Shown here piece by piece: positions 1 through 64,000 of a stretch of 64,000 nucleotides of DNA. The stretch is from the IMG/VR virus record IMGVR_UViG_642973577_000001, positions 1 through 64,000 of that record; one strand, given 5' to 3'. Made by a program: the position numbers and the translations under genes. The notes beneath the pieces were generated by a model. That model had not been told where the DNA came from and searched no databases. It saw only the letters and a program-made list of their open reading frames with translations. The DNA is from a virus (Duplodnaviria > Caudoviricetes). The stretch's first letter is position 1. Every line of letters starts with the position of its first letter.

Positions 1-540
1 ATGGACCTCTCGCCCGCACGCGACGACTACGGCTTCAAGGACACCAACTGCGTGTTCTGCATCCCGAACTGGGACAAGCTGGACATCATCGAGCGCACGA
101 GGTTCAACCCGTGCGAGGTCGCGGTGATCAACCCGCTCAAGCCGGTGACCGAGGGCCATGTCCTGGTGATCGCGGCCATCCACACCAAGAACGCCTCCGA
201 GCAGCCGTGGTCGATCAGCGCCCTGCTCATGAGCGTGGCCGGTGAGTGGGTTCGCAAGAACCAGATCGAGTCGGCCAACATCATCACCAGCATCGGCGAG
301 CCTGCCACCCAGAGCGTGTTCCATACTCACGTCCACGTGGTGCCGCGCAAGCTCAACGACGATCTGCCGCTGCCCTGGACGCCGCAGCAGATGGAGGAGG
401 CCCGGTGGAAGGAGGCGCTGGAGGCCAACATCCTGCATCGCATGGCCGCACGCGCCAAGGCCGCAGGCGACCGGTATGACGCCGAGCAGGCCGAGAAGCT
501 CAAGTCGCTGCCCCACATCCACGGTGGTCTGCGCCCATGA
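1..540 (+). CDS. HIT-family nucleotide hydrolase
   Basis: N-terminal CxxC (CVFC), GHVLVI, and the histidine triad HTHVHVV; start may lie upstream of the window. Confidence 0.9.
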   Translation: MDLSPARDDYGFKDTNCVFCIPNWDKLDIIERTRFNPCEVAVINPLKPVTEGHVLVIAAIHTKNASEQPWSISALLMSVAGEWVRKNQIESANIITSIGEPATQSVFHTHVHVVPRKLNDDLPLPWTPQQMEEARWKEALEANILHRMAARAKAAGDRYDAEQAEKLKSLPHIHGGLRP

Positions 541-926
541 CGCCCGAGGACAAGATCGCGGTCAAGCTCCTGGTGCTGATCGAGGGCGTGGCCGATCACA
601 AGATGGACGGGCATCAGCGCGTCGGCCTGGCCACCGAGATCGTGGGCGACATCCGCGAGCTACTGGAGCCAGAGCCAGAAGAGTCGCTGGTGCGCGAGCA
701 GGACATCCGCATCGACGTCTATTCGGACGCGGTGCCCAACGGTGCCTGGAGCGTCAAGCTCACCCACATCCCGACCGGCATCGTCTACACCGCCAACAGC
801 ACCCACCACCGGAGCCAGCTGGAGGCCAAGGCCACGCTGATCGCCCGACTGGAGACCAAGCTGCGTTGGCGCGAGCTGGAGGCCAAGTGGGTGGCCGAGG
901 GGGTGTTCGGCAATGACGACCACTGA
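537..926 (+). CDS. Release-factor (RF-1/ArfB) peptidyl-hydrolase-like domain protein lacking GGQ
   Basis: DIRIDVY...SVKLTHIPTGIV...RSQLEAK..L.ARL follows the RF domain-3 pattern; the GGQ loop is replaced by DAVPNGAW. Confidence 0.7.
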   Translation: MTPEDKIAVKLLVLIEGVADHKMDGHQRVGLATEIVGDIRELLEPEPEESLVREQDIRIDVYSDAVPNGAWSVKLTHIPTGIVYTANSTHHRSQLEAKATLIARLETKLRWRELEAKWVAEGVFGNDDH

Positions 927-1767
927 GCGCGCCAATCTGCTCTACGAGATCGAGCGGCCCACGATCACCGAGCGCCATCGCACCGGCTTTCACTACGACG
1001 TGGCCAAGAACCACTGCATCATGCTGGCCCGCACCGGTAGCGTCATGTACGGGACCAACCTGGAGGCAACAGACCGTGACTACCAAGGCGTGTGCATCGA
1101 GCCTGCGGCTGTGGCTCTGGCAGTGGTGCCCACCCAGACCACAGCCTTCGAGCAGTTCATCTACTCGACCGCTCCCATCGGTGAGAAGACTCCGCCGGAT
1201 GGGATTGATCTGACGATCTACGGGCTGGGCAAGTTCATCCAGCTCGTGGCCAAGGGCGATCCCAACATGACGGCCCTGCTGTTCGCAGGCGACACCCGAG
1301 TGCACACCAGCATGTGGTGGAAGCGCATCGTGGCCATGCAGCCCAAGCTGATCAGTCAGCAGGCAGGTGACCGCTACGCGAACTACCTCAAGAAGCAGAT
1401 CGCCAAGTACCTGACCCACGACCAGTCCCCCAGGCCCGAGCTGGTGGCCAAGTACGGGTGGGACACCAAGGCCGGGTATCACGCCATGCGCATCGCCCTA
1501 CAGGGCCGAGAGCTGATGACGCTGGGCAGGATCACCTTCCCCATGATCCCCACCACCACCCAGCTCTTGTTGGACATTCGCAATGGCGAATACACCAAGG
1601 ACGAGGTGCTGATGATGATCGACGCACGGTGCCACGACATGATCCTGGCCCAGGAGCGCAGCCACCTCCCGGAACATCCCGACTACGAGCAGATCAGCAA
1701 GTGGATCAGCGACCTGTACCGGGAGTATTGGGACGATTACGAGTATTGGGCCAACGGACCCGATTGA
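913..1767 (+). CDS. Pol-beta-superfamily nucleotidyltransferase (YcgL/RlaP-like)
   Basis: GSxxYG...TDRD motif, GDPNM, and GWDTKAGYHAMR helix typical of this family. Confidence 0.8.
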   Translation: MTTTERANLLYEIERPTITERHRTGFHYDVAKNHCIMLARTGSVMYGTNLEATDRDYQGVCIEPAAVALAVVPTQTTAFEQFIYSTAPIGEKTPPDGIDLTIYGLGKFIQLVAKGDPNMTALLFAGDTRVHTSMWWKRIVAMQPKLISQQAGDRYANYLKKQIAKYLTHDQSPRPELVAKYGWDTKAGYHAMRIALQGRELMTLGRITFPMIPTTTQLLLDIRNGEYTKDEVLMMIDARCHDMILAQERSHLPEHPDYEQISKWISDLYREYWDDYEYWANGPD

Positions 1768-1822
1768 CCCTGTAGCATTTGTAAAGCACACACCAAACAC
1801 CGACAAGGAGAAGCACAATCCT

Positions 1823-2134
1823 ATGAAGCGCACCACCAAGCTGCTCACTGCCACTGCAGCAGCAGTACTGACCGCCGCCCTGACCGCACCCACTGCGGTA
1901 GCCGTCCCCTGGCCCGATGGCTCGTGCCGTCGTGGTGGAGGAGGCTTCATCGGCTACGGCGCGTTCGAGGACTGCGACATGTGGCCCGACGGCAGCTTCC
2001 ATCACCGTGTCTCGGGAGCAGGACCCTTCGCCTTCGGTGACGTGTTCGTGGGCCGTGTCTGCGACAGCCCGCGTGGCAACCCGATGCCGCCGGTCACCGA
2101 CAACGACCCCAACACGAAGTGCCCCGGCTGGTGA
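1823..2134 (+). CDS. Secreted Cys-containing protein (CDGP-like)
   Basis: Signal peptide ending AVA; CDMWPDGS motif; AAGGAG RBS. Confidence 0.65.
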   Translation: MKRTTKLLTATAAAVLTAALTAPTAVAVPWPDGSCRRGGGGFIGYGAFEDCDMWPDGSFHHRVSGAGPFAFGDVFVGRVCDSPRGNPMPPVTDNDPNTKCPGW

Positions 2135-2274
2135 TCACCACCAAGCCCACGCGCCGCCAGCGTGTACGTCGCCGTGCCTCCCGTATCTGGGACGGCACGG
2201 TGCACGTGCTCTTCGAGGTGGTGCTGGCACTGCCCCGCGCCATCGGTCGCGCTATCGACGACATCTGGGACTGA
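2131..2274 (+). CDS. Small hypothetical protein
   Basis: GTGA overlap with upstream stop, high GC3; not in the ORF track. Confidence 0.5.
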   Translation: MITTKPTRRQRVRRRASRIWDGTVHVLFEVVLALPRAIGRAIDDIWD

Positions 2275-2285
2275 GAGGACTGACC

Positions 2286-2567
2286 ATGGCATCACGCAAG
2301 GAGCATTACCTGGAGGCCGAGCGTCTGATCGAGGCGGGCGAGGAGGTTGTGCGCAAGATCCGGCAGGCCTCGGCACGACGTACGCAGCTGGCTCAGGACT
2401 ACGGCACCACGCTCACCCCGTCGCAGAAGGCCACGCTGGAGGGCATCACCCTGCGCATGGACGAGCTGGGCAAGAAGGCGATGGGCGTCTGGGCACAGGC
2501 TCAGGTCCATGCGACTCTGGCCAGCGTTCCGGCGGTGTACACCGAGGACTCGGTGCTCGGAGCATGA
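2286..2567 (+). CDS. Hypothetical protein
   Basis: GAGG RBS; MASRKEHY start. Confidence 0.7.
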   Translation: MASRKEHYLEAERLIEAGEEVVRKIRQASARRTQLAQDYGTTLTPSQKATLEGITLRMDELGKKAMGVWAQAQVHATLASVPAVYTEDSVLGA

Positions 2568-2788
2568 GCGAGACCCTCGGCACCATCGCCCCCAACCCGT
2601 TCATCGGCACGATCGACGACAGCAAGAACGTGCCGTGCCCCATGTGCGGTGAGCCTGCGGGCAATGAGTGCGACACCAGGCAGCCCAGCGACATCAACTG
2701 GGTGCACAGCACCAGGCGCATCCTGTACACCGAGCTGGTGGCGCAGCTGGACGCACAGCCGCACATCCTGTTCCTGGACGAGTTTTGA
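2564..2788 (+). CDS. Small Zn-finger protein
   Basis: CPMC...C...H; ATGA overlap. Confidence 0.65.
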   Translation: MSETLGTIAPNPFIGTIDDSKNVPCPMCGEPAGNECDTRQPSDINWVHSTRRILYTELVAQLDAQPHILFLDEF

Positions 2789-2979
2789 GCGCCGCTGAGG
2801 TCAGCCCCGTGCGTGACGCCATGTGGGCGCTGGAGTGCTGGCAGAGCGAGTACGACGCACTGACCGACGAGGCTGCTCGTCTGGAGGCGCAGCGTGACCG
2901 CATCCTGGCCCAGCGCCAGCGTGCCGAGCAGGGCATCACGGCCTGTCGCGCCAAGCTCGCAGAACTCGGTGTGAAGTAG
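2785..2979 (+). CDS. Small coiled-coil protein
   Basis: TTGA overlap; heptad-like sequence. Confidence 0.55.
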   Translation: MSAAEVSPVRDAMWALECWQSEYDALTDEAARLEAQRDRILAQRQRAEQGITACRAKLAELGVK

Positions 2980-2982
2980 GAC

Positions 2983-3018
2983 TTGCGCGCAGTCGTTCTA
3001 GTCTGCTATAGTAGAAAC
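2983..3018 (+). promoter_or_regulatory. SigA-type promoter with TTCTAG box (leaderless)
   Basis: TTGCGC-N18-TATAGT-N6-ATG(3019). Confidence 0.85.
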
Positions 3019-3180
3019 ATGAACAGCGCAGGCCACTACATCAACCGCCAGGGCAACCTCGTCACGGTTCGCAAGAACCCCGAGGGCCAGGTCATCGAGG
3101 TCAAGGTGGAGGGCGTGTTCAAGTCGAACCGCTCGGCCCAGGCCCAGATGCGGGCGGCGAAGATCTCCGCCGGGATGTAG
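3019..3180 (+). CDS. Small leaderless hypothetical protein
   Basis: ATG 6 nt after the -10 hexamer. Confidence 0.7.
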   Translation: MNSAGHYINRQGNLVTVRKNPEGQVIEVKVEGVFKSNRSAQAQMRAAKISAGM

Positions 3181-3209
3181 TTGCAAGTCCTTCTAGGACC
3201 TGATACAAT
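3181..3209 (+). promoter_or_regulatory. SigA-type promoter with TTCTAG box upstream of a non-coding region
   Basis: TTGCAA-N17-TACAAT; no start codon or coding-like ORF follows. Confidence 0.85.
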
Positions 3210-3215
3210 TGAAGA

Positions 3216-3800
3216 CAGCAGCACAGACAACTGAACAGAGAACCAGGACCGACGAGGTGCCTTCTAGCCAACTCCGAGATCCCGCCACTGACGGTTAACG
3301 ACCACGACTCTTCCAGTGACACGCAAGACTCCCGAGTCCGAACGCGGATAGGGTGAGCACGTCGAGCAGGAGAGCGATCCCTGAACGAATGGCGGGGGAG
3401 AGCATGGGGACGGGGAGCGAAGTCGAGACCAGCCGAGAGACCCAATCACGGTGGGGGAGTCATGACCCTCATGCGGACGGGAACAAGCTCGGAGGTCGTG
3501 TCAAACAGATGAGCCGAGTACTGAGGGTAGCCGGGGCGTGCGCACAAGCCGGTGAGAGTAGGGAAACGCAATAGCACTGGCCTGGTTCTCTGTCCGGTTG
3601 TCTGCGCAACTGAACTTGGTCACGGCGTAGCCGCTAAGCAACGGGCGACCTACGGCTGCAACGAGCCGCCCACCGTGACCGCACAACTGGATAGTGACGG
3701 CCCGCTAGGTAGAGGCACCGGGCCATGGTGCGCGGTGGTGCTAAGGCTCCACGTCTGCTCCTACTCACCGTGAAGGTGACACTGCGCCGCGCACCACTCA
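3216..3800 (+). ncRNA. Large structured ncRNA (~590 nt), family unassigned
   Basis: Own promoter; 27-bp long-range helix 3221-3247/3581-3607; many internal helices; no coding bias. Confidence 0.7.
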
Positions 3801-3814
3801 ATCCTTCTAGGGGG

Positions 3815-3850
3815 TTGCACGTCTGAGTTCTACCGTGCTAGAATATAAGT
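3815..3850 (+). promoter_or_regulatory. SigA-type promoter (TTCTAC variant), leaderless
   Basis: TTGCAC-N18-TAGAAT-N6-ATG. Confidence 0.85.
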
Positions 3851-4543
3851 ATGAGCAACGCAGTCGCCCAGGACCTGACCACCATGACCCCCGCCGAGAT
3901 CGACACCATCCTCGCCGAGATCTGGGGTCGCCAGAACAACCTCATCGCCGAGATCAAGGGCTACGAGAAGAAGGCGCGCTCGGCCAAGAAGTGCATCGCC
4001 CAGGGCTACACCGGCTACCAGAGCAGCTTCGACCACGCGGTCGCCAAGGTCGCCGAGCTGACCGCCCAGATGCCCGCCATCGAGGCCGAGGCCGCTCCGT
4101 ACGAGGCCGAGTTCCACCGTCGCGGTGGCTGGACGCGGGCCTTTCTGTGCACCGCCAACGACGGCCACGTCCACAAGGATCGCGCCTGCTCGACCACGCG
4201 CCTGACGACCAAGTTCATGTGGCTGGTCGACTTCGCGGGCAAGGACGAGGAAGAGGTCGTCGCCGCTGCTGGCTGCATCGCCTGCACCGTGTGCTTCCCC
4301 AGCGCGCCGGTCAGCGTCCTGGCCCAGGCCACCACGATCTTCGCCAGCCCCGAGGCCAAGGCCAAGGCCGAGAAGAAGGCCAAGGCCGAGGCGGAGAAGT
4401 GCCCCGGCTCGCTCACCATGAACTACGACCGGGCCACGGCTCGCCTGGGCTACTGCGCCGGGAACTACGGCGTGTGCAATGACTGCGGCGAGCGCGTCAC
4501 GGTCACCAGCTCCTGGGCGCTGCGCACCCACAAGGGCAAGTAG
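3851..4543 (+). CDS. Cys/His-rich hypothetical protein
   Basis: GHVH...C, CTVCFP, and C-terminal CxxC..H; leaderless MSN start. Confidence 0.8.
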   Translation: MSNAVAQDLTTMTPAEIDTILAEIWGRQNNLIAEIKGYEKKARSAKKCIAQGYTGYQSSFDHAVAKVAELTAQMPAIEAEAAPYEAEFHRRGGWTRAFLCTANDGHVHKDRACSTTRLTTKFMWLVDFAGKDEEEVVAAAGCIACTVCFPSAPVSVLAQATTIFASPEAKAKAEKKAKAEAEKCPGSLTMNYDRATARLGYCAGNYGVCNDCGERVTVTSSWALRTHKGK

Positions 4544-4553
4544 CCCGCAGGTC

Positions 4554-4577
4554 CCCCCAGGACTTCGGTCCTGGGGG
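4554..4577 (+). terminator. GC hairpin with UUCG loop
   Basis: CCCCCAGGAC-TTCG-GTCCTGGGGG. Confidence 0.7.
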
Positions 4578-4613
4578 TTGCGTGCTTTCCTTCTAGTCTG
4601 CTATACTAAATGT
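4578..4613 (+). promoter_or_regulatory. SigA-type TTCTAG promoter, leaderless
   Basis: TTGCGT-N18-TATACT-N6-ATG. Confidence 0.85.
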
Positions 4614-4913
4614 ATGAGCAACGAGATGAACCCCACCTACCGCGCCAACCTGATCGCCCAGGCCCGTGCCAACGGCAACGCCCGCTTGACCGTCCGGGCC
4701 AATGCCCTGGAGGCCGGGTGGAACTTCGGCTTCGCTTGCCCCGACTACGAGGTGCTGACGTCCCCCGACGGCACCACCGAGATCTACGTCAACGCCTACA
4801 GGACGGGCCGCATCAAGGCCATCAACGTGGTGAACGTGGCCGACGACAAGATCATCATCCAGATCGGCGCGACCAAGAACGCCGTCACTGAGATCAGCAA
4901 GCTCTTCGCCTGA
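4614..4913 (+). CDS. Hypothetical protein
   Basis: Leaderless MSN start, high GC3. Confidence 0.8.
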   Translation: MSNEMNPTYRANLIAQARANGNARLTVRANALEAGWNFGFACPDYEVLTSPDGTTEIYVNAYRTGRIKAINVVNVADDKIIIQIGATKNAVTEISKLFA

Positions 4914-4915
4914 GC

Positions 4916-4950
4916 TTGCACTCCATCTTCTAGTAAGGTAGAATATAAGT
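4916..4950 (+). promoter_or_regulatory. SigA-type TTCTAG promoter, leaderless
   Basis: TTGCAC-N17-TAGAAT-N6-ATG. Confidence 0.85.
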
Positions 4951-5169
4951 ATGAGCAACGCACCGAAGATCTTCCGCAAGGGCCAGACCGTCACCATCTC
5001 GATCTTTGACTCCACCGACCTCGACGAGCGCAACCTCGTCGGCACCGAGCAGGCCGAGGTCATCGGCATCGTCGGCATCACCTCCGACGTCGCGGGCCTG
5101 GTGAACGTCCGCCCCTTCCACGGCGAGGACATCATCCGCGTCCACATCCGGGACATGGTGGCCGCGTGA
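4951..5169 (+). CDS. Small hypothetical protein
   Basis: Leaderless MSN start. Confidence 0.75.
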   Translation: MSNAPKIFRKGQTVTISIFDSTDLDERNLVGTEQAEVIGIVGITSDVAGLVNVRPFHGEDIIRVHIRDMVAA

Positions 5170-5408
5170 GCGCCGCCGATGTCCGCCAGGACGCCGAGAC
5201 GGCCATCGGGCTGGTCACCAGCCTGATCCAGATCCTGGACCGGATGGACCAGCCGCTCTACCACGCCGAGTACAACGCCCCCGAGGGCGACAAGTTCGGG
5301 GACGCGGCCTGGCGCGCACGCAAGGACATCGCCGAGGCGGTCCTGTGCAACAACAACCTGGAAGCACTCAAGTCCGCACTGACCGAACTCAAGCAGGGAG
5401 CAAGCTGA
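5166..5408 (+). CDS. Hypothetical protein
   Basis: GTGA overlap. Confidence 0.7.
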   Translation: MSAADVRQDAETAIGLVTSLIQILDRMDQPLYHAEYNAPEGDKFGDAAWRARKDIAEAVLCNNNLEALKSALTELKQGAS

Positions 5409-5737
5409 TGGCACGTGACACCGACCGCAAGAAGATCAGCGAGGCAGTCCGCACCCAGTCGCTGTGGCGGCGCGAGACCTACGGCGATCTGCTCACGCTG
5501 ACCAACGGGCACAGCTCGGGCAGCTACGTCGAGCTGGTCACCGCCAACGACGAGGCGCTCTACGTCGAGTACACCCCGTCGGGCCGCATCCGCCGTGCGA
5601 CCTACCGGCACTGGGACTCGGGGCGACCGGGCTACCCGATCGTGTGCACCAAGCACATCCGCCGCAACAAGCTGCGCGTCGTCGAGGACCTGGTGCGCAC
5701 CGGCACCTTCACCATGGAAGAGAGGCACTACCTGTGA
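5408..5737 (+). CDS. Hypothetical protein
   Basis: TGATG overlap, GGAG RBS. Confidence 0.7.
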   Translation: MARDTDRKKISEAVRTQSLWRRETYGDLLTLTNGHSSGSYVELVTANDEALYVEYTPSGRIRRATYRHWDSGRPGYPIVCTKHIRRNKLRVVEDLVRTGTFTMEERHYL

Positions 5738-5895
5738 GCGAGATCAGATTCCCAGCGGCCATGGGCGGACGCCAGCTGGTTGTCCGCCACACCGAGGGCG
5801 AGGGCATCAGCTTCGCCCTGGACGGCATGCCGTTCGGTGTCGGTGACGACGAGGCCAAGCAGATCGCGGCGTTCATCTGGGAGAATGTCCGATGA
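5734..5895 (+). CDS. Small hypothetical protein
   Basis: GTGA overlap. Confidence 0.55.
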   Translation: MSEIRFPAAMGGRQLVVRHTEGEGISFALDGMPFGVGDDEAKQIAAFIWENVR

Positions 5896-6059
5896 ACTGG
5901 CCAGCGTTCTTCGGTGTCCTGGCGGGAGCGGCGGGCATCGTCGCCTTCGTCTCGTTCATCGTCAACCCGTTCCTGGAAGACCCCAAGAAGCTGCGAGTGA
6001 CCATCATCGCGTTCGCGGTGTGCGTGGCCTGCGCGGCGCTGGCAGCAGGTCTGGCATGA
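5892..6059 (+). CDS. Small two-TM membrane protein
   Basis: MNWPAFFGVLAG..., two hydrophobic stretches; not in the ORF track. Confidence 0.6.
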   Translation: MNWPAFFGVLAGAAGIVAFVSFIVNPFLEDPKKLRVTIIAFAVCVACAALAAGLA

Positions 6060-6406
6060 CAGCCGGTCCGCCGCCCTACGACATCGACTGGCTGCGCCAG
6101 CAGAACGAGCAGCGTGGCTGGGACAACTGCAGCCCGCGCATGTTCTTCGAGGTCCTGGAGTGGGCGCTGGCGCTGCACGACCAGCGCGCCGTGGAGGAGT
6201 TCCACCAGGAGGGCAGCATCGGCATCACGAACCTGGTCGGCATCGTCGAGCACCTCAACGAGGCATCGGCGCGAGGCGAGCAGGTCGACGTCGGGCTGCA
6301 GGTGGCTGAGGACGGTCGCATCTGGCTGTGCGTGGACGGCGCGGCGCTCATCCGGTTCAAGCCGAAGATGCCGCAGATGCACCTACAACCTATAGAGCAG
6401 CTGTAG
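6056..6406 (+). CDS. Hypothetical protein
   Basis: ATGA overlap; high GC3. Confidence 0.7.
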   Translation: MTAGPPPYDIDWLRQQNEQRGWDNCSPRMFFEVLEWALALHDQRAVEEFHQEGSIGITNLVGIVEHLNEASARGEQVDVGLQVAEDGRIWLCVDGAALIRFKPKMPQMHLQPIEQL

Positions 6407-6419
6407 TACAATTTGACAT

Positions 6420-6540
6420 GGGCAGCGACCTATATCCCAGAGTGGTGGCCACCGCTGGAAGGACGAACTGGTTGGTCGATCGAACCGCAGAGCGTGGCCA
6501 CGCCGAGCGGGTTGTGGGTTCGACTCCCACCTGCCTGCCA
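6420..6540 (+). ncRNA. tRNA-mimic ncRNA (121 nt) ending GCCA
   Basis: TACAAT at 6407-6412; acceptor GGGCAG/CTGCCT; T-arm GTGGG-TTCGACT-CCCAC; two GTGGCCAC-capped arms. Confidence 0.7.
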
Positions 6541-6646
6541 TCCCATGAGCGTAGGGAGCGGCACCGGAGTGTTCATGGCTCTCTGGTGTGGACCGGATCG
6601 GGACCGGCGCATGGGGCGCATGACCACCCACGAACCAAGGAGGCCC

Positions 6647-7084
6647 ATGGCCGAGATCGAATCGACCCTCACCCACGAGGGCGTCACGTACGCCGCCAAC
6701 ATCGTCACCATCGAGCGCACGACGCTGGGCCGTGAGGACCACGGCGTCTTCCTGGCGCAGCTGCACATCGACGGCGGAGGCTGGGGCACGACCGTCGGCG
6801 GTCACGTGCTCGACGACAAGCCCGCGACCCGCGACGGCAAGACCGATCGCCTGGGCACCGCGTTCGGCATGCAGTACATCATCGAGATCATCAGCACCGT
6901 CGTCGGCGAGTACGGCAGCTGGGAGGACGTGAAGGGCAAGCGGATCTTCATCCTCCACGAGCAGGGCACGCGCCGGTTCGACGCTGCGGGCTACAACTGC
7001 AAGGGCATCGCCAGCCTGGACGGCAAGCGCGTGATGATCTTCGATCAGGTCGTCGAGCGCATGCGAGATGTCGTAGGCGTGTAG
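6647..7084 (+). CDS. Hypothetical phage protein
   Basis: AAGGAGG RBS; MAEIES start. Confidence 0.8.
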   Translation: MAEIESTLTHEGVTYAANIVTIERTTLGREDHGVFLAQLHIDGGGWGTTVGGHVLDDKPATRDGKTDRLGTAFGMQYIIEIISTVVGEYGSWEDVKGKRIFILHEQGTRRFDAAGYNCKGIASLDGKRVMIFDQVVERMRDVVGV

Positions 7085-7154
7085 TAGGCTCAGCCACGCA
7101 GTAATAGCTCAAGCACCCCCATCATCAGCAGCACTCGAACATTGGATTCATCAC

Positions 7155-8192
7155 GTGACGAATAGCACCCTGGCTCTGGCCAACATCATCAACCACATCG
7201 TCCTGGTCCTCGACGCCAGCACCAGCATGCAGGGCCGCAACGCCCAGGCTCTGGTCAAGGTCGCCGACAACCAGATCGCGCACCTGGCAGAACGCTCCAA
7301 GGAGCTGGACCAGGAGACGCGCATCACCGTCTACACGTTCGGCAGTCACGATCGCTTCGGCTACCCGGCGCGCATCGACTGCCTGATCTACGACAAGGAC
7401 GTCCTGCGGATGCCGAGCATCGCGGGCATCTACAAGCCCTTCGGCAACACCCCGCTGATCGACGCCAGCCTCAAGGCCATCGACGAGCTGGCCGAGACGC
7501 CCGAGCGGTACGGCGAGCACAGCTTCCTGGTGTACGTCCTGACCGACGGCATCGAGAACATCTCCAAGAACACCGGCCACACGCTGCGGGCGAAGATCGC
7601 TCATCTGCCCGAGCACTGGACCATCGGCACGTTCGTCCCCGACGAGAAGGGCCGTCGCCTCGCGATCGACCACGGCTTCTCGCCCGACAACATCGCGGTC
7701 TGGGACGTCACCAGCCACGTGGGCCTGGAGAAGGCTGGCGAGCAGATGCGCGCCGCCACCGAGAACTTCATGCAGGCCCGTCGCTCCGGCGTGCGCGGCA
7801 CCAAGCAGCTGTTCAACCTGGCCGCGCCGAAGATCAGCCAGGTGAAGGCCAACCTGGACCCGCTGCGCTCGACCGAGTACGACATCTACAACGTCGGCCA
7901 GGACGTCGCCCGCATCGACGAGTTCGTGGAAGAGGCGACCGGCAAGCCCTACGTCAAGGGCAACGCCTACTACCAGCTCTCCAAGCGCGAGACGGTGCAG
8001 GCCCAGAAGCAGATCGCCATCATGGGCAGCAAGGGCGTGTGGACCGGACGCCAGGCCCGCGACCTGCTCGGCCTGCCCGACTACGAGGTCAAGGTTGACC
8101 CGAGCTTCAACCGCGACTACGACGTGTTCATCCAGTCGACGTCGGTCAACCGCAAGCTCATGCCCAACACCAAGGTCCTGGTGCTGCGATGA
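7155..8192 (+). CDS. vWA-domain protein
   Basis: MIDAS DASTS, NTPL, LTDGxEN. Confidence 0.85.
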   Translation: MTNSTLALANIINHIVLVLDASTSMQGRNAQALVKVADNQIAHLAERSKELDQETRITVYTFGSHDRFGYPARIDCLIYDKDVLRMPSIAGIYKPFGNTPLIDASLKAIDELAETPERYGEHSFLVYVLTDGIENISKNTGHTLRAKIAHLPEHWTIGTFVPDEKGRRLAIDHGFSPDNIAVWDVTSHVGLEKAGEQMRAATENFMQARRSGVRGTKQLFNLAAPKISQVKANLDPLRSTEYDIYNVGQDVARIDEFVEEATGKPYVKGNAYYQLSKRETVQAQKQIAIMGSKGVWTGRQARDLLGLPDYEVKVDPSFNRDYDVFIQSTSVNRKLMPNTKVLVLR

Positions 8193-8374
8193 CCGTGATC
8201 AACACGCAGGAGGAGCTGGACGCTCTGCCACGCGGCACGGTGATCCGTAGCCAGATCGAGGAGTATCACGGCACGTTCGAGCTGACTAACGCGGATACGT
8301 GCTGTGGTGGATGGCACGAAACAGAGACCGGCGACGATTACACGCCGGAGCTGCCTGCGGAGGTGCTGCGCTGA
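8189..8374 (+). CDS. Hypothetical protein
   Basis: ATGA overlap. Confidence 0.6.
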   Translation: MTVINTQEELDALPRGTVIRSQIEEYHGTFELTNADTCCGGWHETETGDDYTPELPAEVLR

Positions 8375-8691
8375 TGCCCGCGCTCATCACGTTCAGCCGC
8401 GACTGGGCCGACGAGTTCAACGTGGACGGCTTCAAGGTCGTCGACACGATGAGCGAGGCGGCGGAGTACAAGCAGCACTTCGCCAAGCCGCGCACGTACT
8501 ACTTCGGCACCAACGAGGGCTGGGAGGACGAGATCCTCGACGAGTCGATCGTCGTCTGGGAGATCAGCGACGAGGAGGCAGCCACGCTGTGCCGTCTGCT
8601 GGGTGTGGCCGAGCATCGCGTCTACGGCCACATGCCGGTCGACTGGGACGAGGACGACGCTTGGGACGACGGGAGCAGCTACGCGCCATGA
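8374..8691 (+). CDS. Acidic hypothetical protein
   Basis: DWADEF and YFGTNE motifs; TGATG overlap. Confidence 0.7.
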   Translation: MPALITFSRDWADEFNVDGFKVVDTMSEAAEYKQHFAKPRTYYFGTNEGWEDEILDESIVVWEISDEEAATLCRLLGVAEHRVYGHMPVDWDEDDAWDDGSSYAP

Positions 8692-8777
8692 AGCTACTCT
8701 GGCTGGCCGAGTGGGCGGTTCCCCTGGCAATCGGGGGAGCCGTCCTCACCGGCATCATCTACTGGGTGACGCGATGA
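8688..8777 (+). CDS. Single-TM peptide
   Basis: MKLLWLAEW...; overlaps both neighbours by ATGA. Confidence 0.55.
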   Translation: MKLLWLAEWAVPLAIGGAVLTGIIYWVTR

Positions 8778-9019
8778 GGGAGGACTTCGCCCCGGCGAGC
8801 AGCTACGCGGAGGCCGAGATCGCCAAGCGCAATCTCGCCTACGCGACACGCCGTCACCGCAACGTCAACGGCGTCGGCTTGTCCAAGGACCAGCGCGGCT
8901 GGTACGTCAAGGTGAACCTGCGCAAGGAGCATCGGTGGTGGCACCGCAAGCTGCCCGGTGGCTGGTTCCAGGACGTGCGTGTGCGCTACCAGGTCATCGG
9001 CGAGGTCGTGGCGGCGTGA
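8774..9019 (+). CDS. Hypothetical protein
   Basis: ATGA overlap. Confidence 0.65.
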   Translation: MREDFAPASSYAEAEIAKRNLAYATRRHRNVNGVGLSKDQRGWYVKVNLRKEHRWWHRKLPGGWFQDVRVRYQVIGEVVAA

Positions 9020-9165
9020 GCGCAGGCCCAGATCCCTACCAGGAGACGTGCGACTACACCGAGGAGGCCCAGCAGTTCGGCGAGAGCTTCGAGTGCTCCC
9101 GGCCTGCTGGCCACTCGGGTAGTCACTACGACCAGTTCATCAACGCCTGGGCACCGAATAGGTGA
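9016..9165 (+). CDS. Small Cys/His protein
   Basis: C...CxxxxGHxGxH. Confidence 0.55.
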   Translation: MSAGPDPYQETCDYTEEAQQFGESFECSRPAGHSGSHYDQFINAWAPNR

Positions 9166-9314
9166 ACCGCACGCCGCTATCCACGATCTGCCGCGCCTGC
9201 CTGTGGATCGCCTGGTGGGAATGGGAAGACCACCTGACCAGGAGCAACAGCCCGATGATCGGCATCGCCTACTGCCCACGCAACCTGTACTACCACACGT
9301 GCGGCGGCAGGTAG
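9162..9314 (+). CDS. Small Cys-rich protein
   Basis: GTGA overlap, CxxC...C...HxC; not in the ORF track. Confidence 0.45.
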   Translation: MNRTPLSTICRACLWIAWWEWEDHLTRSNSPMIGIAYCPRNLYYHTCGGR

Positions 9315-9350
9315 TTGCGCACTTTCCTTCTAGTGTGCTAGACTAAAAGC
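9315..9350 (+). promoter_or_regulatory. SigA-type TTCTAG promoter, leaderless
   Basis: TTGCGC-N18-TAGACT-N6-ATG. Confidence 0.85.
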
Positions 9351-9710
9351 ATGATGCAGACCGAGATGCTCTTCGAGACCACGCCCGAGACCACCGCCGC
9401 CGCTGCCCAGATCGAGGTCGTCGAGTTCAAGTTCCGCCACAAGCGCGGCATGCTGACCGGCTTCGGCACCAAGATGTGGGACACCCGCGTTGTCGTCGCT
9501 CGCTCGAACAAGCACTACATCGAGGCCTACGGCAAGGACAAGACTTACCTCGTCAACGACTGGCAGTACTCGGGCTGGGAGGGCGGCGTCTACACCGACC
9601 CCGAGGTGTCGGGCAAGATCCGCTACTTCGCCAAGCGCGCCGACGCCGTGGCCTACGCCAAGCAGCGTGTGCGCGAGGGCGTGGCCGCAGGTCGCCCCGG
9701 TCGGGCGTAA
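9351..9710 (+). CDS. Hypothetical protein
   Basis: Leaderless start. Confidence 0.75.
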   Translation: MMQTEMLFETTPETTAAAAQIEVVEFKFRHKRGMLTGFGTKMWDTRVVVARSNKHYIEAYGKDKTYLVNDWQYSGWEGGVYTDPEVSGKIRYFAKRADAVAYAKQRVREGVAAGRPGRA

Positions 9711-10471
9711 TGCCCGCACCACGCGGAGCCGCGAGGCTGTGGACGGGCAAGGTCTTGCCCTCCACGGCCCTCGGCGAGTATGTGCCGGTGCGCCCCAAGG
9801 AGCAGCCGTGGAAGACCGGCGACGAGAAGACCGACACCCGGCGCGCCATGGCCCGCTTGCACCCGCACCGGTTCACGGTGCCGGTGCTGCAGCGCGGTGT
9901 GCCCTGCCTGCTGTGTGGCTGCCGTCCGGGCGACAAGCAGGGCGGTCGGCTCATCCACACCCAGGAGCCGCCGTACGTCATCAACCCCCTGGAGATCGTC
10001 CGCCAGAACGAGAAGCGCCAGCGGATGGAGAAGCGCCGCGCCAAGCCCAAGCGCAAGCCCCGCAAGCGCCCCTCACCCGAGCAGCTGGCCAAGGACCGAG
10101 CGGCCTACAACAAGCGCCGGGGCACCGACGATCCGCCCAAGCTCACCTACAAGGAGATCCGGGCACGGCTGGAGGCGACGGAGCCGCCCAAGCCCCGCGA
10201 GACGCCGCTGGACCTGATCAAGGTCGACGGCGAGGCTATGTACATCAGCCGCAACGATCGGTGGATGGTCGAGCGCGTGCACGTGCCGCAGAACAAGCGC
10301 CAGCGCAAGGGCCTGGGCATGTGGCGGGTCACCGAGCTGGTCGGTCCAAGCCCTCGACGCACCTGGGACGTCCTGGACCTGGAGACGGCGCGCCTCAAGA
10401 TCCACCGGATGGCCGACAACACCGTGCACACCCGGCGCGCCATGATGGACAAGAACTACGTGCCCGACTGA
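9710..10471 (+). CDS. Basic hypothetical protein
   Basis: TAATG overlap; K/R-rich; H...CxxC...H. Confidence 0.7.
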   Translation: MPAPRGAARLWTGKVLPSTALGEYVPVRPKEQPWKTGDEKTDTRRAMARLHPHRFTVPVLQRGVPCLLCGCRPGDKQGGRLIHTQEPPYVINPLEIVRQNEKRQRMEKRRAKPKRKPRKRPSPEQLAKDRAAYNKRRGTDDPPKLTYKEIRARLEATEPPKPRETPLDLIKVDGEAMYISRNDRWMVERVHVPQNKRQRKGLGMWRVTELVGPSPRRTWDVLDLETARLKIHRMADNTVHTRRAMMDKNYVPD

Positions 10472-10472
10472 G

Positions 10473-10507
10473 TTGCACTTCGACTCTCTAGGGCCTAGAA
10501 TGGAAGG
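10473..10507 (+). promoter_or_regulatory. SigA-type CTCTAG promoter, leaderless
   Basis: TTGCAC-N17-TAGAAT-N6-ATG. Confidence 0.8.
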
Positions 10508-10678
10508 ATGCACCCCACCCACGACGATGCCGTCATCTACTGGATGATCGAGACCGCCGACGAGGACGGCAACGCGCTCGACATCCCCTTCACCGGGACA
10601 CGCACCGAGGCGCGGGCCGAGGCCCGCCTTCATCCCGGCTCCACCCTTTCCACCTACGCAGAATGGAAGAACGCATGA
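10508..10678 (+). CDS. Small leaderless protein (56 aa)
   Basis: MHPTHDDAVIYW...; not in the ORF track. Confidence 0.65.
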   Translation: MHPTHDDAVIYWMIETADEDGNALDIPFTGTRTEARAEARLHPGSTLSTYAEWKNA

Positions 10679-11142
10679 ACCTGACAGGCGTCAAGGTCGG
10701 CGACCCGATCGTCATCGAGAAGTCCGAGCACCGGCACTCCAAGGACGATCGCCCGCTGCCAGTCTACGAGGGCAAGGTGACCAAGGTCGCCCGCAAGTAC
10801 TTCACGGTCGAGTACTTCATCAGCTACGGCTGGAGCGACGACCCCACGCGAGGCCATACCAACGAGGAGCAGTTCGAGATCGCCACGGGCCGCGAGCGCC
10901 CGAAGAACCCGGACTTCACCAACTACCTGGACCGCGCCTACACGCCTGAGGCCTGGCAGGAGGAGCTGTACAGCCGCGAGATCCGTAAGAAGTTGCGCGA
11001 GGACCACCGGTTCTGGGGCAGCTCCGGCAACGATGGCACGGTGGCCAACCTGGGCAAGCTCACGCTGCTCGAACAGGTCGAACTGCTCGCCTTCCTGGAC
11101 CGGGTGAAGGAGCGCCAGCAGAAGGTGGACCTGGACCGATGA
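10675..11142 (+). CDS. Hypothetical protein (SH3/beta-barrel-like)
   Basis: VKVGD...VTKVARKYFTV. Confidence 0.7.
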   Translation: MNLTGVKVGDPIVIEKSEHRHSKDDRPLPVYEGKVTKVARKYFTVEYFISYGWSDDPTRGHTNEEQFEIATGRERPKNPDFTNYLDRAYTPEAWQEELYSREIRKKLREDHRFWGSSGNDGTVANLGKLTLLEQVELLAFLDRVKERQQKVDLDR

Positions 11143-11537
11143 GCACCGACGAGACCTGCCGCAACTGCCACGCCCGCACCGCCGAGCCTGGAGGGCTGTG
11201 CAAGGACTGCGCCAGCAGGAAGCCGCGCCAGCAGTACCGCACGCCCGACGGCAGCATCTGGGAGAAGTCGACCGAGCCGTTCGCGTTCACGTTCCTCCGG
11301 GTCGACAGCCCGGACGGCGGGCACGAGGACGACTTCCGCGCCCAGAAGCTCGACGAGGTGCTGGAGTCGTGGGGACCGCTGAGCCTGTACGACGCCCGCC
11401 AGGAGAAGATCGACGCACTCGCCCACGCCGCCATCGCGACCAAGACGGTGCTGGGCCACGTGCCGAGCGCCATGGCCACGCTGTACGCCCACCTGGAGGC
11501 CGACGGCTGGGAACTGACCAGGAAGCGGGACGACTGA
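11139..11537 (+). CDS. Hypothetical protein with N-terminal Zn ribbon
   Basis: CxxC...CxxC. Confidence 0.7.
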   Translation: MSTDETCRNCHARTAEPGGLCKDCASRKPRQQYRTPDGSIWEKSTEPFAFTFLRVDSPDGGHEDDFRAQKLDEVLESWGPLSLYDARQEKIDALAHAAIATKTVLGHVPSAMATLYAHLEADGWELTRKRDD

Positions 11538-11800
11538 TGTACCGCAAGTGGTACGCGCTGCACTGCGACTACAAGAAGTGCCAGGAGCACGTCGAGCCGC
11601 ACGAGAGCAAGTTCAAGGCCCGCGAGACGGCCCTGGCGACCGGCTGGGAGGAGCGCGCCAACCGCATGCTCTGCCCGACGCACGTGCGCAAGGACAACGA
11701 GCGCATCGAGGAGGCCGCACGCCAGCGGCGCATCCACCTGGCGCGGCTGAACCTGGAGAAGTTCGACCAGATGGCCAAGGCGTCCGGGTTGCAGGAATAG
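11537..11800 (+). CDS. Small Zn-binding protein
   Basis: CDxxxC...GW...CPxH. Confidence 0.65.
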   Translation: MYRKWYALHCDYKKCQEHVEPHESKFKARETALATGWEERANRMLCPTHVRKDNERIEEAARQRRIHLARLNLEKFDQMAKASGLQE

Positions 11801-11824
11801 TTTCTAGCAAGGTAGAATGAAACG
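11789..11824 (+). promoter_or_regulatory. SigA-type TTCTAG promoter, leaderless
   Basis: TTGCAG-N18-TAGAAT-N6-ATG. Confidence 0.85.
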
Positions 11825-13018
11825 ATGAACGATCAACTGATGCGCGAGCTTGGTGAGCGGTTCGCCCGCGCCGACCGCAAGCTGTTCCTGGTGGGCGGCT
11901 CGGTGCGCGACCTGCTGCTGGCCAAGACGCCGAAGGACTTCGACTTCACCACTGACGCGCTGCCCAAAGAGATCCAGGGCATCCTGCGCGACTGGGCCGA
12001 CGCGGTGTGGGACGTCGGTGCGCGGTTCGGCACGATCGCCGCCCAGAAGGACGGCTTCGAGATCGAGATCACGACCATGCGCCACGACGGTCCGGGCCGC
12101 AAGCCCGAGGTGGTGTTCACCGACGACATCATCGAGGACCTGGTGCGCCGGGACTTCACCATCAACGCGATGGCGATGCAGGTCGACGCCGAGGGTCTGC
12201 ACCAGGGCGTCAGCGACGTGATCGACCCCTTCAACGGTCGCACCGATCTGTTCCTGGACCTGCTCAAGACTCCTGCCGAGCCGTGGAAGACGTTCACCGA
12301 GGACCCGCTGCGGATGATGCGGGCTGCGCGGTTCGCCGCCCAGCTCGACTTCAAGGTGGGCGACACCGAGTCGCTGTCGATCCTGTCTAACCGCGAGCTG
12401 ATCAAGAGCGTGTCCGCAGAGCGTATCGCCGCCGAGCTGGACAAGATCGTGGCCGCGCAGCACTCGTTCAAGGGCTGGAGCGCGCTGCTGCACTCGCGCA
12501 TCCTGGAGATCATCCTGCCTGAGTTCATCGGTGCTCCGGTCGCCTGGGTGGCCAGCACCGACATCAACGTGCGCTGGGCCGACACGCTCATCACCGCAGG
12601 CGTCAAGCCCGACCAGGTGCCCGCCATCGGCAAGCGCCTCAAGTGGTCCAACGAGCGCCGCCAGAGCGTCACCAACCTGGTGACGTGGGTCGAGCGGTTC
12701 GCGCTGGTGCAGGACTGGTCCTGGACCGAGGTGCGCCGTGTGGTCGCCGCAGCAGGGCCGCAGCTCGACGGGCTGCTGGCTCTCCTGGACGACGACATCC
12801 TCAAGGGCAGGGTGGAGACGCTGCTGGCCACCGAGGGCCATCCCAAGCCGCTGCTGACCGGCAAGGAGATCCTGCTGGCTCTGGGCGTCAAGCCGGGTCC
12901 GGTCGTGGGCCGCGCCCAGCAGTTCCTGTGGGACGTGCGCCTGCGGGAGGGCAACATCTCCAAGCACCACGCCGCGCTGCTGCTCAAGGACTGGGCGGCA
13001 GACAAGGTGATCGTGTGA
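11825..13018 (+). CDS. cca: Class II tRNA nucleotidyltransferase (CCA-adding/poly(A) polymerase family)
   Basis: GGSVRD, DFD, RRDFTINAM, EDPLRMMRAARF, SAERI. Confidence 0.92.
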   Translation: MNDQLMRELGERFARADRKLFLVGGSVRDLLLAKTPKDFDFTTDALPKEIQGILRDWADAVWDVGARFGTIAAQKDGFEIEITTMRHDGPGRKPEVVFTDDIIEDLVRRDFTINAMAMQVDAEGLHQGVSDVIDPFNGRTDLFLDLLKTPAEPWKTFTEDPLRMMRAARFAAQLDFKVGDTESLSILSNRELIKSVSAERIAAELDKIVAAQHSFKGWSALLHSRILEIILPEFIGAPVAWVASTDINVRWADTLITAGVKPDQVPAIGKRLKWSNERRQSVTNLVTWVERFALVQDWSWTEVRRVVAAAGPQLDGLLALLDDDILKGRVETLLATEGHPKPLLTGKEILLALGVKPGPVVGRAQQFLWDVRLREGNISKHHAALLLKDWAADKVIV

Positions 13019-13026
13019 GCTAGGGC

Positions 13027-13061
13027 TTGCAATTCCTTCTAGGCTCTGTCATACTTAATGC
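13027..13061 (+). promoter_or_regulatory. SigA-type TTCTAG promoter, leaderless
   Basis: TTGCAA-N17-CATACT-N6-ATG. Confidence 0.85.
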
Positions 13062-13328
13062 ATGGCCGCGAACAAGTACAAGCTGAACTGGAAGACCGAG
13101 ACCAACACCTCCGCCCACGGCGGCGTCAAGGTCGCTACCACGCACTTCGGTGTGGTCTACCGGCTCATGAAGGACAACGGCGGAGACGCCCAGGGCTGGC
13201 ACGCCACCGTGACCGTGCCGCGCCACTCGGGCATCGGCCCGCAGACCGTCGCGCTCGCCTCCGGCGTCACCTTCGCCGAGGCCCGCAAGGCAGCCCAGGA
13301 CGACGCGACCCGCTCCGGCGGGCGCTGA
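13062..13328 (+). CDS. Hypothetical protein
   Basis: Leaderless start. Confidence 0.75.
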   Translation: MAANKYKLNWKTETNTSAHGGVKVATTHFGVVYRLMKDNGGDAQGWHATVTVPRHSGIGPQTVALASGVTFAEARKAAQDDATRSGGR

Positions 13329-13330
13329 GC

Positions 13331-13359
13331 TTGCACCAGCTCTTCTAGTCCGCTATACT
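13331..13359 (+). promoter_or_regulatory. SigA-type TTCTAG promoter, leadered
   Basis: TTGCAC-N17-TATACT, then CCCACCCAC leader and AGGAG. Confidence 0.8.
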
Positions 13360-13391
13360 TAAACTACCCACCCACGAGCACAGGAGCACAA

Positions 13392-13733
13392 ATGCCGAAC
13401 AGCACCACCACCGACGTCCTTGCCAGCAACATCGACCCGTTCGCGTTCAAGGACAGCCACGTCAGCGCACGCGGCACCCGGATCTACTGGGCCGTCACCT
13501 GGCTCGACTCGGCCACGCCGAACGGTCGCTACGAGATCGAGAAGCTGTCGGCCAGCATGTGGTCGGTCACTCACTACCAGGTGATGAAGGGCGGCGAGCA
13601 GAAGTTCACCCGCCACATCGGCCCTGCCGACAGCAAGCAGCAGGCGATGCGCCTGGCCCAGCTCGACAGCAACCGCCTCGGCACCAACATCGCCAGCGCG
13701 TTCGTCAAGGGCCACGGCCTGATCAGCGCCTGA
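13392..13733 (+). CDS. Hypothetical protein
   Basis: AGGAG RBS. Confidence 0.75.
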   Translation: MPNSTTTDVLASNIDPFAFKDSHVSARGTRIYWAVTWLDSATPNGRYEIEKLSASMWSVTHYQVMKGGEQKFTRHIGPADSKQQAMRLAQLDSNRLGTNIASAFVKGHGLISA

Positions 13734-13764
13734 CCACCGACCACCCACCCACGAGAGGAACACC

Positions 13765-14112
13765 ATGAACCAGCCCACGTCCAAGGTCTTCGAGGCCGTC
13801 AGCGACTTCTACCGCATTGCCGGTGAGCTGGCCGAGTTCGGAGCGTCCGACACCGAGCCGCGTGGCGTCTTCGCCGACGCCTTCGAGGCCGCGATCGTCG
13901 GCCACGAGTTCGCCATCCCGCGCAAGGCGTGGAGCGACCGCTGGGACGAGCGGTCCTGGCAGCTCTACAGCGGCATGAAGGGCAACGCCCAGGCTGCCGC
14001 CAAGCTCGCCGCCGCCACCCGCAAGGTCGTCAAGCTGGCCAAGGCCGACCAGGCTGCCGCCATCGAGACCTGGAAGTGGTACTTCGGCTTCACCCCGGCA
14101 GGAGTCTGGTGA
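13765..14112 (+). CDS. Hypothetical protein
   Basis: GAGAGGA RBS. Confidence 0.75.
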   Translation: MNQPTSKVFEAVSDFYRIAGELAEFGASDTEPRGVFADAFEAAIVGHEFAIPRKAWSDRWDERSWQLYSGMKGNAQAAAKLAAATRKVVKLAKADQAAAIETWKWYFGFTPAGVW

Positions 14113-14315
14113 TGGGCTGGACCTGGCGCAAGAGCAAGTCGTTCGGCCCGCTGCGGCTGACGCTGACGAAGAGCGGTATCAGCGCCAGCCTCGGAGCAGG
14201 CCCAGTACGCTTCACCAAGGCCGCTGACGGCTCTGTGTGGCGCACTGTCAGGATTCCCGGTACGGGGATCTACAACCGTCAACGCATCAACCCACCCAAC
14301 AGGAGGAATCAGTGA
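14112..14315 (+). CDS. DUF4236-like protein
   Basis: MGWTWRKSKSFGPLRLTLTKSGISASLG...IPGTGI. Confidence 0.75.
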   Translation: MGWTWRKSKSFGPLRLTLTKSGISASLGAGPVRFTKAADGSVWRTVRIPGTGIYNRQRINPPNRRNQ

Positions 14316-15331
14316 ATCGCATCATCCCCACGGCGCTCGCCGCCGCAGCTCTCGCCACCTCGGTGCCCATCGGCATCGGCGTGGCCGAGGCAGCCCGCAC
14401 GGTCTACATCGCGGGCACCCGCGAGATCACCGCCGACCGCGAGGTGACCGTCTCGGAGTACGAGAAGATCACCGGCAGCAGGTACGACAGCCCGCAGGAT
14501 CAGGACTTCATCGTCCAGTACAACCGCGAGCTGGCACCGTTCATCGGCACCACGTTCCTGGACCGCTCGGTGGCTGGCGGTGTGAAGGCCACTCCGGTGC
14601 TCCAGGACGGTGACCGCCAGGTCTGCGTCTCTCAGGGCTGCCTGGTGGCCGCAGGAGCCGCCAACCAGAACCCGGTGGCCCTCGCTGCGCACTTCGACCA
14701 GTACGGCGACCCGACCAACCGCGACGGTGGCCTGGTGACCAAGCTGCCGTTCATCCCGACCGTGCCGCGCACGCCTGCCGCCCCGCTGCCGGAAAACTCG
14801 ACCCGGACCACCTGGAGCATCGAGCGCGAGATCATCGCCGACGCCCCGGACGTGCCGGTGTGGCAGAACCCGCTGGCCTGGGCCGAGTCGGTCGCCAGCG
14901 GCATCGAGAACCACAGCAAGTACAGCCAGGCCTATCTGGATGAGCAGGTCGCCGCCGGTAAGGTCGTCGAGGTCGCGGACGATGACAACAACCCGAACGA
15001 CAAGCACTACCTGGTCAAGCGCGACCAGCTGTCGATCACCAGGCCGGTGCGCGACCTGGAGTACGGCCTGACCCGGCAGAACCGGGGCACCGATGCTCTG
15101 GACGATGCCCTGCGCCCGATCATCAACAAGGGCTGGAAGGGCGACCGCACGGGGACGCTGGTGACCAGCGGACCGAAGCCGCAGAAGGACGAGGAGGCGA
15201 AGGATGACAACGACACCACCAGCGCGCAACGACGTAATGGCGCGAGTGAAGGCGCATCCGGCGTATCCCGAGATCAGAAGGATGATCGACCGTCAGACTC
15301 GGATTCGGGATCAGGCGCAGGCCAGGATTGA
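14312..15331 (+). CDS. Secreted PE-PPE-domain-like serine hydrolase
   Basis: Signal peptide; xSQG nucleophile elbow, GDPxNxxGG, IADxP...NPLA...H..Y. Confidence 0.65.
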   Translation: MNRIIPTALAAAALATSVPIGIGVAEAARTVYIAGTREITADREVTVSEYEKITGSRYDSPQDQDFIVQYNRELAPFIGTTFLDRSVAGGVKATPVLQDGDRQVCVSQGCLVAAGAANQNPVALAAHFDQYGDPTNRDGGLVTKLPFIPTVPRTPAAPLPENSTRTTWSIEREIIADAPDVPVWQNPLAWAESVASGIENHSKYSQAYLDEQVAAGKVVEVADDDNNPNDKHYLVKRDQLSITRPVRDLEYGLTRQNRGTDALDDALRPIINKGWKGDRTGTLVTSGPKPQKDEEAKDDNDTTSAQRRNGASEGASGVSRDQKDDRPSDSDSGSGAGQD

Positions 15332-15404
15332 CATCTGGTCGCGCCGCCTGGACGACATCGTGGCCGAGGAGATCATGAAGGCGAAGTTGGAGACCCAGCC
15401 GTAG
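15204..15404 (+). CDS. Hypothetical protein overlapping the previous ORF
   Basis: GAGGAGG RBS; fills the gap before the promoter. Confidence 0.55.
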   Translation: MTTTPPARNDVMARVKAHPAYPEIRRMIDRQTRIRDQAQARIDIWSRRLDDIVAEEIMKAKLETQP

Positions 15405-15407
15405 GAC

Positions 15408-15436
15408 TTGCGGCTGGGCCTTCCAGCGCCTATAAT
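15408..15436 (+). promoter_or_regulatory. SigA-type promoter (TTCCAG variant)
   Basis: TTGCGG-N17-TATAAT. Confidence 0.8.
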
Positions 15437-15478
15437 TAAAGAGTACCAAGCACCACCACCCACGAGAAGGAGTACTCC

Positions 15479-15961
15479 ATGTACGAGCGCAAGTTCACCG
15501 GTCGCAATTGCCCCACCGGCTACGTCACCGCCAGCGAGATCGCCAAGATGATGCGGGCCGACATCAAGGCCGCGATCAAGGACGGCAAGCTGCCCGGTGG
15601 GATGCGCAACTACTCGGTGCGGATCGACAACTACTCCGGCGGTCGCTCGATCGACATCACCGCCCAGGACCTGGACGGCATGTGGACGGTCTGCCCCGGT
15701 ATGGCCAAGACCGGCTGCAACCACTGGGACTGCCAGCGTGGCCACACCGCCGAGGTGCTGACCGCCAAGGGCCAGAAGGTCGAGAAGGTCCTCAAGGACA
15801 TCCACTCGTCGTACAACTACGACGCCAGCGAGGTCCAGGTCGACTACTTCAACGTCAACTTCTACGGCTCGGCCAAGATCGAGGACACCCGGCACGCCGC
15901 GTTCCGCGCCTCGGAGAAGGCCCGCAAGGAAGCCCGCAAGGCCGCGAAGCTGGCCGCGTGA
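15479..15961 (+). CDS. LPD29-like (large polyvalent protein-associated) domain protein
   Basis: YSVR...YSGGxSIDI...YNYDxS...DYFNVNFY. Confidence 0.6.
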   Translation: MYERKFTGRNCPTGYVTASEIAKMMRADIKAAIKDGKLPGGMRNYSVRIDNYSGGRSIDITAQDLDGMWTVCPGMAKTGCNHWDCQRGHTAEVLTAKGQKVEKVLKDIHSSYNYDASEVQVDYFNVNFYGSAKIEDTRHAAFRASEKARKEARKAAKLAA

Positions 15962-16056
15962 GCGCCACGCTGTGGGCCGTGCTCGTGCCCATCATCCTGT
16001 TCATTCTCTGGGCCAACGTCTACGGCCTCTACCTGCTCGTGAGGAGCTACTTCTGA
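15958..16056 (+). CDS. Single-TM peptide
   Basis: GTGA overlap; hydrophobic. Confidence 0.5.
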   Translation: MSATLWAVLVPIILFILWANVYGLYLLVRSYF

Positions 16057-16400
16057 TGACCATGAGTATCACCGGGGTCAAGTTCGTCAAGACCGGCGAC
16101 GAGGCCACCAAGCTGCTGGAAGCGGCCATGCTCGGCATGTCGTTCACCGACAACAGCGGCCACCACGACGTCAAGGTGATCGCCGCCCGCATCCGCGACG
16201 AGCTGATGACGATGGGCTGGGAGATGCAGATGACCGGCGAGCCTGACATCAAGGGTCGTCTGGAGCGCGCTGCCGGTCGACTCCAGGAACGCATCGACGA
16301 ACTCAGGGACCGCCGCACGGCGCGCACCGAGGTCCAGCGCCTGGAGGCCAAGCTCGACGGCGTGAAGCTGGCGCTGTCGTACTTCGGGGACTACCGATGA
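16056..16400 (+). CDS. Hypothetical protein
   Basis: TGATG overlap; C-terminal coiled coil. Confidence 0.7.
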   Translation: MTMSITGVKFVKTGDEATKLLEAAMLGMSFTDNSGHHDVKVIAARIRDELMTMGWEMQMTGEPDIKGRLERAAGRLQERIDELRDRRTARTEVQRLEAKLDGVKLALSYFGDYR

Positions 16401-16741
16401 AGCAGGTCATCGTCATGCGCACCGACCTGGGCATGCGTAAGGGCAAGATGATCGCCCAGGGCGCTCACGCGAGCCTGGCTGCGGTGCTGCCCTACCGCGA
16501 CGACTTCCGCGTCCAGGCCTGGCTCAAGAACTCGTTCACCAAGATCTGCCTGCGCGTCGACTCCGAGGAGGAGCTGATGAGCATCTTCGCCAAGGCCGTG
16601 CACAAGGGCCTGATCTGCGAGCTGATCACCGACAGCGGCAAGACCGAGTTCCACGGCGTGCCCACCAAGACCTGCCTGGCCATCGGTCCCGACCTGGAGC
16701 CGATCATCGACGAGATCACAGGGGAGTTGCACCTGCTATGA
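16397..16741 (+). CDS. pth2: Peptidyl-tRNA hydrolase, Pth2 type
   Basis: KQVIVMRTDL, GKMIAQGAHA, DSGKTE, TCLAIGP, IDEITG. Confidence 0.93.
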   Translation: MKQVIVMRTDLGMRKGKMIAQGAHASLAAVLPYRDDFRVQAWLKNSFTKICLRVDSEEELMSIFAKAVHKGLICELITDSGKTEFHGVPTKTCLAIGPDLEPIIDEITGELHLL

Positions 16742-17058
16742 CCGACATGCGCTGTTACTTCTCCGGCGCGGAGATCGCCCCGGAGATGGCCGACAAGATG
16801 GAGCAGGCTGGCCAGATCCACGTCGGCTCCGGTGCCTCCGGCGGTCGCCCGATGGACCCGCAGTACCGCGACGTTCCAGCGGGACCGTGGATACTCTTCC
16901 AGCCTGGTCCGGGCAACAACTGGATCGAGAGGCAGGAGGGCAACTGTCCCTGGTGTCACGCGCCCTGGAAGGCCCACCTGCGTCCCGTCTGGATTCGCAA
17001 GGACAAGCGCCACATCTGCCCGCACGCACCACAACCACAGGAGGTCCTACCCGAATGA
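16738..17058 (+). CDS. Hypothetical protein
   Basis: CPWC...H...CP. Confidence 0.65.
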   Translation: MTDMRCYFSGAEIAPEMADKMEQAGQIHVGSGASGGRPMDPQYRDVPAGPWILFQPGPGNNWIERQEGNCPWCHAPWKAHLRPVWIRKDKRHICPHAPQPQEVLPE

Positions 17059-17402
17059 GCATCACCACCAACGCATTCGGCCAGCCGCTGAGCGTCGGCG
17101 ATGTCGTGGGCTGGGGGCACCGCAACGGGAACATGAGCGCCCATCAGGTCGGCGTCATCCTGGAGTTCCGGCCCTACGAGGTGCCGCAGCGGACCTACGA
17201 CTACGACAACCGCTCCTGGGAGGAGCACCCGCCGCTGACCCGGTACAAGATCAAGTGCGTGTGGCTGAACAGCCGCGAGTACACCAGCACCTGCGAGGCC
17301 CGCGACGTCTTCCTGCTCGACGTCGAGACCCTGGACGAGCAGCTCGCGCTGCGGTGTAAGGCAACTGAGGCATACGAGAAGACCCACGCAGGTAGGAGTT
17401 GA
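17055..17402 (+). CDS. Hypothetical protein
   Basis: GGAGG RBS; FGQPLSVGDVV. Confidence 0.7.
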   Translation: MSITTNAFGQPLSVGDVVGWGHRNGNMSAHQVGVILEFRPYEVPQRTYDYDNRSWEEHPPLTRYKIKCVWLNSREYTSTCEARDVFLLDVETLDEQLALRCKATEAYEKTHAGRS

Positions 17403-17433
17403 CTTTCCTTCTAGTAACTGTCATACTCGAATC
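17399..17433 (+). promoter_or_regulatory. SigA-type TTCTAG promoter, leaderless
   Basis: TTGACT-N17-CATACT-N6-ATG. Confidence 0.85.
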
Positions 17434-17655
17434 ATGGCAAAAGCGGACTTCTCCAGCTACGAACTGCACTACACCTTCAACAAGGGTGCCGACGACGAGT
17501 TCAAACTCATCGTGCGCAAGGGGCCGTCGGGCTATGGTAAGCACTACGTCCTCGACGGTGTGACCCGCAAGTACCTGACCAAGGGCGCGCAGTCCAAGTC
17601 CTACGCGATCTCGCAGATGCTGGGTATCGCGGGCCAGATGGGAGCGCGGTCGTGA
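17434..17655 (+). CDS. Hypothetical protein
   Basis: Leaderless start. Confidence 0.7.
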   Translation: MAKADFSSYELHYTFNKGADDEFKLIVRKGPSGYGKHYVLDGVTRKYLTKGAQSKSYAISQMLGIAGQMGARS

Positions 17656-17849
17656 GCAACCTGGAGGCGGTCCTGCTCCTGCTCGTCTACGTCGGCGGCG
17701 GGCTGTTGACAATCGGCCTCATCGCCGCCGGGATCGCCTGGGTCTCGACTCGGGACATGGACCTGTGCCCCGGCTGTGGAGAGGCCATGTGGGACTGCCT
17801 GAACAAGAGGGCCTCGTGCCCGCCACTGCCAAGGAGAGAAGATGCCTGA
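17652..17849 (+). CDS. Membrane protein with Cys motif
   Basis: TM segment plus CPGC. Confidence 0.6.
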   Translation: MSNLEAVLLLLVYVGGGLLTIGLIAAGIAWVSTRDMDLCPGCGEAMWDCLNKRASCPPLPRREDA

Positions 17850-18006
17850 GGAACTGACCCCGGTCGAACGATCGCGCCGGATGAAAGCCGCGCAGACCCT
17901 GCACGAGGCCTCGACGATCCTGAGCGTCTACAAGAAGGGTGACCTCGAACTCGCCCAGAAGCTCATGGACATCGCCGACGAGATCGCCCCGAACCAGGGG
18001 CAGTGA
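17842..18006 (+). CDS. Small hypothetical protein
   Basis: AAGGAG RBS; not in the ORF track. Confidence 0.55.
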   Translation: MPEELTPVERSRRMKAAQTLHEASTILSVYKKGDLELAQKLMDIADEIAPNQGQ

Positions 18007-18420
18007 TGGGCTTTCAGATCTTCGGCACCGGTCACCTGCGTGAGCGAGTGGTCAACGAGCACAAGGCCCGCTGTATCTGTGCGCAGTACGGCCAGGACAA
18101 CTGCCCATTCCATCAGCAGGTGATCGTCGTGGGGGTGCCTGGTGCCTGACCGGCTGGAGTGCTTCCTGTGCGGTCGCCTGGGCGTCCGGGGATTCCACGA
18201 GGTCCGCTGGGGCATGAACAAGGGCAAGTACCGCTGCAAGGCCTCTATCGCCTGCGACAAGCGTGTGTGGAACCGGGTGAGAATCAAGGGCAGCGGGTGG
18301 ACATGGTAGTGCGCTTCGACGACGGCACCGAGTTCGGCCCGTTCGACGAGGCCCGTGCCTACGGGCTGGCGATCGAGCTGCAGATGCAGGGCTACAGCCC
18401 CAAGGTCGTCCCGGTGCGCC

Positions 18421-18681
18421 ATGAGTGAGCACCAGGGCGTCTGCAACGTCTGCCTGATCCCTTGCTCTTGGCAGGAGCGCCCGACTGGCGGATGGTGGGT
18501 ACACGAGTGGCCACCCAACCCGCAGATCGAGAAGTGGTGGAAGGAAGGCCCGAACAACCACGACGCCGACCCCGGCTGGGAGCCGGTGATCCCAGAGGAG
18601 GAGGGTGAGCGTGAGCAGCTACGAGGAGACTCTGGCGAAGCTGGACAAGACGCTGGTGAAGTGGCGAGTCCTGACGCCTGA
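18421..18681 (+). CDS. Hypothetical protein
   Basis: CxxC...W...GWWxH. Confidence 0.55.
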   Translation: MSEHQGVCNVCLIPCSWQERPTGGWWVHEWPPNPQIEKWWKEGPNNHDADPGWEPVIPEEEGEREQLRGDSGEAGQDAGEVASPDA

Positions 18682-18856
18682 GGAGGTCGCCGAGCAGGAG
18701 CGCCGGGACGCTGAGCACCAGGACGAGGAGGAGAAGCGTTGGCCGATGAGTCAACGCCGACCTCGGTGCCTCGCGTGCGGGGCGTTCATGCCGATGAAGA
18801 CCGACGACTACACGAGGTGCAAGGTATGCCAGCAGTCTTGGGCGGATCTGCAGTGA
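18605..18856 (+). CDS. Hypothetical Zn-ribbon protein
   Basis: CxxC...CxxC. Confidence 0.6.
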   Translation: MSVSSYEETLAKLDKTLVKWRVLTPEEVAEQERRDAEHQDEEEKRWPMSQRRPRCLACGAFMPMKTDDYTRCKVCQQSWADLQ

Positions 18857-19128
18857 AGACCGGAATCGACGCGATCCGCGAGCAGATCGAGCGGGTGACC
18901 CCGAGCTGGCTCTGGGACCAGGTGGACCAGGCGATCGGCTACGTGCCGATCCGGCGTCAGGAGCCGCCCAAGGAGCCTGATCCGCGATCGGGCGTGAAGT
19001 TCACCATCGTCTGCGGTTGCGGCAGCCCTGCATTCGCCTGGTATGACGAGGACGGGGTGTACCACATCGAGTCGCACAGCGACTACGTTATGGGGTCTGA
19101 CGTGCCCTGTTACGGCACCTGGTACTAG
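18853..19128 (+). CDS. Hypothetical protein
   Basis: GTGA overlap. Confidence 0.6.
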   Translation: MKTGIDAIREQIERVTPSWLWDQVDQAIGYVPIRRQEPPKEPDPRSGVKFTIVCGCGSPAFAWYDEDGVYHIESHSDYVMGSDVPCYGTWY

Positions 19129-19141
19129 ATGTTCTAGCGAC

Positions 19142-19176
19142 TTGCATTGTTCTAGGAGCTATGCCATACTTGTTCT
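19142..19176 (+). promoter_or_regulatory. SigA-type TTCTAG promoter, leaderless
   Basis: TTGCAT-N17-CATACT-N6-ATG; second TTCTAG just upstream. Confidence 0.85.
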
Positions 19177-19593
19177 ATGAGCAACGCAGTCGCCACCGCC
19201 GCCGAGATCACCACCCACGACGAGTTCGTCGCCTTCTACGTCGCGAACATCACCCCCTTTGCCATCGCCGAGATCGGCGAGGACACCGTTGCCTCGGCGC
19301 AGGCCGGGAGCTACTGCGACGCGGAGTACGTCGCTTCGCGCAACCACCACATCGCCCGCCTGGAGGCGTTGTCCAACGAGGAGCTGGCGGCGGAGTACGT
19401 CGCCAACGACGCCGAGCACGATCGCATGATCGCGCTCGACGACTGGGCCGAGTACGACGTGGACGACCACGAGTCGCACTACGCCGAGCAGTGGCTCATC
19501 AAGAGCCTGCTGGAGGACCGGGCGGTCCGGGCGCGCTACTGCTCGCCGCAGCCGCTCACCCACAGCCCGTTCGCTGGGCTGGTGGCGGCATGA
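19177..19593 (+). CDS. Acidic hypothetical protein
   Basis: MSNAVA start; PLTHSPFAGL C-terminus. Confidence 0.75.
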   Translation: MSNAVATAAEITTHDEFVAFYVANITPFAIAEIGEDTVASAQAGSYCDAEYVASRNHHIARLEALSNEELAAEYVANDAEHDRMIALDDWAEYDVDDHESHYAEQWLIKSLLEDRAVRARYCSPQPLTHSPFAGLVAA

Positions 19594-19805
19594 GCTACCG
19601 CGAGAAGGAGTGGGACGAGCCGGGACCTGACTTCGGGAAGGTCTACCGGCGTCCCGCCCGCCGGATCATCCAGGCGCGCCCCGCCTGCAAGTGCGACGAC
19701 GAGGTGGCCCGCCAGCTCGCCGAGACCGACGACAAGTCCGCTGCGACCCGCGACCGTATCCGCTGGGCCGCTCACTCCACCATCTGCCTGGGAGGCAACA
19801 AGTGA
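19590..19805 (+). CDS. Hypothetical protein
   Basis: ATGA overlap. Confidence 0.6.
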   Translation: MSYREKEWDEPGPDFGKVYRRPARRIIQARPACKCDDEVARQLAETDDKSAATRDRIRWAAHSTICLGGNK

Positions 19806-20161
19806 TCAACCTGTCCAAGACCCGCGCCGAGAACCGCAAGATCGCCGAGGAGGCCGGGTTCGTCCTGGCCGAGAACCGGCAGTACACCGACGTGTTCTAC
19901 CGCGAGGTCAAGGCTCCGAACACCCGCATGGGCAGGCTGGCCAAGAACATGGGCTACCACCTGGCCGAGCAGGTCACCGTCGGCTACAACTCCGCTGGCC
20001 ACGTCAGCGACGTCAAGCTGCACACCCCGGTCGATCAGGCCGCGCTGGACGGGCGTTACGTCACCTACACCGCCAAGAAGGAGTTCCGCGACAAGGGCAA
20101 GCGCCAGGCCGTGAAGGACTACCTGCTCTCGACGAGCGGATTCTACGGACCGCTTGCGTGA
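19802..20161 (+). CDS. Hypothetical protein
   Basis: GGAGG RBS; GTGA overlap. Confidence 0.7.
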   Translation: MINLSKTRAENRKIAEEAGFVLAENRQYTDVFYREVKAPNTRMGRLAKNMGYHLAEQVTVGYNSAGHVSDVKLHTPVDQAALDGRYVTYTAKKEFRDKGKRQAVKDYLLSTSGFYGPLA

Positions 20162-20182
20162 GCTGCTCTAGTCAGCTATAGT
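20154..20182 (+). promoter_or_regulatory. SigA-type CTCTAG promoter, leadered
   Basis: TTGCGT-N17-TATAGT. Confidence 0.8.
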
Positions 20183-20220
20183 TAAAGGACCCACCCACCA
20201 GCACCGCAGAGAGGATCACC

Positions 20221-20616
20221 ATGACCCGCACCTACGCCCGCGAGACCGTCACCTTCACCCAGGCCCAGATCGACGCCCTGGTCGCCGAGGGTCGCGCCAC
20301 CTACTACCCCGGCCTCCCCGGCTACGTGATCGACCGCAAGCAGGCCGTGCGCATGCACCAGATCGTCGCCGCCCCGGTCGTCGACACCGTGTGGTCCTCG
20401 CCGATCGAGGACGACAACGCCGCCGAGGCGTGGCTGGCCGACCAGGACCGCTACGAGGTCCCGGCTGCCTCCTGGGACACCATCGAGGCCGCTGACGCCA
20501 TGGGCATCTCGGTCGGCGAGTACACCGACGGCGAATACCGGGACCCGCGTCCCGCGTCGGGCCGTTCCGCCGTCTTCCGCAAGTTCGACGACATCCTGTC
20601 CGACTTCGGCATCTGA
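20221..20616 (+). CDS. Hypothetical protein
   Basis: GAGAGGA RBS after CCCACCCACC. Confidence 0.75.
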   Translation: MTRTYARETVTFTQAQIDALVAEGRATYYPGLPGYVIDRKQAVRMHQIVAAPVVDTVWSSPIEDDNAAEAWLADQDRYEVPAASWDTIEAADAMGISVGEYTDGEYRDPRPASGRSAVFRKFDDILSDFGI

Positions 20617-20648
20617 CCAACCACCCACCCACCACCGGAAGGACTCCC

Positions 20649-21107
20649 ATGACCGCCACCATCGCCCAGACCATGGTCGCCGTGCCCGTTGCTCGCAAGG
20701 TCGAGTGCCAGCGCCACCGCTACGAGGGCTACGCCTTCAACGGCAAGACCTGGACCTGCCGCGCCTGCGGCGAGCCGCAGGACCGCCACGAGACGACCGA
20801 CGAGACCGCCGCACGCAACCGGTTCGAGGTCATCCGGGCCGCTGCGCTGGCCGAGCTGGACCAGCAGGCCACCGAGACCTACACCGGCAAGCCGGGGTGC
20901 GCCTGCGGCTGCCGGGGCAACTACTCGCGCAACCCGCGTGCGATGAAGGCCACCGTCAACAAGATGCGCCGGATCATCGAGGCCGCGACCGCCCACGAGC
21001 CGCACGGGCTGATGGTCTCCCAGGGGCACTGGGTCGGCGTCGACAACGCCGAGGGCCGCGAGGCCTCGCGCACCTACACCGCCTACACCGACGAGCGCCA
21101 CCCGTAA
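20649..21107 (+). CDS. Hypothetical protein
   Basis: YTGKPGCACGCRGNY motif. Confidence 0.75.
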   Translation: MTATIAQTMVAVPVARKVECQRHRYEGYAFNGKTWTCRACGEPQDRHETTDETAARNRFEVIRAAALAELDQQATETYTGKPGCACGCRGNYSRNPRAMKATVNKMRRIIEAATAHEPHGLMVSQGHWVGVDNAEGREASRTYTAYTDERHP

Positions 21108-21156
21108 CCCTGTAGTCCTGCTATAGTAAGTTTCCCACCCACCCACAGGAGAAGAC

Positions 21157-21366
21157 ATGAAACGCCTCATCATCGCCGCCGCACTCGTGGCCAGCCTCAG
21201 CGCCTGCGACTACGGGCCACCGCCCGACACCCGCATCGAGAACACGCAGGAGGGCCAGCCGTTCCTGGAGCTGTGGCTCGACGACCTGCAGAACCCGCCG
21301 ACCTCGGTGCCCAAGCAGCCCGAGTTCTGGTACGACCTGATGCTGCCACCCGAGGAGATGCCGTGA
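21157..21366 (+). CDS. Putative lipoprotein
   Basis: Lipobox LSAC after signal peptide. Confidence 0.7.
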   Translation: MKRLIIAAALVASLSACDYGPPPDTRIENTQEGQPFLELWLDDLQNPPTSVPKQPEFWYDLMLPPEEMP

Positions 21367-21653
21367 AGGAAGTCCAGATCACGCGCCAGCGGATCAAGAG
21401 CAACGTCAGCTTCTCGGAGAAGTATCTCGACGAGATCGGACCCGACGGCCTGCGCGACCGCATGCGCATCAAGGCGATCGACGACGACGACTACCGCTAC
21501 CCCTGGGACCGGGGCTGGATCGTCACCGCCGTCGAGATCGTCTCCCAGTACCCCGACCCCAAGCACATCGGCAGCTCGATCAAGGTGCACGCCCTGATCA
21601 CCGAGACCAAGACCGAGCGTGTTCCCACCCATACCGAGGAGGACAAGCAGTGA
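21363..21653 (+). CDS. Hypothetical protein
   Basis: GTGA overlap. Confidence 0.65.
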   Translation: MKEVQITRQRIKSNVSFSEKYLDEIGPDGLRDRMRIKAIDDDDYRYPWDRGWIVTAVEIVSQYPDPKHIGSSIKVHALITETKTERVPTHTEEDKQ

Positions 21654-22171
21654 CCGCGACCGACATCCGCAGCTACCACATCTCGATCACGTTCGAGGTG
21701 CCGGATGGCGTCAGCGATCCCTTCGACTACCGCGAGGAGATCACCGAGCTGATGAAGGAGGCGGGCTGGCCCGACTACCACAGCGCCGGGTTCGGCTGCG
21801 GGTACGGCGACATCGCCTGGTCGGTGCCCACCACCGAGGGCGGGCTGATCGACTCGCTGGCCATCCTGATCGACCGTCTCGGCGAGTTCCTGGCCCGGAT
21901 CGAGGTCAAGGTCGAGACGCCAATGACCGACGAGGAGATCGCCGACGAGATCGCCGCCGACGAGGCCCGTGACGCCCACCTGGCCGAGCTGCGCCGCACC
22001 GGCAAGCTCGACGAGTGGTTCGCCAAGGACACCGCCGAGCGGATGGACGACGCCTACCGGCACACCTTCGGCTACAAGCCGACGATGGACGCGACGATGC
22101 TGCACGCCTGGGCACAGTCGATGATCGAGAAAATCACCAACGAACAGTTCAAGATGGAGTACTACCTGTGA
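21650..22171 (+). CDS. Hypothetical protein
   Basis: GAGGAGG RBS. Confidence 0.75.
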   Translation: MTATDIRSYHISITFEVPDGVSDPFDYREEITELMKEAGWPDYHSAGFGCGYGDIAWSVPTTEGGLIDSLAILIDRLGEFLARIEVKVETPMTDEEIADEIAADEARDAHLAELRRTGKLDEWFAKDTAERMDDAYRHTFGYKPTMDATMLHAWAQSMIEKITNEQFKMEYYL

Positions 22172-22353
22172 AGAAGATGATCCTGGGCCTGGCCGCGCTC
22201 GCGGCCATCCTGACCGGCTGTGGCATCGAGGGAGCCGACAACAGCGGCGGCTGGATGGAAGCGCCCAACGGTGGCCAGGTCTGGTGCGTCGGCAACAGCT
22301 CCGGCGGGCTGAGCTGCAACTGGGACGCCTACAACAAGGGCATCGTCCGATGA
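22168..22353 (+). CDS. Putative lipoprotein
   Basis: Lipobox LTGC; PNGxxVWC...GLSCNW. Confidence 0.7.
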   Translation: MKKMILGLAALAAILTGCGIEGADNSGGWMEAPNGGQVWCVGNSSGGLSCNWDAYNKGIVR

Positions 22354-22613
22354 GGCGGCTGGAGCGCGACGAGAACGGTCGTATCACCACCGTGGGCCGC
22401 GTGCAGCGCCTGGAGGGCATCGTCCAGGTCCAGGCTCTCGTCCTGCTCGTCGCGGTGCTCATGGCCGTCATGAGCGGCTGCGCTCAGCAGACCACGGCCA
22501 GCGACACCGACATCGCCAGCACGATCGTCACCGACCCGCGCACGGGCAAGCAGTGCACCATGTGGGTCTACAACGACTCCAGCGACGGCGCGAACATGCA
22601 GGTGGTGTGCTGA
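22350..22613 (+). CDS. Putative lipoprotein
   Basis: Hydrophobic segment plus MSGC; DPxTGxQC. Confidence 0.6.
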   Translation: MRRLERDENGRITTVGRVQRLEGIVQVQALVLLVAVLMAVMSGCAQQTTASDTDIASTIVTDPRTGKQCTMWVYNDSSDGANMQVVC

Positions 22614-22840
22614 TGTTCGACAAGACGTTCGCCAAGTGGCTGAGCACCATCATCGCCGGGGCGGCGCTGGTCATCGGCCTGTCGTTCACCGCGACCTCGT
22701 GCAGCGACAACGGCACCGGAGGCCAGACGTTCGACAGCCTGTACTACGAGGAGGTCAGCCTGCCCAACGGCCAGCGCGTCTGGTGCATCGGCGAGGGCAA
22801 CGTCGGGCTGAGCTGCGACTGGGCAGGTTCGCGTGACTGA
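22613..22840 (+). CDS. Putative lipoprotein (paralog of 22168..22353)
   Basis: ATSC; PNGxxVWC...GLSCDW. Confidence 0.65.
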   Translation: MFDKTFAKWLSTIIAGAALVIGLSFTATSCSDNGTGGQTFDSLYYEEVSLPNGQRVWCIGEGNVGLSCDWAGSRD

Positions 22841-23123
22841 CCTCCTGTTCGCCATGTGGTACTCGCCCGTGCTGTTCATCGCGGTGCTGCTGGTCTTCGT
22901 GGTCGGCATCGTCCTGGGCCTCACGGCGCTCGTGTGGCTCCTGGAGAAGCTCCGGGGGTTCAAGCGCCGTCGGGCGTTCAAGGCCCAGCAGAAGCGCATG
23001 GCAGCCGACTTCGACGCCACGCGCACGGCAGTCCAGGACCGCCTCTTCGGCGGTCTGCGGGCAGAAGACATGCAGTTCGACATCCCCGGAATGGAGCCAC
23101 GATGGCCATCAGAACGACGCTGA
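22833..23123 (+). CDS. Membrane protein
   Basis: Long hydrophobic N-terminus. Confidence 0.65.
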   Translation: MTDLLFAMWYSPVLFIAVLLVFVVGIVLGLTALVWLLEKLRGFKRRRAFKAQQKRMAADFDATRTAVQDRLFGGLRAEDMQFDIPGMEPRWPSERR

Positions 23124-23368
23124 GCATGGACCTGGACAGCCTCAAGGGCCAGGACATCATCGACCTGGCCGACGAGATCCAGCGGCGCGACGGGGCGAAC
23201 GACCCCATCCGCGTCGAGGTCACCCCGCAGGAGTGGGAGCGCGGTCCGGTCGGCGGGACCACCTACAAGGTCACGCTGCACCACGAGGGCACCACCGGGT
23301 ACGCTCGACGTCCCAGGACGCAGAGCGAGTTCGGATCGCTGGCCGGATCGGGTGACCGACAGTCCTGA
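23102..23368 (+). CDS. Hypothetical protein
   Basis: GGAG RBS. Confidence 0.6.
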   Translation: MAIRTTLSMDLDSLKGQDIIDLADEIQRRDGANDPIRVEVTPQEWERGPVGGTTYKVTLHHEGTTGYARRPRTQSEFGSLAGSGDRQS

Positions 23369-23413
23369 ATAAGCTATAGTGGACTTATAGTCGTTTTCAA
23401 CGAAAGGACCACC

Positions 23414-23641
23414 GTGGCAGTCAAGATTCTCGCCGACAAGGCCGGTCAGCTCCAGGGGCTGGACGCCAACACCGTTGCTCGGCTGACCTACGGCGGCAGC
23501 GCGCACTACATGGAAGATCCGACCGGGGAGACCTGGGAGGGCTACGTGGGTGCCTTTGTCCGCCACTCGCCGGGACGTCCCCAGGGCGAGTACGACGTGC
23601 TCGATCTGATTGTGGAGCTGCACGACATCCACCCACGATGA
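23414..23641 (+). CDS. Hypothetical protein
   Basis: AAAGGA RBS after a TATAGT -10-like site. Confidence 0.7.
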   Translation: MAVKILADKAGQLQGLDANTVARLTYGGSAHYMEDPTGETWEGYVGAFVRHSPGRPQGEYDVLDLIVELHDIHPR

Positions 23642-23651
23642 AAGGAGTCGC

Positions 23652-23807
23652 ATGAGCGACATCAAGAAGGGCGACCAGGTGACGCTGGCCGACGGGCGCA
23701 CGGGCAAGGTGGCCAACCACCCCGGCGATCGGGCCACGGTCATTCTGGACAACGATCACCGCTACGTCGCGGCGGTCGTGAAGCCCGAGACGCTGACCAA
23801 GCAGTGA
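23652..23807 (+). CDS. Small KOW/SH3-like protein
   Basis: IKKGDQV...GRTGKV. Confidence 0.65.
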   Translation: MSDIKKGDQVTLADGRTGKVANHPGDRATVILDNDHRYVAAVVKPETLTKQ

Positions 23808-24523
23808 GCATCGAGAGCGAGCAGCGCGCACGCCGGATGTTCCTGGGCGACGTCGCCAACCACCGGATGACGGTGCTGCGCGACGACGGCCTGTACCGGC
23901 ACGTCCGGTTCGGCAAGCCCAACGGCTCCAGCATCTACCGCTTCGACCTGGTGACCTGGCCGGGGCATCTGGTGATCACCGGGGACCTGCAGGACTACCA
24001 CTTCGCACGGCTGCCCGACATGTTCCAGTTCTTCCGCAACAACCCCGACCGGCCTCAGATCAACCCGCACTACTGGGCCGAGAAGCTGGTCGGGCACCAG
24101 CAGAAGTACGAGGACTTCGACTTCGACAAGTTCAAGGAGTCGGTGGTCACGCACTTCCTGTGGAGCCGCCACAGCATCCCGGAGGGCCGCAGTCGCGAGG
24201 TGTTCAAGGCCATCCGCGAGCAGGTCCTGGAGGAGGAGGGCGTCGAGTACAGCCAGGACATCGCCTACAAGGCCGCGTCGGACTTCTTCTTCTCGTACAA
24301 CGCCAACGGCTGGGGTCGTCCGGGGTTCGGGTTCGAGGACGTCTGGGACTGGCCGATGAAGGACTACGACCACCACTTCCTGGTAAGCCTGTGGGCCATC
24401 GTCTGGGGCATTGCGCAGTGGGACACCCGCGAGCACAAGACGCAGCTGGACTGGGAGCGCGAGGATCACGCCCGCACGCGGGCAGAGCTGGCCAACCTGC
24501 GGCGTTACCACCACCATGTCTGA
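23804..24523 (+). CDS. Conserved phage hypothetical protein
   Basis: DDGLYRH...FDLVTWPGHLVITGD...INPHYWAEK. Confidence 0.8.
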   Translation: MSIESEQRARRMFLGDVANHRMTVLRDDGLYRHVRFGKPNGSSIYRFDLVTWPGHLVITGDLQDYHFARLPDMFQFFRNNPDRPQINPHYWAEKLVGHQQKYEDFDFDKFKESVVTHFLWSRHSIPEGRSREVFKAIREQVLEEEGVEYSQDIAYKAASDFFFSYNANGWGRPGFGFEDVWDWPMKDYDHHFLVSLWAIVWGIAQWDTREHKTQLDWEREDHARTRAELANLRRYHHHV

Positions 24524-24944
24524 GCTGGAGGACCTCCGCCGGGAGGTGGCGCGACTGCGTGAGCGCCAGGACGAGTGCGACCGGTGCCGTGGGCATGCAC
24601 GTGGGGACCTGATCGAGGAGCTGGCGCTCAAGGGCCACACCACGCCCGACATCGCTCGCATGCTCGGCGTCGACAAGCGGACGGTGAACTACTGGCGCAA
24701 GAAGCGCGGTGTGGTCTACAAGAAGGTCTACGCCACGCCGGAGCAGATCGAGAAGATTCACCTGTTCCTGGCCGACGGCATGAGCCTGGGCGAGACCGCC
24801 CGGACGCTGGGCCTCAACGAGGGCACGGTGCGCAACGTCCACCGTGGCCAGGGCTGGACCAACGCGCAGTCGATCGAGCACCTGACCACCCTGCGCCGCC
24901 ACGGCCACGCGCTGGGTGGGAAGGGCCGAGCATCGTGGCAGTGA
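24516..24944 (+). CDS. Double helix-turn-helix DNA-binding protein
   Basis: TPDIARMLGVDKRTV and SLGETARTLGLNEGTV. Confidence 0.75.
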   Translation: MSELEDLRREVARLRERQDECDRCRGHARGDLIEELALKGHTTPDIARMLGVDKRTVNYWRKKRGVVYKKVYATPEQIEKIHLFLADGMSLGETARTLGLNEGTVRNVHRGQGWTNAQSIEHLTTLRRHGHALGGKGRASWQ

Positions 24945-25372
24945 GCGCCCACGAGCCGTGGGACTACGAGACCTGGGTTAAGGCCTGGGGCGGCAACAAG
25001 CAGTGGATCGTCGGCGGCATCAACGACTCGTTCCCGCTGCCCGAGCCGCCGGGAGATTGCGAGTGGATGCTCACCCGCGAGCTGACCGGCGAGCACCCGA
25101 CCTACCGGCTGGCAATGACGACCAACGACTACGCCTTCGGCGGGACCACGCTCACGGTGCTGCGGCACGGTCTGATCGACAAGAAGATGTACGGCGAGGC
25201 TGGTGTACGCCAGCTGGCGGAGCAATTCAAGGAGTGGTATGCCCGGAGATCACCAGCAGATCAAGCCTGGAGACCCGATCCCTCGCAGCGAGAAGGCCGA
25301 CGCACACCTGGCCCGGAGGCTGGCGGAACTCAAGGAGAAGGCCAAGGAGCAGCACCTGCTGAACCAGGCTGA
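24941..25372 (+). CDS. Hypothetical protein
   Basis: GTGA overlap; 3' end overlaps the next ORF. Confidence 0.6.
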   Translation: MSAHEPWDYETWVKAWGGNKQWIVGGINDSFPLPEPPGDCEWMLTRELTGEHPTYRLAMTTNDYAFGGTTLTVLRHGLIDKKMYGEAGVRQLAEQFKEWYARRSPADQAWRPDPSQREGRRTPGPEAGGTQGEGQGAAPAEPG

Positions 25373-25760
25373 CAAGATCCGCCAGGAGATGGCGGGGACA
25401 GCGCCAGCAGGGACCCCCTCTGTGGCCTCAGAGCCGTTTCTGGGCAACCCACGGCCTTACCGGGTGTCGGCACAGGCGAAGCTGTTCAAGAGCGGTCTGA
25501 TGGGCAGCACGGTCACCGTGTGGTCCAAGGTCGACGGCGAGGGTGGCCACGAGCCGCGCCCGGTCATGCACGACGCCGAGACGCCGGTCATCATCCGCCT
25601 GGACGAGGACGAGGAGGACGTCGACAGGCAGATTGCGTTCGCCGCCGGATACGTCTACGGCTGGGTCGAGTCGGTCGGCGGGGACAGCGCCCTGGACCGG
25701 CTGGACATCTGGCTGGAGCCTGTCGCGCTACAGGGTTCGGAGAAGCTCGACCCCTCCTAG
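25239..25760 (+). CDS. Hypothetical protein
   Basis: AAGGAG RBS. Confidence 0.65.
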   Translation: MPGDHQQIKPGDPIPRSEKADAHLARRLAELKEKAKEQHLLNQADKIRQEMAGTAPAGTPSVASEPFLGNPRPYRVSAQAKLFKSGLMGSTVTVWSKVDGEGGHEPRPVMHDAETPVIIRLDEDEEDVDRQIAFAAGYVYGWVESVGGDSALDRLDIWLEPVALQGSEKLDPS

Positions 25761-25849
25761 CTGCAATTTCTAGGAGGTGTTGCGTTTTGTCCTATAGTGG
25801 GTGTAAAGTAGTTCTTGTCAGTCAGACACCACCCACTAGAAGGAGTCAC

Positions 25850-27043
25850 ATGTCCACTCTCGCCCCTCTCCCCCAGCGCACGCTCCGCAACTCGGATCTG
25901 CGCACGCTGGTGCAGGTGCTCAAGGATCAGCACGCGGCCAAGGTCGACCTGGTGGTCCCCACCAACTCGATCCGGCTCGACGCCGGTCGCCTGGTGATCG
26001 ACGGCCAGGAGGTCATCATGGACGCCGATGGCGTCACCGACCCCAACGGCGCGTACACCACGACCCACGTCGTGGACCAGAACCTGGCCGACCTGTTCGG
26101 CATCCCGGTCCGCTACATCCGCCGGATGCGGGCGGAGAAGGTCGGCCTGCTCGACATCAACGTCAACGAGTGGGCGGCGGACGCCACCGGCAAGAGCCTG
26201 CTGCGCATCATCCAGGGCAGCAACGTCGAGGACCCGACGTCGATGGGCTACGTCCGGGCGATCCTGTCGGACCGCTACGGCTTCCGCGATCACCTGGACA
26301 CCGTGATGTCGGTGCTGCAGGGCCTGCGTGAGGTCACGGTCGTCGGCGACGACGGTGTGGAGAAGCGTCTCGACGCCTCCAACGTCACCGGCATCGACCT
26401 CTCCGACGAGCGCATCTACCTCTCGGTGGACGTGCCGGAGATCAAGATCCACGCCCAGGACCTGGTGAAGAACTACCACTTCTACGACCAGGACTCCAAG
26501 GACAACCCGTTCATGAGCGCGGGCCTGGTGTTCACCAACTCCGAGGTCGGTCGCGGCGCGTTCCAGATCCTCCCGCGTGCGGTGGTCCAGGTCTGCAAGA
26601 ACGGCATGCGCCGGGACGTGGACGGCTTCCGCAAGGTGCACCTCGGCGGTCGCCTGCAGGAAGGCTCGATCAACTGGAGCGTCGAGACCCAGGACGCGGC
26701 CAACGAGTTCGTCCGGGCGCAGGTCAAGGACGCCGTGAAGTCGTTCCTGTCCGAGGGCTACCTGGAGAACCTCCGCGACGACCTGCTCAAGGACGCGGGC
26801 GTGGAGATCCCCGGCAGCAACGCCAAGGAGACCGTCGAGCTGATCGGCAAGAAGCTGCAGTACTCGGGTGCCGAGCAGGACATGATCCTGGACGACTTCA
26901 TGGCCGGTGGCCAGCTGACGTCGGGCGGCATCCTGCACGCGGTCACCTCCGCCACCCAGCGGATCGAGGACCCGGACCGGGCCTTCGAGTTCGAGGGCAC
27001 CGCCGTCCAGGCGATGCAGCTCGCGGCAGCGGCCAACGCCTAA
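25850..27043 (+). CDS. DUF932-like protein
   Basis: LSDRY, FTNSEVGRGA, VCKNGM, HLG; AAGGAG RBS. Confidence 0.75.
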   Translation: MSTLAPLPQRTLRNSDLRTLVQVLKDQHAAKVDLVVPTNSIRLDAGRLVIDGQEVIMDADGVTDPNGAYTTTHVVDQNLADLFGIPVRYIRRMRAEKVGLLDINVNEWAADATGKSLLRIIQGSNVEDPTSMGYVRAILSDRYGFRDHLDTVMSVLQGLREVTVVGDDGVEKRLDASNVTGIDLSDERIYLSVDVPEIKIHAQDLVKNYHFYDQDSKDNPFMSAGLVFTNSEVGRGAFQILPRAVVQVCKNGMRRDVDGFRKVHLGGRLQEGSINWSVETQDAANEFVRAQVKDAVKSFLSEGYLENLRDDLLKDAGVEIPGSNAKETVELIGKKLQYSGAEQDMILDDFMAGGQLTSGGILHAVTSATQRIEDPDRAFEFEGTAVQAMQLAAAANA

Positions 27044-27053
27044 CCCGCCCACC

Positions 27054-27087
27054 GAGTCCCCCGGCGCTTCCACAGGCCGGGGGACTC
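27054..27087 (+). terminator. GC-rich hairpin
   Basis: GAGTCCCCCGGC...GCCGGGGGACTC. Confidence 0.6.
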
Positions 27088-27114
27088 ACCCCTTTCATCC
27101 ACCAAGGAGGACAC

Positions 27115-27351
27115 ATGCAGGAGACCACCCAGGACCGGCTGGAGATGCGCGCCAGGGCCAAGGGCTGGACCGTCGTCGAGAGCACGGCCACCAAGACCGT
27201 GCTGCGCAAGTACTGGGGCACGCTGACTGTCACCTACGCCCTGCGCCGTCAGGCAGGCAGGGTCGTCACGGTGACCACCGACGTGATCTTCGAGTCGTTC
27301 GACGTGTTCCGCAACGACGTCGCCGAGGGCATCATCAGCATCGAGGTTTGA
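27115..27351 (+). CDS. Hypothetical protein
   Basis: AAGGAGG RBS. Confidence 0.7.
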   Translation: MQETTQDRLEMRARAKGWTVVESTATKTVLRKYWGTLTVTYALRRQAGRVVTVTTDVIFESFDVFRNDVAEGIISIEV

Positions 27352-27382
27352 CATTCCTTCTAGCGGCTGTCATACTTGAGGC
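27348..27382 (+). promoter_or_regulatory. SigA-type TTCTAG promoter, leaderless
   Basis: TTGACA-N17-CATACT-N6-ATG. Confidence 0.9.
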
Positions 27383-27550
27383 ATGGCAATCGGGAACTCC
27401 ACCATGATGGGCGCGGCGCACTTCGACTCCAAGACCACCAAGGCCTCGTGCCACTGCGGTCGTCGCGAGTGCTCCGATGCCCGCAAGGCCGGTCGTCGCA
27501 CCCAGCGTCGTCGCGAGCGCCAGGCCGTTCGTCGCGAACTGCGCGGCTGA
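27383..27550 (+). CDS. Arginine-rich small protein (55 aa)
   Basis: CHC...C followed by RRTQRRRERQAVRRELRG; not in the ORF track. Confidence 0.7.
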   Translation: MAIGNSTMMGAAHFDSKTTKASCHCGRRECSDARKAGRRTQRRRERQAVRRELRG

Positions 27551-27584
27551 CATCCACCACCCACCCACCACAGGAAGGCACCAC

Positions 27585-27884
27585 ATGAAGATGCACAAGG
27601 TCGCGGTCTACGGCAACCGGGTCGCGGGACCGTTCGACGATCGGACCGCCGACATGTTCTTGGTCGACCAGTTCGAGATCCCCAACGTCGGCAGTACGAT
27701 CGCCGCGCTGGAGTACGTCGTCGGTCAGATCAACAACCGCTCCTCGGCCAAGTTCGTCGCCCCGGCGTTCGAGCAGCTGGGACGCAACATCCGGGCGGGC
27801 GACGTCATCAACCTGGACCACCAGGACTACGTGGTCGTGGCCACGCTCCAGGGTCAGCCCCGGTTCGAGGAGTACAAGGGATGA
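27585..27884 (+). CDS. Hypothetical protein
   Basis: AGGAAGG RBS after CCACCCACC. Confidence 0.7.
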   Translation: MKMHKVAVYGNRVAGPFDDRTADMFLVDQFEIPNVGSTIAALEYVVGQINNRSSAKFVAPAFEQLGRNIRAGDVINLDHQDYVVVATLQGQPRFEEYKG

Positions 27885-28273
27885 ACAAGCTCTCCACTCG
27901 GCGCATCGCTGGCCTAGCGGCCTGTGCGACCCTCGGGGCGGCGCTGGCGGCTACGGTCGTCGCGCCCCCCGAGGCGGGAGCGTCCATGAGCCACGTGGTC
28001 ACCACCTACGTTCAGTGGAACGGGGTGGAGTGCCTGCCGTACGTCTTCGCCGACCGCTACAACGACCTCTACCCGGCCAGCGCCTGCAACGCCGTCCACC
28101 GCCTGGAGGTCAACGAGACCGCGTTCTCCGGCGACATCGTGGGCGTCGACCCGATCATGGGCGCGAACCTGTGGCTGGCCTGCCAGGTCTACATCGACCA
28201 CCAGTTGGCGTTCAGCGACTCGGGCACCGCCGGAGACGGCACCGACATCAACTGCCTGAGGAGGCTCAACTGA
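27881..28273 (+). CDS. Secreted protein, MmpS-like C-terminus
   Basis: Signal peptide; ACQVYID...C. Confidence 0.55.
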   Translation: MNKLSTRRIAGLAACATLGAALAATVVAPPEAGASMSHVVTTYVQWNGVECLPYVFADRYNDLYPASACNAVHRLEVNETAFSGDIVGVDPIMGANLWLACQVYIDHQLAFSDSGTAGDGTDINCLRRLN

Positions 28274-28641
28274 TGGGGTACATCCAGGACATCCCCTGGG
28301 AGGAGGCCGAGGACCTGCTGGGCCACCTGGAGGAAGCTCAGAAGAAGGGCGCGAACACCGCCATCACGATCGGCAGCTTCATGAACCACCTGCGCGAGCG
28401 TGCGCGTGAGGGACAGCTGGCCGACCAGAAGCGACAGAAGCGGATCGAGACGCTGCAGCGCCACGTCATCGAGGGCATGAGCCTGGCCGACTACGGCAGC
28501 CAGGTCAAGAAGCTCCCGTACGAGCACATCGCCCTGGACATCGCCGTCTACCTGCTCAGCGTCTTCAACATGGAGTTCAAGGACATGAAGGGCGGTCCCG
28601 CGTTCGGTGAGGTGGTCACCGACTCCAGCGACTACCAGTGA
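28273..28641 (+). CDS. Hypothetical protein
   Basis: TGATG overlap. Confidence 0.7.
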   Translation: MGYIQDIPWEEAEDLLGHLEEAQKKGANTAITIGSFMNHLRERAREGQLADQKRQKRIETLQRHVIEGMSLADYGSQVKKLPYEHIALDIAVYLLSVFNMEFKDMKGGPAFGEVVTDSSDYQ

Positions 28642-28678
28642 CCCTGCTGTGGGGGTTCCCGGAGCCAGGAATAGGTGA
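28642..28678 (+). promoter_or_regulatory. Putative late promoter
   Basis: CCCTG-N22-GAATAGGTGA. Confidence 0.65.
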
Positions 28679-28703
28679 AGAACCAGCTCCTGGAGGTGCC
28701 TTC

Positions 28704-29006
28704 GTGAAGAAGAAGACCATCTACGTCCAGCTGTTCGGCGGAGAGCAGGACGGGTTCGAGGCCGAACTCGAACTCGATCACGGCTCCCGCTGGCCCGACA
28801 TGTTCTACGTCTACCCCGTGTGCCGTACCGGCGAGATCAAGGACGCACGCGACCCGGAGTTGCAGAAGCTGCTCGTCGACAATCTGTCGATCCTGGCCTA
28901 TGAGTTCCACAGCGCCGACCCTCGTGACGGCGTGCGCGGAGGCAAGATCTACCGGTACCGTCGCTGCGAGTCCGCCGACAAGGCACTCACCGACCCTGCT
29001 GTATAG
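28704..29006 (+). CDS. Hypothetical protein
   Basis: GGAGG RBS. Confidence 0.7.
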   Translation: MKKKTIYVQLFGGEQDGFEAELELDHGSRWPDMFYVYPVCRTGEIKDARDPELQKLLVDNLSILAYEFHSADPRDGVRGGKIYRYRRCESADKALTDPAV

Positions 29007-29030
29007 ACCTCAGCCGCCCTGAATGGGTAG
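28994..29030 (+). promoter_or_regulatory. Putative late promoter
   Basis: CCCTG-N22-GAATGGGTAG. Confidence 0.65.
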
Positions 29031-29038
29031 GAGGTCTC

Positions 29039-29482
29039 ATGTTCAAGAACGCAGAGCGCGATCCGCTGGCTGTCCCCATGCCAGCTCAGCGCAGCAGTGT
29101 GGGTCCCCGGCGTCAGTCCACGGCTGCACGCCTGGCCGCTATCCAGCAGGTCGAGTCGCGTCCGCAGCCACGTACGGCGGCGGTTCAGGCTCCGCCAGTG
29201 CCTCCGGTGATGGCCCTGCCATCCAAGGTCGCTCGTCGGCTCCAGTTCGAGGCCCAGGAGTTCCTGGCCCAGGATCACGGGTGCGACGACCGCTCAGAGC
29301 TTCTGTACCGGGCGGAACGTCATGCCCGTACGCAAACCTCCACGTGGACGCCGGAGGCCTCTCAGAGGGCCACGCAGGCGTTCGTTGCGAGGGTGGCAGA
29401 GCTGATCCCCAACCGCCCGACCAAGGTGGCGGCTGCTCAGTCCCCGGCGTTCGAGGACTTTGACGATCAGCTCCTCTACTAG
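29039..29482 (+). CDS. Putative virion/head-associated protein
   Basis: Late motif, AGGAGG RBS, several R/K-x-A motifs, acidic C-terminus. Confidence 0.65.
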   Translation: MFKNAERDPLAVPMPAQRSSVGPRRQSTAARLAAIQQVESRPQPRTAAVQAPPVPPVMALPSKVARRLQFEAQEFLAQDHGCDDRSELLYRAERHARTQTSTWTPEASQRATQAFVARVAELIPNRPTKVAAAQSPAFEDFDDQLLY

Positions 29483-29490
29483 GAGGGGTA

Positions 29491-29721
29491 GTGGCGAAGT
29501 GGAAGAACCCGCTGGCAAGCGCGAAGCCGACTACGGTCGGCCTCTTCCTGCTGGTGTGTTTGTGGGCGCTGTTCCAATGGCGGGACCCAACGCCACCACC
29601 GGTTCTGGACCAGATCCTGGTGGCGTCCTTCGGCGTCTGGTTCGCCAATGAGGCGATCGACAAGAAGAACAGTGGCAAGAAGGACGACGAGTCCGCCGAC
29701 GACGACGATGGAGGCGGGTGA
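29491..29721 (+). CDS. Two-TM membrane protein (holin-like)
   Basis: Two hydrophobic helices and a charged C-terminal tail. Confidence 0.55.
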   Translation: MAKWKNPLASAKPTTVGLFLLVCLWALFQWRDPTPPPVLDQILVASFGVWFANEAIDKKNSGKKDDESADDDDGGG

Positions 29722-29726
29722 CGCCC

Positions 29727-29865
29727 ATGTGGCAGGACACCCTGAACCTGGTTAGCGGGTTCTGGTCCCCTTACACCCCCCCTGAGCTTCTTCTCGGGCA
29801 TTGGGGTGCATCACCTCTACTGCAAGTACTGGCGCGACCGCGACGACGACGAGAAGGATTGCTGA
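29727..29865 (+). pseudogene. Small membrane protein gene split by a +1 shift at a C7 run
   Basis: Coding bias moves to the +1 frame at 29776-29782. Confidence 0.5.
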
Positions 29866-30303
29866 GTGTTCACCAAGAAGGAAGACGGCACCTACCGGTT
29901 CAGCACCCGGTTCTGGGTCTACACCACGATCGCGACCCTGATCATCTGCTGGATCGGCTGGCGCACGCAGGACACGGCCAACCGCGTCGAGAACCAGGTG
30001 ACCACCAACACCGCGTTCGCGACAGCCACCAACGACTGCCTCCAGCAGGTCATCGACGTGCTCACCACCCGCGTGGGTTACAGCGACGAGATCGCCAAGC
30101 TGGAGGCGAGGCGCGACGGTGCGCTGGACAAGCTGATCGCCGACCTGGCGACCAGTCAGGGCGATCCGGGCCTGAACATGACGGCGCTCAACGAGTACCG
30201 GGCCACCATCGCCGACGTCAACACCGACCAGGATGAGCTGGCTACCCAGCGCGAGAAGAACCAGTACCCGAACTGCACGCAGCTGCCTCCGCAGCTGCCG
30301 TAG
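29866..30303 (+). CDS. Membrane-anchored coiled-coil protein (spanin-like)
   Basis: N-terminal TM, coiled coil, two Cys. Confidence 0.6.
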   Translation: MFTKKEDGTYRFSTRFWVYTTIATLIICWIGWRTQDTANRVENQVTTNTAFATATNDCLQQVIDVLTTRVGYSDEIAKLEARRDGALDKLIADLATSQGDPGLNMTALNEYRATIADVNTDQDELATQREKNQYPNCTQLPPQLP

Positions 30304-30337
30304 CCTGAGGGCACACCTACCGAAGGAGATCACCACC

Positions 30338-30700
30338 GTGACCGCGCCAACCAACATCCCCGCAGGCTTCCTGGGCATCAACCTGGGCGACCTGGACCCC
30401 GGCAAGCTCATCGGCGATCTGCTGCCGAAGCCGATCGCCGAGGCCATCCGCGACGTCACCAACGTCATCATCGACCCGAAGGACGACACCTACGTCGAGG
30501 GGCAGCCGCAGCCCGAGGGCGAGCGTCCGATCCCGACGACCGATCCGCAGGAGCTGAACGCCGCCGTCAAGGCCATCGACGCGGTGACCAGCGCCATCGC
30601 GATCGTGCTCAAGTTCGGCTTCATCGTCCCGGACGACGCCGAGGAGATCCTGCGCAAGGTCTCCGGCGCGCTCAAGACGATTCGGGGCTGGCTCGACTAG
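30338..30700 (+). CDS. Hypothetical protein
   Basis: AAGGAG RBS. Confidence 0.7.
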   Translation: MTAPTNIPAGFLGINLGDLDPGKLIGDLLPKPIAEAIRDVTNVIIDPKDDTYVEGQPQPEGERPIPTTDPQELNAAVKAIDAVTSAIAIVLKFGFIVPDDAEEILRKVSGALKTIRGWLD

Positions 30701-30773
30701 TCCTTGTGGCATGATGGGGGACCGGACACCATATCTTGGGTCCGGTCCCTCTATCTGCTAGAATAGGAAGACC

Positions 30774-31019
30774 ATGCCCGCGACTCTCTACAGCAAGCCC
30801 AACTGCCCCGGCTGCAGCCTCTCCGAGAAGGTCCTGACCAAGGAGGGCATCCCGTTCGAGAAGGTCGACATCACCGTCGATCAGGACGCCTACAAGCACG
30901 TGACCGAGGTCCTCGGCTACAGCGCCGCGCCGGTCATCCAGTGGGAGAACTCCGAGGGCACCGTCGGCGGGCATTTCAGCGGGTTCGATCCCGACAAGAT
31001 CCGAGCAATCCAGAGGTAG
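30774..31019 (+). CDS. nrdH: NrdH-like glutaredoxin
   Basis: YSKPNCPGC, APV, FSGFDPDKI; TGCTAGAAT promoter upstream. Confidence 0.9.
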   Translation: MPATLYSKPNCPGCSLSEKVLTKEGIPFEKVDITVDQDAYKHVTEVLGYSAAPVIQWENSEGTVGGHFSGFDPDKIRAIQR

Positions 31020-31021
31020 CC

Positions 31022-32374
31022 ATGACGTGGGGTGAGGTCGAGACCGGGCGCGATCGGTTCCTGGAGCGGCAGGCCATTGAGCAGCCGTGGCCGAACAACC
31101 GGTTCAACCCGGACCCGACCGACCCCTACGGCGAGCACTTCAACCCCGACCGTCCTCGGCTCAACCAGTTCCCGAGCGACTACGACTACGCCGACCACAG
31201 GCCGCTGCCGCACCCGTCTGATCCCGACGACGAGTGGACCGAGCTGAACACGGCCTGGCCGCGCACCCAGGAGCCGCACACGCTCTACCGGGGCATGCGC
31301 ATCGACCTGGACCACCCGATGTGGGCCAACCACCCGGACGTGCACGGTATGAAGCAGGTGTTGTTCGGCGAGCAGGCTCCCGGCGGCATGTTCGACGCCC
31401 AGGGCGTCCAGGGCACCAAGTACCCGCACCCGCAGTCGCCGGAGGGCAAGAAGTTCTCCGACCACCTGCTCAACTTCATGGAGGACGTCGGCCAGAACGT
31501 CCACAAGTACCGCGAGGACTACACCGACCAGAACGCCGACACCCGCGTCGACTTCACTAAGGTCCACGACAAGGCCGACCCGACCTGGCTCGGTCGGCAC
31601 TGGACCACCAACCCCGACGTCGCCGAAGACTTCGCGTTCCCCGGCCACGACGCCAAGCCCGCCAGCCGTGGCCTGAGCGTGATGCTCAGCGCCGACTGGG
31701 ACGGTCGCGGCGAGGACGTCGGACGGTCCAACGCCGGAGGCAGCTGGAAGGACGAGCAGGAGATCAACCTGCAGCCCGGTGCTGGCCTCAAGGTCCACGG
31801 CCTGGGCATCCGCCACCACGACGACTGGGACGACATGTACCAGGGCGAGCAGTGGCACAACGTCCTGCACACCCCGCAGATGCGATCGGCCAGCCTGCGC
31901 CGTCGTCCGCTGGCCATGGCCGACTACGACGAGTACGCGGGCCATCACCAGTCGCCTGGCCCGGAGACCGGCTGGCCTGCCTGGGACATGGCGGGCAAGC
32001 ACGGCACGTTTGGCGAGGACTTCGGCGGCGTGCCCGAGGACTGGTACACCCACCCGCACTACTACTCGGCGGGCGAGACCAGCAAGGGCGACCTGCGGCG
32101 CACCCAGAAGATCTACAACGACATGCACGGCAAGCCCGACCACCTGGTGGACGTCTACCGGGCGCTGCCGAGCCAGCACGCCACCCACTTCAACACGGGC
32201 GACTGGATCACCCACAGCCCCGAGTACGCCCAGCAGCACGCCGACAGCCAGGGCGACGGCACCTGGAGCGTCATGCGCGCCCAGGTCCCGGCCAAGCACC
32301 TGTACCACAACGGCGACAGCTACTACGAGATGGGCTATCACGGCCCGAAGGTGCCGGGGGTTGTGCACCCCTAG
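31022..32374 (+). CDS. Protein with two ADP-ribosyltransferase-like domains
   Basis: Domain 1 LYRG...HWTT...EQE; domain 2 VYRA...GDWIT..PEYA...E. Confidence 0.6.
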   Translation: MTWGEVETGRDRFLERQAIEQPWPNNRFNPDPTDPYGEHFNPDRPRLNQFPSDYDYADHRPLPHPSDPDDEWTELNTAWPRTQEPHTLYRGMRIDLDHPMWANHPDVHGMKQVLFGEQAPGGMFDAQGVQGTKYPHPQSPEGKKFSDHLLNFMEDVGQNVHKYREDYTDQNADTRVDFTKVHDKADPTWLGRHWTTNPDVAEDFAFPGHDAKPASRGLSVMLSADWDGRGEDVGRSNAGGSWKDEQEINLQPGAGLKVHGLGIRHHDDWDDMYQGEQWHNVLHTPQMRSASLRRRPLAMADYDEYAGHHQSPGPETGWPAWDMAGKHGTFGEDFGGVPEDWYTHPHYYSAGETSKGDLRRTQKIYNDMHGKPDHLVDVYRALPSQHATHFNTGDWITHSPEYAQQHADSQGDGTWSVMRAQVPAKHLYHNGDSYYEMGYHGPKVPGVVHP

Positions 32375-32465
32375 ATCGACCTGCTACAGTCGATCCCATG
32401 TTCGCACTCCTGAGTTTGTCATCCTCCCTACGACTTTCGTAGGTTGAGGGCGCTTGCCCTCTCCT

Positions 32466-32547
32466 GGAGGGTGAGTATCAGGTGATACAGCGAGATTGCT
32501 AATCCCGTACGGCTCATACCCGTGAGGTTCAAGTCCTCCTCCCTCCG
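32466..32547 (+). tRNA. tRNA-Ser(GCT)
   Basis: Cloverleaf; loop TT-GCT-AA; TTCAAGT T-loop; G73; no encoded CCA. Confidence 0.85.
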
Positions 32548-32562
32548 CGCAGCAGTACCGAT

Positions 32563-32645
32563 GGAAGATACCGCTAAGTGGCTGGCAACCGGCGTCGAAT
32601 ACCGGGGCGGGGTAACTCCTGGGGGTTCGATTCCTCTATCTTCCG
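32563..32645 (+). tRNA. tRNA-Ser(CGA)
   Basis: GGAAGAT/ATCTTCC acceptor; loop GT-CGA-AT; long variable arm; no CCA. Confidence 0.85.
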
Positions 32646-32661
32646 CGCAACAACTGAACAC

Positions 32662-32736
32662 GCCCCCGTGGGCAAATTGGCAAAGTCGCTGCACTCAGAC
32701 TGCAGAGTTTTCCGGGTTCGAGTCCCGGCGGGGGTA
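32662..32736 (+). tRNA. tRNA-Leu(CAG), short variable arm
   Basis: CTGCA-CT-CAG-AC-TGCAG; A73; no CCA. Confidence 0.9.
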
Positions 32737-32798
32737 CGTCGCACAATAGGTCCGTTATCGGACCCTTTGTGTTAATCGTCCCAGTTCAGGGGCGGTAT

Positions 32799-32871
32799 GG
32801 ACCGGTAGCCCAAAGGCAGAGGCAGCACGTTGAGGACGTGTCCAGTGCGGGTTCGACTCCCGCTCGGTCTA
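32799..32871 (+). tRNA. tRNA-Leu(GAG), short variable arm
   Basis: GCACG-TT-GAG-GA-CGTGT; A73; no CCA. Confidence 0.88.
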
Positions 32872-32872
32872 C

Positions 32873-32954
32873 GCTCCAGTGGCGTAATGGCAGCCGCGCC
32901 GCACTCAAAATGCGGTGTCCGTAGGACGTGCGAGTTCGAGTCTCGCCTGGAGTA
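32873..32954 (+). tRNA. tRNA-Leu(CAA)
   Basis: CCGCA-CT-CAA-AA-TGCGG; long variable arm; no CCA. Confidence 0.92.
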
Positions 32955-33035
32955 CGCAAACCCTGTAGTATGGCTATAGTGAGATCCATAGTTGACAGGG
33001 CCGCACGGCCTCGTGCTACAGTCGGAGGCGTGTAG

Positions 33036-33392
33036 GTGACAAGAGAGTCCAACCCCGACAAGCTGTATATCGCTGTCCGGGCCGACATCGCCCCCGGTCT
33101 CCAGACCGCGCAGGCGTGCCACGCAGCCTTCCAGTTCTACCACGAGCACCCCGAGCTGACTCGTGAGTGGATTCGCACCTCGAACTTCATCGTCATCGTG
33201 AACGTGGAGAACGAGGAGCAACTCATCACCCTGGCCACCGACGCCCGTCTGGGCGAGGGCCTTGCCGTCTCGATGGTGAACGAGCCGGATCTGGGCGACG
33301 AGTACACCGCAATCGCGATCGAGGCCGGTGAGACGGCCTCGGCGCTGTGCGCCAGCTTCCCGCTGTGCCTGCGGAACGCATTCACCTACTGA
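33036..33392 (+). CDS. Pth2-like (PTRHD1-type) peptidyl-tRNA hydrolase family protein
   Basis: LYIAVRADI, AQACHAA, EPDLG..TAIAI; TTGACA...TGCTACAGT promoter upstream. Confidence 0.8.
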   Translation: MTRESNPDKLYIAVRADIAPGLQTAQACHAAFQFYHEHPELTREWIRTSNFIVIVNVENEEQLITLATDARLGEGLAVSMVNEPDLGDEYTAIAIEAGETASALCASFPLCLRNAFTY

Positions 33393-33396
33393 GCTT

Positions 33397-33430
33397 GTCG
33401 GGGGAGGGGTCAAAGCCTCCCCCGGCACCA
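33397..33430 (+). ncRNA. tRNA minihelix 1 (34 nt, ACCA end)
   Basis: 11-bp stem, loop GGTCAAAG, 3' ACCA. Confidence 0.75.
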
Positions 33431-33431
33431 G

Positions 33432-33485
33432 CGGGGCGACCGGTGTGAGGCCGGTCTGGAGGTTCGAGTCCTCCCGCCCCGACCA
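33432..33485 (+). ncRNA. D-armless tRNA-like RNA (54 nt, ACCA end)
   Basis: CGGGGCG/CGCCCCG acceptor, 5-bp arm with 7-nt loop TGTGAGG, canonical T-arm, ACCA. Confidence 0.75.
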
Positions 33486-33486
33486 T

Positions 33487-33520
33487 GCCCCGGCTGGGGT
33501 CAAAGCCAGCCGGGGCACCA
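33487..33520 (+). ncRNA. tRNA minihelix 2 (34 nt, ACCA end)
   Basis: Perfect 11-bp stem, same loop GGTCAAAG, 3' ACCA. Confidence 0.75.
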
Positions 33521-33521
33521 A

Positions 33522-33592
33522 GCGAGATTGGTCTGGTGACCTAGCGAGCTTCTAAACCTCGCGATCGACCGGTTCGACTCCGGTATCTCGCG
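33522..33592 (+). tRNA. tRNA with CTA anticodon (Pyl-like/amber)
   Basis: GCGAGAT/ATCTCGC acceptor, 1-nt linker, minimal D-arm, loop TT-CTA-AA, G73. Confidence 0.75.
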
Positions 33593-33595
33593 CAA

Positions 33596-33632
33596 CACTG
33601 TAGAAGCCCTCAGTAGCTTCCAGAAGAGGTGA
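33596..33632 (+). promoter_or_regulatory. Putative late promoter
   Basis: CACTG-N22-GAAGAGGTGA. Confidence 0.6.
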
Positions 33633-33660
33633 CACACCATCTACTGGAAGTAGGCAGGGA

Positions 33661-36600
33661 ATGAGTGACTTCGGACTGTTCGAGGCGGATACAGACGCCC
33701 AGCAGGCACCGCAGCGGCAGCAGCGTCAGGCAGCCAACAAGCTGGCCAACGCCATCTACGACGTCCGGGACCAGTACGGGCCGTTCCTGATGGGCAGCAC
33801 CGGCAAGGACGAGTTCGAGGATCGCTGGCACCACGCCAAGACCGACATCCGCAAGACCGTCGAGGCCGCTGGCGCGTTCCCCAACACCGGAGTCATGCGC
33901 CGCATCCACAACGCGATGAAGCGCGAGTTCGTGGCCACTCTCGGCGACGACAACAGCGACGACCCGACCAAGAAGCCGAAGGACGACGGCGACAAGGCCC
34001 GGACGATCAACGACTCGCAGTACAAGAAGGTCCAGGACGGCGATCCGAGCGTCAAGGACGACGTGAAGACCAACACCGGAGACGGCTCTGACGCCGAAGG
34101 CCGTAATCCGTCGTCGACCACTGGCCCGCAGGGTGACCCCCGTGACTCCGGCCCGGAGCGCAAGAAGAGTAGCCGTCGCCACGCTGCGGGCGAGAACGGT
34201 GACGAGGGTCCTTTCGGGTCTGACCCCAGGAAGTGCAGCCATGAGAACAGTGAACCGCTGGGCAATGGCCAGAAGGAGTGCTACGACTGCGGCGAGATCG
34301 TCAAGACCGGACGCCGCTACGCCGAGAACTTCGACGGCGACCTGGTGCCCAAGGGCAACTTCGACGCCTACCTGGACTCGGTGGACAACGGCGGACCGGA
34401 GAAGGTCCAGCGCAACTTCACCGACGGCGACGACAGCGGCGAGGACAAGCCGTCCAGCCGCGAGGCCCGTCGGCTGGCCGTGGACCTGTACAAGGACTTC
34501 GCCGAGGCCAACGGCCTGCGCGAGGCCAAGCTGTCGACGCTGGACCACTACGCCGACACCGGCATCGACGACTCCACCTACTTCATGCTCGCGAACCTCA
34601 TCCGCCAGGCGGACGAGAACTGCGACTGCGACGATGACGAGGACACCGACGGTCCTGGCGGCTCGGACAGCGACAGCGACGGTCCGCCGAAGGGTGCCGC
34701 CGAGAAGGGTGGCGAGTCGTCGTCGGATGACGACAGCGAGGACGACGGTGGCTCGGACAGCGATTCGGGTGACGACGACGCACCAGAGTCCGACGGAGGT
34801 TCGGATGATGGTGGCGAGAACCCGTTCGCGGAGAGCGACTCGGATTCGGATGCGCCTTCGGAGGACGCCGGTCCTTCGGCGGACGATGCGGGACCGGCTG
34901 GTGATCCTCAGGCTCCGCCTGGCCCACCTGACCTCGGTCCTGAGGACGGCGGCGATCCTGCTGGGCTGGAAGCCCCGCCCGGACCGCCGTCGCTGGACGA
35001 CGCGCCGCCGCTCGCGCAGGACGACTTCTCGGGTGTCGACGAGCTGACCCCCGACGCCGCTGGCCAGCTGCCACCGGACACCGAGCTGGTGCAGGTCGAG
35101 CAGATCGAGGACGCCCTGGGCCTGCCTCCGGGCACCCTGGAGCAGCTGCTGGCCGACAGCATCGCGCACGGCGGTCCGCCACAGCCACACGGCGCAGGAC
35201 CCGTCGCGAGCCGCAGGTACGTGGCTTTCGGAGAAGGGGCTGACCCGGCTGCCGGGGGTCAGGCTGTAGCTCCGGCTGCCCCCGCACCGGCTGCCGCGCC
35301 CGCTCCGGCCATGCCAGGCCCGGACGACGGCGCTCTCCTGGACCAGGCCAGCCAGGCTGTGACCAACCTGGTGGACCAGAAGACCCAGGAGTACCAGACC
35401 ATCATCGACCCGCTGCAGCAGGCGCTGCAGGCGATTCAGTTCGCCCAGCAGGTCGAGCAGGCAGCCAACCCGCTGGACGTCACCCCGCCTGAGGGCACGG
35501 TCGACGTCAACCCGCAGTCTGCGGTCGACCCGGCTGCCGAGGCCCAGGCCGCGAGCATCCAGGCACCGGCACCACAGACGTCGGCTGGTCCGCCGCCTCC
35601 GGGACCGGGAGGAATGCCCGCGCCTGCTCCGGCACCAGCCGGTGGTGACAGCGGTGGCTCCAGCGAGTCCGACAGCGGCGAGAAGAAGGAGTCGTCGCGT
35701 CAGCTCGATCTGCGCCGCCACGCCTTCAAGCTGGCCCAGTACTGGGGTCTGAGCGAGCAGGGCTACCAGACGGTCCTGGCCGCGATGAGCCGCAAGCACT
35801 ACCAGCACGTGGCCGAGGCCATCCAGACGCTGCCGCCGGAGCACCGGATGGGCATCGCCGCCAGCCTGGCCGACATGTTCAGCACCGATAACGTGCGGTT
35901 CAACACCGGCCAGTTCATGGCCAGCGCGGGCGTGCCGATGGGCGCGGATGCCATCCACATGGCCAAGAGCACTGACGACTTCCATACCTACAACGATCGC
36001 GGTGGAGAACCCGGCGACTACGAGCGCAACAACCGGGGCTATAGCGACGTCGGTAACGGTATGGTCCAGGACTGGGAGACCGGCGAGGTCTACCCGCATC
36101 CGGGCAAGAAGGCCAGGGTGGCTGCCAACCCCGCCGACCGTGCCGGTGACCGCTGGCGCGACGGCAAGGACCGGGCCTCGGCGGACGCCGAGGAGTACGA
36201 CACCGACCCAGACAACTGGGAGGAGCGCGAGGCCGCACGCCTCGGACTCCGGCAGGGGAGCCGCCGCCCTTTCGTCATTAGGTCGAGGACGACGGGAGGT
36301 GGACGCACGGCTGGAGAGACCTGGAAGCCGCCGGGTGGGGGTCAAGCTCTCGATGCGTTCGAGTTCCCCGGCCAGGGCGAGAAGGCCGAGTTCAGCGACA
36401 ACATGAAGATCAACGACCTGCCTGGCCAGAAGGCCAAGTCGGCGGGCGTGGTCGAGGACTTCCAGCGGTTCGACAAGCGTCGCGCCGAGCAGGGTCTCAA
36501 CGTCGGCGGTGAGGGCGAGGTCGACTCCTTCCTGCAGAACAAGAAGGTCGGCCCACGCGCCCAGGACAAGCTGCACGAGGAGATCGGTCTACAGCCGCAC

Positions 36601-37551
36601 CAGAAGGCCGCGAACTTCCAGCCCAAGGTCGCCGGGTGGGAGTTCGACGACCACCTCAACGGCTACGTGAGCCACATCCGCCAGGCGTTCCACTGCCCGT
36701 GCGGCCAGGCCCACAACCCGCCGTCGCACGGCATGTGCCGCTGCGGCAAGCTTTGGTACACCTACGCCATCGGCACCGGCCAGCACCTGGCCAACGGCAA
36801 CGAGGCGGAGATGTTCCTGGCCCGCGAGATCCCCGTGCGGGAGAACGTGATCATGGCCAACCGCCAGTTCCGGTCGGCGGAGGAGTACAACAACGCCAGC
36901 GGCAACGGCCCGTACCAGGACTACCCGGAGGACGTCGAGTTCTACGACGACGACGAGATCGACCAGTCGACGCCGCACGCGCCAGGTGAGACCGACATGG
37001 ACACCCGCCGGTCGGCTGCAACCAGTCCTCCTTTCACTGGTGATCACGGTGGGTCAGAAGCCAGTGAATATGGAGTCAGCCATCCTGCCCCTCGTGAGAA
37101 GTGCGGCGAGTGCGGCTTCTATCACTACCCCAAGGAGGGGCACGGTTCTCCCATGAATCGTCGTCGTTCGGCGATCGAGCACGAGGACCCGGATCACACC
37201 GACCCCGCGTTCGGTGGCTGGCCGTTCGAGGAGCGCAAGCCCAAGCGCAACGACGGCAAGCGCACGGGCGCGAGCTACGGCGAGGACGACCACAACGTCG
37301 TCGACCGCAACGGCGAGAAGTTCTGCAGCGCCTGTGACGCCATGCTCTGGGACCCGAACGTCCACCACTGCCCTGCCAAGCAGGCTTCGCGGTCGTTCTT
37401 CGCAGACTGGACCAAGTTCACCGACGACGACAACGCCGGGTACGAGGAAGGCCCGAAGGAGCCACCGTCCACCACGCCAGGCAAGCAGCCGCCCAAGGAC
37501 TGGGCCAAGCGCGACGACAAGGGCAACTGGGTCAAGCCCCAGTTCAAGTAG
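33661..37551 (+). CDS. Large acidic low-complexity virion (head) polyprotein
   Basis: 1296 aa, upstream of portal, repeated R/K/H-x-A motifs, several Zn-ribbon modules. Confidence 0.75.
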   Translation: MSDFGLFEADTDAQQAPQRQQRQAANKLANAIYDVRDQYGPFLMGSTGKDEFEDRWHHAKTDIRKTVEAAGAFPNTGVMRRIHNAMKREFVATLGDDNSDDPTKKPKDDGDKARTINDSQYKKVQDGDPSVKDDVKTNTGDGSDAEGRNPSSTTGPQGDPRDSGPERKKSSRRHAAGENGDEGPFGSDPRKCSHENSEPLGNGQKECYDCGEIVKTGRRYAENFDGDLVPKGNFDAYLDSVDNGGPEKVQRNFTDGDDSGEDKPSSREARRLAVDLYKDFAEANGLREAKLSTLDHYADTGIDDSTYFMLANLIRQADENCDCDDDEDTDGPGGSDSDSDGPPKGAAEKGGESSSDDDSEDDGGSDSDSGDDDAPESDGGSDDGGENPFAESDSDSDAPSEDAGPSADDAGPAGDPQAPPGPPDLGPEDGGDPAGLEAPPGPPSLDDAPPLAQDDFSGVDELTPDAAGQLPPDTELVQVEQIEDALGLPPGTLEQLLADSIAHGGPPQPHGAGPVASRRYVAFGEGADPAAGGQAVAPAAPAPAAAPAPAMPGPDDGALLDQASQAVTNLVDQKTQEYQTIIDPLQQALQAIQFAQQVEQAANPLDVTPPEGTVDVNPQSAVDPAAEAQAASIQAPAPQTSAGPPPPGPGGMPAPAPAPAGGDSGGSSESDSGEKKESSRQLDLRRHAFKLAQYWGLSEQGYQTVLAAMSRKHYQHVAEAIQTLPPEHRMGIAASLADMFSTDNVRFNTGQFMASAGVPMGADAIHMAKSTDDFHTYNDRGGEPGDYERNNRGYSDVGNGMVQDWETGEVYPHPGKKARVAANPADRAGDRWRDGKDRASADAEEYDTDPDNWEEREAARLGLRQGSRRPFVIRSRTTGGGRTAGETWKPPGGGQALDAFEFPGQGEKAEFSDNMKINDLPGQKAKSAGVVEDFQRFDKRRAEQGLNVGGEGEVDSFLQNKKVGPRAQDKLHEEIGLQPHQKAANFQPKVAGWEFDDHLNGYVSHIRQAFHCPCGQAHNPPSHGMCRCGKLWYTYAIGTGQHLANGNEAEMFLAREIPVRENVIMANRQFRSAEEYNNASGNGPYQDYPEDVEFYDDDEIDQSTPHAPGETDMDTRRSAATSPPFTGDHGGSEASEYGVSHPAPREKCGECGFYHYPKEGHGSPMNRRRSAIEHEDPDHTDPAFGGWPFEERKPKRNDGKRTGASYGEDDHNVVDRNGEKFCSACDAMLWDPNVHHCPAKQASRSFFADWTKFTDDDNAGYEEGPKEPPSTTPGKQPPKDWAKRDDKGNWVKPQFK

Positions 37552-37584
37552 CCGGTAAGTACCGGCCCGACCGAATGAGGACAT

Positions 37585-37947
37585 ATGGCAAGTGCCGACC
37601 TCTGCTTCGGGTGCAAGGCGTTCAAGGAGATCGCCTACACCGAGGCTGGAACTAACCGCACCTTCTGCCAGCCGTGCGCGCTCCAGCTTCCTCCGACCTC
37701 GGAGGAGCTGGCGCTGCTGTTCATCTCGATCACGAACCCGTTCAAGATCGGCGATCGAGTGGAAGCGCGCACGGCGGGCCAGGTCTATGACGGCATCGGC
37801 ACGGTCGACGACATCAGCACCCAGATCATCAACGGAGGCACGCCGGTCTACCCGAGCTTCCACGTGGTGCTGGAGACCAAGGAACACGACCTGGCACCTG
37901 ACGCTGCCTGGTACACCGAGATCTGCCTGAGGAAGGTTGACGCATGA
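37585..37947 (+). CDS. Hypothetical protein with Zn ribbon
   Basis: CxxC...CxxC; GAGG RBS. Confidence 0.75.
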   Translation: MASADLCFGCKAFKEIAYTEAGTNRTFCQPCALQLPPTSEELALLFISITNPFKIGDRVEARTAGQVYDGIGTVDDISTQIINGGTPVYPSFHVVLETKEHDLAPDAAWYTEICLRKVDA

Positions 37948-40463
37948 TGGTCCCGAACGATCCGCCGCAGAGCTACGCGCTGTGGATTCCCAAGAGCGCG
38001 ACGGTGAGTCCCAACCCCGTCACCGAGGCCCGCCGCGCCATGAGCCGGATGGACACCCCCGATGGTCTGGTGAGCAACCGCACCCTCGTGCAGTCGATGC
38101 GCAAGAGCGGCTCCAACATGCAGATCGCCTTGCCGAAGGTGAGGCAGCCTCTGGGCACGCTCGCCGACAAGGGCATCCCCTACAACGTCGAGGACGAGGA
38201 CGAACTCAAGGACATCCGGCGCTGGTGCCGCCTGTTCTACGCCACCCACGACCTGGTGCCTCTGCTCATCGACATCTACAGCCGGTTCCCGGTCGTCGGC
38301 ATGGAGTTCGACAGCAAGGACCCGCTGATCAAGAAGTTCTACGAGGAGATGTTCCTGGGTCCCGACCTGGACTACCTCAGCTTCCTGCCCGACCAGTTCG
38401 GGCGCGAGTATTTCACCGTCGGCGAGGTCACCAGCCTGGCCCACTTCAACGAGAGCCTCGGCGTCTGGTCCAGCGAGGAGATCCTGGACCCCGACATGCT
38501 GCGCATCAGCCGGTCGATGTTCGTCCAGCGTGACCGCGTGCAGCTCATGGTCAAGGAGATGGTGGAGAACCTCCGCCAGGGTCCGATGAGCGACGGCTCC
38601 AGCCTGTCGACCACCGAGGAGACCCCGAGCGAGCGCCTGCAGCGCAACCGCGAGTACCAGGAGCTGGTCGAGAAGTACCCCGAGATCATCGAGGCCGCTG
38701 CTCAGAACGACGGCCTGGACATCTCCGACGCGCTGATCAGCCGCGTGGTCAACCGCAACACGCCGTGGGCCAAGCGCGGCACCCCGCACCTGCTGCGCAG
38801 CTTCCGCACGCTCATGCAGGAGGAGTCGCTCAACGCCGCCCAGGACGCGGTGGCCGATCGCCTCTACAGCCCGCTGATCCTGGCCACCCTCGGCTCGGAG
38901 AACCTCGGCGACGGCACCCCGTGGCTGCCGACCCAGGACGAGCTGGACGACGCCCGCGACGACTTCCAGACCGCGCTGGCCGCTGACTTCCGCCTGGTCG
39001 TGCACAACTTCGGCCTCAAGGTCGAGAACGTGTTCGGTCGCGAGAGCGTGCCGAACCTAGACGCCGACTACGAGCGCGTCGAGCGCAAGCTGCTCCAGGC
39101 GTGGGGCATCGGCGAGGCGCTCATCTCCGGTGGCTCGGGCGGCGCGTACGCCAGCTCGGCGCTCAACCGCGAGTTCGTCACCCAGATGATGGTGGGCTTC
39201 CAGAACCACCTCAAGCGTCACATCACCAAGCGGGCCGAGATCATCGCCGAGGCCCAGGGTCACTTCGACTACGACCTCAAGGGCGGCGTGCGCGTGCCGA
39301 TCTACCGTGAGATCGTCGAGCGTGACCCCGAGACCGGTGAGGAGTACATCCGCAAGGTGCCCAAGCTGCTGATCCCCGAGGTGAAGTTCTCGACGCTGAA
39401 CCTGCGCGACGAGAGCCAGGAACGCGCCTTCATCGCCCAGCTCAAGGCCATGGGCGTGCCGGTGTCGGACAAGACGATGAGCGTCAACATCGACATGGAG
39501 TTCGAGCAGGAGCTGGAGCGCCAGTCCGAGGAGAGCGTCAACAAGCTCATGGCCACCGCGCAGACGATGGCCAAGGTCCAGAAGCTCTGCGACGAGCAGA
39601 ACCTGCCGTACCCGCCGGAGCTGGCCCAGCACCTCACCGCCACGCTGCAGCTGCGTCAGGGCAAGACCCAGACCGAGCTGGGCGAGGCCCAGGCCGTCGC
39701 CGGTATCGACCAGGCCGAGCTGCAGGACATGCAGATCGACATGCAGAAGTCGATGCTGGAGCAGCAGCTGTCGGGCGGCATGGCACCCCCAGGAGCCATG
39801 GGAATGGCTCCAGGAGCGCCCGGAGGACCTCCGGGAGGGGCAGAGCCTGGTCCGCCGGGAGCTGTGCCGCCAGGGACGCCGCCAGAGGGTCAGGTGGCCG
39901 GTCCGGGTGGAGCGCCGCCGCAGGCGCAGGGTCCTGGTGCTCCGGCACCGGGCAGCCCCGCCGCTGGCTTCTTCGCCGCCGCCCGCCGTCACGGTGGCAC
40001 TCAGGTCAACGGTCCGCAGGCCACCGGCCCAGCGGCCAAGGGTCCGCAAGGCCCGATGGGACCCGAGCTGCCTCCGGGCGTGCCGGAGCCGCACGAGCCG
40101 CAGCGCAACCGCCTGCGTCCCGAGGAGAGCGACGACAACCACCCCGGCGGCAACCTCAAGCCCGCCAGCCGCAACCGCTGGACGGCAGGCCCGTCGTCAC
40201 TAGGACGTCGTGACCAGGTGAGCGAGGCGTTCGTGGAGCAGCAGGTCAGCCGCCGCGAGGTGCAGGCCGCTGGTGCCCCACGGGTGTCGGACCTGATCCG
40301 GGACAACGCCTTCTACCGGTCGCTCAACGCCGACCAGTACCGTGGCCAGATCCAGGCCGACTGGCCGGAGATCCAGGCTGGCGGTGCGTCGGAGTCGCGG
40401 TCGATTCTGGAGGACCTGATCGAGCAGTTCAAGGAAGTGTTCGGCGTCGAGCCGCAGTGGTGA
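37944..40463 (+). CDS. Portal protein with C-terminal low-complexity extension
   Basis: Size, position, helical core, RGTPHLLR and GEALISG motifs recalled from related myovirus portals. Confidence 0.75.
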   Translation: MMVPNDPPQSYALWIPKSATVSPNPVTEARRAMSRMDTPDGLVSNRTLVQSMRKSGSNMQIALPKVRQPLGTLADKGIPYNVEDEDELKDIRRWCRLFYATHDLVPLLIDIYSRFPVVGMEFDSKDPLIKKFYEEMFLGPDLDYLSFLPDQFGREYFTVGEVTSLAHFNESLGVWSSEEILDPDMLRISRSMFVQRDRVQLMVKEMVENLRQGPMSDGSSLSTTEETPSERLQRNREYQELVEKYPEIIEAAAQNDGLDISDALISRVVNRNTPWAKRGTPHLLRSFRTLMQEESLNAAQDAVADRLYSPLILATLGSENLGDGTPWLPTQDELDDARDDFQTALAADFRLVVHNFGLKVENVFGRESVPNLDADYERVERKLLQAWGIGEALISGGSGGAYASSALNREFVTQMMVGFQNHLKRHITKRAEIIAEAQGHFDYDLKGGVRVPIYREIVERDPETGEEYIRKVPKLLIPEVKFSTLNLRDESQERAFIAQLKAMGVPVSDKTMSVNIDMEFEQELERQSEESVNKLMATAQTMAKVQKLCDEQNLPYPPELAQHLTATLQLRQGKTQTELGEAQAVAGIDQAELQDMQIDMQKSMLEQQLSGGMAPPGAMGMAPGAPGGPPGGAEPGPPGAVPPGTPPEGQVAGPGGAPPQAQGPGAPAPGSPAAGFFAAARRHGGTQVNGPQATGPAAKGPQGPMGPELPPGVPEPHEPQRNRLRPEESDDNHPGGNLKPASRNRWTAGPSSLGRRDQVSEAFVEQQVSRREVQAAGAPRVSDLIRDNAFYRSLNADQYRGQIQADWPEIQAGGASESRSILEDLIEQFKEVFGVEPQW

Positions 40464-40509
40464 TACACTCTGACCCTGTAGTGCTAGTCAAATAGTCGAC
40501 AGGGGAATA

Positions 40510-40863
40510 GTGCCCACGCCATACGAGAAGCCCGCGCCGGAGATGCACGAGAACACCGAGATGGAGTTCGGTATCCGGCTCCCGAACGGTGAAGAGGTCT
40601 GGCCTCCCGAGCTGTATATGGGCAAGATCCAGTACCAGGAATCCGCCGAGCGTGCGATCATCATGTCGGCCATCGCCGACGGTATCCGCAACATGGGCCT
40701 GCCGTTCGACGAGACGCTCGCGCAGTTCCAGTGGTTGACTCGCTACAAGCGCACGATCACCCTGACCTCGTACCTGGACCGCGTGGACGAGAACCCGATT
40801 GACCACCCGGCGATGACCGAGCAGTCGCGGTACTCCGAAACGGGTACTCAGGACCCGGAATAG
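40510..40863 (+). CDS. Hypothetical protein
   Basis: High-GC3 ORF after the portal. Confidence 0.7.
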   Translation: MPTPYEKPAPEMHENTEMEFGIRLPNGEEVWPPELYMGKIQYQESAERAIIMSAIADGIRNMGLPFDETLAQFQWLTRYKRTITLTSYLDRVDENPIDHPAMTEQSRYSETGTQDPE

Positions 40864-40891
40864 GTGTAACCACTACCGGAAGGGGAGCATC

Positions 40892-41059
40892 GTGCTCATC
40901 CTCGGAATCATCCTGATCGTCGTGGGTCTGCTCGTGCCATCGCTGCACGTGCTGTTCACCATCGGCGTCATCCTGGCCGTCATCGGCCTGGTCCTGCTGG
41001 TGCTCCCCGGCATCGGCGTGAACGGCGGTCGCCCCATCGGCGGACGTCGCTGGTACTAA
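40892..41059 (+). CDS. Small two-TM protein (DUF6131-like)
   Basis: LILGIILIVVG...IGGRRWY; not in the ORF track. Confidence 0.7.
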   Translation: MLILGIILIVVGLLVPSLHVLFTIGVILAVIGLVLLVLPGIGVNGGRPIGGRRWY

Positions 41060-41156
41060 CCTGGTCGGGGTCTTGCCGTGCGCAAGGGCGGGTCGCTTGA
41101 CGGCAGCAGGGTCCGCCGCCCCAACCAGTTCCCACCCACAGTGAAGAAGGAGCCAA

Positions 41157-41864
41157 GTGGCCGACGTACGTTTCACCAGTGTCATGCCCGTCGAGTTGAT
41201 CGACACCAACTTCTCCGACGCCCGCGTGTGCATCGCGGCTCGGACGTCAACCGCAGGAGCTGGCGCTGATGACGCCGAGCGGTTCGGCCTGATCAACGCG
41301 CTGATGCGCGACCGTCACGGCACTCCGTTCGAGCACATGAACGTCACGGTCCGGGTCACCGCACCGATCTTCGTCTGGCGCGAGCACCATCGTCACCGGG
41401 CGGGGTTCAGCTACAACGAGGAGTCGGGCCGCTACAAGCAGCTCGATCCGGTGTTCTACATCCCGTCGGTCGGGCGAGGCATCGCCAAGGTCGAGGGGAC
41501 CAAGAGCATGGACTACGTGCTCGCCATGGGAACCGGCGAGCAGCGCCGTATGGTCGACAGCGCCACGCACCAGGTGTGCGTGCTCGCCTATGAGGCCTAC
41601 GAGCGCCAGCTGGAGGGAGGCATCGTGCGCGAAGTCGCTCGCATGATCCTGCCCGTCAGCATCATGAGCACCTGCATCGTCACGATGAACGCCCGGTCGC
41701 TGATGGCCTTCCTCAGCCTCCGCCAGCGTCACGACGACGCCCTGTTCCCGAGCAAGCCCCAGTGGGAGATCAACCAGGTGGCCGACCAGTACGAGTCGAT
41801 CCTGGCCCAGTACGCGCCGATGACGCACCGGGCCTTCGTGCAGAACCGCCGAGTGGCACCCTAA
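41157..41864 (+). CDS. thyX: Flavin-dependent thymidylate synthase
   Basis: HGTPFEH, RHR..FSYNEESGRY, NARSL..FLSLR, QWEI. Confidence 0.95.
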   Translation: MADVRFTSVMPVELIDTNFSDARVCIAARTSTAGAGADDAERFGLINALMRDRHGTPFEHMNVTVRVTAPIFVWREHHRHRAGFSYNEESGRYKQLDPVFYIPSVGRGIAKVEGTKSMDYVLAMGTGEQRRMVDSATHQVCVLAYEAYERQLEGGIVREVARMILPVSIMSTCIVTMNARSLMAFLSLRQRHDDALFPSKPQWEINQVADQYESILAQYAPMTHRAFVQNRRVAP

Positions 41865-41893
41865 ACCGTCCATACTCTCAAAAAGGCCAGGTC

Positions 41894-42145
41894 ATGCCAC
41901 AAATCGACGTCGAGTACAAGACCATCATGACAGCGAGCATCGACGAGGCTGAGAGCCTCGCGGGCTACCTGAACGAGCACGGCGTGTTCGCCGTCGTCAA
42001 CAGCGCCGATCACTCGGTGAGCGCCACGACGACCGACGCCGACTCCGACGCGCTGATCCGCACGCTCAAGGGCACCTGGCGTGCCTTCTGGGAGAACAGC
42101 GACTCGGGCCTGTTCGGGCTACCCATGTTCGTCAAGGAGAGCTGA
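41894..42145 (+). CDS. Hypothetical protein
   Basis: High-GC3 ORF. Confidence 0.65.
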   Translation: MPQIDVEYKTIMTASIDEAESLAGYLNEHGVFAVVNSADHSVSATTTDADSDALIRTLKGTWRAFWENSDSGLFGLPMFVKES

Positions 42146-42201
42146 TGGTGGAGCGTGTGGGGCGCTGTGATCCCGTGGGCGACCGCAAGCGGATCGAAGC
42201 C

Positions 42202-42711
42202 ATGAAGATCAAGGACGCCAGCGCCGAGCAGTCCAAGAAGACCGGCGGCATGGTCGCGCTCTACCCGCGTCGTCAGGACCTGGAGAACCTGGTCATCGAC
42301 GACCCCAAGGCCGAGCCGATCGACGACCTGCACATGACAGTGATCTTCCTCGGCGAGGACGTCACCGGGCAGGACCCTACAGAGCTGATCAGTCAGCTCG
42401 ACTACATGGCGCAGAACTACCAGCCGATCGAGGCCAAGGTGTTCGCCCACGCGGCGTTCAACCCGACCGGCGACGAGCCGTGCGCGGTCTACCTGGTCGG
42501 CGACAACATCGACATCGTGGACTTCTACCAGGACATGAAGAAGTTCGTCGAGGACCGCTACCCCGGCTCCAAGGAGCAGCACCCGGTGTATACTCCACAT
42601 ATTACAGCGGGCTACGGTATCCCCATCTCAAAACTGCAGTTCACGGGGGAGATTACTCTCGAACGCATCGGTCTCCGGTGGCAAGGCGAGGAACACGACT
42701 GGGACCTGTAA
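42202..42711 (+). CDS. 2H phosphoesterase (2'-5' RNA ligase/Acb1-like)
   Basis: Two HxT motifs, LHMTV and PHITA; alternative start at 42145. Confidence 0.8.
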   Translation: MKIKDASAEQSKKTGGMVALYPRRQDLENLVIDDPKAEPIDDLHMTVIFLGEDVTGQDPTELISQLDYMAQNYQPIEAKVFAHAAFNPTGDEPCAVYLVGDNIDIVDFYQDMKKFVEDRYPGSKEQHPVYTPHITAGYGIPISKLQFTGEITLERIGLRWQGEEHDWDL

Positions 42712-43148
42712 TGCAGGGTCTTCGGATGCCGGTACTGCCTGGTCACGCGGCCAAGGTGCTGACCGAGAAGGTGGAGCGGCTGGACAACGGCTGCCTGGTG
42801 TCTTCTCGCACGCCGTCGCAGGTTCGCCCGTGCGTCGGCATCCCCGGACGCCGGAGGGTGCTCGCCTACCGCGTGGTGGCCGCAGTGGCGGCGGGACGCC
42901 CGATCGAGGCCGACGAGGACGTCCACCACACGTGCGAGAACTGCCGCTGTGTAGAGCCTGATCACCTGGTCATTCAGCCCAGGGAAGAGCACCGCATCCA
43001 CCACGCCGAGGAGAAGCGTCAGGACGCCTGCTCGGTGCACGGCACCCCGTACGATCGCATCGACGACAGAGGCTGGGGTATCTGCCTGGCGTGCCGTCGT
43101 GACGCTATGCGTCGGCTCCGCGCCGCCAAGAGGCTCGTGAACCTGTAG
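42711..43148 (+). CDS. HNH homing endonuclease
   Basis: AYRV...HHTCENCRCVEPDHL; C-terminal CxxH...CxxC. Confidence 0.8.
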   Translation: MQGLRMPVLPGHAAKVLTEKVERLDNGCLVSSRTPSQVRPCVGIPGRRRVLAYRVVAAVAAGRPIEADEDVHHTCENCRCVEPDHLVIQPREEHRIHHAEEKRQDACSVHGTPYDRIDDRGWGICLACRRDAMRRLRAAKRLVNL

Positions 43149-43177
43149 CAAGACCCTGTTCGCCCCGGAAGTAGTAG
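43141..43177 (+). promoter_or_regulatory. Putative late promoter
   Basis: ACCTG-N22-GAAGTAGTAG. Confidence 0.65.
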
Positions 43178-43196
43178 AGGCTTCCGAGGAGGACAG

Positions 43197-46100
43197 ATGC
43201 AGCACGTCTACACCGACGACTACGGCTACGGTCAGGTCGTCGAGTCCAAGGTCACTCGCGGTCGCACCGAGTACCGCGTGGCTGGACCGGACTTCGACGT
43301 CTGGATGCCAGCGACCAAGGTGGCTTTCGCCCCGGTGGACCGCAGCAACAGCGTCGACCTGCCGTACGACCCGGCTCCGCAGTTCGGAGTCGGCCCGCTC
43401 ACCGAGAGCACGATCCAGCCGATTCACGAGATCGACGCCGACGAGCGCACCAGCCCCGCCGACTCGCAGACGTTCGAGAACCGCAGCCGCGACGAGGGCG
43501 ATGAGCGCGGCGAGCCGGGACCCAACCCTGACCTCTTCGCCAAGAGCGCCGCGCTGGGCGACTACCCGCGTGGTGCCGGTGGCATCGAGGCAGGACCGGA
43601 CGAGGCGCACGCGCACTGGATGGACCAGAACCAGGGCCAGGCCTGGGAGCACGAGTCGCCGTACTACCAGGGCGGCGACGGTCCCTCGCAGGACTACATG
43701 GACCACCACGGCACCGAGGGCTGGCTGCCCGAGGACGAAGATCCGCTGGCGGCGGCGATGGCCCACGAGGACAGCGGCCACGACCCCGGCGACCACGAGC
43801 GGATGAACGCCGACTACTGGCGTGGCCAGGACGCGGAGCTGAACCGGTTCGGCAGCTACCACGAGGCCGACGTGCTCAACACCGACGTCGAGCGCACGCC
43901 GTTCGAGCCTGACTACATGATCGTCAACGACACCGACGACGACTACCTGCGTGACGTGGACGTCCAGGAGGACGAGCGCGAGACGACCGGCCCGGAGGGC
44001 ATCGTCCACTTCGCCGGTCGCATCATGCACGCCAACCCGGCAGCGGCTCTGGCCGTACCGCTGGCGCGTGGACTGGCCACCGGCCTGGCCGGAGGAGCCG
44101 CCGAGCGCGTCATGGGTGGCGGCAGCAACGACATGGCAGCCCCGCCGCAGGGCGGCGAGGAGCAGGGTGGCGCACCGGGCAACCCGGTCACCGACCTGGG
44201 CAACAAGGCTAAGGAGCAGCTGACCAAGGAGGACCCGCTGCCCCTGCCCGACCTCGGCTACGGCTGGGGCGACATGACCGGCAAGATGGGCAGCTACCGG
44301 CCCGCCGGTCTCGACGAGAGGTACGCCGACATCACGGCCTCTGTCGACCCGATGGTGGCTCAGTTTCGCAACGACCCGGCGGCATTCATCGAGCGTGTGG
44401 GCCACTCGCAGAGCGAGGGACTGAACCCGCGCATCGCGCAGTACGGCGAGATGGTCGAGGCCGACGAGATGCTGCGCACCGCAGCGTGGGCCGACGTCCG
44501 GGCCAAGGCCAAGCGCCTGCGCGCTGAGGGCCGCGTCCACGTCAAGGACGTCGACTACGACCGCATCTACGCGACGGTCCAGGGCGACCACGGCACCTAC
44601 GAGACCATGATCAAGAAGGGCGGTGCCTACGGCGGCAACGGTGGCCAGTCGATCACGCACTGGCACTGCGGCTGCGAGTGGGGCAAGTGGGCCTTCGCCC
44701 GCCGCCTGACCTTCGTGGGACGGCTGTGCTCGCACGGCTACGCCGCCTACCAGGAGATGCAGTCGGCGCACGTCAAGGGCAAGCCACGCCGTCAGCGCAA
44801 GAACCCGCGCAACGCCTCGGTGCACGAGGCCAACCCAGCGGCGCTGCTGGCTCCGCTGGTGATGCGTGCCCTGCCGTCGCTGGCCGGTGGAGCCATCGGT
44901 GAGCACCTCTCCGACGACGAGGGTGGCGAAGGCGGCGGCGGCATGATGGGCGCTATCTCGCCCGCCTCGGCCATCCTCGGTTCGACCCACTACGCGGGCG
45001 AGGACGAGACCACCCAGGACTGGAAGGTCAAGGGCACAGGCGAGGCCAAGAGCGCGCTGGAGGACATCCGCGACTGGGCCGAGACCCCGCAGGAGGACGA
45101 CTTCGGCAACATGGAGAACCGGGTCGAGGAGATCCGGGACGCCGTGGAGCGCGCCCGCGAGCAGGGCGTGGACGCCGACCAGCTGGTGGCCAGCCTCCGG
45201 CGTCAGGCCGCACCGGGCGACGACCCATTCGCGCCTGGCAGCCCGCTGGGCGGACAGCCTCCGGCCCAGGACCCCACGGGCGGCGGTCTGCAGAACCCCG
45301 CAGCGCCCCGTCCACCGGGCGGCAGCGCAGCACCGGGTCAGATCGGACCCTTCCCCGCTCCGCAGTCGGTAGCCGACCAGCAGCGGGCACCAGAGACGGC
45401 CACCCCGTTGGGTGAGCTGCTCGGCGCTCCGCCGCCATCGGCACCCGCACCGTCGACCCAGGCCCAGTCGCCGACGGCTGGACCGGGCACCGGCAACAGC
45501 GAGGGCATCCAGGGTCCGGGCATCCCCGGCAACCCCGGAGCGCCTGCCGAGTCGGTGTACAAGGACTGGTACGGCGATCCCGGCGCGGACGCCGACACCG
45601 GCACGACTGATCAGTCCAGCGGCTCCACCGGAGGCGGAGGCGGCGGAGGCGGCGCGGCAACGCCAGGAACGGGCGACAGCGCCACCCCTGACGTCGCGCT
45701 GGACGCTGCATCCGGCGGTGAGGCCTCGGCACCAGGTAGCGCGGAGGCCACCACCGACGCGGCTACCAACCCGGCCACCGACGAGCAGCAGGACACGGCC
45801 AACACCGAGGGCACGGGCACGGGCGCACCGGACCCGATGTCCAGCGACACCGGCTCGTCCATGGGCGGCTTCGACATGAGCCAGATCGGCGACACCGTGA
45901 GCGGCATCAGCGATGCCGTCTCGTCGGGCGTGGGCGCGGCCACCGACATCGCCAGCTCGATCGGCGACATGATGAGCAGCTTCACCGCATCGCGGCAGGC
46001 GTCCCTGGAGGCCGACCCCGAGTGGATCAAGCTGGCCTACCCGGACGGCGCACCCGACCACAAGCCGTTCAACGGCTCGGGAGGCACGCAGAAGGTCGAC

Positions 46101-46664
46101 TGGGAGCAGTCCAAGGACGTCGTGAAGGAGCACTACAGCGACGGCATCGAGGACGTGACCGAGGTGCCCGACGAGAGCTACCTGACCAAGGACCTGGAGC
46201 CGGAGCGCAAGAAGTGGGCTGAGGGTGCCGTGGGCATCCAGCGCGCCGGTAGCGGACCGCGCCGGTACGTGGAGCCGGAGGTCGTCAGCGTGCGTGGACC
46301 GCGTAAGCAGACGGTCGAGGCCGCGTTCGATCCCGCCGACGACTTCGACCCGCTGGCACCGCGCACCGCTGCGAGCTTCCTGGACGAGGAGCCAGGTGCT
46401 CCGATCGACATCGTGGCGCAGTTCCAGGCCGCGAACGCCGATCTGATGTCGGCCAACAGCGGACCGGCCAAGACCCAGTACGACGACTTCTCGGACTCGC
46501 CCGCCTTCAAGAAGGCCATGCAGCGGACCGCCGGTCGCCAGTACTCGCTGGCCGAGCAGGCTGCGCTGGTGGCCGAGGGCAAGAAGGGCGGCGCACGCAA
46601 CCTGGACCAGCTGGACCTGCGTGGCACCCACTACGAGGCCGAGCACAGCGTTGGCCTGTGGTAA
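43197..46664 (+). CDS. Large head-associated polyprotein with SWIM-like Zn finger
   Basis: HCGCEW...LCSH; repeated R/K/H-x-A motifs; two ANPAA amphipathic repeats. Confidence 0.75.
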   Translation: MQHVYTDDYGYGQVVESKVTRGRTEYRVAGPDFDVWMPATKVAFAPVDRSNSVDLPYDPAPQFGVGPLTESTIQPIHEIDADERTSPADSQTFENRSRDEGDERGEPGPNPDLFAKSAALGDYPRGAGGIEAGPDEAHAHWMDQNQGQAWEHESPYYQGGDGPSQDYMDHHGTEGWLPEDEDPLAAAMAHEDSGHDPGDHERMNADYWRGQDAELNRFGSYHEADVLNTDVERTPFEPDYMIVNDTDDDYLRDVDVQEDERETTGPEGIVHFAGRIMHANPAAALAVPLARGLATGLAGGAAERVMGGGSNDMAAPPQGGEEQGGAPGNPVTDLGNKAKEQLTKEDPLPLPDLGYGWGDMTGKMGSYRPAGLDERYADITASVDPMVAQFRNDPAAFIERVGHSQSEGLNPRIAQYGEMVEADEMLRTAAWADVRAKAKRLRAEGRVHVKDVDYDRIYATVQGDHGTYETMIKKGGAYGGNGGQSITHWHCGCEWGKWAFARRLTFVGRLCSHGYAAYQEMQSAHVKGKPRRQRKNPRNASVHEANPAALLAPLVMRALPSLAGGAIGEHLSDDEGGEGGGGMMGAISPASAILGSTHYAGEDETTQDWKVKGTGEAKSALEDIRDWAETPQEDDFGNMENRVEEIRDAVERAREQGVDADQLVASLRRQAAPGDDPFAPGSPLGGQPPAQDPTGGGLQNPAAPRPPGGSAAPGQIGPFPAPQSVADQQRAPETATPLGELLGAPPPSAPAPSTQAQSPTAGPGTGNSEGIQGPGIPGNPGAPAESVYKDWYGDPGADADTGTTDQSSGSTGGGGGGGGAATPGTGDSATPDVALDAASGGEASAPGSAEATTDAATNPATDEQQDTANTEGTGTGAPDPMSSDTGSSMGGFDMSQIGDTVSGISDAVSSGVGAATDIASSIGDMMSSFTASRQASLEADPEWIKLAYPDGAPDHKPFNGSGGTQKVDWEQSKDVVKEHYSDGIEDVTEVPDESYLTKDLEPERKKWAEGAVGIQRAGSGPRRYVEPEVVSVRGPRKQTVEAAFDPADDFDPLAPRTAASFLDEEPGAPIDIVAQFQAANADLMSANSGPAKTQYDDFSDSPAFKKAMQRTAGRQYSLAEQAALVAEGKKGGARNLDQLDLRGTHYEAEHSVGLW

Positions 46665-46690
46665 TCGCGACGACCGCCTAGAAGTAGAGA
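46654..46690 (+). promoter_or_regulatory. Putative late promoter
   Basis: GCCTG-N22-GAAGTAGAGA. Confidence 0.55.
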
Positions 46691-46699
46691 GGAGGTGTC

Positions 46700-49600
46700 G
46701 TGAGCACCACACGTGAGCTGGTGGTGGGTACGGAGAACGTCATCCGTACCCCGTCCAAGCAGGCGATCCGCAAGAAGATCGGCAAGAGCCACACCCTGCC
46801 TGGCTTCCAGATCAAGCCCGGTTACCTGTACACGGTGGTTCGCGCCATCTCCGCACGGGTCAACCAGAACTTCGACGGCTGGCCGTCAAACGAGCTGCGC
46901 GAGGCCGCGCATACGTTCGTCGGCAAGCCGGTGTTCGTCAACCACGAGAACTACGACCCGAATGAGGCGCGTGGTGTTGTGGTTGCTGCGCGCTACATCG
47001 AGAACGGGCGCGACAAGTACATCGAGGTCGTCCAGGAGATCGACGCCGTGAGCTTCCCCAAGCTCGCGCACGAGATCAAGACGGGTGGACTCGATAGCGT
47101 CTCCATGGGAGCAGAGGCCGGGTTTACCATCTGCTCCGCCTGCGGCAACAAGGCGCAGGACATGGAGGACATGTGCTACCACGTGCTCTTCAAGAAGGGC
47201 GAGACGGTCAACGTCCGCAACAAGAAGACCGGCAAGGTGGAGCAGAAGCTGGTCTACGAGAGCTGCCACAAGCTCTCGTTCTTCGAGCTGAGCTACGTCT
47301 TCGACCCCGCAGACGAGACGGCTGTGGCGTCCAAGGTCATCGTCGGCAAGCGGCAGCACCAGCACGTCGCGGGCCAGTGCGGTCCAGGTGACACCGACTG
47401 CGCTGCCACCTTCCCGGACCCACGCGGGCTGCCCGAGACGGCCTACCCGTCCGGTGGTGGAGGTGGAGCTGCAGCGGGCACGCCAGCGGTCGACACGAGC
47501 GCGATCGAGGGCCAGCCAGGCGGCGGCGGATCGCCCGGAGCCGACGGCATCATGGACAGCTCGCGAGGGCTGTACGACACGATCAAGCAGTACCACGACG
47601 GCGAGATCGGCGGGTACCGCGAGGACAGCTACGGCGAGCACGCCAACGGTGCGCTGGACGTCATGACGAGCGACCCGGCCACGGTCGAGCGCGTCAAGGC
47701 TGACGCCTTCGCCGCCGGTTCGCCGTACGTGCTCTGGAACCAGACGCAGTGGAACGCCGACGGCACCAGCAGCCCGATGGAGGACCGGGGAGACCCGACC
47801 CAGAACCACATGGACCACGTGCACACCGCGCCGATCGGCAACAAGGCCGCACGCAAGGCCTTCATCGCCAAGATCGCCGAGTACGTGCCGGAGAACAGCC
47901 AGAAGACCCAGCGCCCCGGCACCCTGCCGACCTACACCAAGGCGCATGCATTCTTCGACCAGCTGGGAGCACCGCACGACAAGGGCACCGCTGGCGTGCT
48001 CGACTACGGCGCTGGCCTGGGCCACAGCGGCAAGTGGGGACACACCTACGAGCCGCACCCGCAGACCGGTTTCGAGCCGACCTACACCAAGGCCGAGGAC
48101 GTGCCGGAGGGCGCATATCACCGGGTCACGAACCTGAACGTGCTGAACGTGGTGCCGCCGGAGATCCGCCACCAGATCGTGGACGGCATCGGTCGGTCGC
48201 TGGCACCTGGTGGCCACGCCATCATCACCACCCGTGGCCTCAAGGAGGTCCAGCAGGCCAAGAACGCGGTGCCTGCCGACAACGGCGACTTCGGCGCGGT
48301 ACGGGTTCGCCCCGACACCCCGCACGAGACCTACCAGAAGGGCTTCACGCCCAAGGAGCTGCACCAGTACGTGTCCGAGCGGCTGGGACCGGAGTACACG
48401 GTCAAGCCCCTCAAGCTCGGACCAGCGGGCGTTCACGTCGTCCGCAACGGAGGAGACCAGCTGATGACAGCTTTCAAGCAGGAAGTGCGTGCGCACATCA
48501 TGAAGAAGGCCTGGGGCGAGATCGAGGCTCCGCAGGCCGTCGACACCCTGCGCGAAGAGGGGTCCGCGCCGGAGGACGACAACGACGACTTCCACCACTA
48601 CGTCGACAGCCCGCAGGAGCTGTCGATGCCCGACCTGTCTCAGGCCAACCAGCTCGACCGCGAGCAGGCCGCAGGCGAGGCCCAGGCCGGTCCGATGAAC
48701 CCGGAGGCCATGGGCAACCCCAACGGCGGCGGCATCCCCGGCCCTGCCGAGGGTGGACCGCCTCCGGGCGCACAGCCACCGGGTGGTGGCCAGCAGTACA
48801 TGACGCTCCAGATCCCGATCCCCGGATCGGGAGCTGCCCCTGGCGGCACTCCGCCTCCGGCTGTTCCGATGCAGTCGTTCGCGGGCAAGGGTGCCGTCTC
48901 GGGCCGCACGTTGGCTTGGATGGAGCGTTACTTCGGCCACAGGGTCGCCAACTGGCAGGACGCAATCGTCGCTGGCAGGGACCTCACGCCGGAGGAGAAG
49001 GCTGACTTCAACCGGGAGGCAGCCCTGTGGACCCTGGAAAACCGGGTCGCAGAATCTGGAAGCAGTAGGAACACCACGAGAGGAACCGCCAACATGGCAC
49101 GCAGCACCTTGGCATCGCGCCGGAAGACGGCGGGCACCCGGCACTTCGCCGAGGGTCCGCTCGTGGACACGGGCGACCAGTCGCGCAACGACCAGGGCGA
49201 GCAGGAAGAGGCGTTCATCACCGAGACGCCGCCCGAGGTCTCCGACACCCTGCCCGACGACGACACGTCGAACATCTCGAACACCGAGGGCAACCTGGTG
49301 GCCGACGCCGAGTACGCCCGCAGCCTGACCTCCAAGCTCGCGCAGCAGCGCGCCGCCCTGGAGGCCACCGCTCGCGAGTACGCCCGCGTGGCCGGTCGCA
49401 AGTTCACCGCCGACGAGTACGCGGGTGGCCCGGTGGCCACCGAGGTCGATCCGACCGTGCAGACCGAGGCTGGCGAGAAGCTGACCGGAGACGACTTCGA
49501 CAGCGCCGCCACCCCGGAGCCGGGTATCGACACCAGCCCCGCCGGTCCGGGCACGACCACCCTGCCGATCGAGTCGAGCCTCAAGGCGTTCCAGACCTTC

Positions 49601-50335
49601 GACCGCTGGCTGACCGCTTCGACGGGCAAGTCGAGCCGCGAGCACAGCGAGAAGAACATCAAGCGCGCCGCGCAGCAGTTCGCCGCCTACAACAAGATCA
49701 AGGTGGCAGCTCTGTATCCGGCACTGGGAATCGTGCTTCGACAGGCCCGAAAGGTTGAGGCCGAGAAGAAGGGACAGCCCGTGCGCAAGAAGGCAGTGGA
49801 TCTTGAGACCGCCGCACCGGACGAGCGCGTCTCCGTTCCGGCACCGGTCTCCAACACCACCGACGCCGAGGCTCAGGCGAGCCAGTACGACGAGGAGGGC
49901 TTCGGTAACAACGCCGGAGACGACATCTCGGAGTACGACGGCTCGACCGGTCAGAACTTCGCTCCGGGTCAGGCACCCAACAAGAGCGCCAAGAAGGCCG
50001 ACGGCATTCTGGCCATCCGCTGCGCGGAGGCCATGATCGCCGCCGGTCTCGAACCGAACACCCGCGAGCGGAAGTACCAGCTCGCTGCGCAGTTCGAGAA
50101 GATGTCACGCGGTCTGATCATGGACCGCACCGCGCTCGCTGAGCGGTTCGCCATGGTGCGCCAGGCGGACAACCAGCGGTACGCGCAGAAGGTCGCCAGC
50201 GGAAGGACTCGCGGGACCGCATCGCCAGTACCACCAGGCATGGGCCACGGCGGAGGCGGAAACACCGCGCCTCGCACGGCCTCGCGTCGGGTGGCGGCAA
50301 ACGATCCCGTCAACGACAGCCTGATGTTCGGCTAA
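46700..50335 (+). CDS. Prohead protease polyprotein (protease, putative peptidase, SAM-MTase-like domain, scaffold)
   Basis: VFVNH, SVSMG, FFELSYVFDPAD; EHANGALD...NHMDHVH; VLDYGAGLG...NVLNV...YQKGF. Confidence 0.75.
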   Translation: MSTTRELVVGTENVIRTPSKQAIRKKIGKSHTLPGFQIKPGYLYTVVRAISARVNQNFDGWPSNELREAAHTFVGKPVFVNHENYDPNEARGVVVAARYIENGRDKYIEVVQEIDAVSFPKLAHEIKTGGLDSVSMGAEAGFTICSACGNKAQDMEDMCYHVLFKKGETVNVRNKKTGKVEQKLVYESCHKLSFFELSYVFDPADETAVASKVIVGKRQHQHVAGQCGPGDTDCAATFPDPRGLPETAYPSGGGGGAAAGTPAVDTSAIEGQPGGGGSPGADGIMDSSRGLYDTIKQYHDGEIGGYREDSYGEHANGALDVMTSDPATVERVKADAFAAGSPYVLWNQTQWNADGTSSPMEDRGDPTQNHMDHVHTAPIGNKAARKAFIAKIAEYVPENSQKTQRPGTLPTYTKAHAFFDQLGAPHDKGTAGVLDYGAGLGHSGKWGHTYEPHPQTGFEPTYTKAEDVPEGAYHRVTNLNVLNVVPPEIRHQIVDGIGRSLAPGGHAIITTRGLKEVQQAKNAVPADNGDFGAVRVRPDTPHETYQKGFTPKELHQYVSERLGPEYTVKPLKLGPAGVHVVRNGGDQLMTAFKQEVRAHIMKKAWGEIEAPQAVDTLREEGSAPEDDNDDFHHYVDSPQELSMPDLSQANQLDREQAAGEAQAGPMNPEAMGNPNGGGIPGPAEGGPPPGAQPPGGGQQYMTLQIPIPGSGAAPGGTPPPAVPMQSFAGKGAVSGRTLAWMERYFGHRVANWQDAIVAGRDLTPEEKADFNREAALWTLENRVAESGSSRNTTRGTANMARSTLASRRKTAGTRHFAEGPLVDTGDQSRNDQGEQEEAFITETPPEVSDTLPDDDTSNISNTEGNLVADAEYARSLTSKLAQQRAALEATAREYARVAGRKFTADEYAGGPVATEVDPTVQTEAGEKLTGDDFDSAATPEPGIDTSPAGPGTTTLPIESSLKAFQTFDRWLTASTGKSSREHSEKNIKRAAQQFAAYNKIKVAALYPALGIVLRQARKVEAEKKGQPVRKKAVDLETAAPDERVSVPAPVSNTTDAEAQASQYDEEGFGNNAGDDISEYDGSTGQNFAPGQAPNKSAKKADGILAIRCAEAMIAAGLEPNTRERKYQLAAQFEKMSRGLIMDRTALAERFAMVRQADNQRYAQKVASGRTRGTASPVPPGMGHGGGGNTAPRTASRRVAANDPVNDSLMFG
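49032..49068 (+). promoter_or_regulatory. Internal putative late promoter
   Basis: CCCTG-N22-GAAGCAGTAG followed by GAGAGGA RBS. Confidence 0.6.
49094..50335 (+). CDS. Nested in-frame scaffolding protein
   Basis: Internal promoter motif, RBS and in-frame ATG (MARSTL). Confidence 0.6.
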   Translation: MARSTLASRRKTAGTRHFAEGPLVDTGDQSRNDQGEQEEAFITETPPEVSDTLPDDDTSNISNTEGNLVADAEYARSLTSKLAQQRAALEATAREYARVAGRKFTADEYAGGPVATEVDPTVQTEAGEKLTGDDFDSAATPEPGIDTSPAGPGTTTLPIESSLKAFQTFDRWLTASTGKSSREHSEKNIKRAAQQFAAYNKIKVAALYPALGIVLRQARKVEAEKKGQPVRKKAVDLETAAPDERVSVPAPVSNTTDAEAQASQYDEEGFGNNAGDDISEYDGSTGQNFAPGQAPNKSAKKADGILAIRCAEAMIAAGLEPNTRERKYQLAAQFEKMSRGLIMDRTALAERFAMVRQADNQRYAQKVASGRTRGTASPVPPGMGHGGGGNTAPRTASRRVAANDPVNDSLMFG

Positions 50336-50375
50336 GCCGCAGGCAGTCACCGAGTTCTACGAAAGGAGTTGAATC

Positions 50376-50921
50376 GTGTTCAGGCCACCTCTTGCGAACC
50401 CAGCGCAGAAGCGGACCCTGCGTCCGCTCTACGCGAACCACCAGGCCACCCCCTGGGGCGGGTTCCTGGACCCCGACCTGGATGTCGACTTCGACATCTA
50501 CCCCGGCACCGTGATGCAGCGTGTGTACGGAGAAGTGTTCGCGCCCTACACGGGTGAAGCGGGCACCAGCCCAGTCGGCCTGTCGGCCCTGTTCGTCAAC
50601 ACCGGCGGATACCAGGGTCACCAGGTCAACGAGGTCACCGGCAGCGGCACCGGACTGTTCACCATCTGGATCGGTGGACCGGACGCCATGTTCGAGATCC
50701 TCGCTCCGGCGTTCGACACCGAGGCCGACTGGCCGGAGGTCACCGGACCGGGCAAGTACATGCTGACGGCCAACGCCCAGGGTCAGCTGACCCCGGAGGG
50801 CGTGAACCCCGGCAACGCCATCGCCACGCTGATCGACATCCCGTCCACGGACAAGATCATCATCAGCCTGGACCGCTACGACATCGCCGCTTCGGGCGGC
50901 GGGCTGGCAGGAGGCAGCTAA
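50376..50921 (+). CDS. Putative capsid decoration/cement protein
   Basis: Between scaffold and MCP; AAAGGAG RBS. Confidence 0.65.
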   Translation: MFRPPLANPAQKRTLRPLYANHQATPWGGFLDPDLDVDFDIYPGTVMQRVYGEVFAPYTGEAGTSPVGLSALFVNTGGYQGHQVNEVTGSGTGLFTIWIGGPDAMFEILAPAFDTEADWPEVTGPGKYMLTANAQGQLTPEGVNPGNAIATLIDIPSTDKIIISLDRYDIAASGGGLAGGS

Positions 50922-50924
50922 CCC

Positions 50925-51932
50925 ATGACTCTCCCAACAGCAGTCGGTAGCGGCCTGGGCCGCTTCGCAAAGTCGTCGGACGATTACGTCGCCGACATCG
51001 TGCAGGCCAAGCGCCGCCTCGGCGGTCGCAAGCTGAGCACCCCGGAGAAGCAGACCAAGCTCGCTCACATCCTGAGCGACAAGGTGGGCGGCATCCAGCG
51101 CCTGGGCCAGAGCATGATCGGCCCGATCCAGCTGCAGCTGCGCTACCAGGGCATTCTCCGCAACGTCCTCCTGGAGGACACGCTGACGCCGGGTATCCCG
51201 ATCGAGTACGACGTGCTCGACGACCTCGGCCAGGCGTACATGCTGCACGGCAACGAGGGTGAAGTGAAGATCACCCCGTTCGAGGGCAAGCGTGTGCCGG
51301 TGCAGCTGTTCCGCATCGCGTCGTTCCCGCAGATCAAGAAGGAAGACCTGTACTACCTCCGCAGCAACATCGTGGAGTACACGCAGGACATGACCAAGCA
51401 GGCCATCATGCGCCAGGAGGACTCGCGCCTCGTGACGCTGCTGGAGGCTGCAGCGGTCAGCTACCGTGTCGTGGACAGCTCGGCTGTGCCGGGTCCCGGC
51501 GGCGGCGCTCTTCCGAACGAGATCACGATCGCGGGCACGCACCTCATGCCCGACGATCTGTACACCGCCGTCACCTACACCGACCAGCGTCAGCTGGACT
51601 CGTCGCGCCTGCTGGCCAACCCGCAGGAATACCGCGACCTGTACCGGTGGGACATCAACACCACCGGTTGGGCCTTCAAGGACTCGGTGGTCGCTGGTGA
51701 GCGGATCGTGCAGTTCGGCGAGTTCCAGATCGGCAAGTCGATCATCATCCCGCGTGGCACTGTCTACCTGACCCCGGAGCCGCAGTTCCTCGGCGTGTTC
51801 CCGGTCATGTACTCCCTCGACGTCGAGGAGAACAACATGGTGGAGCAGTTCCACAAGGGCTGGGTCATGGACGAGCTGGTCGGCATGGCCATCCTCAACC
51901 CGCGTGGTATCGTGATCCTGCGCAAGGCCTAG
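50925..51932 (+). CDS. Major capsid protein
   Basis: 335 aa, position, C-terminal GMAILNPRGIV, terminator downstream. Confidence 0.85.
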   Translation: MTLPTAVGSGLGRFAKSSDDYVADIVQAKRRLGGRKLSTPEKQTKLAHILSDKVGGIQRLGQSMIGPIQLQLRYQGILRNVLLEDTLTPGIPIEYDVLDDLGQAYMLHGNEGEVKITPFEGKRVPVQLFRIASFPQIKKEDLYYLRSNIVEYTQDMTKQAIMRQEDSRLVTLLEAAAVSYRVVDSSAVPGPGGGALPNEITIAGTHLMPDDLYTAVTYTDQRQLDSSRLLANPQEYRDLYRWDINTTGWAFKDSVVAGERIVQFGEFQIGKSIIIPRGTVYLTPEPQFLGVFPVMYSLDVEENNMVEQFHKGWVMDELVGMAILNPRGIVILRKA

Positions 51933-51962
51933 TGCCTGCGTCGGCTTACCTGCCAAGCTACG

Positions 51963-52000
51963 AGAAGCCCCCTCTGGTGATCCCGGAGGGGGTTTCTTGT
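51963..52000 (+). terminator. Intrinsic terminator
   Basis: GAAGCCCCCTCTGG...CCGGAGGGGGTTTC plus T-rich tail. Confidence 0.8.
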
Positions 52001-52034
52001 TGCGGTGTGAGTTCTAGCCTGCTAGAATAGAATC
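52000..52034 (+). promoter_or_regulatory. SigA-type TTCTAG promoter, leaderless
   Basis: TTGCGG-N17-TAGAAT-N6-ATG. Confidence 0.85.
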
Positions 52035-52283
52035 ATGACCACGAAGACCGATTCCCAGATCCGCCAGGCCATTGCCGAAGGCCGCATCGTCCCCGCCCAG
52101 GCCCGCGTCATCCGCGCTCTGATCGAGACCGTCCCCGTCGCCAACTTCGACACCGCCGTCCTGGCGGGCTGCTGGCTGCACACCGACAACATCTCGCCCC
52201 ACCAGATCCGCACCAACTACCGCGCTGGTGGCCTGACCTACGATTACGTCAACGAGGTCATCGACAAGGCCACGGCCTCATGA
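52035..52283 (+). CDS. Hypothetical protein
   Basis: Leaderless start. Confidence 0.75.
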   Translation: MTTKTDSQIRQAIAEGRIVPAQARVIRALIETVPVANFDTAVLAGCWLHTDNISPHQIRTNYRAGGLTYDYVNEVIDKATAS

Positions 52284-52441
52284 TCACCTACGAGTACAAC
52301 GGCGTCGAGTTCACCCGCGACGAGCTGGAGACGGCCATCACCGACGAGGCCAACACGCTCGACGGGTTCGACGAGGAGTCGTTCGACTTCGGCGATTGGC
52401 TCTCCGACGCGATCGGTACCGGCCACGTCACCGTCCTGTAG
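52280..52441 (+). CDS. Small highly acidic protein
   Basis: ATGA overlap; D/E-rich 53 aa; not in the ORF track. Confidence 0.65.
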   Translation: MITYEYNGVEFTRDELETAITDEANTLDGFDEESFDFGDWLSDAIGTGHVTVL

Positions 52442-52486
52442 TAGGCCAGGTGGGGACCCTAAATGAGTAGAGGAGGGTCCCCACCT
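52434..52486 (+). promoter_or_regulatory. Putative late promoter within an RBS-sequestering hairpin
   Basis: TCCTG-N22-AAATGAGTAG; 13-bp inverted repeat 52448-52460/52474-52486. Confidence 0.65.
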
Positions 52487-54373
52487 ATGCGCATTACTTC
52501 CGCCCGCGAGCAGCACTCGATGTACTCGCCATGGCGCACGGCCTACGACATCCAGTCGCCCGCTCCCGGCGCGCCGGTCCAGACCAAGCGCGGGCCGTCC
52601 GCACCGTCGCTGGACCCGACCAACGACCCGATGGGCAACCTGAACAAGCGCCCGTACGACTACGGGACGATGGTCGACAACCTGGTCAGCCACTACCACG
52701 GCTCCACCGACGACGAGAAGAAGTCGGGTCGGCTTTGGTACAAGGCCGCGCACGACCTGTTCCACACCTTCGCGAAGAAGAACGACATCAGCCCCGAGCG
52801 GGCCGTGGCCTACGGTGCCGCGTTCAGCCCGCTGACCGACTGGGGCGACAACGTGCACCACGCCCAGAAGTTCATGCTGGGCTACACCCCGGACAAGCCT
52901 GGCTTCAACAAGCACGACTGGCAGCAGGCCCACATCCACCCCGAGGCCCTGGACGCCTTCCAGCAGCAGCACGGTCGGATGCCGACCGAGAGCGACGAGG
53001 ACCTGCACGCGCTGGCCGACATGCACCAGGGCAAGTGGATGGGCAGCCAGGCGGCTCAGGCCAAGGGGCAGCTGGGCAAGCACGACATCGCCAACAACCC
53101 CGAGGCCCGACAGGAATGGATGGAGAACATCCAGCACAAGGGCATGGAAGCCACGCTGGCCGACCACGTGCAGCAGCGGACCGCGCACGAGAAGTCGGCG
53201 AAGGGGCGCAAGGGCGAGCCGTTCAACCCCGCGTTCGGCATGCGCGCCTCCGGCATCAACACCCTGGGTGGCAACATCCAGAAGGCCAAGGACCTCTACC
53301 ACTCGCCCGACGACATCGCGCACATGTTCAAGGTGCTCGGCGGTCCGAAGATCAGCCACTTCACCGACAACATCCTCGACGACACCCCGATCGACGAAGA
53401 GGGGTACTACCAGCACCCCAACGGCGACTGGACCCAGAACAAGGACCTCGGCGGCACGATCGACAGCCACCACATGCGCGCCGCTGGCATGGCGCACGGC
53501 CAGTGGGAGCGTAAGCCCTACGCCGTGAGCAACCCGAGCACAGACCACGAGTACGACGTGTACAACCGTGGCCTGTACGAGGCCACCAAGCGCATCAACG
53601 ACGGCCAGGCCGACCCGACCAAGCACATCACCCCGAAGCAGCTCCAGGCCATCGTGTGGCTCAAGCACAAGAACGACAAGGACTACTTCGAGCGGCAGCG
53701 CAACCCGGAGACGGGCCAGAAGATCACCCACGAGTCCGAGCTGGGTGGAGCGGGCCGTCCTGAGGACTGGCAGTTCGCCGAGAAGAGCTACAAGTCCAAG
53801 GGCAAGGGTCTCGGCAAGGGACCAGGCCGCGCCGCTGCTCTGGAGGAGCAGGATCTGTTCTCGATGCCGCCTCTGTGGCGTCAGGTGTTCCTGCACCACC
53901 AGCCACAGGAGTGGACCGATCTGCTGGACGCCTGGGTGGAGCACCACGCACCCGGACCGGGCCAGCCCGACGGCAACGCAGGAGATCCACGCACGCAGGA
54001 CCCACACGCCCTCCAGGGCCAGGACCCGCATCTGGCCCGTGTCGCCCGCGCCCACATGGCCGCATACGACGACTTCGACTCGATCATGCAGGGGCAGAGC
54101 TTCCCGCACCAGGTGGAGGAAGGCCCGCACGACAGCCCGTGGAAGGGCCAGGCAGCCGACGAGCTGGCTGGTACCTGCGCGTACTGCCACAGCGGCCCTG
54201 GCGAGCTGTGCGACCCGCACTGCCCGACCAACCACAGCGACAGCCCGCGTGACTGGGCCATGGACGCCAAGGCCCTGGGCGGCGCGCCGTACAAGGCTGT
54301 CGACGACACCATGCACCGGCTCAACAGCGTTCGCTCGCTGTTGGCGTCGGTCGACGAGATGCTGGAGGGCTAG
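52487..54373 (+). CDS. Putative virion-packaged protein with HhH-glycosylase-like (DUF7178-like) domain
   Basis: WY...AAFSP..W..N, GPKI..F..NI, TIDxH, QAIVW; short leader ending PWRTA. Confidence 0.6.
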   Translation: MRITSAREQHSMYSPWRTAYDIQSPAPGAPVQTKRGPSAPSLDPTNDPMGNLNKRPYDYGTMVDNLVSHYHGSTDDEKKSGRLWYKAAHDLFHTFAKKNDISPERAVAYGAAFSPLTDWGDNVHHAQKFMLGYTPDKPGFNKHDWQQAHIHPEALDAFQQQHGRMPTESDEDLHALADMHQGKWMGSQAAQAKGQLGKHDIANNPEARQEWMENIQHKGMEATLADHVQQRTAHEKSAKGRKGEPFNPAFGMRASGINTLGGNIQKAKDLYHSPDDIAHMFKVLGGPKISHFTDNILDDTPIDEEGYYQHPNGDWTQNKDLGGTIDSHHMRAAGMAHGQWERKPYAVSNPSTDHEYDVYNRGLYEATKRINDGQADPTKHITPKQLQAIVWLKHKNDKDYFERQRNPETGQKITHESELGGAGRPEDWQFAEKSYKSKGKGLGKGPGRAAALEEQDLFSMPPLWRQVFLHHQPQEWTDLLDAWVEHHAPGPGQPDGNAGDPRTQDPHALQGQDPHLARVARAHMAAYDDFDSIMQGQSFPHQVEEGPHDSPWKGQAADELAGTCAYCHSGPGELCDPHCPTNHSDSPRDWAMDAKALGGAPYKAVDDTMHRLNSVRSLLASVDEMLEG

Positions 54374-54375
54374 AC

Positions 54376-54546
54376 ATGGCCGGATGGAAGGACCCCGTGA
54401 GGGAGCCGCTGGCGAACTACATCCCGAACAGGCCAGACCTGCCGGGACCGCCAGGCAACCCGCCAACCTACGACACACCGCCCCCGCCACCGGTCATCCC
54501 TGGTGACCCGGACTTCGTGGTGGCAGAGGACGACGAGACGCCGTGA
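54376..54546 (+). CDS. Small Pro-rich protein
   Basis: GGAGG RBS; NRPDLPGPP; not in the ORF track. Confidence 0.6.
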   Translation: MAGWKDPVREPLANYIPNRPDLPGPPGNPPTYDTPPPPPVIPGDPDFVVAEDDETP

Positions 54547-54749
54547 GGCGCGCTCGGACGGTCGTCGCATGGGTACTCCTGATTGGATCGACAATCGCGT
54601 GGCCCGTGTCGATGATGACGGTGGCCAAGGACGAACCGCCGTTCGTCCTGTCGCTGTCGTTCCTGGCCATCATCTTGGAGGCGGCATCGCTGCTGACCTC
54701 CAGCCAAGTACACGAGGAGCAAGCTAATGGCACTGGTAGTTCCGAATAG
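54543..54749 (+). CDS. Two-TM membrane protein
   Basis: Two hydrophobic segments. Confidence 0.65.
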   Translation: MRRARTVVAWVLLIGSTIAWPVSMMTVAKDEPPFVLSLSFLAIILEAASLLTSSQVHEEQANGTGSSE

Positions 54750-55086
54750 CCCGGACAGCACCCCGCCCGAGTTCCACACTGTCGTGGAGGGGCAGGGCGA
54801 CCTGTCCAACCCCGGCGACACCAGCAACGAGTCGGTGAACGCCTACAACAAGCGCACCAACGTGCCGGTGACCGAGATCCGGGGCATCAAGAACCGTCCC
54901 GACCTGCCTGGCCCGCCGAATGACGGCCCGGACCTGATCACGTCCAACGACCGCATCCGCCGTCGCAAGGGCAACCCGGACTGGAAGGCACCGGACTACC
55001 GGATCGAGACCGCTCGCGAGCGCGACACCGACCTGTCGGCGATCGTGCCGCGCAGCAACGAGTCCAGCCCGGTCCCAACCATCTGA
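54727..55086 (+). CDS. Hypothetical virion-region protein
   Basis: GAGGAG RBS; NRPDLPGPP. Confidence 0.7.
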   Translation: MALVVPNSPDSTPPEFHTVVEGQGDLSNPGDTSNESVNAYNKRTNVPVTEIRGIKNRPDLPGPPNDGPDLITSNDRIRRRKGNPDWKAPDYRIETARERDTDLSAIVPRSNESSPVPTI

Positions 55087-55164
55087 TGGACTTCTTCCAG
55101 CACGGGTGGTGGTTTCCTGCGCTCATGGGCGTGGTACTCGCCTATGTACTGGCAGCGCCAGTGA

Positions 55165-55201
55165 TCCTGCCGAAGCGTAGCGTTGAAGCAGGAAGAGGTA
55201 G
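55165..55201 (+). promoter_or_regulatory. Putative late promoter
   Basis: TCCTG-N22-GAAGAGGTAG. Confidence 0.6.
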
Positions 55202-55211
55202 AGGAGGCGTC

Positions 55212-55967
55212 ATGGACACCATCGCCCGTTGGGTGGTTCTCGGTCTTGGTCGTCTCACCTACGCCGCCTTTCGACTGTTCGAGAAACTAGGAGTAGACAT
55301 GGCCAAGATCGACGAGGAACTCGCACGCCTCAACCGCAACGTCGCCGCCAAGCTGGCCGACGCTCAGGCCGCTGTGCAGAAGGCCCAGGACGAAGCCGCC
55401 AAGGTGAAGGCCGACGACGCCGCCGAGGACGCCGCCCAGATCCAGTCCGCCGTGGACGCGGCGCTGGCCGAGGCCGCGACCAAGATCCAGGAGGCCGCTG
55501 ACGCCGTGGGCGATCCGGCCACCGCGCCGGAGACCGCTCCGGGTCCGGTAGCCGACCCGCTGCCGCCGGTCGACGAGCCGACCGATCCGGTTCCGCCGGT
55601 CGATCCCGTCGGCGCGACCAACCCGGAGGACCCGACCACCGCACCGGCTGACGCCCCTGACGTGAGCGGAGACGCCCCGGCGACCGACGCTCCGGCCACC
55701 GACGTCCCGGCAGCCGAGATCACCGACCCGGTGCCCGCCGACCCGGCAGCTGACCCGGTGGACGCTGGCACGCTGCCCGCCGAGACCCCGGTCGTCAAGG
55801 CCGGTAACGTCACCGCCGACGGCGACGTCCGCGACACCGCCACGGTCACCGAGGCAGGCAGCCTGCCCGAGGACCAGTCGGTCGTCCCGGTCACCGAGGG
55901 TGACGGCACCGACGCCACCGACGCTCCGGCTGTCAACGGCGGCAGCCCGGACGGCACCGGTCGCTAA
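55212..55967 (+). CDS. Coiled-coil plus Pro/Ala/Asp-rich protein
   Basis: GAGGAGG RBS; alternative in-frame starts at 55086 and 55299. Confidence 0.7.
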   Translation: MDTIARWVVLGLGRLTYAAFRLFEKLGVDMAKIDEELARLNRNVAAKLADAQAAVQKAQDEAAKVKADDAAEDAAQIQSAVDAALAEAATKIQEAADAVGDPATAPETAPGPVADPLPPVDEPTDPVPPVDPVGATNPEDPTTAPADAPDVSGDAPATDAPATDVPAAEITDPVPADPAADPVDAGTLPAETPVVKAGNVTADGDVRDTATVTEAGSLPEDQSVVPVTEGDGTDATDAPAVNGGSPDGTGR

Positions 55968-55989
55968 CCCGAACGAGGAGTAGAACGTC

Positions 55990-56193
55990 ATGACCATGGT
56001 CATCAACCGGGAGTACGGCGCGCCGCCGCAGTACCCCACGTCGTCGATGGTGCCCGCCGAGTACTGGCGCAAGCAGCCCGACGGCATTGCGAACAACCCG
56101 CAGACCATCAGCGTGGAGGTCGCCCCCGGCGTCCTGGAGAAGCGCGAAGTGGAGCGGGGCTGGGAGCACCCTGTGACGTTCGACTCCGACTAG
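55990..56193 (+). CDS. Hypothetical protein
   Basis: GAGGAG RBS. Confidence 0.7.
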   Translation: MTMVINREYGAPPQYPTSSMVPAEYWRKQPDGIANNPQTISVEVAPGVLEKREVERGWEHPVTFDSD

Positions 56194-56289
56194 TAGATCT
56201 GCCATCGTAGCTGCTACGATGGAGTTTCTTCCCGTGGGTGGGAAGCGGGCGAAAGCCCCCTGCTAAGCTGAGGTGCATCAGCGAAGCGC

Positions 56290-56325
56290 GAGAACCCCGG
56301 CCTCTCACTAGGCCGGGGTTCTTTG
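56290..56325 (+). terminator. Intrinsic terminator
   Basis: AGAACCCCGGCCT...AGGCCGGGGTTCT-TT. Confidence 0.75.
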
Positions 56326-56426
56326 CATTCTGGGGGTTGACCGGCCTTGCACTAAAGGTGTAGTACATGCACAATGGGGTTATAGAAGACGTAAGAGGCG
56401 TTTTCACCCCACCAGAGGAGACCGGC

Positions 56427-56666
56427 ATGGACACCTACATGGTGACTCTCGCCGATCGCGAGGGTAAGGACCAGCGCGTTCTCGTGAACGTGCCGTCCCA
56501 CAACACCGAGGACGACGTTCGGGAGTTCATCCTGCGTCCGGGCCTCAAGGCCACCGACGGCAGCGAGATCACGCTGACCGCCCCGTCGGTCATCGGCATC
56601 CGCAAGCTGCACATCCGCCGTCCGGTCAAGACGGCCTGGCAGTCGATGCAGAAGGCTTCCGCCTAG
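56427..56666 (+). CDS. Hypothetical protein
   Basis: GAGGAG RBS. Confidence 0.65.
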   Translation: MDTYMVTLADREGKDQRVLVNVPSHNTEDDVREFILRPGLKATDGSEITLTAPSVIGIRKLHIRRPVKTAWQSMQKASA

Positions 56667-56669
56667 TCC

Positions 56670-56705
56670 TTGCACGGTTCTGTTCTAGCGTGCTAGAATA
56701 GAATC
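56670..56705 (+). promoter_or_regulatory. SigA-type TTCTAG promoter, leaderless
   Basis: TTGCAC-N18-TAGAAT-N6-ATG. Confidence 0.85.
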
Positions 56706-56960
56706 ATGAGCAATCGACAGGGCATCCACTTCCACGCCGACGGTCGCGTCTTTGCCAACGGCACCGTCTTCCACCCGCTGCGCGAGGACTACTGGCGCAC
56801 CGAGGACGGTCGCTTCGAGCTGACCAACCAGCCGTTCGAGGGTGAAGACGACTGGGGTGTGTGGGACACTGTGCGCGACGAATGGACGCACGTGGCCGAG
56901 TCCACCGGCTTCGACACCAAGACCGAGGCCGTCGCCGCGTTCATCCGCTCGCAGTCCTGA
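56706..56960 (+). CDS. Hypothetical protein
   Basis: Leaderless MSN start. Confidence 0.75.
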   Translation: MSNRQGIHFHADGRVFANGTVFHPLREDYWRTEDGRFELTNQPFEGEDDWGVWDTVRDEWTHVAESTGFDTKTEAVAAFIRSQS

Positions 56961-56973
56961 GTCCCACCCCGGC

Positions 56974-57000
56974 AAGCCCCCGACTTCGGTCGGGGGTTTT
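56974..57000 (+). terminator. Intrinsic terminator with UUCG loop
   Basis: CCCCCGAC-TTCG-GTCGGGGG-TTTT. Confidence 0.85.
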
Positions 57001-57014
57001 GTCGTTGCAGGGTG

Positions 57015-57050
57015 TTGCGCTCTTTCCTTCTAGCGTGCTATACTAAATGC
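57015..57050 (+). promoter_or_regulatory. SigA-type TTCTAG promoter, leaderless
   Basis: TTGCGC-N18-TATACT-N6-ATG. Confidence 0.85.
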
Positions 57051-57344
57051 ATGAGCAACGCCACCGCCCCCGCCGCCCTTGTCTCCATCTCCGTTCACAC
57101 CGCCGACGGTGCCTACTACATCGCCCCGACCGCCACCGTCGCCGAGGGCATTCTCGACGGCATGATGGACGCCCAGCGCCACTACGGCCAGATCTCCTGG
57201 GAGGAGATCACCATGGGCTACGCCCGTGGCCGCGTCGTCGCCCCGAACCACCCGCAGTTCGCGCAGCACATGCGGGTCCAGGTCCTCCCCTCGAACCTGC
57301 CCATGGTCGAGGAGGACGCCATCCTCAACTGGTTCGACGAGTAG
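57051..57344 (+). CDS. Hypothetical protein
   Basis: Leaderless MSN start. Confidence 0.75.
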   Translation: MSNATAPAALVSISVHTADGAYYIAPTATVAEGILDGMMDAQRHYGQISWEEITMGYARGRVVAPNHPQFAQHMRVQVLPSNLPMVEEDAILNWFDE

Positions 57345-57349
57345 GCCGA

Positions 57350-57395
57350 CCCTGCCAGCACCCTCCCCACCTCCCAGAAGAGGTGAGGAGGGTGT
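57350..57395 (+). promoter_or_regulatory. Putative late promoter within an RBS-sequestering hairpin
   Basis: CCCTG-N22-GAAGAGGTGA; CACCCTCCCCACCTC pairs with GAGGTGAGGAGGGTG. Confidence 0.65.
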
Positions 57396-57401
57396 TGTCG
57401 T

Positions 57402-57896
57402 ATGACCATGGCGGATGTCTTCAACGAGGTCGAACTCGACCCGTTTGGCTATGCCGCACGCCCCGACCTGTTCGTGCGCAACCTGACGCGCCAGCCGATC
57501 ACCTTCAACCTGGGCAAGATCCGCTGGCTGCTGGAGGCCAAGGGCAACGTCGGCGACGAGCAGCCGCTGCCCTGGACGGTGGCCAAGTCCTCCGGCTTCG
57601 AGCGCGTCTGGGAGCGCGGCGACGTCGAGGTGGCGATCGACCCCGACTTCCAGAACGTCATCGAGGTCCTGCCAGGTGTGGGGTCTGTCTTCCGGCCCTA
57701 CGTGCACGTGCAGAGCACCCCTCAGGCAGTGACCACGATCAAGCATGACCACAGCCGCCCTGGCCCGGTCATGGCAGCCCTGTACTCGCTCGACGGCGAG
57801 ATCGAGTACTTCAACTTCACCGTCGAGATGGTGGACAAGAACACCTGCCGCATCGCCGCCGACGACCCCATCGCCTTCATCGCCACGGTGTTCTGA
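57402..57896 (+). CDS. Virion structural protein
   Basis: Late motif; C-terminal YVHVQ...IKH beta domain. Confidence 0.65.
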   Translation: MTMADVFNEVELDPFGYAARPDLFVRNLTRQPITFNLGKIRWLLEAKGNVGDEQPLPWTVAKSSGFERVWERGDVEVAIDPDFQNVIEVLPGVGSVFRPYVHVQSTPQAVTTIKHDHSRPGPVMAALYSLDGEIEYFNFTVEMVDKNTCRIAADDPIAFIATVF

Positions 57897-57911
57897 GGAG
57901 AGAACTGACAC

Positions 57912-58817
57912 ATGACCGCACGCCTGTCTGCTTCGCAGCAGAACATGAACTCCAAGAAGATCATCAACGTCGGTGCTCCCTCGGACCCCAACGACGCCGC
58001 CCGTAAGACCGACGTCGACACCGCGTACACCAACGCCATCAGCCGCGCCAACCACGTCGGCACCCAGCTGGCCGCGACCATCTCAAACTTCGATACTCAG
58101 GTGCGCACCAGCCGCTTGGACCAGATGGCCGCGCCGACCAACCCGGTGGCCTTCAACACCCAGCGCGCCACCGGCCTGGCAGACCCGACCGCTCCGCAGG
58201 ACTCGGCGACCAAGGCCTACGTGGATGCCCAGCTGGCGGGCCTGGTCTCCGGCCAGACGCTCAAGGGCGCGGTGCGGGTGTCGACCAACGCCAACATCAA
58301 CATCTCCAGCCCCGGCGCGACCATCGACGGCGTGAACCTGGTGGCAGGCGACGTGGTGCTGCTCTACGGCCAGACCACGGGCACCCAGAACGGCCCGTAC
58401 GTGTGGAACGGCGCTGCGGTGGCCATGACCCGTGCGGCCAACTGGGACAGCAACGCAGAGGCCGTTCTGGGCAGCTACTGGATCGTGCGTGAGGGCAGCC
58501 GTGCCGACACCTTCGCGGTGATGAGCAACGACACCGCCTTCACGTTGGGCACCTCGGTCCTGAGTGTCGTGCACATGTCGAGCACCCCGGCGGGCGGTAT
58601 CGCCTTCGAGGCCGACATCGGCGACGGCTCGGCCACGGCCTTCACCCTGACCCACAACTTCGGCACCAAGGCCGTGGGCGTGGTCGTCTGGCGCAACGCC
58701 AGCCCGTTCGACGAGATCACGGTCTACGTGAGCCGTCCGACGGTCAACACCGTCACCATCGAGCCTGACGAGGTGTGGTCGGCTGGCCAGTACCACGCGG
58801 TCGTCTGGAAGCTGTAA
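57912..58817 (+). CDS. Structural fibre/head-decoration-like protein
   Basis: DAATKxYVD-type repeats, IDGV...QNGPY, IGDG...THNFGT. Confidence 0.7.
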   Translation: MTARLSASQQNMNSKKIINVGAPSDPNDAARKTDVDTAYTNAISRANHVGTQLAATISNFDTQVRTSRLDQMAAPTNPVAFNTQRATGLADPTAPQDSATKAYVDAQLAGLVSGQTLKGAVRVSTNANINISSPGATIDGVNLVAGDVVLLYGQTTGTQNGPYVWNGAAVAMTRAANWDSNAEAVLGSYWIVREGSRADTFAVMSNDTAFTLGTSVLSVVHMSSTPAGGIAFEADIGDGSATAFTLTHNFGTKAVGVVVWRNASPFDEITVYVSRPTVNTVTIEPDEVWSAGQYHAVVWKL

Positions 58818-58820
58818 CCG

Positions 58821-61682
58821 ATGACGGCGCGGGAAGTTACCAGCCATCTCGACGTCCCGCAGACCCCTACCGCACCAGGTCACGCAGCCTCCAAGAAGTA
58901 CGTTGACGACCAGATCGCGGGCGTGGTCTCCGGGTCGGTCTCGATGGACTCCATCGACGGCCTGATCCCGGCACTCAACGCCAAGATGGACAAGTCCTTG
59001 GTCGACGCCAAGGGTGACATCCTGATCGGCACCGCCGACAACACCCCCGGACGCCTGGCGGTCGGCACCAACGGACAGGTCCTCAAGGCCAACAGCGGAG
59101 CCACCAACGGCCTGGAGTGGGGCAACCTGGACAAGGCCGCTGTGGGCCTGGCCAACGTCGACAACACCTCCGACGCGGCCAAGCCGATCAGCACCGCCCA
59201 GGCCGCAGGACTGCAGGCCCGGTTCATGACCGGCACCTCCCCTACGGCCCAGACGACCGTGGCCAAGACGGTCAGCCTGGACAGCCCCTGGACCAGCATC
59301 ACCCCGGCGGCGGGCGACTGGCTGCTGATCCGCTACACCAACGGCGCGGTCGCTTCCGGTATGACGCTGGCCGTCAACGGCGGCACCGCTCGCGCCGTGC
59401 GTGGCCCGGACGGCAGCACCTCGAACCTGGCCATCCGCGTGGGCACCAACCAGGCGATGCTGTACTACTTCGACGGCACCTACTTCCAGCAGATGGGTGC
59501 CAGCCGCAACGACACCTACGCCGCCATCACGCAGGCGCAGATTGTCAACGCCGCCGACACCACGGCCACCCTGATCACCGGCCAGCGCGCCGAGGACCTG
59601 ATGGCTAACGAGGCCACCAAGACGCGCACGCTGCAGAACAAGACGATCAACGGCGCGAACAACACCCTGGTCGTCCCGCAGAGCCAGGTCACCAACCTGA
59701 CCGCCGACCTGGGCAACAAGGCCGACGCCGCCCCGACAGCATCCGGCGACGTGCTGAACAAGCAGACGCTGCAGACTCACCCCGAGGCGGGTGTGTTCAG
59801 CAACATCACCCACACCCTCAACGACCTGTCGTTCAATGACCTGCGCGGCGGCTCGGTCACCTACTCGCTCAACGGCGCGCCGACGGTCCCCGGCAGCATG
59901 GGACCCAACGCCCCGTTCCGCAACAACGTCGAGTTCGCAGGCATCCTGATCGGTGCCGCCAACGACGTCGTGGTGATCGAGGTGACCACCCACAAGGCCT
60001 TCCGGTACACCTGCTGGTGCGGCATCGTCATGTCGACCAACTGGGCCGCTCGCGACGTCACCATGGAGGTCTACGACACCAACGCGGGCGTCTGGCGGCA
60101 GATCTATCAGGCGCTCGGCGCGGTCAACGAGGGCATCCACCAGGCCAACGCGGCGGGCCAGGTCCCCGGCGGCAACGACATCACCAAGATCCGCTACACC
60201 CTGACCAACTTCGCCACGCCGGGGCAGACCTTCCGCATCACCAGCCTGTTCCTGATCAACTACGCCTCCGGCCTGCTCACCGAGGGCTTCCTGCCCCGCG
60301 ACGGCGGCGCGATCTACGGACCCATCACCACGCCGACCAACCCGGCCACGGCGGACGCGCTGGCCCGCAAGGGCTACGTCGACACCAAGGAGCCAGCCAT
60401 CGCGGCGGGCACCACCGACAAGTTCTGGCGCGGCGACAAGACCTGGCAAACGATCCCGATCCCCACGCGGGCCAGCCTGGGCATCGAGAACGTCGACAAC
60501 ACCAGCGACATCAACAAGCCGGTGAGCACGGCGCAGGCCGCTGCCATCAGCACCGCCGTCACCAATGAGCGCACAGCCGCCCGGACGCTGACGAACGCCA
60601 CGATCCGGTACAACGAAAACACCCTGATCGACATCCCGGCTGCGTACGAGGAGAACCTGTTCCGCACCAGCCTGTACACGGTGTCGCCGGAGTCGCGGGA
60701 CTTCACCCACATCCCGCACTTCTTCAACGACGTCGCCTACAACCTGGAACGCGGCGGCACGGTCACGGTGACCAAGAACGGCAGCATTCCTGTCGTCCAG
60801 GACTTCTCGAACTTCTTCTCGCCCGACGTCGCCAGCGTCAACCTCGGCGTGACCGATCCGGCCACCGACGTCTGGGTCATCGAGATCAATCTGTGCCGTG
60901 GCTTCGACTGGGTGGCCTGGTTCGGCATCGCCCAGCACCCGAACTACCGCGCCCGCGACATCAAGCTGGAGCGGTTCAACGTGACCAGCAACGCCTGGAC
61001 CACGGTCTTCGACGTCCAGAATCAGGGCACGGGCGTCACCAAGTGGCAGGACTCCGGGTGGGGCGGCAGCGATGCCGTGACCAAGCTCCGCTACACGCTC
61101 AAGAACCTGGTCACCACCGACTTCCGTATCACCAATCTGTTCGCCCTGGCCTACGACTCGCAGCTGCTCAGCAGCGGCTTCGTGCCCAAGGGTGGCGGCG
61201 AGCTGTACGGACCGCTGAGCTACGGCCAGAGTCCCACCTCACCCGAGCACCTGGCGAACAAGGACTACGTGGACGACGCCATCGCGCTGGCGGCTCCAGA
61301 GCGCACCTGGGCACCTGAAATGGTGATCAACTCCGGGGCGCTGGCTGACGGCTACAACGACATGCCAGGCGGCATCTCGGTCGAGCCTGGTCCGAACGCC
61401 AACGGTGTCTTCCTGGACTCGGTGTGGGTCCGCCTGGGTAGCATCGGCTCGACTGTGGGCACCGGCTCGGCGCTGTTCAGCGTCTATGTTGGCACCAAGA
61501 ACACCCAGGGCACGCTGGTCTCCTCGGTCACCCTGCCGGTCGGCAGCCAGGACCAGGTAGCTGTGCTGGGCACCCCGTACTCGTGTGCGGCCAACGCCGT
61601 CGTGCGCGTCTACGTGACCGTCGGTACCGCCGTGATCACCGGCCCGGTCCACTTCCAGTGCCGAGGGAGGTACAAGGGCTAA
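58821..61682 (+). CDS. Tail-fibre/receptor-binding-like protein with duplicated domain
   Basis: NVDNTSD..KP.STA and K.YVD repeats; two homologous ~180-aa domains. Confidence 0.75.
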   Translation: MTAREVTSHLDVPQTPTAPGHAASKKYVDDQIAGVVSGSVSMDSIDGLIPALNAKMDKSLVDAKGDILIGTADNTPGRLAVGTNGQVLKANSGATNGLEWGNLDKAAVGLANVDNTSDAAKPISTAQAAGLQARFMTGTSPTAQTTVAKTVSLDSPWTSITPAAGDWLLIRYTNGAVASGMTLAVNGGTARAVRGPDGSTSNLAIRVGTNQAMLYYFDGTYFQQMGASRNDTYAAITQAQIVNAADTTATLITGQRAEDLMANEATKTRTLQNKTINGANNTLVVPQSQVTNLTADLGNKADAAPTASGDVLNKQTLQTHPEAGVFSNITHTLNDLSFNDLRGGSVTYSLNGAPTVPGSMGPNAPFRNNVEFAGILIGAANDVVVIEVTTHKAFRYTCWCGIVMSTNWAARDVTMEVYDTNAGVWRQIYQALGAVNEGIHQANAAGQVPGGNDITKIRYTLTNFATPGQTFRITSLFLINYASGLLTEGFLPRDGGAIYGPITTPTNPATADALARKGYVDTKEPAIAAGTTDKFWRGDKTWQTIPIPTRASLGIENVDNTSDINKPVSTAQAAAISTAVTNERTAARTLTNATIRYNENTLIDIPAAYEENLFRTSLYTVSPESRDFTHIPHFFNDVAYNLERGGTVTVTKNGSIPVVQDFSNFFSPDVASVNLGVTDPATDVWVIEINLCRGFDWVAWFGIAQHPNYRARDIKLERFNVTSNAWTTVFDVQNQGTGVTKWQDSGWGGSDAVTKLRYTLKNLVTTDFRITNLFALAYDSQLLSSGFVPKGGGELYGPLSYGQSPTSPEHLANKDYVDDAIALAAPERTWAPEMVINSGALADGYNDMPGGISVEPGPNANGVFLDSVWVRLGSIGSTVGTGSALFSVYVGTKNTQGTLVSSVTLPVGSQDQVAVLGTPYSCAANAVVRVYVTVGTAVITGPVHFQCRGRYKG

Positions 61683-62509
61683 TGCCATGCGGAGTCACTA
61701 GGGTCACCAATGGAGTGACCATCACCTGCGACAACGCAGGAACGAGCACCCACGCGGGCCTGCACTCCGGCCTGCTGAACTACACCTTCTTCGGTCGCGT
61801 CTGGAGCAGCACGCGGGTCTACTGGTCGGGCGCTGTTTCGCGGGTGGTGGCCCAGAAGCCCGCCGTGCTCGGCGAGAGCGACTTCGTGATGCCATCCAAC
61901 CAGGGCACCGTCACCCAGGTCACCGGCATCACCGGAGCCGGTACGGCGGCGATCGACGAGACCACCCCTATCCAGATCCCCGGCCCGTACACCTTCGACC
62001 CGGAGAGCAACTGGAACTACCTGGACTACATCATCTGCGGCTCCGGCGGCGGAGGACACGGCGGTAACGGCGGCAATGGCCAGGACGGCTACGGTGGCCG
62101 CGCTGGCACCTGGCTCACCGGCACGCTGACCAAGGGCACACACATTCATGCGGTGCCCCAGATCAGCGGCGTCCTCGGCGACGGCGGCGCTGGTTCTCCC
62201 AGCAAGGAGAAGGCCGGTTACGACGGCGAGGCGACCACATTCACCTACCTGGACCCCGCAGGCGTGCGCCAGACCATCACCGTGCCCGGTGGCCTCAAGG
62301 GACCCGGCTACGGCACCAACACAGGCCTGTCGCCAGGAAACCAGACCTACAACGGCGTCACCTACGAGGGCGGCGCGACCGCTGGCGAAGAGGTTCTGGG
62401 CAAGGCACCTGGCGGAGGTGGCGGAGGTGGCCACGGTGGTCTGTGGACCGACGGCGGACCCGGCAAGAAGGGCGGTAGGGCACAGATCTGGTTCCGGGTG
62501 CGCACGTGA
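61682..62509 (+). CDS. Gly-rich minor tail protein
   Basis: GGGGG and G..PGGGGGG motifs. Confidence 0.75.
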   Translation: MPCGVTRVTNGVTITCDNAGTSTHAGLHSGLLNYTFFGRVWSSTRVYWSGAVSRVVAQKPAVLGESDFVMPSNQGTVTQVTGITGAGTAAIDETTPIQIPGPYTFDPESNWNYLDYIICGSGGGGHGGNGGNGQDGYGGRAGTWLTGTLTKGTHIHAVPQISGVLGDGGAGSPSKEKAGYDGEATTFTYLDPAGVRQTITVPGGLKGPGYGTNTGLSPGNQTYNGVTYEGGATAGEEVLGKAPGGGGGGGHGGLWTDGGPGKKGGRAQIWFRVRT

Positions 62510-63960
62510 GCAGGATGATCACCAGAGGGATGGGAGGCGGCGGCGCGTATCCCCGCAATCTGTTCATCGGCGCGACAGGTGCCGAGGACACCTCGTGTCC
62601 GCTCCCGGATCACCAGATGTGGGACGTCATCATCGTGTTCGCTTTCCGCGACACCGCCGCGACTCAGCCGACGCTGCCAGCTGGCTTCACCGAGATCCCG
62701 GCGGCGGGCAAGAGCGGCAACACCTGCGCCTCCCGTGTCGGCTGGAAGTGGGCGGCAGGCAGCTCTGAGACCAGCGGAACCTGGACCGGTGCCACTCTGG
62801 TCATGGCGCAGGTCTGGCGCACCTCCGGTATTCCGGGCGCGGCCAACGGTCTGAACGGCACGTCGGCCACAGTTAACTACCCGGCGCTAACCTTCCAGCA
62901 GACCAACGGGCGCGCTGCGCTAGTGGCCTTCGGCGCACACCGCAGCTTCAACGCCACGATGAATGTCGCGCCTGGCACCTTGAGTCCCGGTGGCGCGGTC
63001 GAGGGTGCGGCTAACGACGGCGCATCCTTCTACGGCCTGCAGCGGTCCACGTGGGCCAGCACCAACGCAGTGACCACGGAGACCTCTAGCGGATACTGCA
63101 CAGCAGTCATCGAGCTGGGAGACCCTCTGATCTGGGAGAACGTCAGCGTCAGCAACTTCCCGACGCCTCCGGGCAAGGACGCCATCGTCACCGCGATCGG
63201 TGGTGGCGGTGGAGGTGCCGGTGCTCCCCCACGCAACGGCTCCACCCGGCCATCGGGTTACGGCGGCGGTGGTGGTGGTGGTGGAGGCTACTACAAGATC
63301 CGCATCCCGGCTGCCTACATCGCGACCGGCATCACCATGGCTCAAGGTGCCGGTGGAGCAGCCGTCGGTACTGGCACCAACGGCAACGCGGGCGGGGCGT
63401 CCGGTGTGGTGTCCAACGGCATCACCTGGGCCGCGCTGGGCGGTAGCGGCGGCACACAGGGCATGGACCCTCTGGGTGGCGCTGGCGGCGGTACCAGCAT
63501 CCCCGGAGAAGGCACTGTGGTGCCCGTACTCGCCAAGGAGAACGGTGCAGGTGGCGGACGCGGGTCGACGAGCCAGGCGACCGCTGGAGCGGGCACCAAC
63601 AGCACCCTGGCCGGTGCCGGTGGTGGTGGTGGTGGATCGAACCTCACCAACGTCTACAACGGCGGCAACGGCGGCAGCTCGGCCAACGCCGCTGGTGGTG
63701 CTGGCGGTGTAGGCAACGCCGACGCTGGTGATCCCGGTGGCAACGTGACCGACCTCGGACCATTCGGTGGTGGTGGCGGCGGTGGTGGTGCCGGTGGCTC
63801 TGGCTCCAGCACCGCCGGTCGAGGCGCTCTTGGTGGCGCATGGGGCGGTGGCGGCGGTGGCGGCGGCGGTAAGGAAGGCTCGTTCTCCGGTGCAGCTAAC
63901 GGCGCTAACGGTGGTCAGGTCGGATACGTTCGGGTCGAGTTCGTGGATGCAGCGGCCTAA
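62506..63960 (+). CDS. Gly-rich minor tail protein
   Basis: N-terminal beta domain plus Gly-rich C-terminal domain. Confidence 0.75.
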   Translation: MSRMITRGMGGGGAYPRNLFIGATGAEDTSCPLPDHQMWDVIIVFAFRDTAATQPTLPAGFTEIPAAGKSGNTCASRVGWKWAAGSSETSGTWTGATLVMAQVWRTSGIPGAANGLNGTSATVNYPALTFQQTNGRAALVAFGAHRSFNATMNVAPGTLSPGGAVEGAANDGASFYGLQRSTWASTNAVTTETSSGYCTAVIELGDPLIWENVSVSNFPTPPGKDAIVTAIGGGGGGAGAPPRNGSTRPSGYGGGGGGGGGYYKIRIPAAYIATGITMAQGAGGAAVGTGTNGNAGGASGVVSNGITWAALGGSGGTQGMDPLGGAGGGTSIPGEGTVVPVLAKENGAGGGRGSTSQATAGAGTNSTLAGAGGGGGGSNLTNVYNGGNGGSSANAAGGAGGVGNADAGDPGGNVTDLGPFGGGGGGGGAGGSGSSTAGRGALGGAWGGGGGGGGGKEGSFSGAANGANGGQVGYVRVEFVDAAA

Positions 63961-63997
63961 CCCTGTGGCCCGTGCGCTGAGCCTCCAGAAGAGGTGA
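63961..63997 (+). promoter_or_regulatory. Putative late promoter
   Basis: CCCTG-N22-GAAGAGGTGA. Confidence 0.65.
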
Positions 63998-64000
63998 GGG

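Follow-up and report, generated by a model that had tools for sequence, protein, structure and literature searches.

The window, the whole 64,000-nucleotide stretch of DNA that was analyzed, is the left 64 kb of the 164,602-bp genome of a Myrna-type mycobacteriophage of subcluster C2 (Myrnavirus); the features given below with coordinate ranges lie on its + strand. The head module encodes, in this order, the portal protein (37944..40463; phrog_2833), a 1,155-aa protein designated B (43197..46664), relatives of which are annotated as LysM-like, a 1,211-aa protein C (46700..50335) that combines a protease, variable modules, and a scaffold-like C-terminal part, the cement (minor capsid) protein (50376..50921; PF23968, E = 2.5e-99), and the major capsid protein (MCP; 50925..51932; phrog_2522; phage G gp27, 6wkk, E = 8e-27). 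This gene order is identical across the 7 phages compared, and the protease of C is encoded within the module, adjoining the scaffold and capsid genes. Two further proteins are relevant here: protein A (33661..37551; phrog_2922), a mosaic head-module giant of 1,296 aa, and protein D (52463..54373), of 636 aa. A homologue of A is labeled “structural protein” in the record of Rhodococcus phage E3, the only hint that A is present in the virion.

Residues 1 to 224 of C (46700..47371) make up the protease domain. The predicted structure of residues 1 to 230 (pLDDT 79.7) matches T4 gp21 best (5jbl_A: Z 11.2, rmsd 3.5, 131 residues aligned), followed by the varicella-zoster virus (VZV) protease (1vzv: Z 11.0, rmsd 2.5, 114 aligned); about 30 further herpesvirus protease entries, including those of PrV (Z 10.2), HSV-2 (9.2), and HCMV (8.4), score between Z 7.1 and 10.2, and unrelated MCE-domain chains reach 6.6 at most. 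The top Foldseek match is likewise T4 gp21 (5jbl_B, E = 3.2e-3), and the second-best structural match in BFVD is the protease gp19 of phage G, which is 38.6% identical to the domain. As modeled, the N-terminal domain of C is the seven-stranded barrel common to T4 gp21 and the herpesvirus assemblins. At the sequence level, the only curated family match is PHROG 18299, “head maturation protease” (E = 9.1e-18, residues 58 to 213), and tblastn matches at ∼30% identity extend to the prohead proteases of jumbo phages that infect Erwinia and Dickeya. Searches of Pfam at E up to 1 returned no family, S77-type models included, except for a zinc-ribbon fragment; NCBIfam returned no match; and a profile of the alignment of relatives failed to find 5jbl and matched no solved assemblin. 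His82 (46943-46945) and Ser135 (47102-47104), the putative catalytic residues, do not vary among 15 aligned relatives or among 61. The domain also contains a zinc-ribbon-like insert (C145, C148, C159, H161; a bL32-like ribbon), in which His161 looks like a zinc ligand. With an E cutoff of 1e-3, the protease-scaffold clade to which C belongs counts 2,605 representative clusters.

Downstream of the protease, residues 302 to 377 of C (47603..47830) resemble a LAS-type (H..D..HxH) peptidoglycan peptidase (9flh, E = 1.1e-4) and match tape-measure proteins of many siphophages. This stretch, along with the LysM and NlpC/P60 modules of relatives, hints toward the release of cargo. A module resembling SAM methyltransferases follows (47975..48238), with a weak match (Methyltransf_23, E = 8.3e-4) that lies below Pfam's cutoff; Sauce and Tonenili have a different module in its place. 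Met601, which precedes a KKA/WGE string (the slash marks the candidate bond here and below), is not kept in Phabba. The protein ends in a conserved D-S-x-x-F tail.

The sequence-only reading had listed 22 basic-x-Ala strings, mostly in A, B, and C, as a candidate protease-release code. All 22 were found, with one occurrence each, beginning at residues 172, 218, 819, 882, 989, 1116, and 1168 of A; 41, 427, 598, 668, 1056, and 1110 of B; 222, 391, 602, 814, 1030, and 1196 of C; and at residue 23 of D (PWRTAY), residue 314 of the 30941 open reading frame (MRSAS), and residue 12 of the MCP (GRFAK). The list undercounts the motif, [RKH]xA, which occurs 33 times in A (17.8 expected), 23 times in B (15.1), and 34 times in C (19.1). 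Pooled, the three proteins contain 90 occurrences versus 52.4 expected (z = 5.7), a count reached in 0 of 1,000 within-protein shuffles; given that ∼52 of the 90 are expected by chance, no individual site can be called. The enrichment over the background set by composition is real, and it is confined to A, B, and C. Late proteins other than these (70 versus 78.9 expected) fall short of expectation, as do the early proteins of the window (93 versus 97.7). The portal is not enriched (4 versus 8.3), and neither are protein D and the 30941 protein (11 versus 10.4 and 5 versus 5.1, respectively), in each of which the reading had listed one string. Among the 100 proteins of at least 150 aa encoded by the whole genome, C ranks first, A second, B fifth, and the MCP sixth, and all the remaining ones pooled have 403 occurrences versus 412.4 expected (ratio, 0.98).

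The excess depends on both the order and the identity of the residues. In A, B, and C, changing the order or spacing leaves counts flat (observed/expected: Ax[RKH], 47/52.1; [RKH]A, 42/52.1; [RKH]xxA, 59/52.2), and so does changing the residues ([DE]xA, 58/68.7; [RKH]xG, 41/49.5; [SAG]xE, 71/75.1; [LI]xE, 20/17.9). Of the basic residues proposed, Arg and Lys stand, and His is the weakest member (16 versus 10.8, z = 1.7; 1.14- to 1.31-fold family-wide). A P1-Glu code of the T4/phiKZ/SPN3US type was tried as a candidate and rejected on the [SAG]xE and [LI]xE counts just given; family-wide, these motifs reach 0.85 to 0.97 and 1.18 to 1.39, respectively, the latter to be read against the 1.40 reached by the early proteins of the window. 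Nor is [VLI]xA enriched family-wide (0.97 to 1.08).

A blind scan of 400 a-x-b residue pairs placed RxA at the top in A, B, and C of the window. The same scan of 131 C-family extensions ranked RxA first (1,407 versus 728 expected) and KxA second (843 versus 451). RxA ranked second in 55 A-family proteins, which cover 6 to 100% of the query (845 versus 426), and seventh in 119 B-family proteins (1,393 versus 863, 1.6-fold), and it is enriched about 2-fold (685 versus 348) in the 42 distant members of the A family; the family-wide z-scores are inflated through shared ancestry. All 8 compared phages are enriched in the motif (ratio, 1.41 to 1.76), and so are the head proteins of phage G, at 30% GC (gp19, 10 versus 3.7; gp7, 18 versus 9.9; and also gp21). 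Because the motif is enriched in so AT-rich a phage and the codons at motif sites vary, neither GC content nor any effect at the DNA level accounts for the excess. The simplest objection is that the pattern arose by chance or post hoc in the Ala- and Arg-rich proteins that a GC-rich phage encodes: the motif was picked after the same proteins had been read, and ∼58% of its occurrences are expected from composition. However, the shuffles, the flat same-residue controls, the blind scans, the enrichment in 8 phages, three large families, and phage G, and the ratio of 0.98 in the rest of the genome make this explanation highly improbable.

The placement of the motif in C and the MCP is informative. 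According to PMC4498786, the R and M sites of the herpesvirus protein lie after the protease and near the C terminus, with Ala at P1. In C, a candidate release (R-like) site, HVA/G (47363..47371), adjoins the protease domain, in a segment (residues 219 to 230) where the model's pLDDT is below 50; in 82 of 130 relatives, the P1 residue of an [RKH]xA falls between +12 and +24 past an invariant xDPAD (mode, +16; controls, 11 to 35 of 130). At the other end, the candidate maturation (M-like) sites RTA/S and RVA/ANDP (50273..50296) stand 17 and 12 residues from the C terminus, ahead of the conserved tail. In 92 of 120 relatives, the motif lies 8 to 25 residues from the C terminus (mode, 12; controls, 4 to 47 of 120), followed by a D-[SY]-x-x-F tail. 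Within the scaffold-like part, the two sites of a KTA/GTR-HFA/EGP pair (49124..49150) keep the motif in fractions of 0.65 and 0.92 among 60 relatives, and across C-family proteins the enrichment is 2.1-fold in the C-terminal 620 residues versus 1.33- to 1.44-fold in the variable middle. That much of the enrichment in C falls in the scaffold-like part is easier to reconcile with removal of the scaffold than with release of cargo.

The MCP has two candidate sites, RFA/K (50961-50969) and RLG/Q (51099-51107). At the N-terminal one, 96 of 120 relatives have R-x-A and 21 have R-x-S, so that the R and the A/S are constant (117 of 120) around a P2 that is F, I, T, V, Y, or H. RLG is present in 119 of 120 relatives and aligns with the cut reported in phage G, where N-terminal sequencing shows gp27 shortened from 282 to 255 residues (PMC5646251, Table 1). 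The loss of 27 residues places that cut after Ala27 (...RVALA/QAM), with Ala at P1. One N-terminal R-x-A of the unenriched protein D (52535-52543) is also retained among mycobacteriophage relatives.

Residue preferences around the motif were examined as well. Ser is the most enriched residue at P1' (2.19-fold); Pro is depleted at P2, P1', and P2' (0.20, 0.40, and 0.33, respectively); and the upstream positions are basic and poor in acidic residues. The motif Ala is conserved above other Ala (0.456 versus 0.319, p = 3e-4), the motif basic residue does not differ significantly from other basic residues (0.435 versus 0.394, p = 0.17), and the flanks are no less conserved (0.322 versus 0.305). By a crude composition proxy for disorder, the surroundings are not more hydrophilic; the order-promoting fraction differs in the opposite direction (0.236 versus 0.206, p = 0.017). 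Enrichment is evidence of selection and silent on purpose, and the motif could instead be a procapsid-core docking or targeting signal, a motif by which internal proteins contact DNA, or a site recognized by a different modifying enzyme, as the resemblance of the basic, acid-poor upstream positions to nucleic-acid-binding segments and the lack of obviously disordered surroundings would suggest. Nevertheless, the avoidance of Pro is that expected of a bound, extended substrate, motif and protease family are found together in phages of hosts as dissimilar as Mycobacterium and the Bacillus-type host of phage G, the motif stands exactly at the two places where, according to PMC4498786, herpesvirus assemblin cuts, and the sole experimental N terminus, that of phage G gp27, follows Ala. 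A selected motif that is not a cleavage site is accordingly considered quite unlikely.

The motif had also been placed at domain boundaries, and this claim holds at one kind of boundary. Where modules of at least 40 aa have been gained or lost between close phages, 18 of 24 junctions have a motif no more than 6 residues away versus 6.3 expected, the events having been hand-picked from pairwise alignments with those in protein D, which lack the motif, excluded. For example, a 45-aa zinc-ribbon-like module in A (34177..34323) that is absent in Phabba is bounded by RRHA/A (34177-34185) and RRYA/E (34315-34323). A 53-aa module in A (35956..36123) is bounded by HMA/K (35956-35964) and RVA/A (36115-36123); Phabba lacks this module and has HLA/G at the locus, and its presence also varies among C1 phages, between QHVA/G and GRTA/G. 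A 51-aa module (37009..37173) is bounded by a duplicated RRSA (RRSA/ATS...RRRSA/IEH), of which Phabba has one copy only (RRSA/AIEH). Conversely, around 7 Pfam-defined domains in relatives, the motif is no commoner than its density predicts, the LysM domains of relatives lie in Gly/Pro linkers and no motif comes within 45 aa of them, and the composition proxy gives the claim no support. Among the 7 compared phages, RTA/GETWK in A (36304..36312) is retained in 5, and HYA/GED (44988..44996) and RTA/GRQY (46524..46532) in B keep the motif in all 7, the former with a flank identity of 0.27.

These observations bear on whether A and B are substrates at all. The protease might cut only a few classical sites (after the protease, at the C-terminal tail, and at the MCP N terminus), with the R-x-A excess of A and B caused otherwise, for instance by short conserved linkers that are maintained because modules are shuffled through recombination between them, and with both giants either left mostly uncut in the virion or not packaged at all. 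The best positional evidence indeed concerns C and the MCP, the variable middle of the C family is less enriched than its C-terminal part, the Pfam domain flanks show no excess, and the duplicated flanks at some junctions (RRSA...RRSA, APGKTAG...APGKTAG) are the expected trace of short-repeat recombination. However, the excess persists in the distant A-family proteins and in the B family, and the variation of codons at the sites, with the depletion of RA and [RK]xG in the same motif-enriched families, argues for selection at the peptide level over repeat history. Restriction of cleavage to the classical sites is therefore regarded as unlikely.

The motif excess in the giants and its placement where protease cuts are expected indicate that [RK]-x-A is probably the cutting signal of the herpesvirus-like capsid protease of C. 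The claim that this protease cuts the motif is well supported, though indirectly, by the fold, the enrichment of the head giants and their wider families only, the fixed positions, and Ala at P1 in phage G; in the literature searched, cleavage is reported neither for this phage nor for any close relative. From the computed enrichment, specificity, conservation, placement, and fold, we infer that cutting occurs, that it follows Ala, and which sites are used. With moderate confidence, the protease-scaffold fusion C is proposed to cut itself, the MCP, A, and B at basic-x-Ala. Like herpesvirus pUL26 in its build, C would comprise a gp21/assemblin-fold serine protease with exchangeable modules, a long scaffold-like part, and a short conserved tail. 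In the procapsid, the protease would cleave behind a small P1 residue that is Ala in nearly all cases and would require a basic P3, either Arg or Lys and at times His. Preferred residues would be Arg at P4 or P5, Thr or Val at P2, and any of Ser, Ala, and Gly at P1', and Pro would be disfavored around the bond. A cut at HVA/G, after residue 224, would free the protease; cuts at RTA/S and RVA/A, 12 to 17 residues from the end, would detach the scaffold from the shell; the scaffold part would be chopped into pieces; and the MCP would be trimmed and the giants A and B cut at module joints.

For the further suggestion that enzymes are freed within the capsid for injection, there are only hints. 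It is possible, and offered tentatively, that a very large clade of phage protease-scaffolds uses a herpesvirus-like, basic-P3 “cut after Ala” code that also joins interchangeable cassettes within polyproteins inside the capsid. If true, this would be a plug-and-play cargo system under a three-residue code, in which phages could swap in zinc fingers, cell-wall hydrolases, and methyltransferase-like and other modules that would be packaged, released by cutting, and delivered together with the DNA.

Among known systems, herpesvirus pUL26/assemblin (MEROPS S21) is similar in its protease fold, in the single chain running from protease to scaffold to short C-terminal tail, and in the R- and M-like places of the candidate sites, with Ala at P1 and Ser favored at P1'. 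It differs in having Val, Leu, or Ile at P3 in place of a basic residue (for PrV, PMC4498786 gives YLQA-T and VQA-S), and unlike pUL26, C has extra modules and a zinc-ribbon insert, with many more candidate sites that extend into other giant proteins. T4 gp21, phiKZ gp175, and SPN3US gp245 share the use of a single head protease and a short motif common to scaffold, capsid, and internal proteins. Their P1 is Glu (according to PMC10052503, gp245 cleaves behind A-X-E and prefers Ser at P1'), whereas the candidate P1 here is Ala, and the protease of C is fused to about 1,000 further residues. Phage G has homologues of both the MCP (gp27) and the protease domain (gp19). However, its cut has Ala at P3 and Arg only at P5, gp19 is a stand-alone 300-residue protease rather than a fusion, and its host (Bacillus-type versus Mycobacterium) and base composition are quite unlike those of this phage. 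The combination of a small P1 with a basic P3 is most likely a new cleavage specificity for a known kind of enzyme.

The [RKH]-x-A (basic-x-Ala) motif is in excess within the head module of this phage. The window, with a G+C content of 66% and almost all of its genes on the + strand, corresponds to the first 64,000 bases of a 164,602-bp genome; across 46700-52000, DNA identity is 90% to Mycobacterium phage Phabba (Myrnavirus, subcluster C2) and ∼80% to many Bixzunavirus (C1) phages. The module comprises giant protein A (33661-37551, 1296 aa), the portal gene (37944-40463), giant proteins B (43197-46664, 1155 aa, LysM-like in the annotation of relatives) and C (46700-50335, 1211 aa), the cement protein (50376-50921, PF23968), the major capsid protein (MCP; 50925-51932), and protein D (52463-54373, 636 aa). 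NCBIfam yielded no match for the six proteins tested, PDB sequence searches with A and B returned no matches, and an ESM Atlas search with A gave no usable match. Between the portal gene and B lie two genes of a different kind. One (41157-41864) encodes a ThyX thymidylate synthase (PF02511, E 8e-43), and its location inside the head module, with the portal gene on one side and giant protein genes on the other, is retained across Bixzunavirus and Myrnavirus relatives. The other (42145-42711) encodes a 188-aa 2H-phosphoesterase/RNA-ligase-like protein (phrog_2659) that also partially matches PHROG 18402, "head maturation protease" (profile positions 387-553 of 861); this label probably stems from fused members and could misguide annotation.

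In A, B, and C, the excess is genuine and well outside what chance would give; the MCP shows a trend, and D and the protein at 30941 show no real excess. All 22 motif-containing strings that the sequence-only reading had listed are present, each once; a pattern this loose is common by chance in such proteins, so that the excess is what needs testing. Relative to expectation from composition, the motif is overrepresented in A (33 vs 17.8), B (23 vs 15.1), and C (34 vs 19.1); pooled, the 90 occurrences, more than half of which are expected by chance, compare with 52.4 expected, a count reached in none of 1000 within-protein shuffles. Enrichment over the composition background is thus borne out for these three proteins, compared with the early proteins, which show no excess (93 vs 97.7). 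There is likewise no excess in the other late proteins (70 vs 78.9) or the portal (4 vs 8.3). Two proteins that the earlier reading had included, D (for PWRTAY) and the 30941 protein (for MRSAS), drop out, with 11 vs 10.4 and 5 vs 5.1, respectively; the latter has one relative among the fetched loci, aligning to residues 93-319 only. When the 100 proteins of at least 150 aa were ranked genome-wide, C came first, A second, B fifth, and the MCP, which the earlier reading had listed for its GRFAK string, sixth, whereas all other ranked proteins pooled showed no excess (403 vs 412.4). Third in this ranking is an early 160-aa protein of unknown function (15479-15961, phrog_10415) with 8 motifs vs 3.7 expected (z 2.6), a value that chance could produce in a set of 100 proteins.

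Local clustering of Ala and Arg could produce such an excess as an artifact of composition. This explanation is excluded by controls built from the same residues, all of which are flat in A, B, and C: reversed order, adjacent residues, spacing increased by one, acidic in place of basic residues, and Gly or Ser in place of Ala. T4-type and phiKZ-type motifs are flat as well. When all 400 a-x-b residue pairs were scanned blind in A, B, and C, RxA ranked first (44 vs 23.0) and KxA sixth (30 vs 18.2), with HxA weaker (16 vs 10.6). The individual forms RTA, RVA, and RQA occur 6, 6, and 7 times in A, B, and C against ∼1.1 to 1.25 expected each, and are at expectation in other proteins of the window. 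A motif acting at the DNA level was also considered and rejected, because codon usage differs between motif sites, those of R[TVQS]A included.

The same signal was found in the head modules of seven other phages, namely, Phabba, ScoobyDoobyDoo, Bigswole, Sauce, Tonenili, Gordonia phage SCentae, and Rhodococcus phage E3, for which A, B, C, D, and the MCP were aligned with those of the window. In all eight phages, A, B, and C together show an excess (ratio, 1.41 to 1.76) that none of 400 shuffles reaches in any of them. At equal flank identity, the motif Ala is better conserved in distant relatives than the remaining Ala residues are (0.456 vs 0.319, p 3e-4); the motif basic residue does not differ significantly from other basic residues (0.435 vs 0.394, p 0.17). 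An exhaustive HMMER search with residues 1-230 of C yielded 2605 representative proteins with E no higher than 1e-3, of which the best 150 are mostly 600-1780 residues long. In the regions past residue 240 of the 131 relatives reaching 500 residues, RxA (1407 vs 728) and KxA (843 vs 451) are the two most enriched of the 400 pairs, HxA being barely enriched (1.16x). The excess is ∼2.1x in the last 620 residues and 1.33-1.44x in the variable middle, and for RxA it is absent from the protease domain. Relatives of A (n = 55; query coverage, 6-100%) and B (n = 119) were gathered by word-index searches; RxA ranks second in the A family (845 vs 426), below CxC, and seventh in the B family (1393 vs 863), below Cys/Trp pairs and GxG. 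Shared ancestry inflates family z-scores, so the ratios are the useful numbers. Head proteins of phage G (30% G+C) show the same excess, as follows: gp19, 10 vs 3.7; gp7, 18 vs 9.9; and gp21, 8 vs 4.2. Two depletions were also observed in A, B, C, and their families, that of adjacent Arg-Ala (0.58-0.81 of expectation) and that of [RK]-x-Gly (0.59-0.70), in the same proteins in which Arg-x-Ala is enriched.

The C family provided 2250 [RK]xA occurrences for a preference profile, with P1 and P1' denoting the residues before and after the putative cut bond, which is written here as a slash. Arg is enriched at P4 (3.15x) and P5 (2.15x), Thr (2.5x) and Val (1.7x) at P2, and Ser (2.19x), along with Ala and Glu, at P1'; RTA and KTA reach 4.6-4.8x expectation. 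Pro is depleted at P2 (0.20), P1' (0.40), and P2' (0.33), and acidic residues are depleted upstream of the motif.

The sequence-only reading had further placed the motif at domain boundaries. A gap-boundary test on an eight-way alignment of A, B, and C proved saturated and uninformative ([RKH]xA at 58/97, 50/73, and 27/45 boundaries, with one control higher in C), and therefore clean insertions and deletions from pairwise alignments of close phages were used instead. Twelve distinct events of at least 40 aa were counted (8 in A, 2 in B, and 2 in C), with repeats across pairs collapsed and shorter events and all D events left out. An [RKH]xA bond lies within 6 residues of 18 of the 24 junctions, against 6.3 expected (binomial p 7.5e-7), and control motifs do so at 1-12 of the 24, the highest control, [RKH]xxA, reflecting RRxA. 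For example, RRSA/ATS, 51 aa, and RRRSA/IEHEDP in A of the window correspond to RRSA/AIEHEDP in Phabba. At a second joint in A, HMA/KSTDDF, 53 aa, and ARVA/ANP correspond to HLA/GNP in Phabba; the 53-aa module lies between QHVA/G and GRTA/G in Bigswole and Sauce and is absent in Tonenili, in which another joint carries APGKTAG on both sides of 61 aa. Large indels in D are without motif flanks. The boundary claim thus stands for indel junctions but not for the flanks of seven Pfam domains in relatives (L5 gp82-like, cytidylyltransferase-like, two zinc fingers, two LysM, and NlpC/P60), where the motif lies within 45 residues no more often than its density of ∼1 per 50 residues predicts; the LysM domains sit in Gly/Pro-rich linkers without the motif. 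Nor were less conserved surroundings found at motif sites, and by a crude composition proxy for disorder these surroundings are slightly more order-prone than those of other Ala residues (0.236 vs 0.206, p 0.017).

The modules themselves are diverse. Among those present in relatives of A, B, and C are zinc fingers, LysM, NlpC/P60, and an intein, and C contains a weak methyltransferase-like module that is swapped for another in other C1 phages. Two modules absent in Phabba (34177-34323 and 37009-37173) each contain a C-x-x-C pair, and the pairs CxC and CxxC rank near the top for enrichment in the A and C families, so that many swapped modules look like small zinc ribbons. Residues 302-377 of C (47603-47830) form a LAS-type H..D..HxH stretch (GEH..D...HMDHVH) that matches 9flh (E 1.1e-4). 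A cell wall hydrolase-like module is unusual inside a myovirus head protein, here the protease-scaffold protein; a similar peptidoglycan hydrolase motif occurs in the tape-measure proteins of siphophages, including many Gordonia, Mycobacterium, and Corynebacterium phages. The A homologue of Rhodococcus phage E3 (L004 6625-9784) is entered in its record as a pseudogene-type misc_feature and yet is named "structural protein"; its range translates stop-free. Judged by sequence, this variety fits a set of exchangeable passengers.

The candidate for the cleaving enzyme is encoded in the same module. A match to PHROG 18299, "head maturation protease," covers residues 58-213 of C; this domain is not recognized by any Pfam or NCBIfam model, and a profile of its alignment retrieved only the bL32 zinc ribbon from the PDB sequences. 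A structure model of residues 1-230, with 14 relatives in the alignment (pLDDT 79.7), has T4 gp21 as its best structural match (5jbl; Z 11.2, rmsd 3.5 Å over 131 residues), followed by the herpesvirus proteases of VZV (Z 11.0), PrV (10.2), HSV-2 (9.2), and HCMV, KSHV, and EBV (7.6-8.4), with unrelated chains at Z 6.6 or less. Foldseek gives the same ranking with weak E-values, and the nearest predicted viral structures are those of Gordonia phage Pupper, phage G gp19, Ralstonia phage phiRSL1, and Pseudomonas phage PaBG. Two residues that do not vary among the aligned relatives, His82 and Ser135, are taken by analogy as the putative catalytic residues. The domain also contains an invariant C-x2-C ... 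C-x-H insert (47132-47182, residues 145-161) similar to the zinc ribbon found in ribosomal protein bL32; C145, C148, C159, and H161 look like zinc ribbon ligands.

Within the C family, the motif recurs at two places. Counting from the invariant xDPAD at the end of the protease domain, an [RKH]xA has its Ala 12-24 residues downstream in 82 of 130 relatives, at exactly +16 in 31, compared with 11-35 of 130 for control motifs; in some lineages, an [RK]-x-G before a conserved YGE block replaces it. In the window, this motif is HVA/G (residues 222-224), in a tail with pLDDT <50. The second place is 8-25 residues from the C terminus, where the motif is present in 92 of the 120 relatives of at least 600 aa, compared with 4-47 of 120 for control motifs; most often 12 residues remain, and a conserved D-[SY]-x-x-F end follows. 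The candidates in the window are RTA/S and RVA/ANDP. Herpesvirus pUL26 is cut by assemblin at the same two places: as described in PMC4498786, the R site releases the protease and the M site, near the scaffold C terminus, releases the scaffold from the capsid protein, both with Ala at P1 (YLQA-T and VQA-S in PrV). In a 61-sequence alignment, further motif positions of the scaffold-like part (815, 1030, 1107, 1197, 1095, 988, 1164, 1014, 809, and 1192) persist in 62-92% of relatives even though flank identity is low.

The MCP has a candidate site at its N terminus, GSGLG-R-F-A/K-S-S-D-D-Y-V; of 120 relatives, 96 have R-x-A and 21 have R-x-S there, with a variable P2 (F, I, T, V, Y, or H). A homologue of the MCP is phage G gp27 (6wkk, E 8e-27), for which Table 1 of PMC5646251 gives 282 residues and, by N-terminal sequencing, a mature form of 255. 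Mapped on the translated gene, this length places the cut at EEGRVALA/QAMANP, with P1 Ala as in the motif but with Ala also at P3 and Arg at P5. The cut aligns with R59-L60-G61/Q62 of the MCP (51099-51107), and maturation may therefore occur there, instead of or besides GRFA/K. RLG is kept in 119 of the 120 relatives, as is, equally, everything after it. Mature MCP may thus start at Gln62, a site missing from the sequence-only reading.

Taken together, basic-x-Ala is rather likely to be the code by which the phage's own assemblin-fold protease cuts. If so, the gp21/assemblin fold would gain a new specificity, and phage and herpesvirus capsid maturation would be bridged at the sequence level, through a shared fusion architecture, two key sites, and the P1 residue. 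The mature forms of head proteins in cluster C and related phages would become predictable, and annotation would improve for cluster C and related actinobacteriophages, in hundreds of whose genomes these genes of 1000-1300 residues are now "hypothetical." Should pieces of A and B be packaged and ejected, a modular protein delivery system would be defined. The literature searched yielded no report of basic-x-Ala specificity and none on where cluster C, E3-like, or phage G-like proteases cut; the words "cleav" and "protease" are absent from a cryo-EM study of three actinobacteriophage capsids (PMC7150772), and no cleavage data were found in passages of a phage G study (PMC12484599). The code is open to direct test in cultured phage of M. 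smegmatis mc2 155.

Several known systems follow the same logic of one head protease and one short motif, namely, T4 gp21, phiKZ gp175, and SPN3US gp245. To our knowledge, these three phages are the few for which head protease cleavage codes are experimentally known, all with Glu at P1. SPN3US gp245, for instance, is described as cutting after A-X-E, with Ser preferred at P1' (PMC10052503). The specificity proposed here differs from all three in having Ala at P1 and a basic residue at P3. In its architecture and its two anchor sites, herpesvirus pUL26 is nearer to C than these phage systems are.

What the first reader, a model, noticed from the sequence alone, without database searches (positions are those of the whole stretch)
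33036..33592. Array of CCA-ended tRNA fragments (two minihelices and a D-armless tRNA) directly behind a Pth2-like gene
Seen: 4 nt after the Pth2-like stop come four RNAs separated by single nucleotides. (1) 33397-33430: GTCGGGGGAGG-GGTCAAAG-CCTCCCCCGGC-ACCA. (2) 33432-33485: 7-bp acceptor, 5-bp arm with 7-nt loop, canonical T-arm and ACCA, with no D-arm. (3) 33487-33520: GCCCCGGCTGG-GGTCAAAG-CCAGCCGGGGC-ACCA. (4) a CUA tRNA. The two 34-mers differ in stem sequence but keep 11 bp, the same T-loop-like octamer, a preceding U and an ACCA end, which indicates selection on structure. They encode CCA, whereas the six full-length tRNAs here do not. Established: acceptor/T minihelices are substrates for RNase P, CCA enzymes and some synthetases, and toxins such as MenT act on tRNA acceptor ends. 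Inference: a phage tRNA-decoy or mini-acceptor system, either titrating tRNA-targeting defences or accepting aminoacyl/peptidyl groups that the adjacent Pth2-like enzyme recycles. I know of no description of genomically encoded minihelices like these.
Basis: partly seen in the sequence, partly recalled or inferred. Interest (0 to 1): 0.93.

Follow-up and report, generated by a model that had tools for sequence, protein, structure and literature searches.

The report
CCA-ended mini-tRNA mimics behind phage Pth2
A mycobacteriophage carries three tiny genes for RNAs that keep only the amino-acid-accepting end of a tRNA, wedged between a peptidyl-tRNA-hydrolase-like gene and a stop-codon-reading tRNA; relatives keep the same ends while changing everything else, so the ends do a job that is still unknown.

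Summary
Four bases after the Pth2-like stop come a 34-nt hairpin+ACCA (33397-33430), a 54-nt D-armless tRNA-like RNA+ACCA (33432-33485), a second 34-nt hairpin+ACCA (33487-33520) and a CUA tRNA, each separated by one base. ARAGORN and Rfam call none of the three small ones.

They are not decayed remnants. Against phage Phabba the array has 0 substitutions in 123 nt, while 42 of 119 third codon positions of pth2 differ. Nine distinct minihelices from five phage lineages are all exactly 34 nt and covary at 10 of 11 stem pairs. Bxz1 and a distant contig (L014) keep the same three acceptor-stem types in the same order around unrelated bodies.

Base -1 is U or C, as in the phage's real tRNAs. This fits excision by RNase P.

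The array belongs to a wider cassette of TAG-gated pth2 plus its own CUA tRNA. This scan has already noted that cassette, and CCA-ended mini-hairpins, on other phage DNA. I found no paper that describes them.

The function is unproven. I favour trans-acting acceptor-arm mimics. The main rival is pure RNase P punctuation. The stems are not exact copies of host-like tRNA stems.

The parts
32992..33022 (+). Possible promoter: TTGACA (32992-32997), 19-nt spacer, TG-n-TACAGT (33014-33022). It would start the RNA at about 33029-33030, giving a leaderless GUG-UAG mRNA.
   Evidence: Read. The consensus scan found no promoter with a 16-18-nt spacer, so this is a lead only. A -10-like hexamer 6-7 nt before the first start codon recurs in relatives (upstream letters).
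33030..33035 (+). GTG start codon followed at once by an in-frame TAG (the 'amber gate'); the annotated start GTG 33036 follows directly.
   Evidence: the stop just 5' of the Pth2 core is TAG in 18 of 19 rows (16 of 17 distinct records), never TAA or TGA, and a start codon lies 0-4 codons before it in most rows (L015 has a longer upstream ORF instead). pth2's own stop is always TGA or TAA. In this window GGAGG lies 7 nt before GTG 33036, so the gate may be bypassed here.
33036..33392 (+). Pth2-like gene (118 aa)
   Evidence: Pfam PF01981: 35.9 bits against a cut-off of 23. Profile hits to archaeal and human Pth2 chains. Model pLDDT 89.9, TM 0.70-0.76 to 2zv3, 1q7s and 3erj.
33397..33430 (+). 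hp1: 34-nt minihelix, acceptor type GUCGGGG with U2.G71, loop GGUCAAAG, A73, CCA; base -1 is U
   Evidence: The positional orthologues in L002 and L007 keep the hairpin through changes on both sides.
33432..33485 (+). el2: 54-nt D-armless tRNA-like RNA, acceptor CGGGGCG (C1-G72, A73, like tRNA-Pro), arm with loop UGUGAGG, canonical T arm, ACCA
   Evidence: 13 of 15 acceptor positions equal host-like tRNA-Pro. Not called by ARAGORN or Rfam; mascRNA model 16.8 bits, E 0.9.
33487..33520 (+). hp3: 34-nt minihelix, acceptor type GCCCCGG, loop GGUCAAAG, A73, CCA; base -1 is U
   Evidence: The same acceptor closes a 65-nt element in Bxz1, and near variants close 53-70-nt elements in L002, L005, L008, L014 and L017.
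33522..33593 (+). tRNA with CUA anticodon (amber suppressor), no encoded CCA, atypical (small D arm, 9 unpaired bases in the anticodon loop of the MFE)
   Evidence: ARAGORN. Rfam: only tRNA-Sec at 32.7 bits, below its threshold. Fold.

Best explanation
The three elements are genes for small, stable, anticodon-less 'top-half' tRNA mimics. They are transcribed together with the Pth2-like gene and the CUA tRNA.

Processing (inferred): RNase P cuts at each 5' end. This also leaves the upstream neighbour ending at, or one base past, its encoded CCA. The CCA is encoded because a minimal hairpin substrate lacks the tRNA elbow and depends on pairing of its RCCA end with RNase P RNA.

Action (inferred): the released 34- and 54-nt RNAs act in trans through their acceptor stem, discriminator, CCA and T-loop-like loop. 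They serve as ligands, competitors or decoys for a protein that reads tRNA acceptor ends in a sequence-specific way. Candidates are the co-inherited Pth2-like enzyme or its pathway, a host aminoacyl-tRNA synthetase, or an end-modifying defence toxin (MenT/AbiE type, or CapRel/PhRel type).

Shown: structure, conservation, covariation, and membership in the cassette. Inferred: co-transcription, RNase P processing, trans action, and the partner.

My odds: real selected RNAs 0.9; excised by RNase P 0.7; trans-acting acceptor-arm mimic 0.45; any one named partner 0.2 or less.
For: (1) Purifying selection. Between the window and Phabba the array has 123 of 123 identical bases plus one lost spacer base. 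In the same comparison pth2 is 84.6% identical with 42 of 119 third positions changed, and the CUA tRNA is 65% identical. The same spacer base (33431) is missing in contigs of 3 of the 4 runs laid, X2, X3 and X4.

(2) Structure is kept through change. Nine distinct minihelices are all 34 nt. 99 of 99 cells are paired, 10 of 11 pairs have changes on both sides, and 0 of 500 shuffles reach this. Slid registers pair in at most 53.5% of cells.

(3) The acceptor end is the conserved part.
- Bxz1 carries GCCGGAG (76 nt), GCCCCGG (65 nt) and GGGAGAG (58 nt).
- L014 carries GCCGGGU (34 nt), GCCCCUG (53 nt) and GGGAGAG (34 nt), in the same order with unrelated bodies.
- Their Pth2 proteins are only 55% and 46% identical to the window's.
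- The CUA tRNA's acceptor stem is not conserved across the same loci.

(4) Loop letters are also kept. A16 is invariant, and the loops are GGUCAAAG, UGUCAAAG, GGUAAAAG, CGUCAAAC and CCUCAAAA.

(5) RNase P-type features.
- G1-C72 is invariant.
- Base -1 is T in 7 and C in 3 of 10 distinct minis. Among the 36 real phage tRNAs it is T 25, C 5, A 3, G 3, in a genome with 14.9% T.
- Passages of the review PMC11143913 state three things. Hairpins made of acceptor stem, T stem and T loop are cut at the canonical site. RCCA pairs with GGU of P15. The 12-bp stack acts as a ruler.

(6) Co-inheritance. CCA-ended elements occur in 13 of 25 Pth2 loci. They cluster on the Pth2 tree: 2 changes against 8.6 in shuffles, with 0 of 500 shuffles as low.
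Against: - There are no RNA data. The only public runs holding the stretch are metagenome contigs, so expression, ends and stability are not shown.
- No partner was tested.
- No acceptor stem is an exact copy of a stem from a host-like Mycolicibacterium tRNA (best 13 of 15) or from the phage's own tRNAs (best 12 of 15). The genome used is a surrogate, not M. smegmatis itself.
- The hairpin is 30 nt (11 bp + 8, 12 + 6, or 13 + 4), not the canonical 12 bp + 7.
- 12 of 25 Pth2 loci do without such elements.
- In IkeLoa two elements have lost part of the CCA.
- The 100% identity with Phabba could in principle reflect a recent exchange; tRNA-Ser is also 100% identical.
- The minis in alignment A2 were picked by a hairpin scan, so their full pairing is partly by construction.
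Confidence: 0.45

Rival explanations
1. Processing punctuation only. The hairpins are RNase P cutting marks and 3'-end caps. They separate the pth2 mRNA from the suppressor tRNA and fix the ends of neighbours in a tightly packed array. The excised pieces have no function of their own.
For: All RNase P-type features apply: G1-C72, pyrimidine at -1, RCCA, and 0-1-nt spacing (PMC11143913 passages). An element ending in NCCA abuts the CUA tRNA within 0-1 nt in most loci that have them.
Against: The CUA tRNA is itself an RNase P substrate. Loci without minis manage with gaps of 16-84 nt (L039, L026, L036). One mark would be enough, yet there are 2-5. Acceptor sequences and loop letters are conserved far beyond what a cutting mark needs. 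A cut 5' of hp1 would leave the pth2 mRNA with no protecting hairpin.
Confidence: 0.25
2. Charged mini-acceptors. Host synthetases aminoacylate the minis. The aminoacyl- or peptidyl-minis are then substrates of the Pth2-like enzyme, for instance as codon-independent acceptors of nascent chains on ribosomes stopped at UAG or at mRNA ends.
For: Three distinct, conserved acceptor identities plus a discriminator look like synthetase identity sets. el2 has C1-G72 and A73, as tRNA-Pro does. Phage Pth2-like genes travel with RNAs that enter an A site lacking a sense codon. That RNA is a CUA tRNA in most loci and a permuted tmRNA in L018 (RF04321, 125 bits). Some synthetases charge minihelices (passages of PMC9976931).
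Against: There is no G3.U70, no G-1, and no other known acceptor-only identity mark. The stems are not exact copies of host-like stems. The synthetases suggested by the nearest stems (Pro, Arg, Leu) are not among the identities (Cys, Ala, His, human Lys) for which the passages I read report minihelix charging. Nothing about charging was tested.
Confidence: 0.15
3. Vestigial tRNA genes. These are internally deleted tRNAs (el2 from a tRNA-Pro-like gene) that are drifting and have no function.
For: Relatives show a size series from tRNA-like RNAs of 58-77 nt down to 34-nt hairpins with the same acceptor stems. IkeLoa shows partial loss of CCA and loss of a fourth element. The loops look like a T loop altered by one base.
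Against: There are 0 substitutions in 123 nt where about a third of the third codon positions next door differ. The stems covary without a single broken pair. The length is constant at 34 nt in five lineages. CCA is encoded, although 34 of the 36 real tRNAs of this phage lack it.
Confidence: 0.07
4. The hairpins are transcription terminators or attenuators, or hp1 and el2 together are one odd 86-87-nt tRNA, as annotated in Phabba ('tRNA-OTHER, NNN').
For: The stems are G+C-rich. The Rfam tRNA-Sec model aligns 33397-33483 at 24.3 bits, using a 7-bp pairing of the hp1 5' strand with the el2 3' strand. The Phabba record annotates 2499-2584 of L001 as a tRNA.
Against: No T tract follows, and the terminator scan finds nothing there. 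The tRNA needed downstream lies behind the hairpins. 24.3 bits is far below the gathering score of 47. The long-range pairing is not kept in L002, whereas the local hairpin is kept with compensatory changes.
Confidence: 0.03

Closest known systems
Synthetic acceptor/T-arm minihelices and hairpin model substrates (laboratory constructs used with RNase P, the CCA-adding enzyme and synthetases; passages of PMC11143913, and PMC9976931)
   Same: One continuous helix of about 12 bp, closed by a T-loop-like loop and followed by discriminator + CCA. G1-C72 and a pyrimidine at -1, as in good RNase P substrates.
   Different: These are natural genes, conserved in phages. The hairpin is 30 nt rather than 31 (11 + 8, 12 + 6 or 13 + 4). 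The loop departs from UUCRANY. The stem sequences match no known tRNA exactly.
Phage T5 RNA1 and RNA2, annotated 'tRNA-like stable RNA with unknown functions', and other T5 stable RNAs in the tRNA region (record NC_005859). T4 species 1 and 2 RNAs are recalled only; my search found no held paper.
   Same: Non-decoding RNAs with tRNA-like ends, encoded inside phage tRNA clusters, function unknown.
   Different: The T5 RNAs are 125-144 nt, keep more of the tRNA body and do not encode CCA. They are not linked to a pth2 gene in the stretch I read.
tmRNA and the TLD-only tmRNA of mycobacteriophage DS6A (passage of PMC4131195)
   Same: A phage-encoded, CCA-ended tRNA-like domain without an anticodon. 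A distant Pth2 locus (L018) carries a true permuted tmRNA in the same position.
   Different: No G3.U70, no D-loop analogue, no tag frame. Rfam tmRNA models do not match the window's array.
M. smegmatis YrlA, a Y RNA with a tRNA-like module (passages of PMC4201824), and mascRNA/MEN-beta tRNA-like RNAs (Rfam RF01684)
   Same: tRNA mimics cut by RNase P that carry CCA. YrlA shows that the host's tRNA enzymes accept such mimics.
   Different: In YrlA the CCA is added after cleavage, and YrlA binds Ro60. No YrlA match in the array; mascRNA scores only 16.8 bits, E 0.9.
Phages with their own suppressor tRNAs, either stop-codon-recoded or of normal code with a suppressor of unknown target (XacN1: passages of PMC5852040)
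   Same: A phage-encoded CUA tRNA. XacN1 also encodes a peptidyl-tRNA hydrolase.
   Different: Here TAG sits at the head of one gene next to the tRNA, and the cassette holds extra non-decoding RNAs. The XacN1 authors report that they could identify no gene targeted by its suppressor tRNAs.

Membership tests
tRNA (Rfam RF00005 / ARAGORN) | Cloverleaf with D arm and an anticodon arm with a 7-nt loop | tested here: not met
   No call for 33397-33520 by ARAGORN, Rfam at gathering threshold, Rfam at E up to 10 or RF00005 on the whole genome. hp1 and hp3 have one helix; el2 has no D arm.
Acceptor/T-arm minihelix (as defined for synthetic substrates) | A continuous stack of about 12 bp, a 7-nt T loop, and N73-CCA | tested here: inconclusive
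   NCCA is present in 9 of 9. The helix is 11-13 bp and the hairpin 30 nt rather than 31. The loop has 4-8 nt with a U-C-A-A-A core but not UUCRANY.
RNase P substrate | G+1/C+72, pyrimidine at -1, a 3' RCCA able to pair with P15, and cleavage at +1 | tested here: inconclusive
   The sequence features are met: G1-C72 in 9 of 9; -1 is T or C in 10 of 10 minis; N73 is A in 7 and U in 2. Cleavage itself cannot be tested with these tools.
tmRNA tRNA-like domain | G3.U70, T arm, D-loop analogue, SmpB-binding region | tested here: not met
   Position 3:70 is C-G or G-C in all three elements. No tmRNA model matches the array. ARAGORN finds no tmRNA in the genome.
YrlA / bacterial Y RNA (RF02553) | Ro60-binding stem plus a tRNA-like module; encoded near rsr | tested here: not met
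   No RF02553 match in 33300-33700 at E up to 10.
Intrinsic terminator | G+C-rich hairpin followed by a T tract | tested here: not met
   ACCA plus the next element follows each stem. The scan finds one terminator-like site in 32300-33800, and it lies at 32749-32764, outside the array.
Phage tRNA-region stable RNAs (T5 RNA1/RNA2 type) | A non-decoding RNA with a tRNA-like acceptor end, encoded among phage tRNA genes, that accumulates as a stable species | not testable with these tools
   Location and tRNA-like ends are met. Accumulation needs RNA data, and none exist in the public runs found.
Pth2 (PF01981), for the neighbouring protein | Pth2 fold and family profile match | tested here: met
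   35.9 bits against a cut-off of 23. PDB profile hits at E 2e-9 to 1e-5 are all Pth2. Foldseek TM 0.70-0.76. Catalytic residues were not examined residue by residue.
Type III toxin-antitoxin RNA array (ToxI type; features recalled) | Tandem near-identical repeats, cut by the partner toxin, encoded before the toxin gene | tested here: not met
   The units differ in sequence and length and lie behind the gene.

The most novel reading that the evidence does not exclude
The minis are a natural, non-decoding acceptor system. Each conserved acceptor type is recognised by a specific host synthetase or by the Pth2-like enzyme. The charged or bound 34-nt RNAs work with Pth2 and the suppressor tRNA at ribosomes stopped on UAG or on broken mRNAs. 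This would be the first biological use of the 'top half' of tRNA on its own, long studied only as a laboratory model and as a proposed ancestor of tRNA.
Probability: 0.15. Interest if true: 0.95.

Novelty: new variant of a known kind. Interest (0 to 1): 0.8.

Why it matters
Acceptor/T-arm minihelices have been known as test-tube substrates and as a hypothetical ancestor of tRNA. Here selection has kept 34-nt versions with an encoded CCA in cultured, genetically tractable mycobacteriophages (clusters C1 and C2) and in distant uncultured phages.

This makes the question 'what can the top half of a tRNA do on its own in a cell?' directly testable. It could also reveal a new layer of phage-host conflict at the tRNA 3' end, or a new part of the Pth2 / suppressor-tRNA cassette.

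For annotation: these genes are missed or mis-called by standard tools. An example is the 86-nt 'tRNA-OTHER' in Phabba.

Tried and rejected
1. Generic enrichment of 'hairpin + NCCA' in the genome: not enriched. 17 hits against 7-20 in simulations. I dropped it as an argument.

2. Rfam at E up to 10 on the array and on the Bxz1 array gave only sub-threshold noise: tRNA-Sec 24.3 bits, mascRNA 16.8, YrlA 14.8, miRNA models.

3. Exact mimicry of host tRNAs: not found in a surrogate Mycolicibacterium genome (46 tRNAs) or in the phage's own 36 tRNAs. M. smegmatis itself was not among the rows I saw.

4. Public reads: only metagenome contigs hold the stretch. They cannot show RNA ends, strand or level. 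Parts without cover mean nothing. The table of other letters was cut (110 rows not shown), so I make no claim about substitutions inside the array in those contigs.

5. The script also printed composite candidates that span two or more elements. Examples are L003 1654-1757, 1639-1773 and 1743-1874; L007 1983-2114; L008 2037-2097 and 2043-2142; L014 1842-1958 and 1842-1961; L002 2494-2582; and L011 1842-1891. I dropped these because the single elements inside them explain them.

6. The 35-nt minihelix of L002 was left out of alignment A2 to avoid a gap.

7. The labels 'with minis' and 'without' for the 25 rows of the tree are my reading. L027 and L031 were not inspected closely. L036 (tRNA-like, no CCA), L038 (176-nt structured RNA, no CCA) and L015 (hairpin, no CCA) were counted as 'without'.

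8. TAG gate in the ten extra loci: the preceding stop is TAG in 7 (doubtful in L031 and L037, where it lies far from the core or inside it) and TGA in 3 (L027, L038, L039). The gate is therefore common but not universal.

9. The tRNA-like element at 6420-6540 folds no better than shuffles (z = -0.07) and has no Rfam match above noise. I did not pursue it.

10. Literature: seven searches found no description of genomically encoded CCA-ended minihelices, or of elements between pth2 and the CUA tRNA in cluster C phages. [quoted passage not shown] Supplementary files were not consulted and may hold tRNA tables.
Full report
OBSERVATION

The window is the first 64 kb of a 164,602-bp phage genome (G000). 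Its nearest public relatives are the Myrnavirus phages Phabba (about 85% identity over the region) and ScoobyDoobyDoo (about 72%).

- a 118-codon ORF at 33036-33392 ending in TGA;
- four bases (GCTT);
- a 34-nt hairpin ending in ACCA (hp1, 33397-33430);
- one base (G);
- a 54-nt RNA with a 7-bp acceptor stem, one arm, a canonical T arm and ACCA but no D arm (el2, 33432-33485);
- one base (T);
- a second 34-nt hairpin with a different stem, the same loop GGUCAAAG and ACCA (hp3, 33487-33520);
- one base (A);
- a tRNA with anticodon CUA (33522-33593; ARAGORN).

Each element folds on its own in the minimum-energy structure of the whole stretch. That structure is far more stable than shuffles (z = -6.4; 0 of 200 shuffles fold as well; single folds).

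ARAGORN and Rfam call none of the three small elements.

The ORF is a Pth2 homologue by three measures:
- Pfam: 35.9 bits against a cut-off of 23;
- a profile search of solved structures, where all seven hits are Pth2;
- predicted fold: pLDDT 89.9, TM 0.70-0.76 to archaeal and human Pth2.

None of the five ARAGORN tRNAs in the window encodes CCA, and only 2 of 36 in the genome do. The single-base spacers are not special, because the phage's real tRNAs are often 0-5 nt apart. The generic pattern 'hairpin + NCCA' is not enriched in the genome (17 hits against 7-20 in simulations). Significance therefore has to come from comparison with relatives.

COMPARISON WITH RELATIVES

Phabba has the same three elements with no substitution in 123 nt; only the spacer G33431 is missing. 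In the same comparison pth2 is 84.6% identical, 42 of its 119 third codon positions differ, and the CUA tRNA is only 65% identical. The same spacer base is missing in contigs of three of the four metagenome runs laid.

The Phabba record annotates an 86-nt 'tRNA-OTHER (NNN)' that runs from the third base of hp1 to the end of el2. This is the same artefact as a sub-threshold tRNA-Sec alignment in Rfam (24.3 bits). That long-range pairing is not kept in ScoobyDoobyDoo, whereas the local hairpin is kept through compensatory changes.

Using the Pth2 protein as bait, I fetched cluster C1 phages (Bxz1, IkeLoa, Tonenili) and IMG/VR contigs. In C1 the gene lies in the main tRNA cluster at about 92-97 kb rather than at 33 kb. 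It is again followed by a row of CCA-ended, anticodon-less tRNA-like RNAs and then by a CUA tRNA.

The distant contigs L007, L008, L011, L013, L014, L017 and L028 have Pth2 proteins 46-81% identical to the window's. They show the same layout. L014 repeats the window's architecture exactly: a 34-nt hairpin, a 53-nt D-armless tRNA-like RNA, a 34-nt hairpin with loop UGUCAAAG, then the CUA tRNA.

A hairpin scan of all loci found ten distinct minihelices. All lie between pth2 and the CUA tRNA, or, in L017, between its two CUA tRNAs. The scan also gave one unrelated hit in coding sequence. Nine of the ten are exactly 34 nt, and the tenth (L002) is 35 nt.

In the ungapped alignment of the nine, all 99 stem cells pair. 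Ten of 11 pairs show changes on both sides, no shuffle of 500 reaches this, and registers slid by 1-3 columns pair in at most 53.5% of cells. The scan required pairing, so the 100% figure is partly by construction. The constant length, the position and the loop letters are not.

WHAT IS CONSERVED

The conserved part is the acceptor end.
- Bxz1 carries, in order, elements closed by GCCGGAG (76 nt), GCCCCGG (65 nt) and GGGAGAG (58 nt), all with A73-CCA.
- L014 carries GCCGGGU (34 nt), GCCCCUG (53 nt) and GGGAGAG (34 nt) in the same order, with bodies that share nothing.
- The window's hp3 has the Bxz1 stem GCCCCGG around a body of only 16 nt.
- hp1 belongs to a recurring type with a U2.G71 wobble, the commonest 2:71 pair among the nine minis (5 of 9).
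- The acceptor stem of the CUA tRNA differs from locus to locus.

G1-C72 and CCA are invariant and N73 is A or U. The loop keeps an invariant A and a U-C-A-A-A core.

On a Pth2 tree, the 13 of 25 loci that have CCA-ended elements cluster: 2 changes against 8.6 in shuffles, with 0 of 500 shuffles as low. This fits one or two origins and long co-inheritance with the gene.

These facts argue against dead tRNA remnants and against hairpins that matter only as helices.

HOW THEY ARE PROBABLY MADE

The base before each minihelix is T (7) or C (3) in the ten distinct cases. The 36 real tRNAs of this phage have T 25, C 5, A 3, G 3 at that position, in a genome with 14.9% T.

Passages of a recent RNase P review (PMC11143913) state four things:
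- bacterial RNase P cuts hairpins made of acceptor stem, T stem and T loop at the canonical site;
- the 3' RCCA pairs with GGU in P15;
- the 12-bp acceptor/T stack acts as a ruler;
- C at -1 is frequent in mycobacteria.

The elements are thus natural look-alikes of the classical model substrates. This also gives a reason for the encoded CCA: a substrate without an elbow should depend on the RCCA contact, while full tRNAs can wait for the CCA-adding enzyme. With spacers of 0-1 nt, RNase P cleavage at one element leaves the previous one ending at, or one base past, its CCA. All of this is inference; no RNA data exist. The only runs that hold the stretch are metagenome contigs.

CONTEXT: A GATED CASSETTE

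Earlier notes of this scan on other genomes describe a Pth2-like gene with a TAG near its start next to its own CUA tRNA. I tested this here.

In 18 of 19 rows (16 of 17 distinct records), the stop just before the Pth2 core is TAG, never TAA or TGA. In most rows a start codon lies 0-4 codons before it (L015 has a longer upstream ORF instead). pth2's own stop is always TGA or TAA. The window reads GTG-TAG-GTG at 33030-33038.

In distant loci (L011, L013-L017) no start codon follows the TAG, so read-through is needed there. In the window and its close relatives a second start with a GGAGG 7 nt upstream follows at once, so the gate may be optional.

A TTGACA / 19 nt / TG-n-TACAGT motif ends 7 nt before GTG 33030. 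It would give a leaderless GUG-UAG mRNA, but the consensus scan does not call it.

Among ten further loci, the preceding stop is TAG in seven (two doubtful) and TGA in three.

The one locus with neither TAG nor a CUA tRNA (L018) has a permuted tmRNA directly behind the gene (RF04321, 125 bits). C1 phages carry a tmRNA 4.7 kb downstream in the same cluster. Phage Pth2-like genes thus travel with RNAs that enter a ribosomal A site lacking a sense codon.

WHAT THEY DO

I tested one prediction of specific mimicry. I took the 46 tRNAs of a Mycolicibacterium genome (reached) and compared 7 + 7 stem bases plus N73 with each element.
- el2 matches tRNA-Pro at 13 of 15 positions. It shares C1-G72 and A73 and differs by one base pair.
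- hp3 matches tRNA-Arg and tRNA-Leu(UAA) at 13 of 15.
- hp1 reaches only 11 of 15.
- The phage's own tRNAs match no better; the best is 12 of 15.

So there are no exact copies. The result is inconclusive for a looser mimicry, and the genome is a surrogate host.

I favour trans-acting acceptor-arm mimics (0.45), because the sequence of the acceptor end and of the loop is conserved beyond what cutting marks need. Cutting marks are also dispensable in relatives that place the CUA tRNA 16-84 nt behind pth2 with no such element. The partner is open: the Pth2-like enzyme, a synthetase, or a toxin that modifies tRNA 3' ends.

The rivals are:
- pure RNase P punctuation (0.25);
- charged mini-acceptors working with Pth2 (0.15);
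- vestiges without function (0.07);
- terminators or one odd tRNA (0.03).

COMPARISON WITH WHAT IS KNOWN

The nearest things are:
- the synthetic minihelix and hairpin substrates;
- the 'tRNA-like stable RNAs with unknown functions' of phage T5, which are 125-144 nt, have no encoded CCA, and which I read in the record;
- the TLD-only tmRNA of phage DS6A (passage);
- M. smegmatis YrlA, which RNase P cuts and which receives CCA (passages).

The elements fail the membership tests for tRNA, tmRNA TLD, YrlA and terminators. They fit the minihelix definition only approximately, with a 30-nt hairpin rather than 31.

Seven full-text searches found no description of genomically encoded CCA-ended minihelices, or of these elements in cluster C phages.

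The scan itself has noted CCA-ended mini-hairpins in phage tRNA arrays on at least 16 other genomes, and has noted the gated Pth2 cassette several times. I did not check those notes beyond the TAG gate and the T5 record.

VERDICT

I class them as a new variant of the poorly understood phage tRNA-mimic RNAs. They occur in cultured, tractable mycobacteriophages, which makes the open question of their function directly testable. Interest 0.8.

Noticed in passing
window 33030-33038; loci: GTG-TAG-GTG: an in-frame TAG sits directly before the annotated pth2 start. TAG (never TAA or TGA) holds this place in 16 of 17 distinct records. Distant loci have no start codon behind it.
   Followed up: yes
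L018 1875-2155: A permuted tmRNA (RF04321, 125 bits) lies directly behind a Pth2-like gene that has no TAG gate and no CUA tRNA. ARAGORN missed it.
   Followed up: yes
L001 2499-2584 (Phabba record): The annotated 86-nt 'tRNA-OTHER (NNN)' spans most of hp1 plus el2. It is a mis-call of two separate CCA-ended elements.
   Followed up: yes
window 33522-33593: The CUA tRNA is atypical. It has one base between the acceptor and D stems, a 4-bp D stem with a 4-nt loop, and 9 unpaired bases in the anticodon loop of the MFE. It is missed by RF00005 on the whole genome and differs strongly from Phabba's (65% identity).
   Followed up: partly
L007 1877-1981 and L008 1958-2062: Elements of about 105 nt with a tRNA-like acceptor stem and an imperfect T arm but no CCA. 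Each is followed by one C and then a 34-nt CCA minihelix of the GUUG type.
   Followed up: no
window 33596-33655; also L001, L002, L007: A conserved motif (ACTGTAGAAG..., then an inverted repeat around CTTCCAGAAG / CTGGAAG) lies between the CUA tRNA and the 1296-codon downstream gene. A related CTGTAG motif lies at 32963-32968 before the cassette.
   Followed up: no
window 6420-6540: A 121-nt stretch with a perfect T arm and a G-CCA end, noted by another first-stage entry. Its MFE is no better than shuffles (z = -0.07) and it has no Rfam match above noise.
   Followed up: partly
window 33397-33403 with 33477-33483: The 5' strand of hp1 can pair perfectly (7 bp) with the 3' strand of el2. This pairing underlies the tRNA-Sec-like artefact and is not conserved in L002.
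   Followed up: partly
G000 95636-96159: C1 phages hold a tmRNA between tRNA-Arg(cct) and tRNA-Gln(ttg). In this genome those two genes are 32 nt apart, ARAGORN finds no tmRNA, and a 524-nt gap with no called gene lies just upstream.
   Followed up: no
G000 91933-92000 and 94710-94781: One RF00005 match at 29.1 bits is not called by ARAGORN. One ARAGORN 'tRNA-???' has a two-base anticodon call. Both are further odd tRNA-like genes in the main cluster.
   Followed up: no
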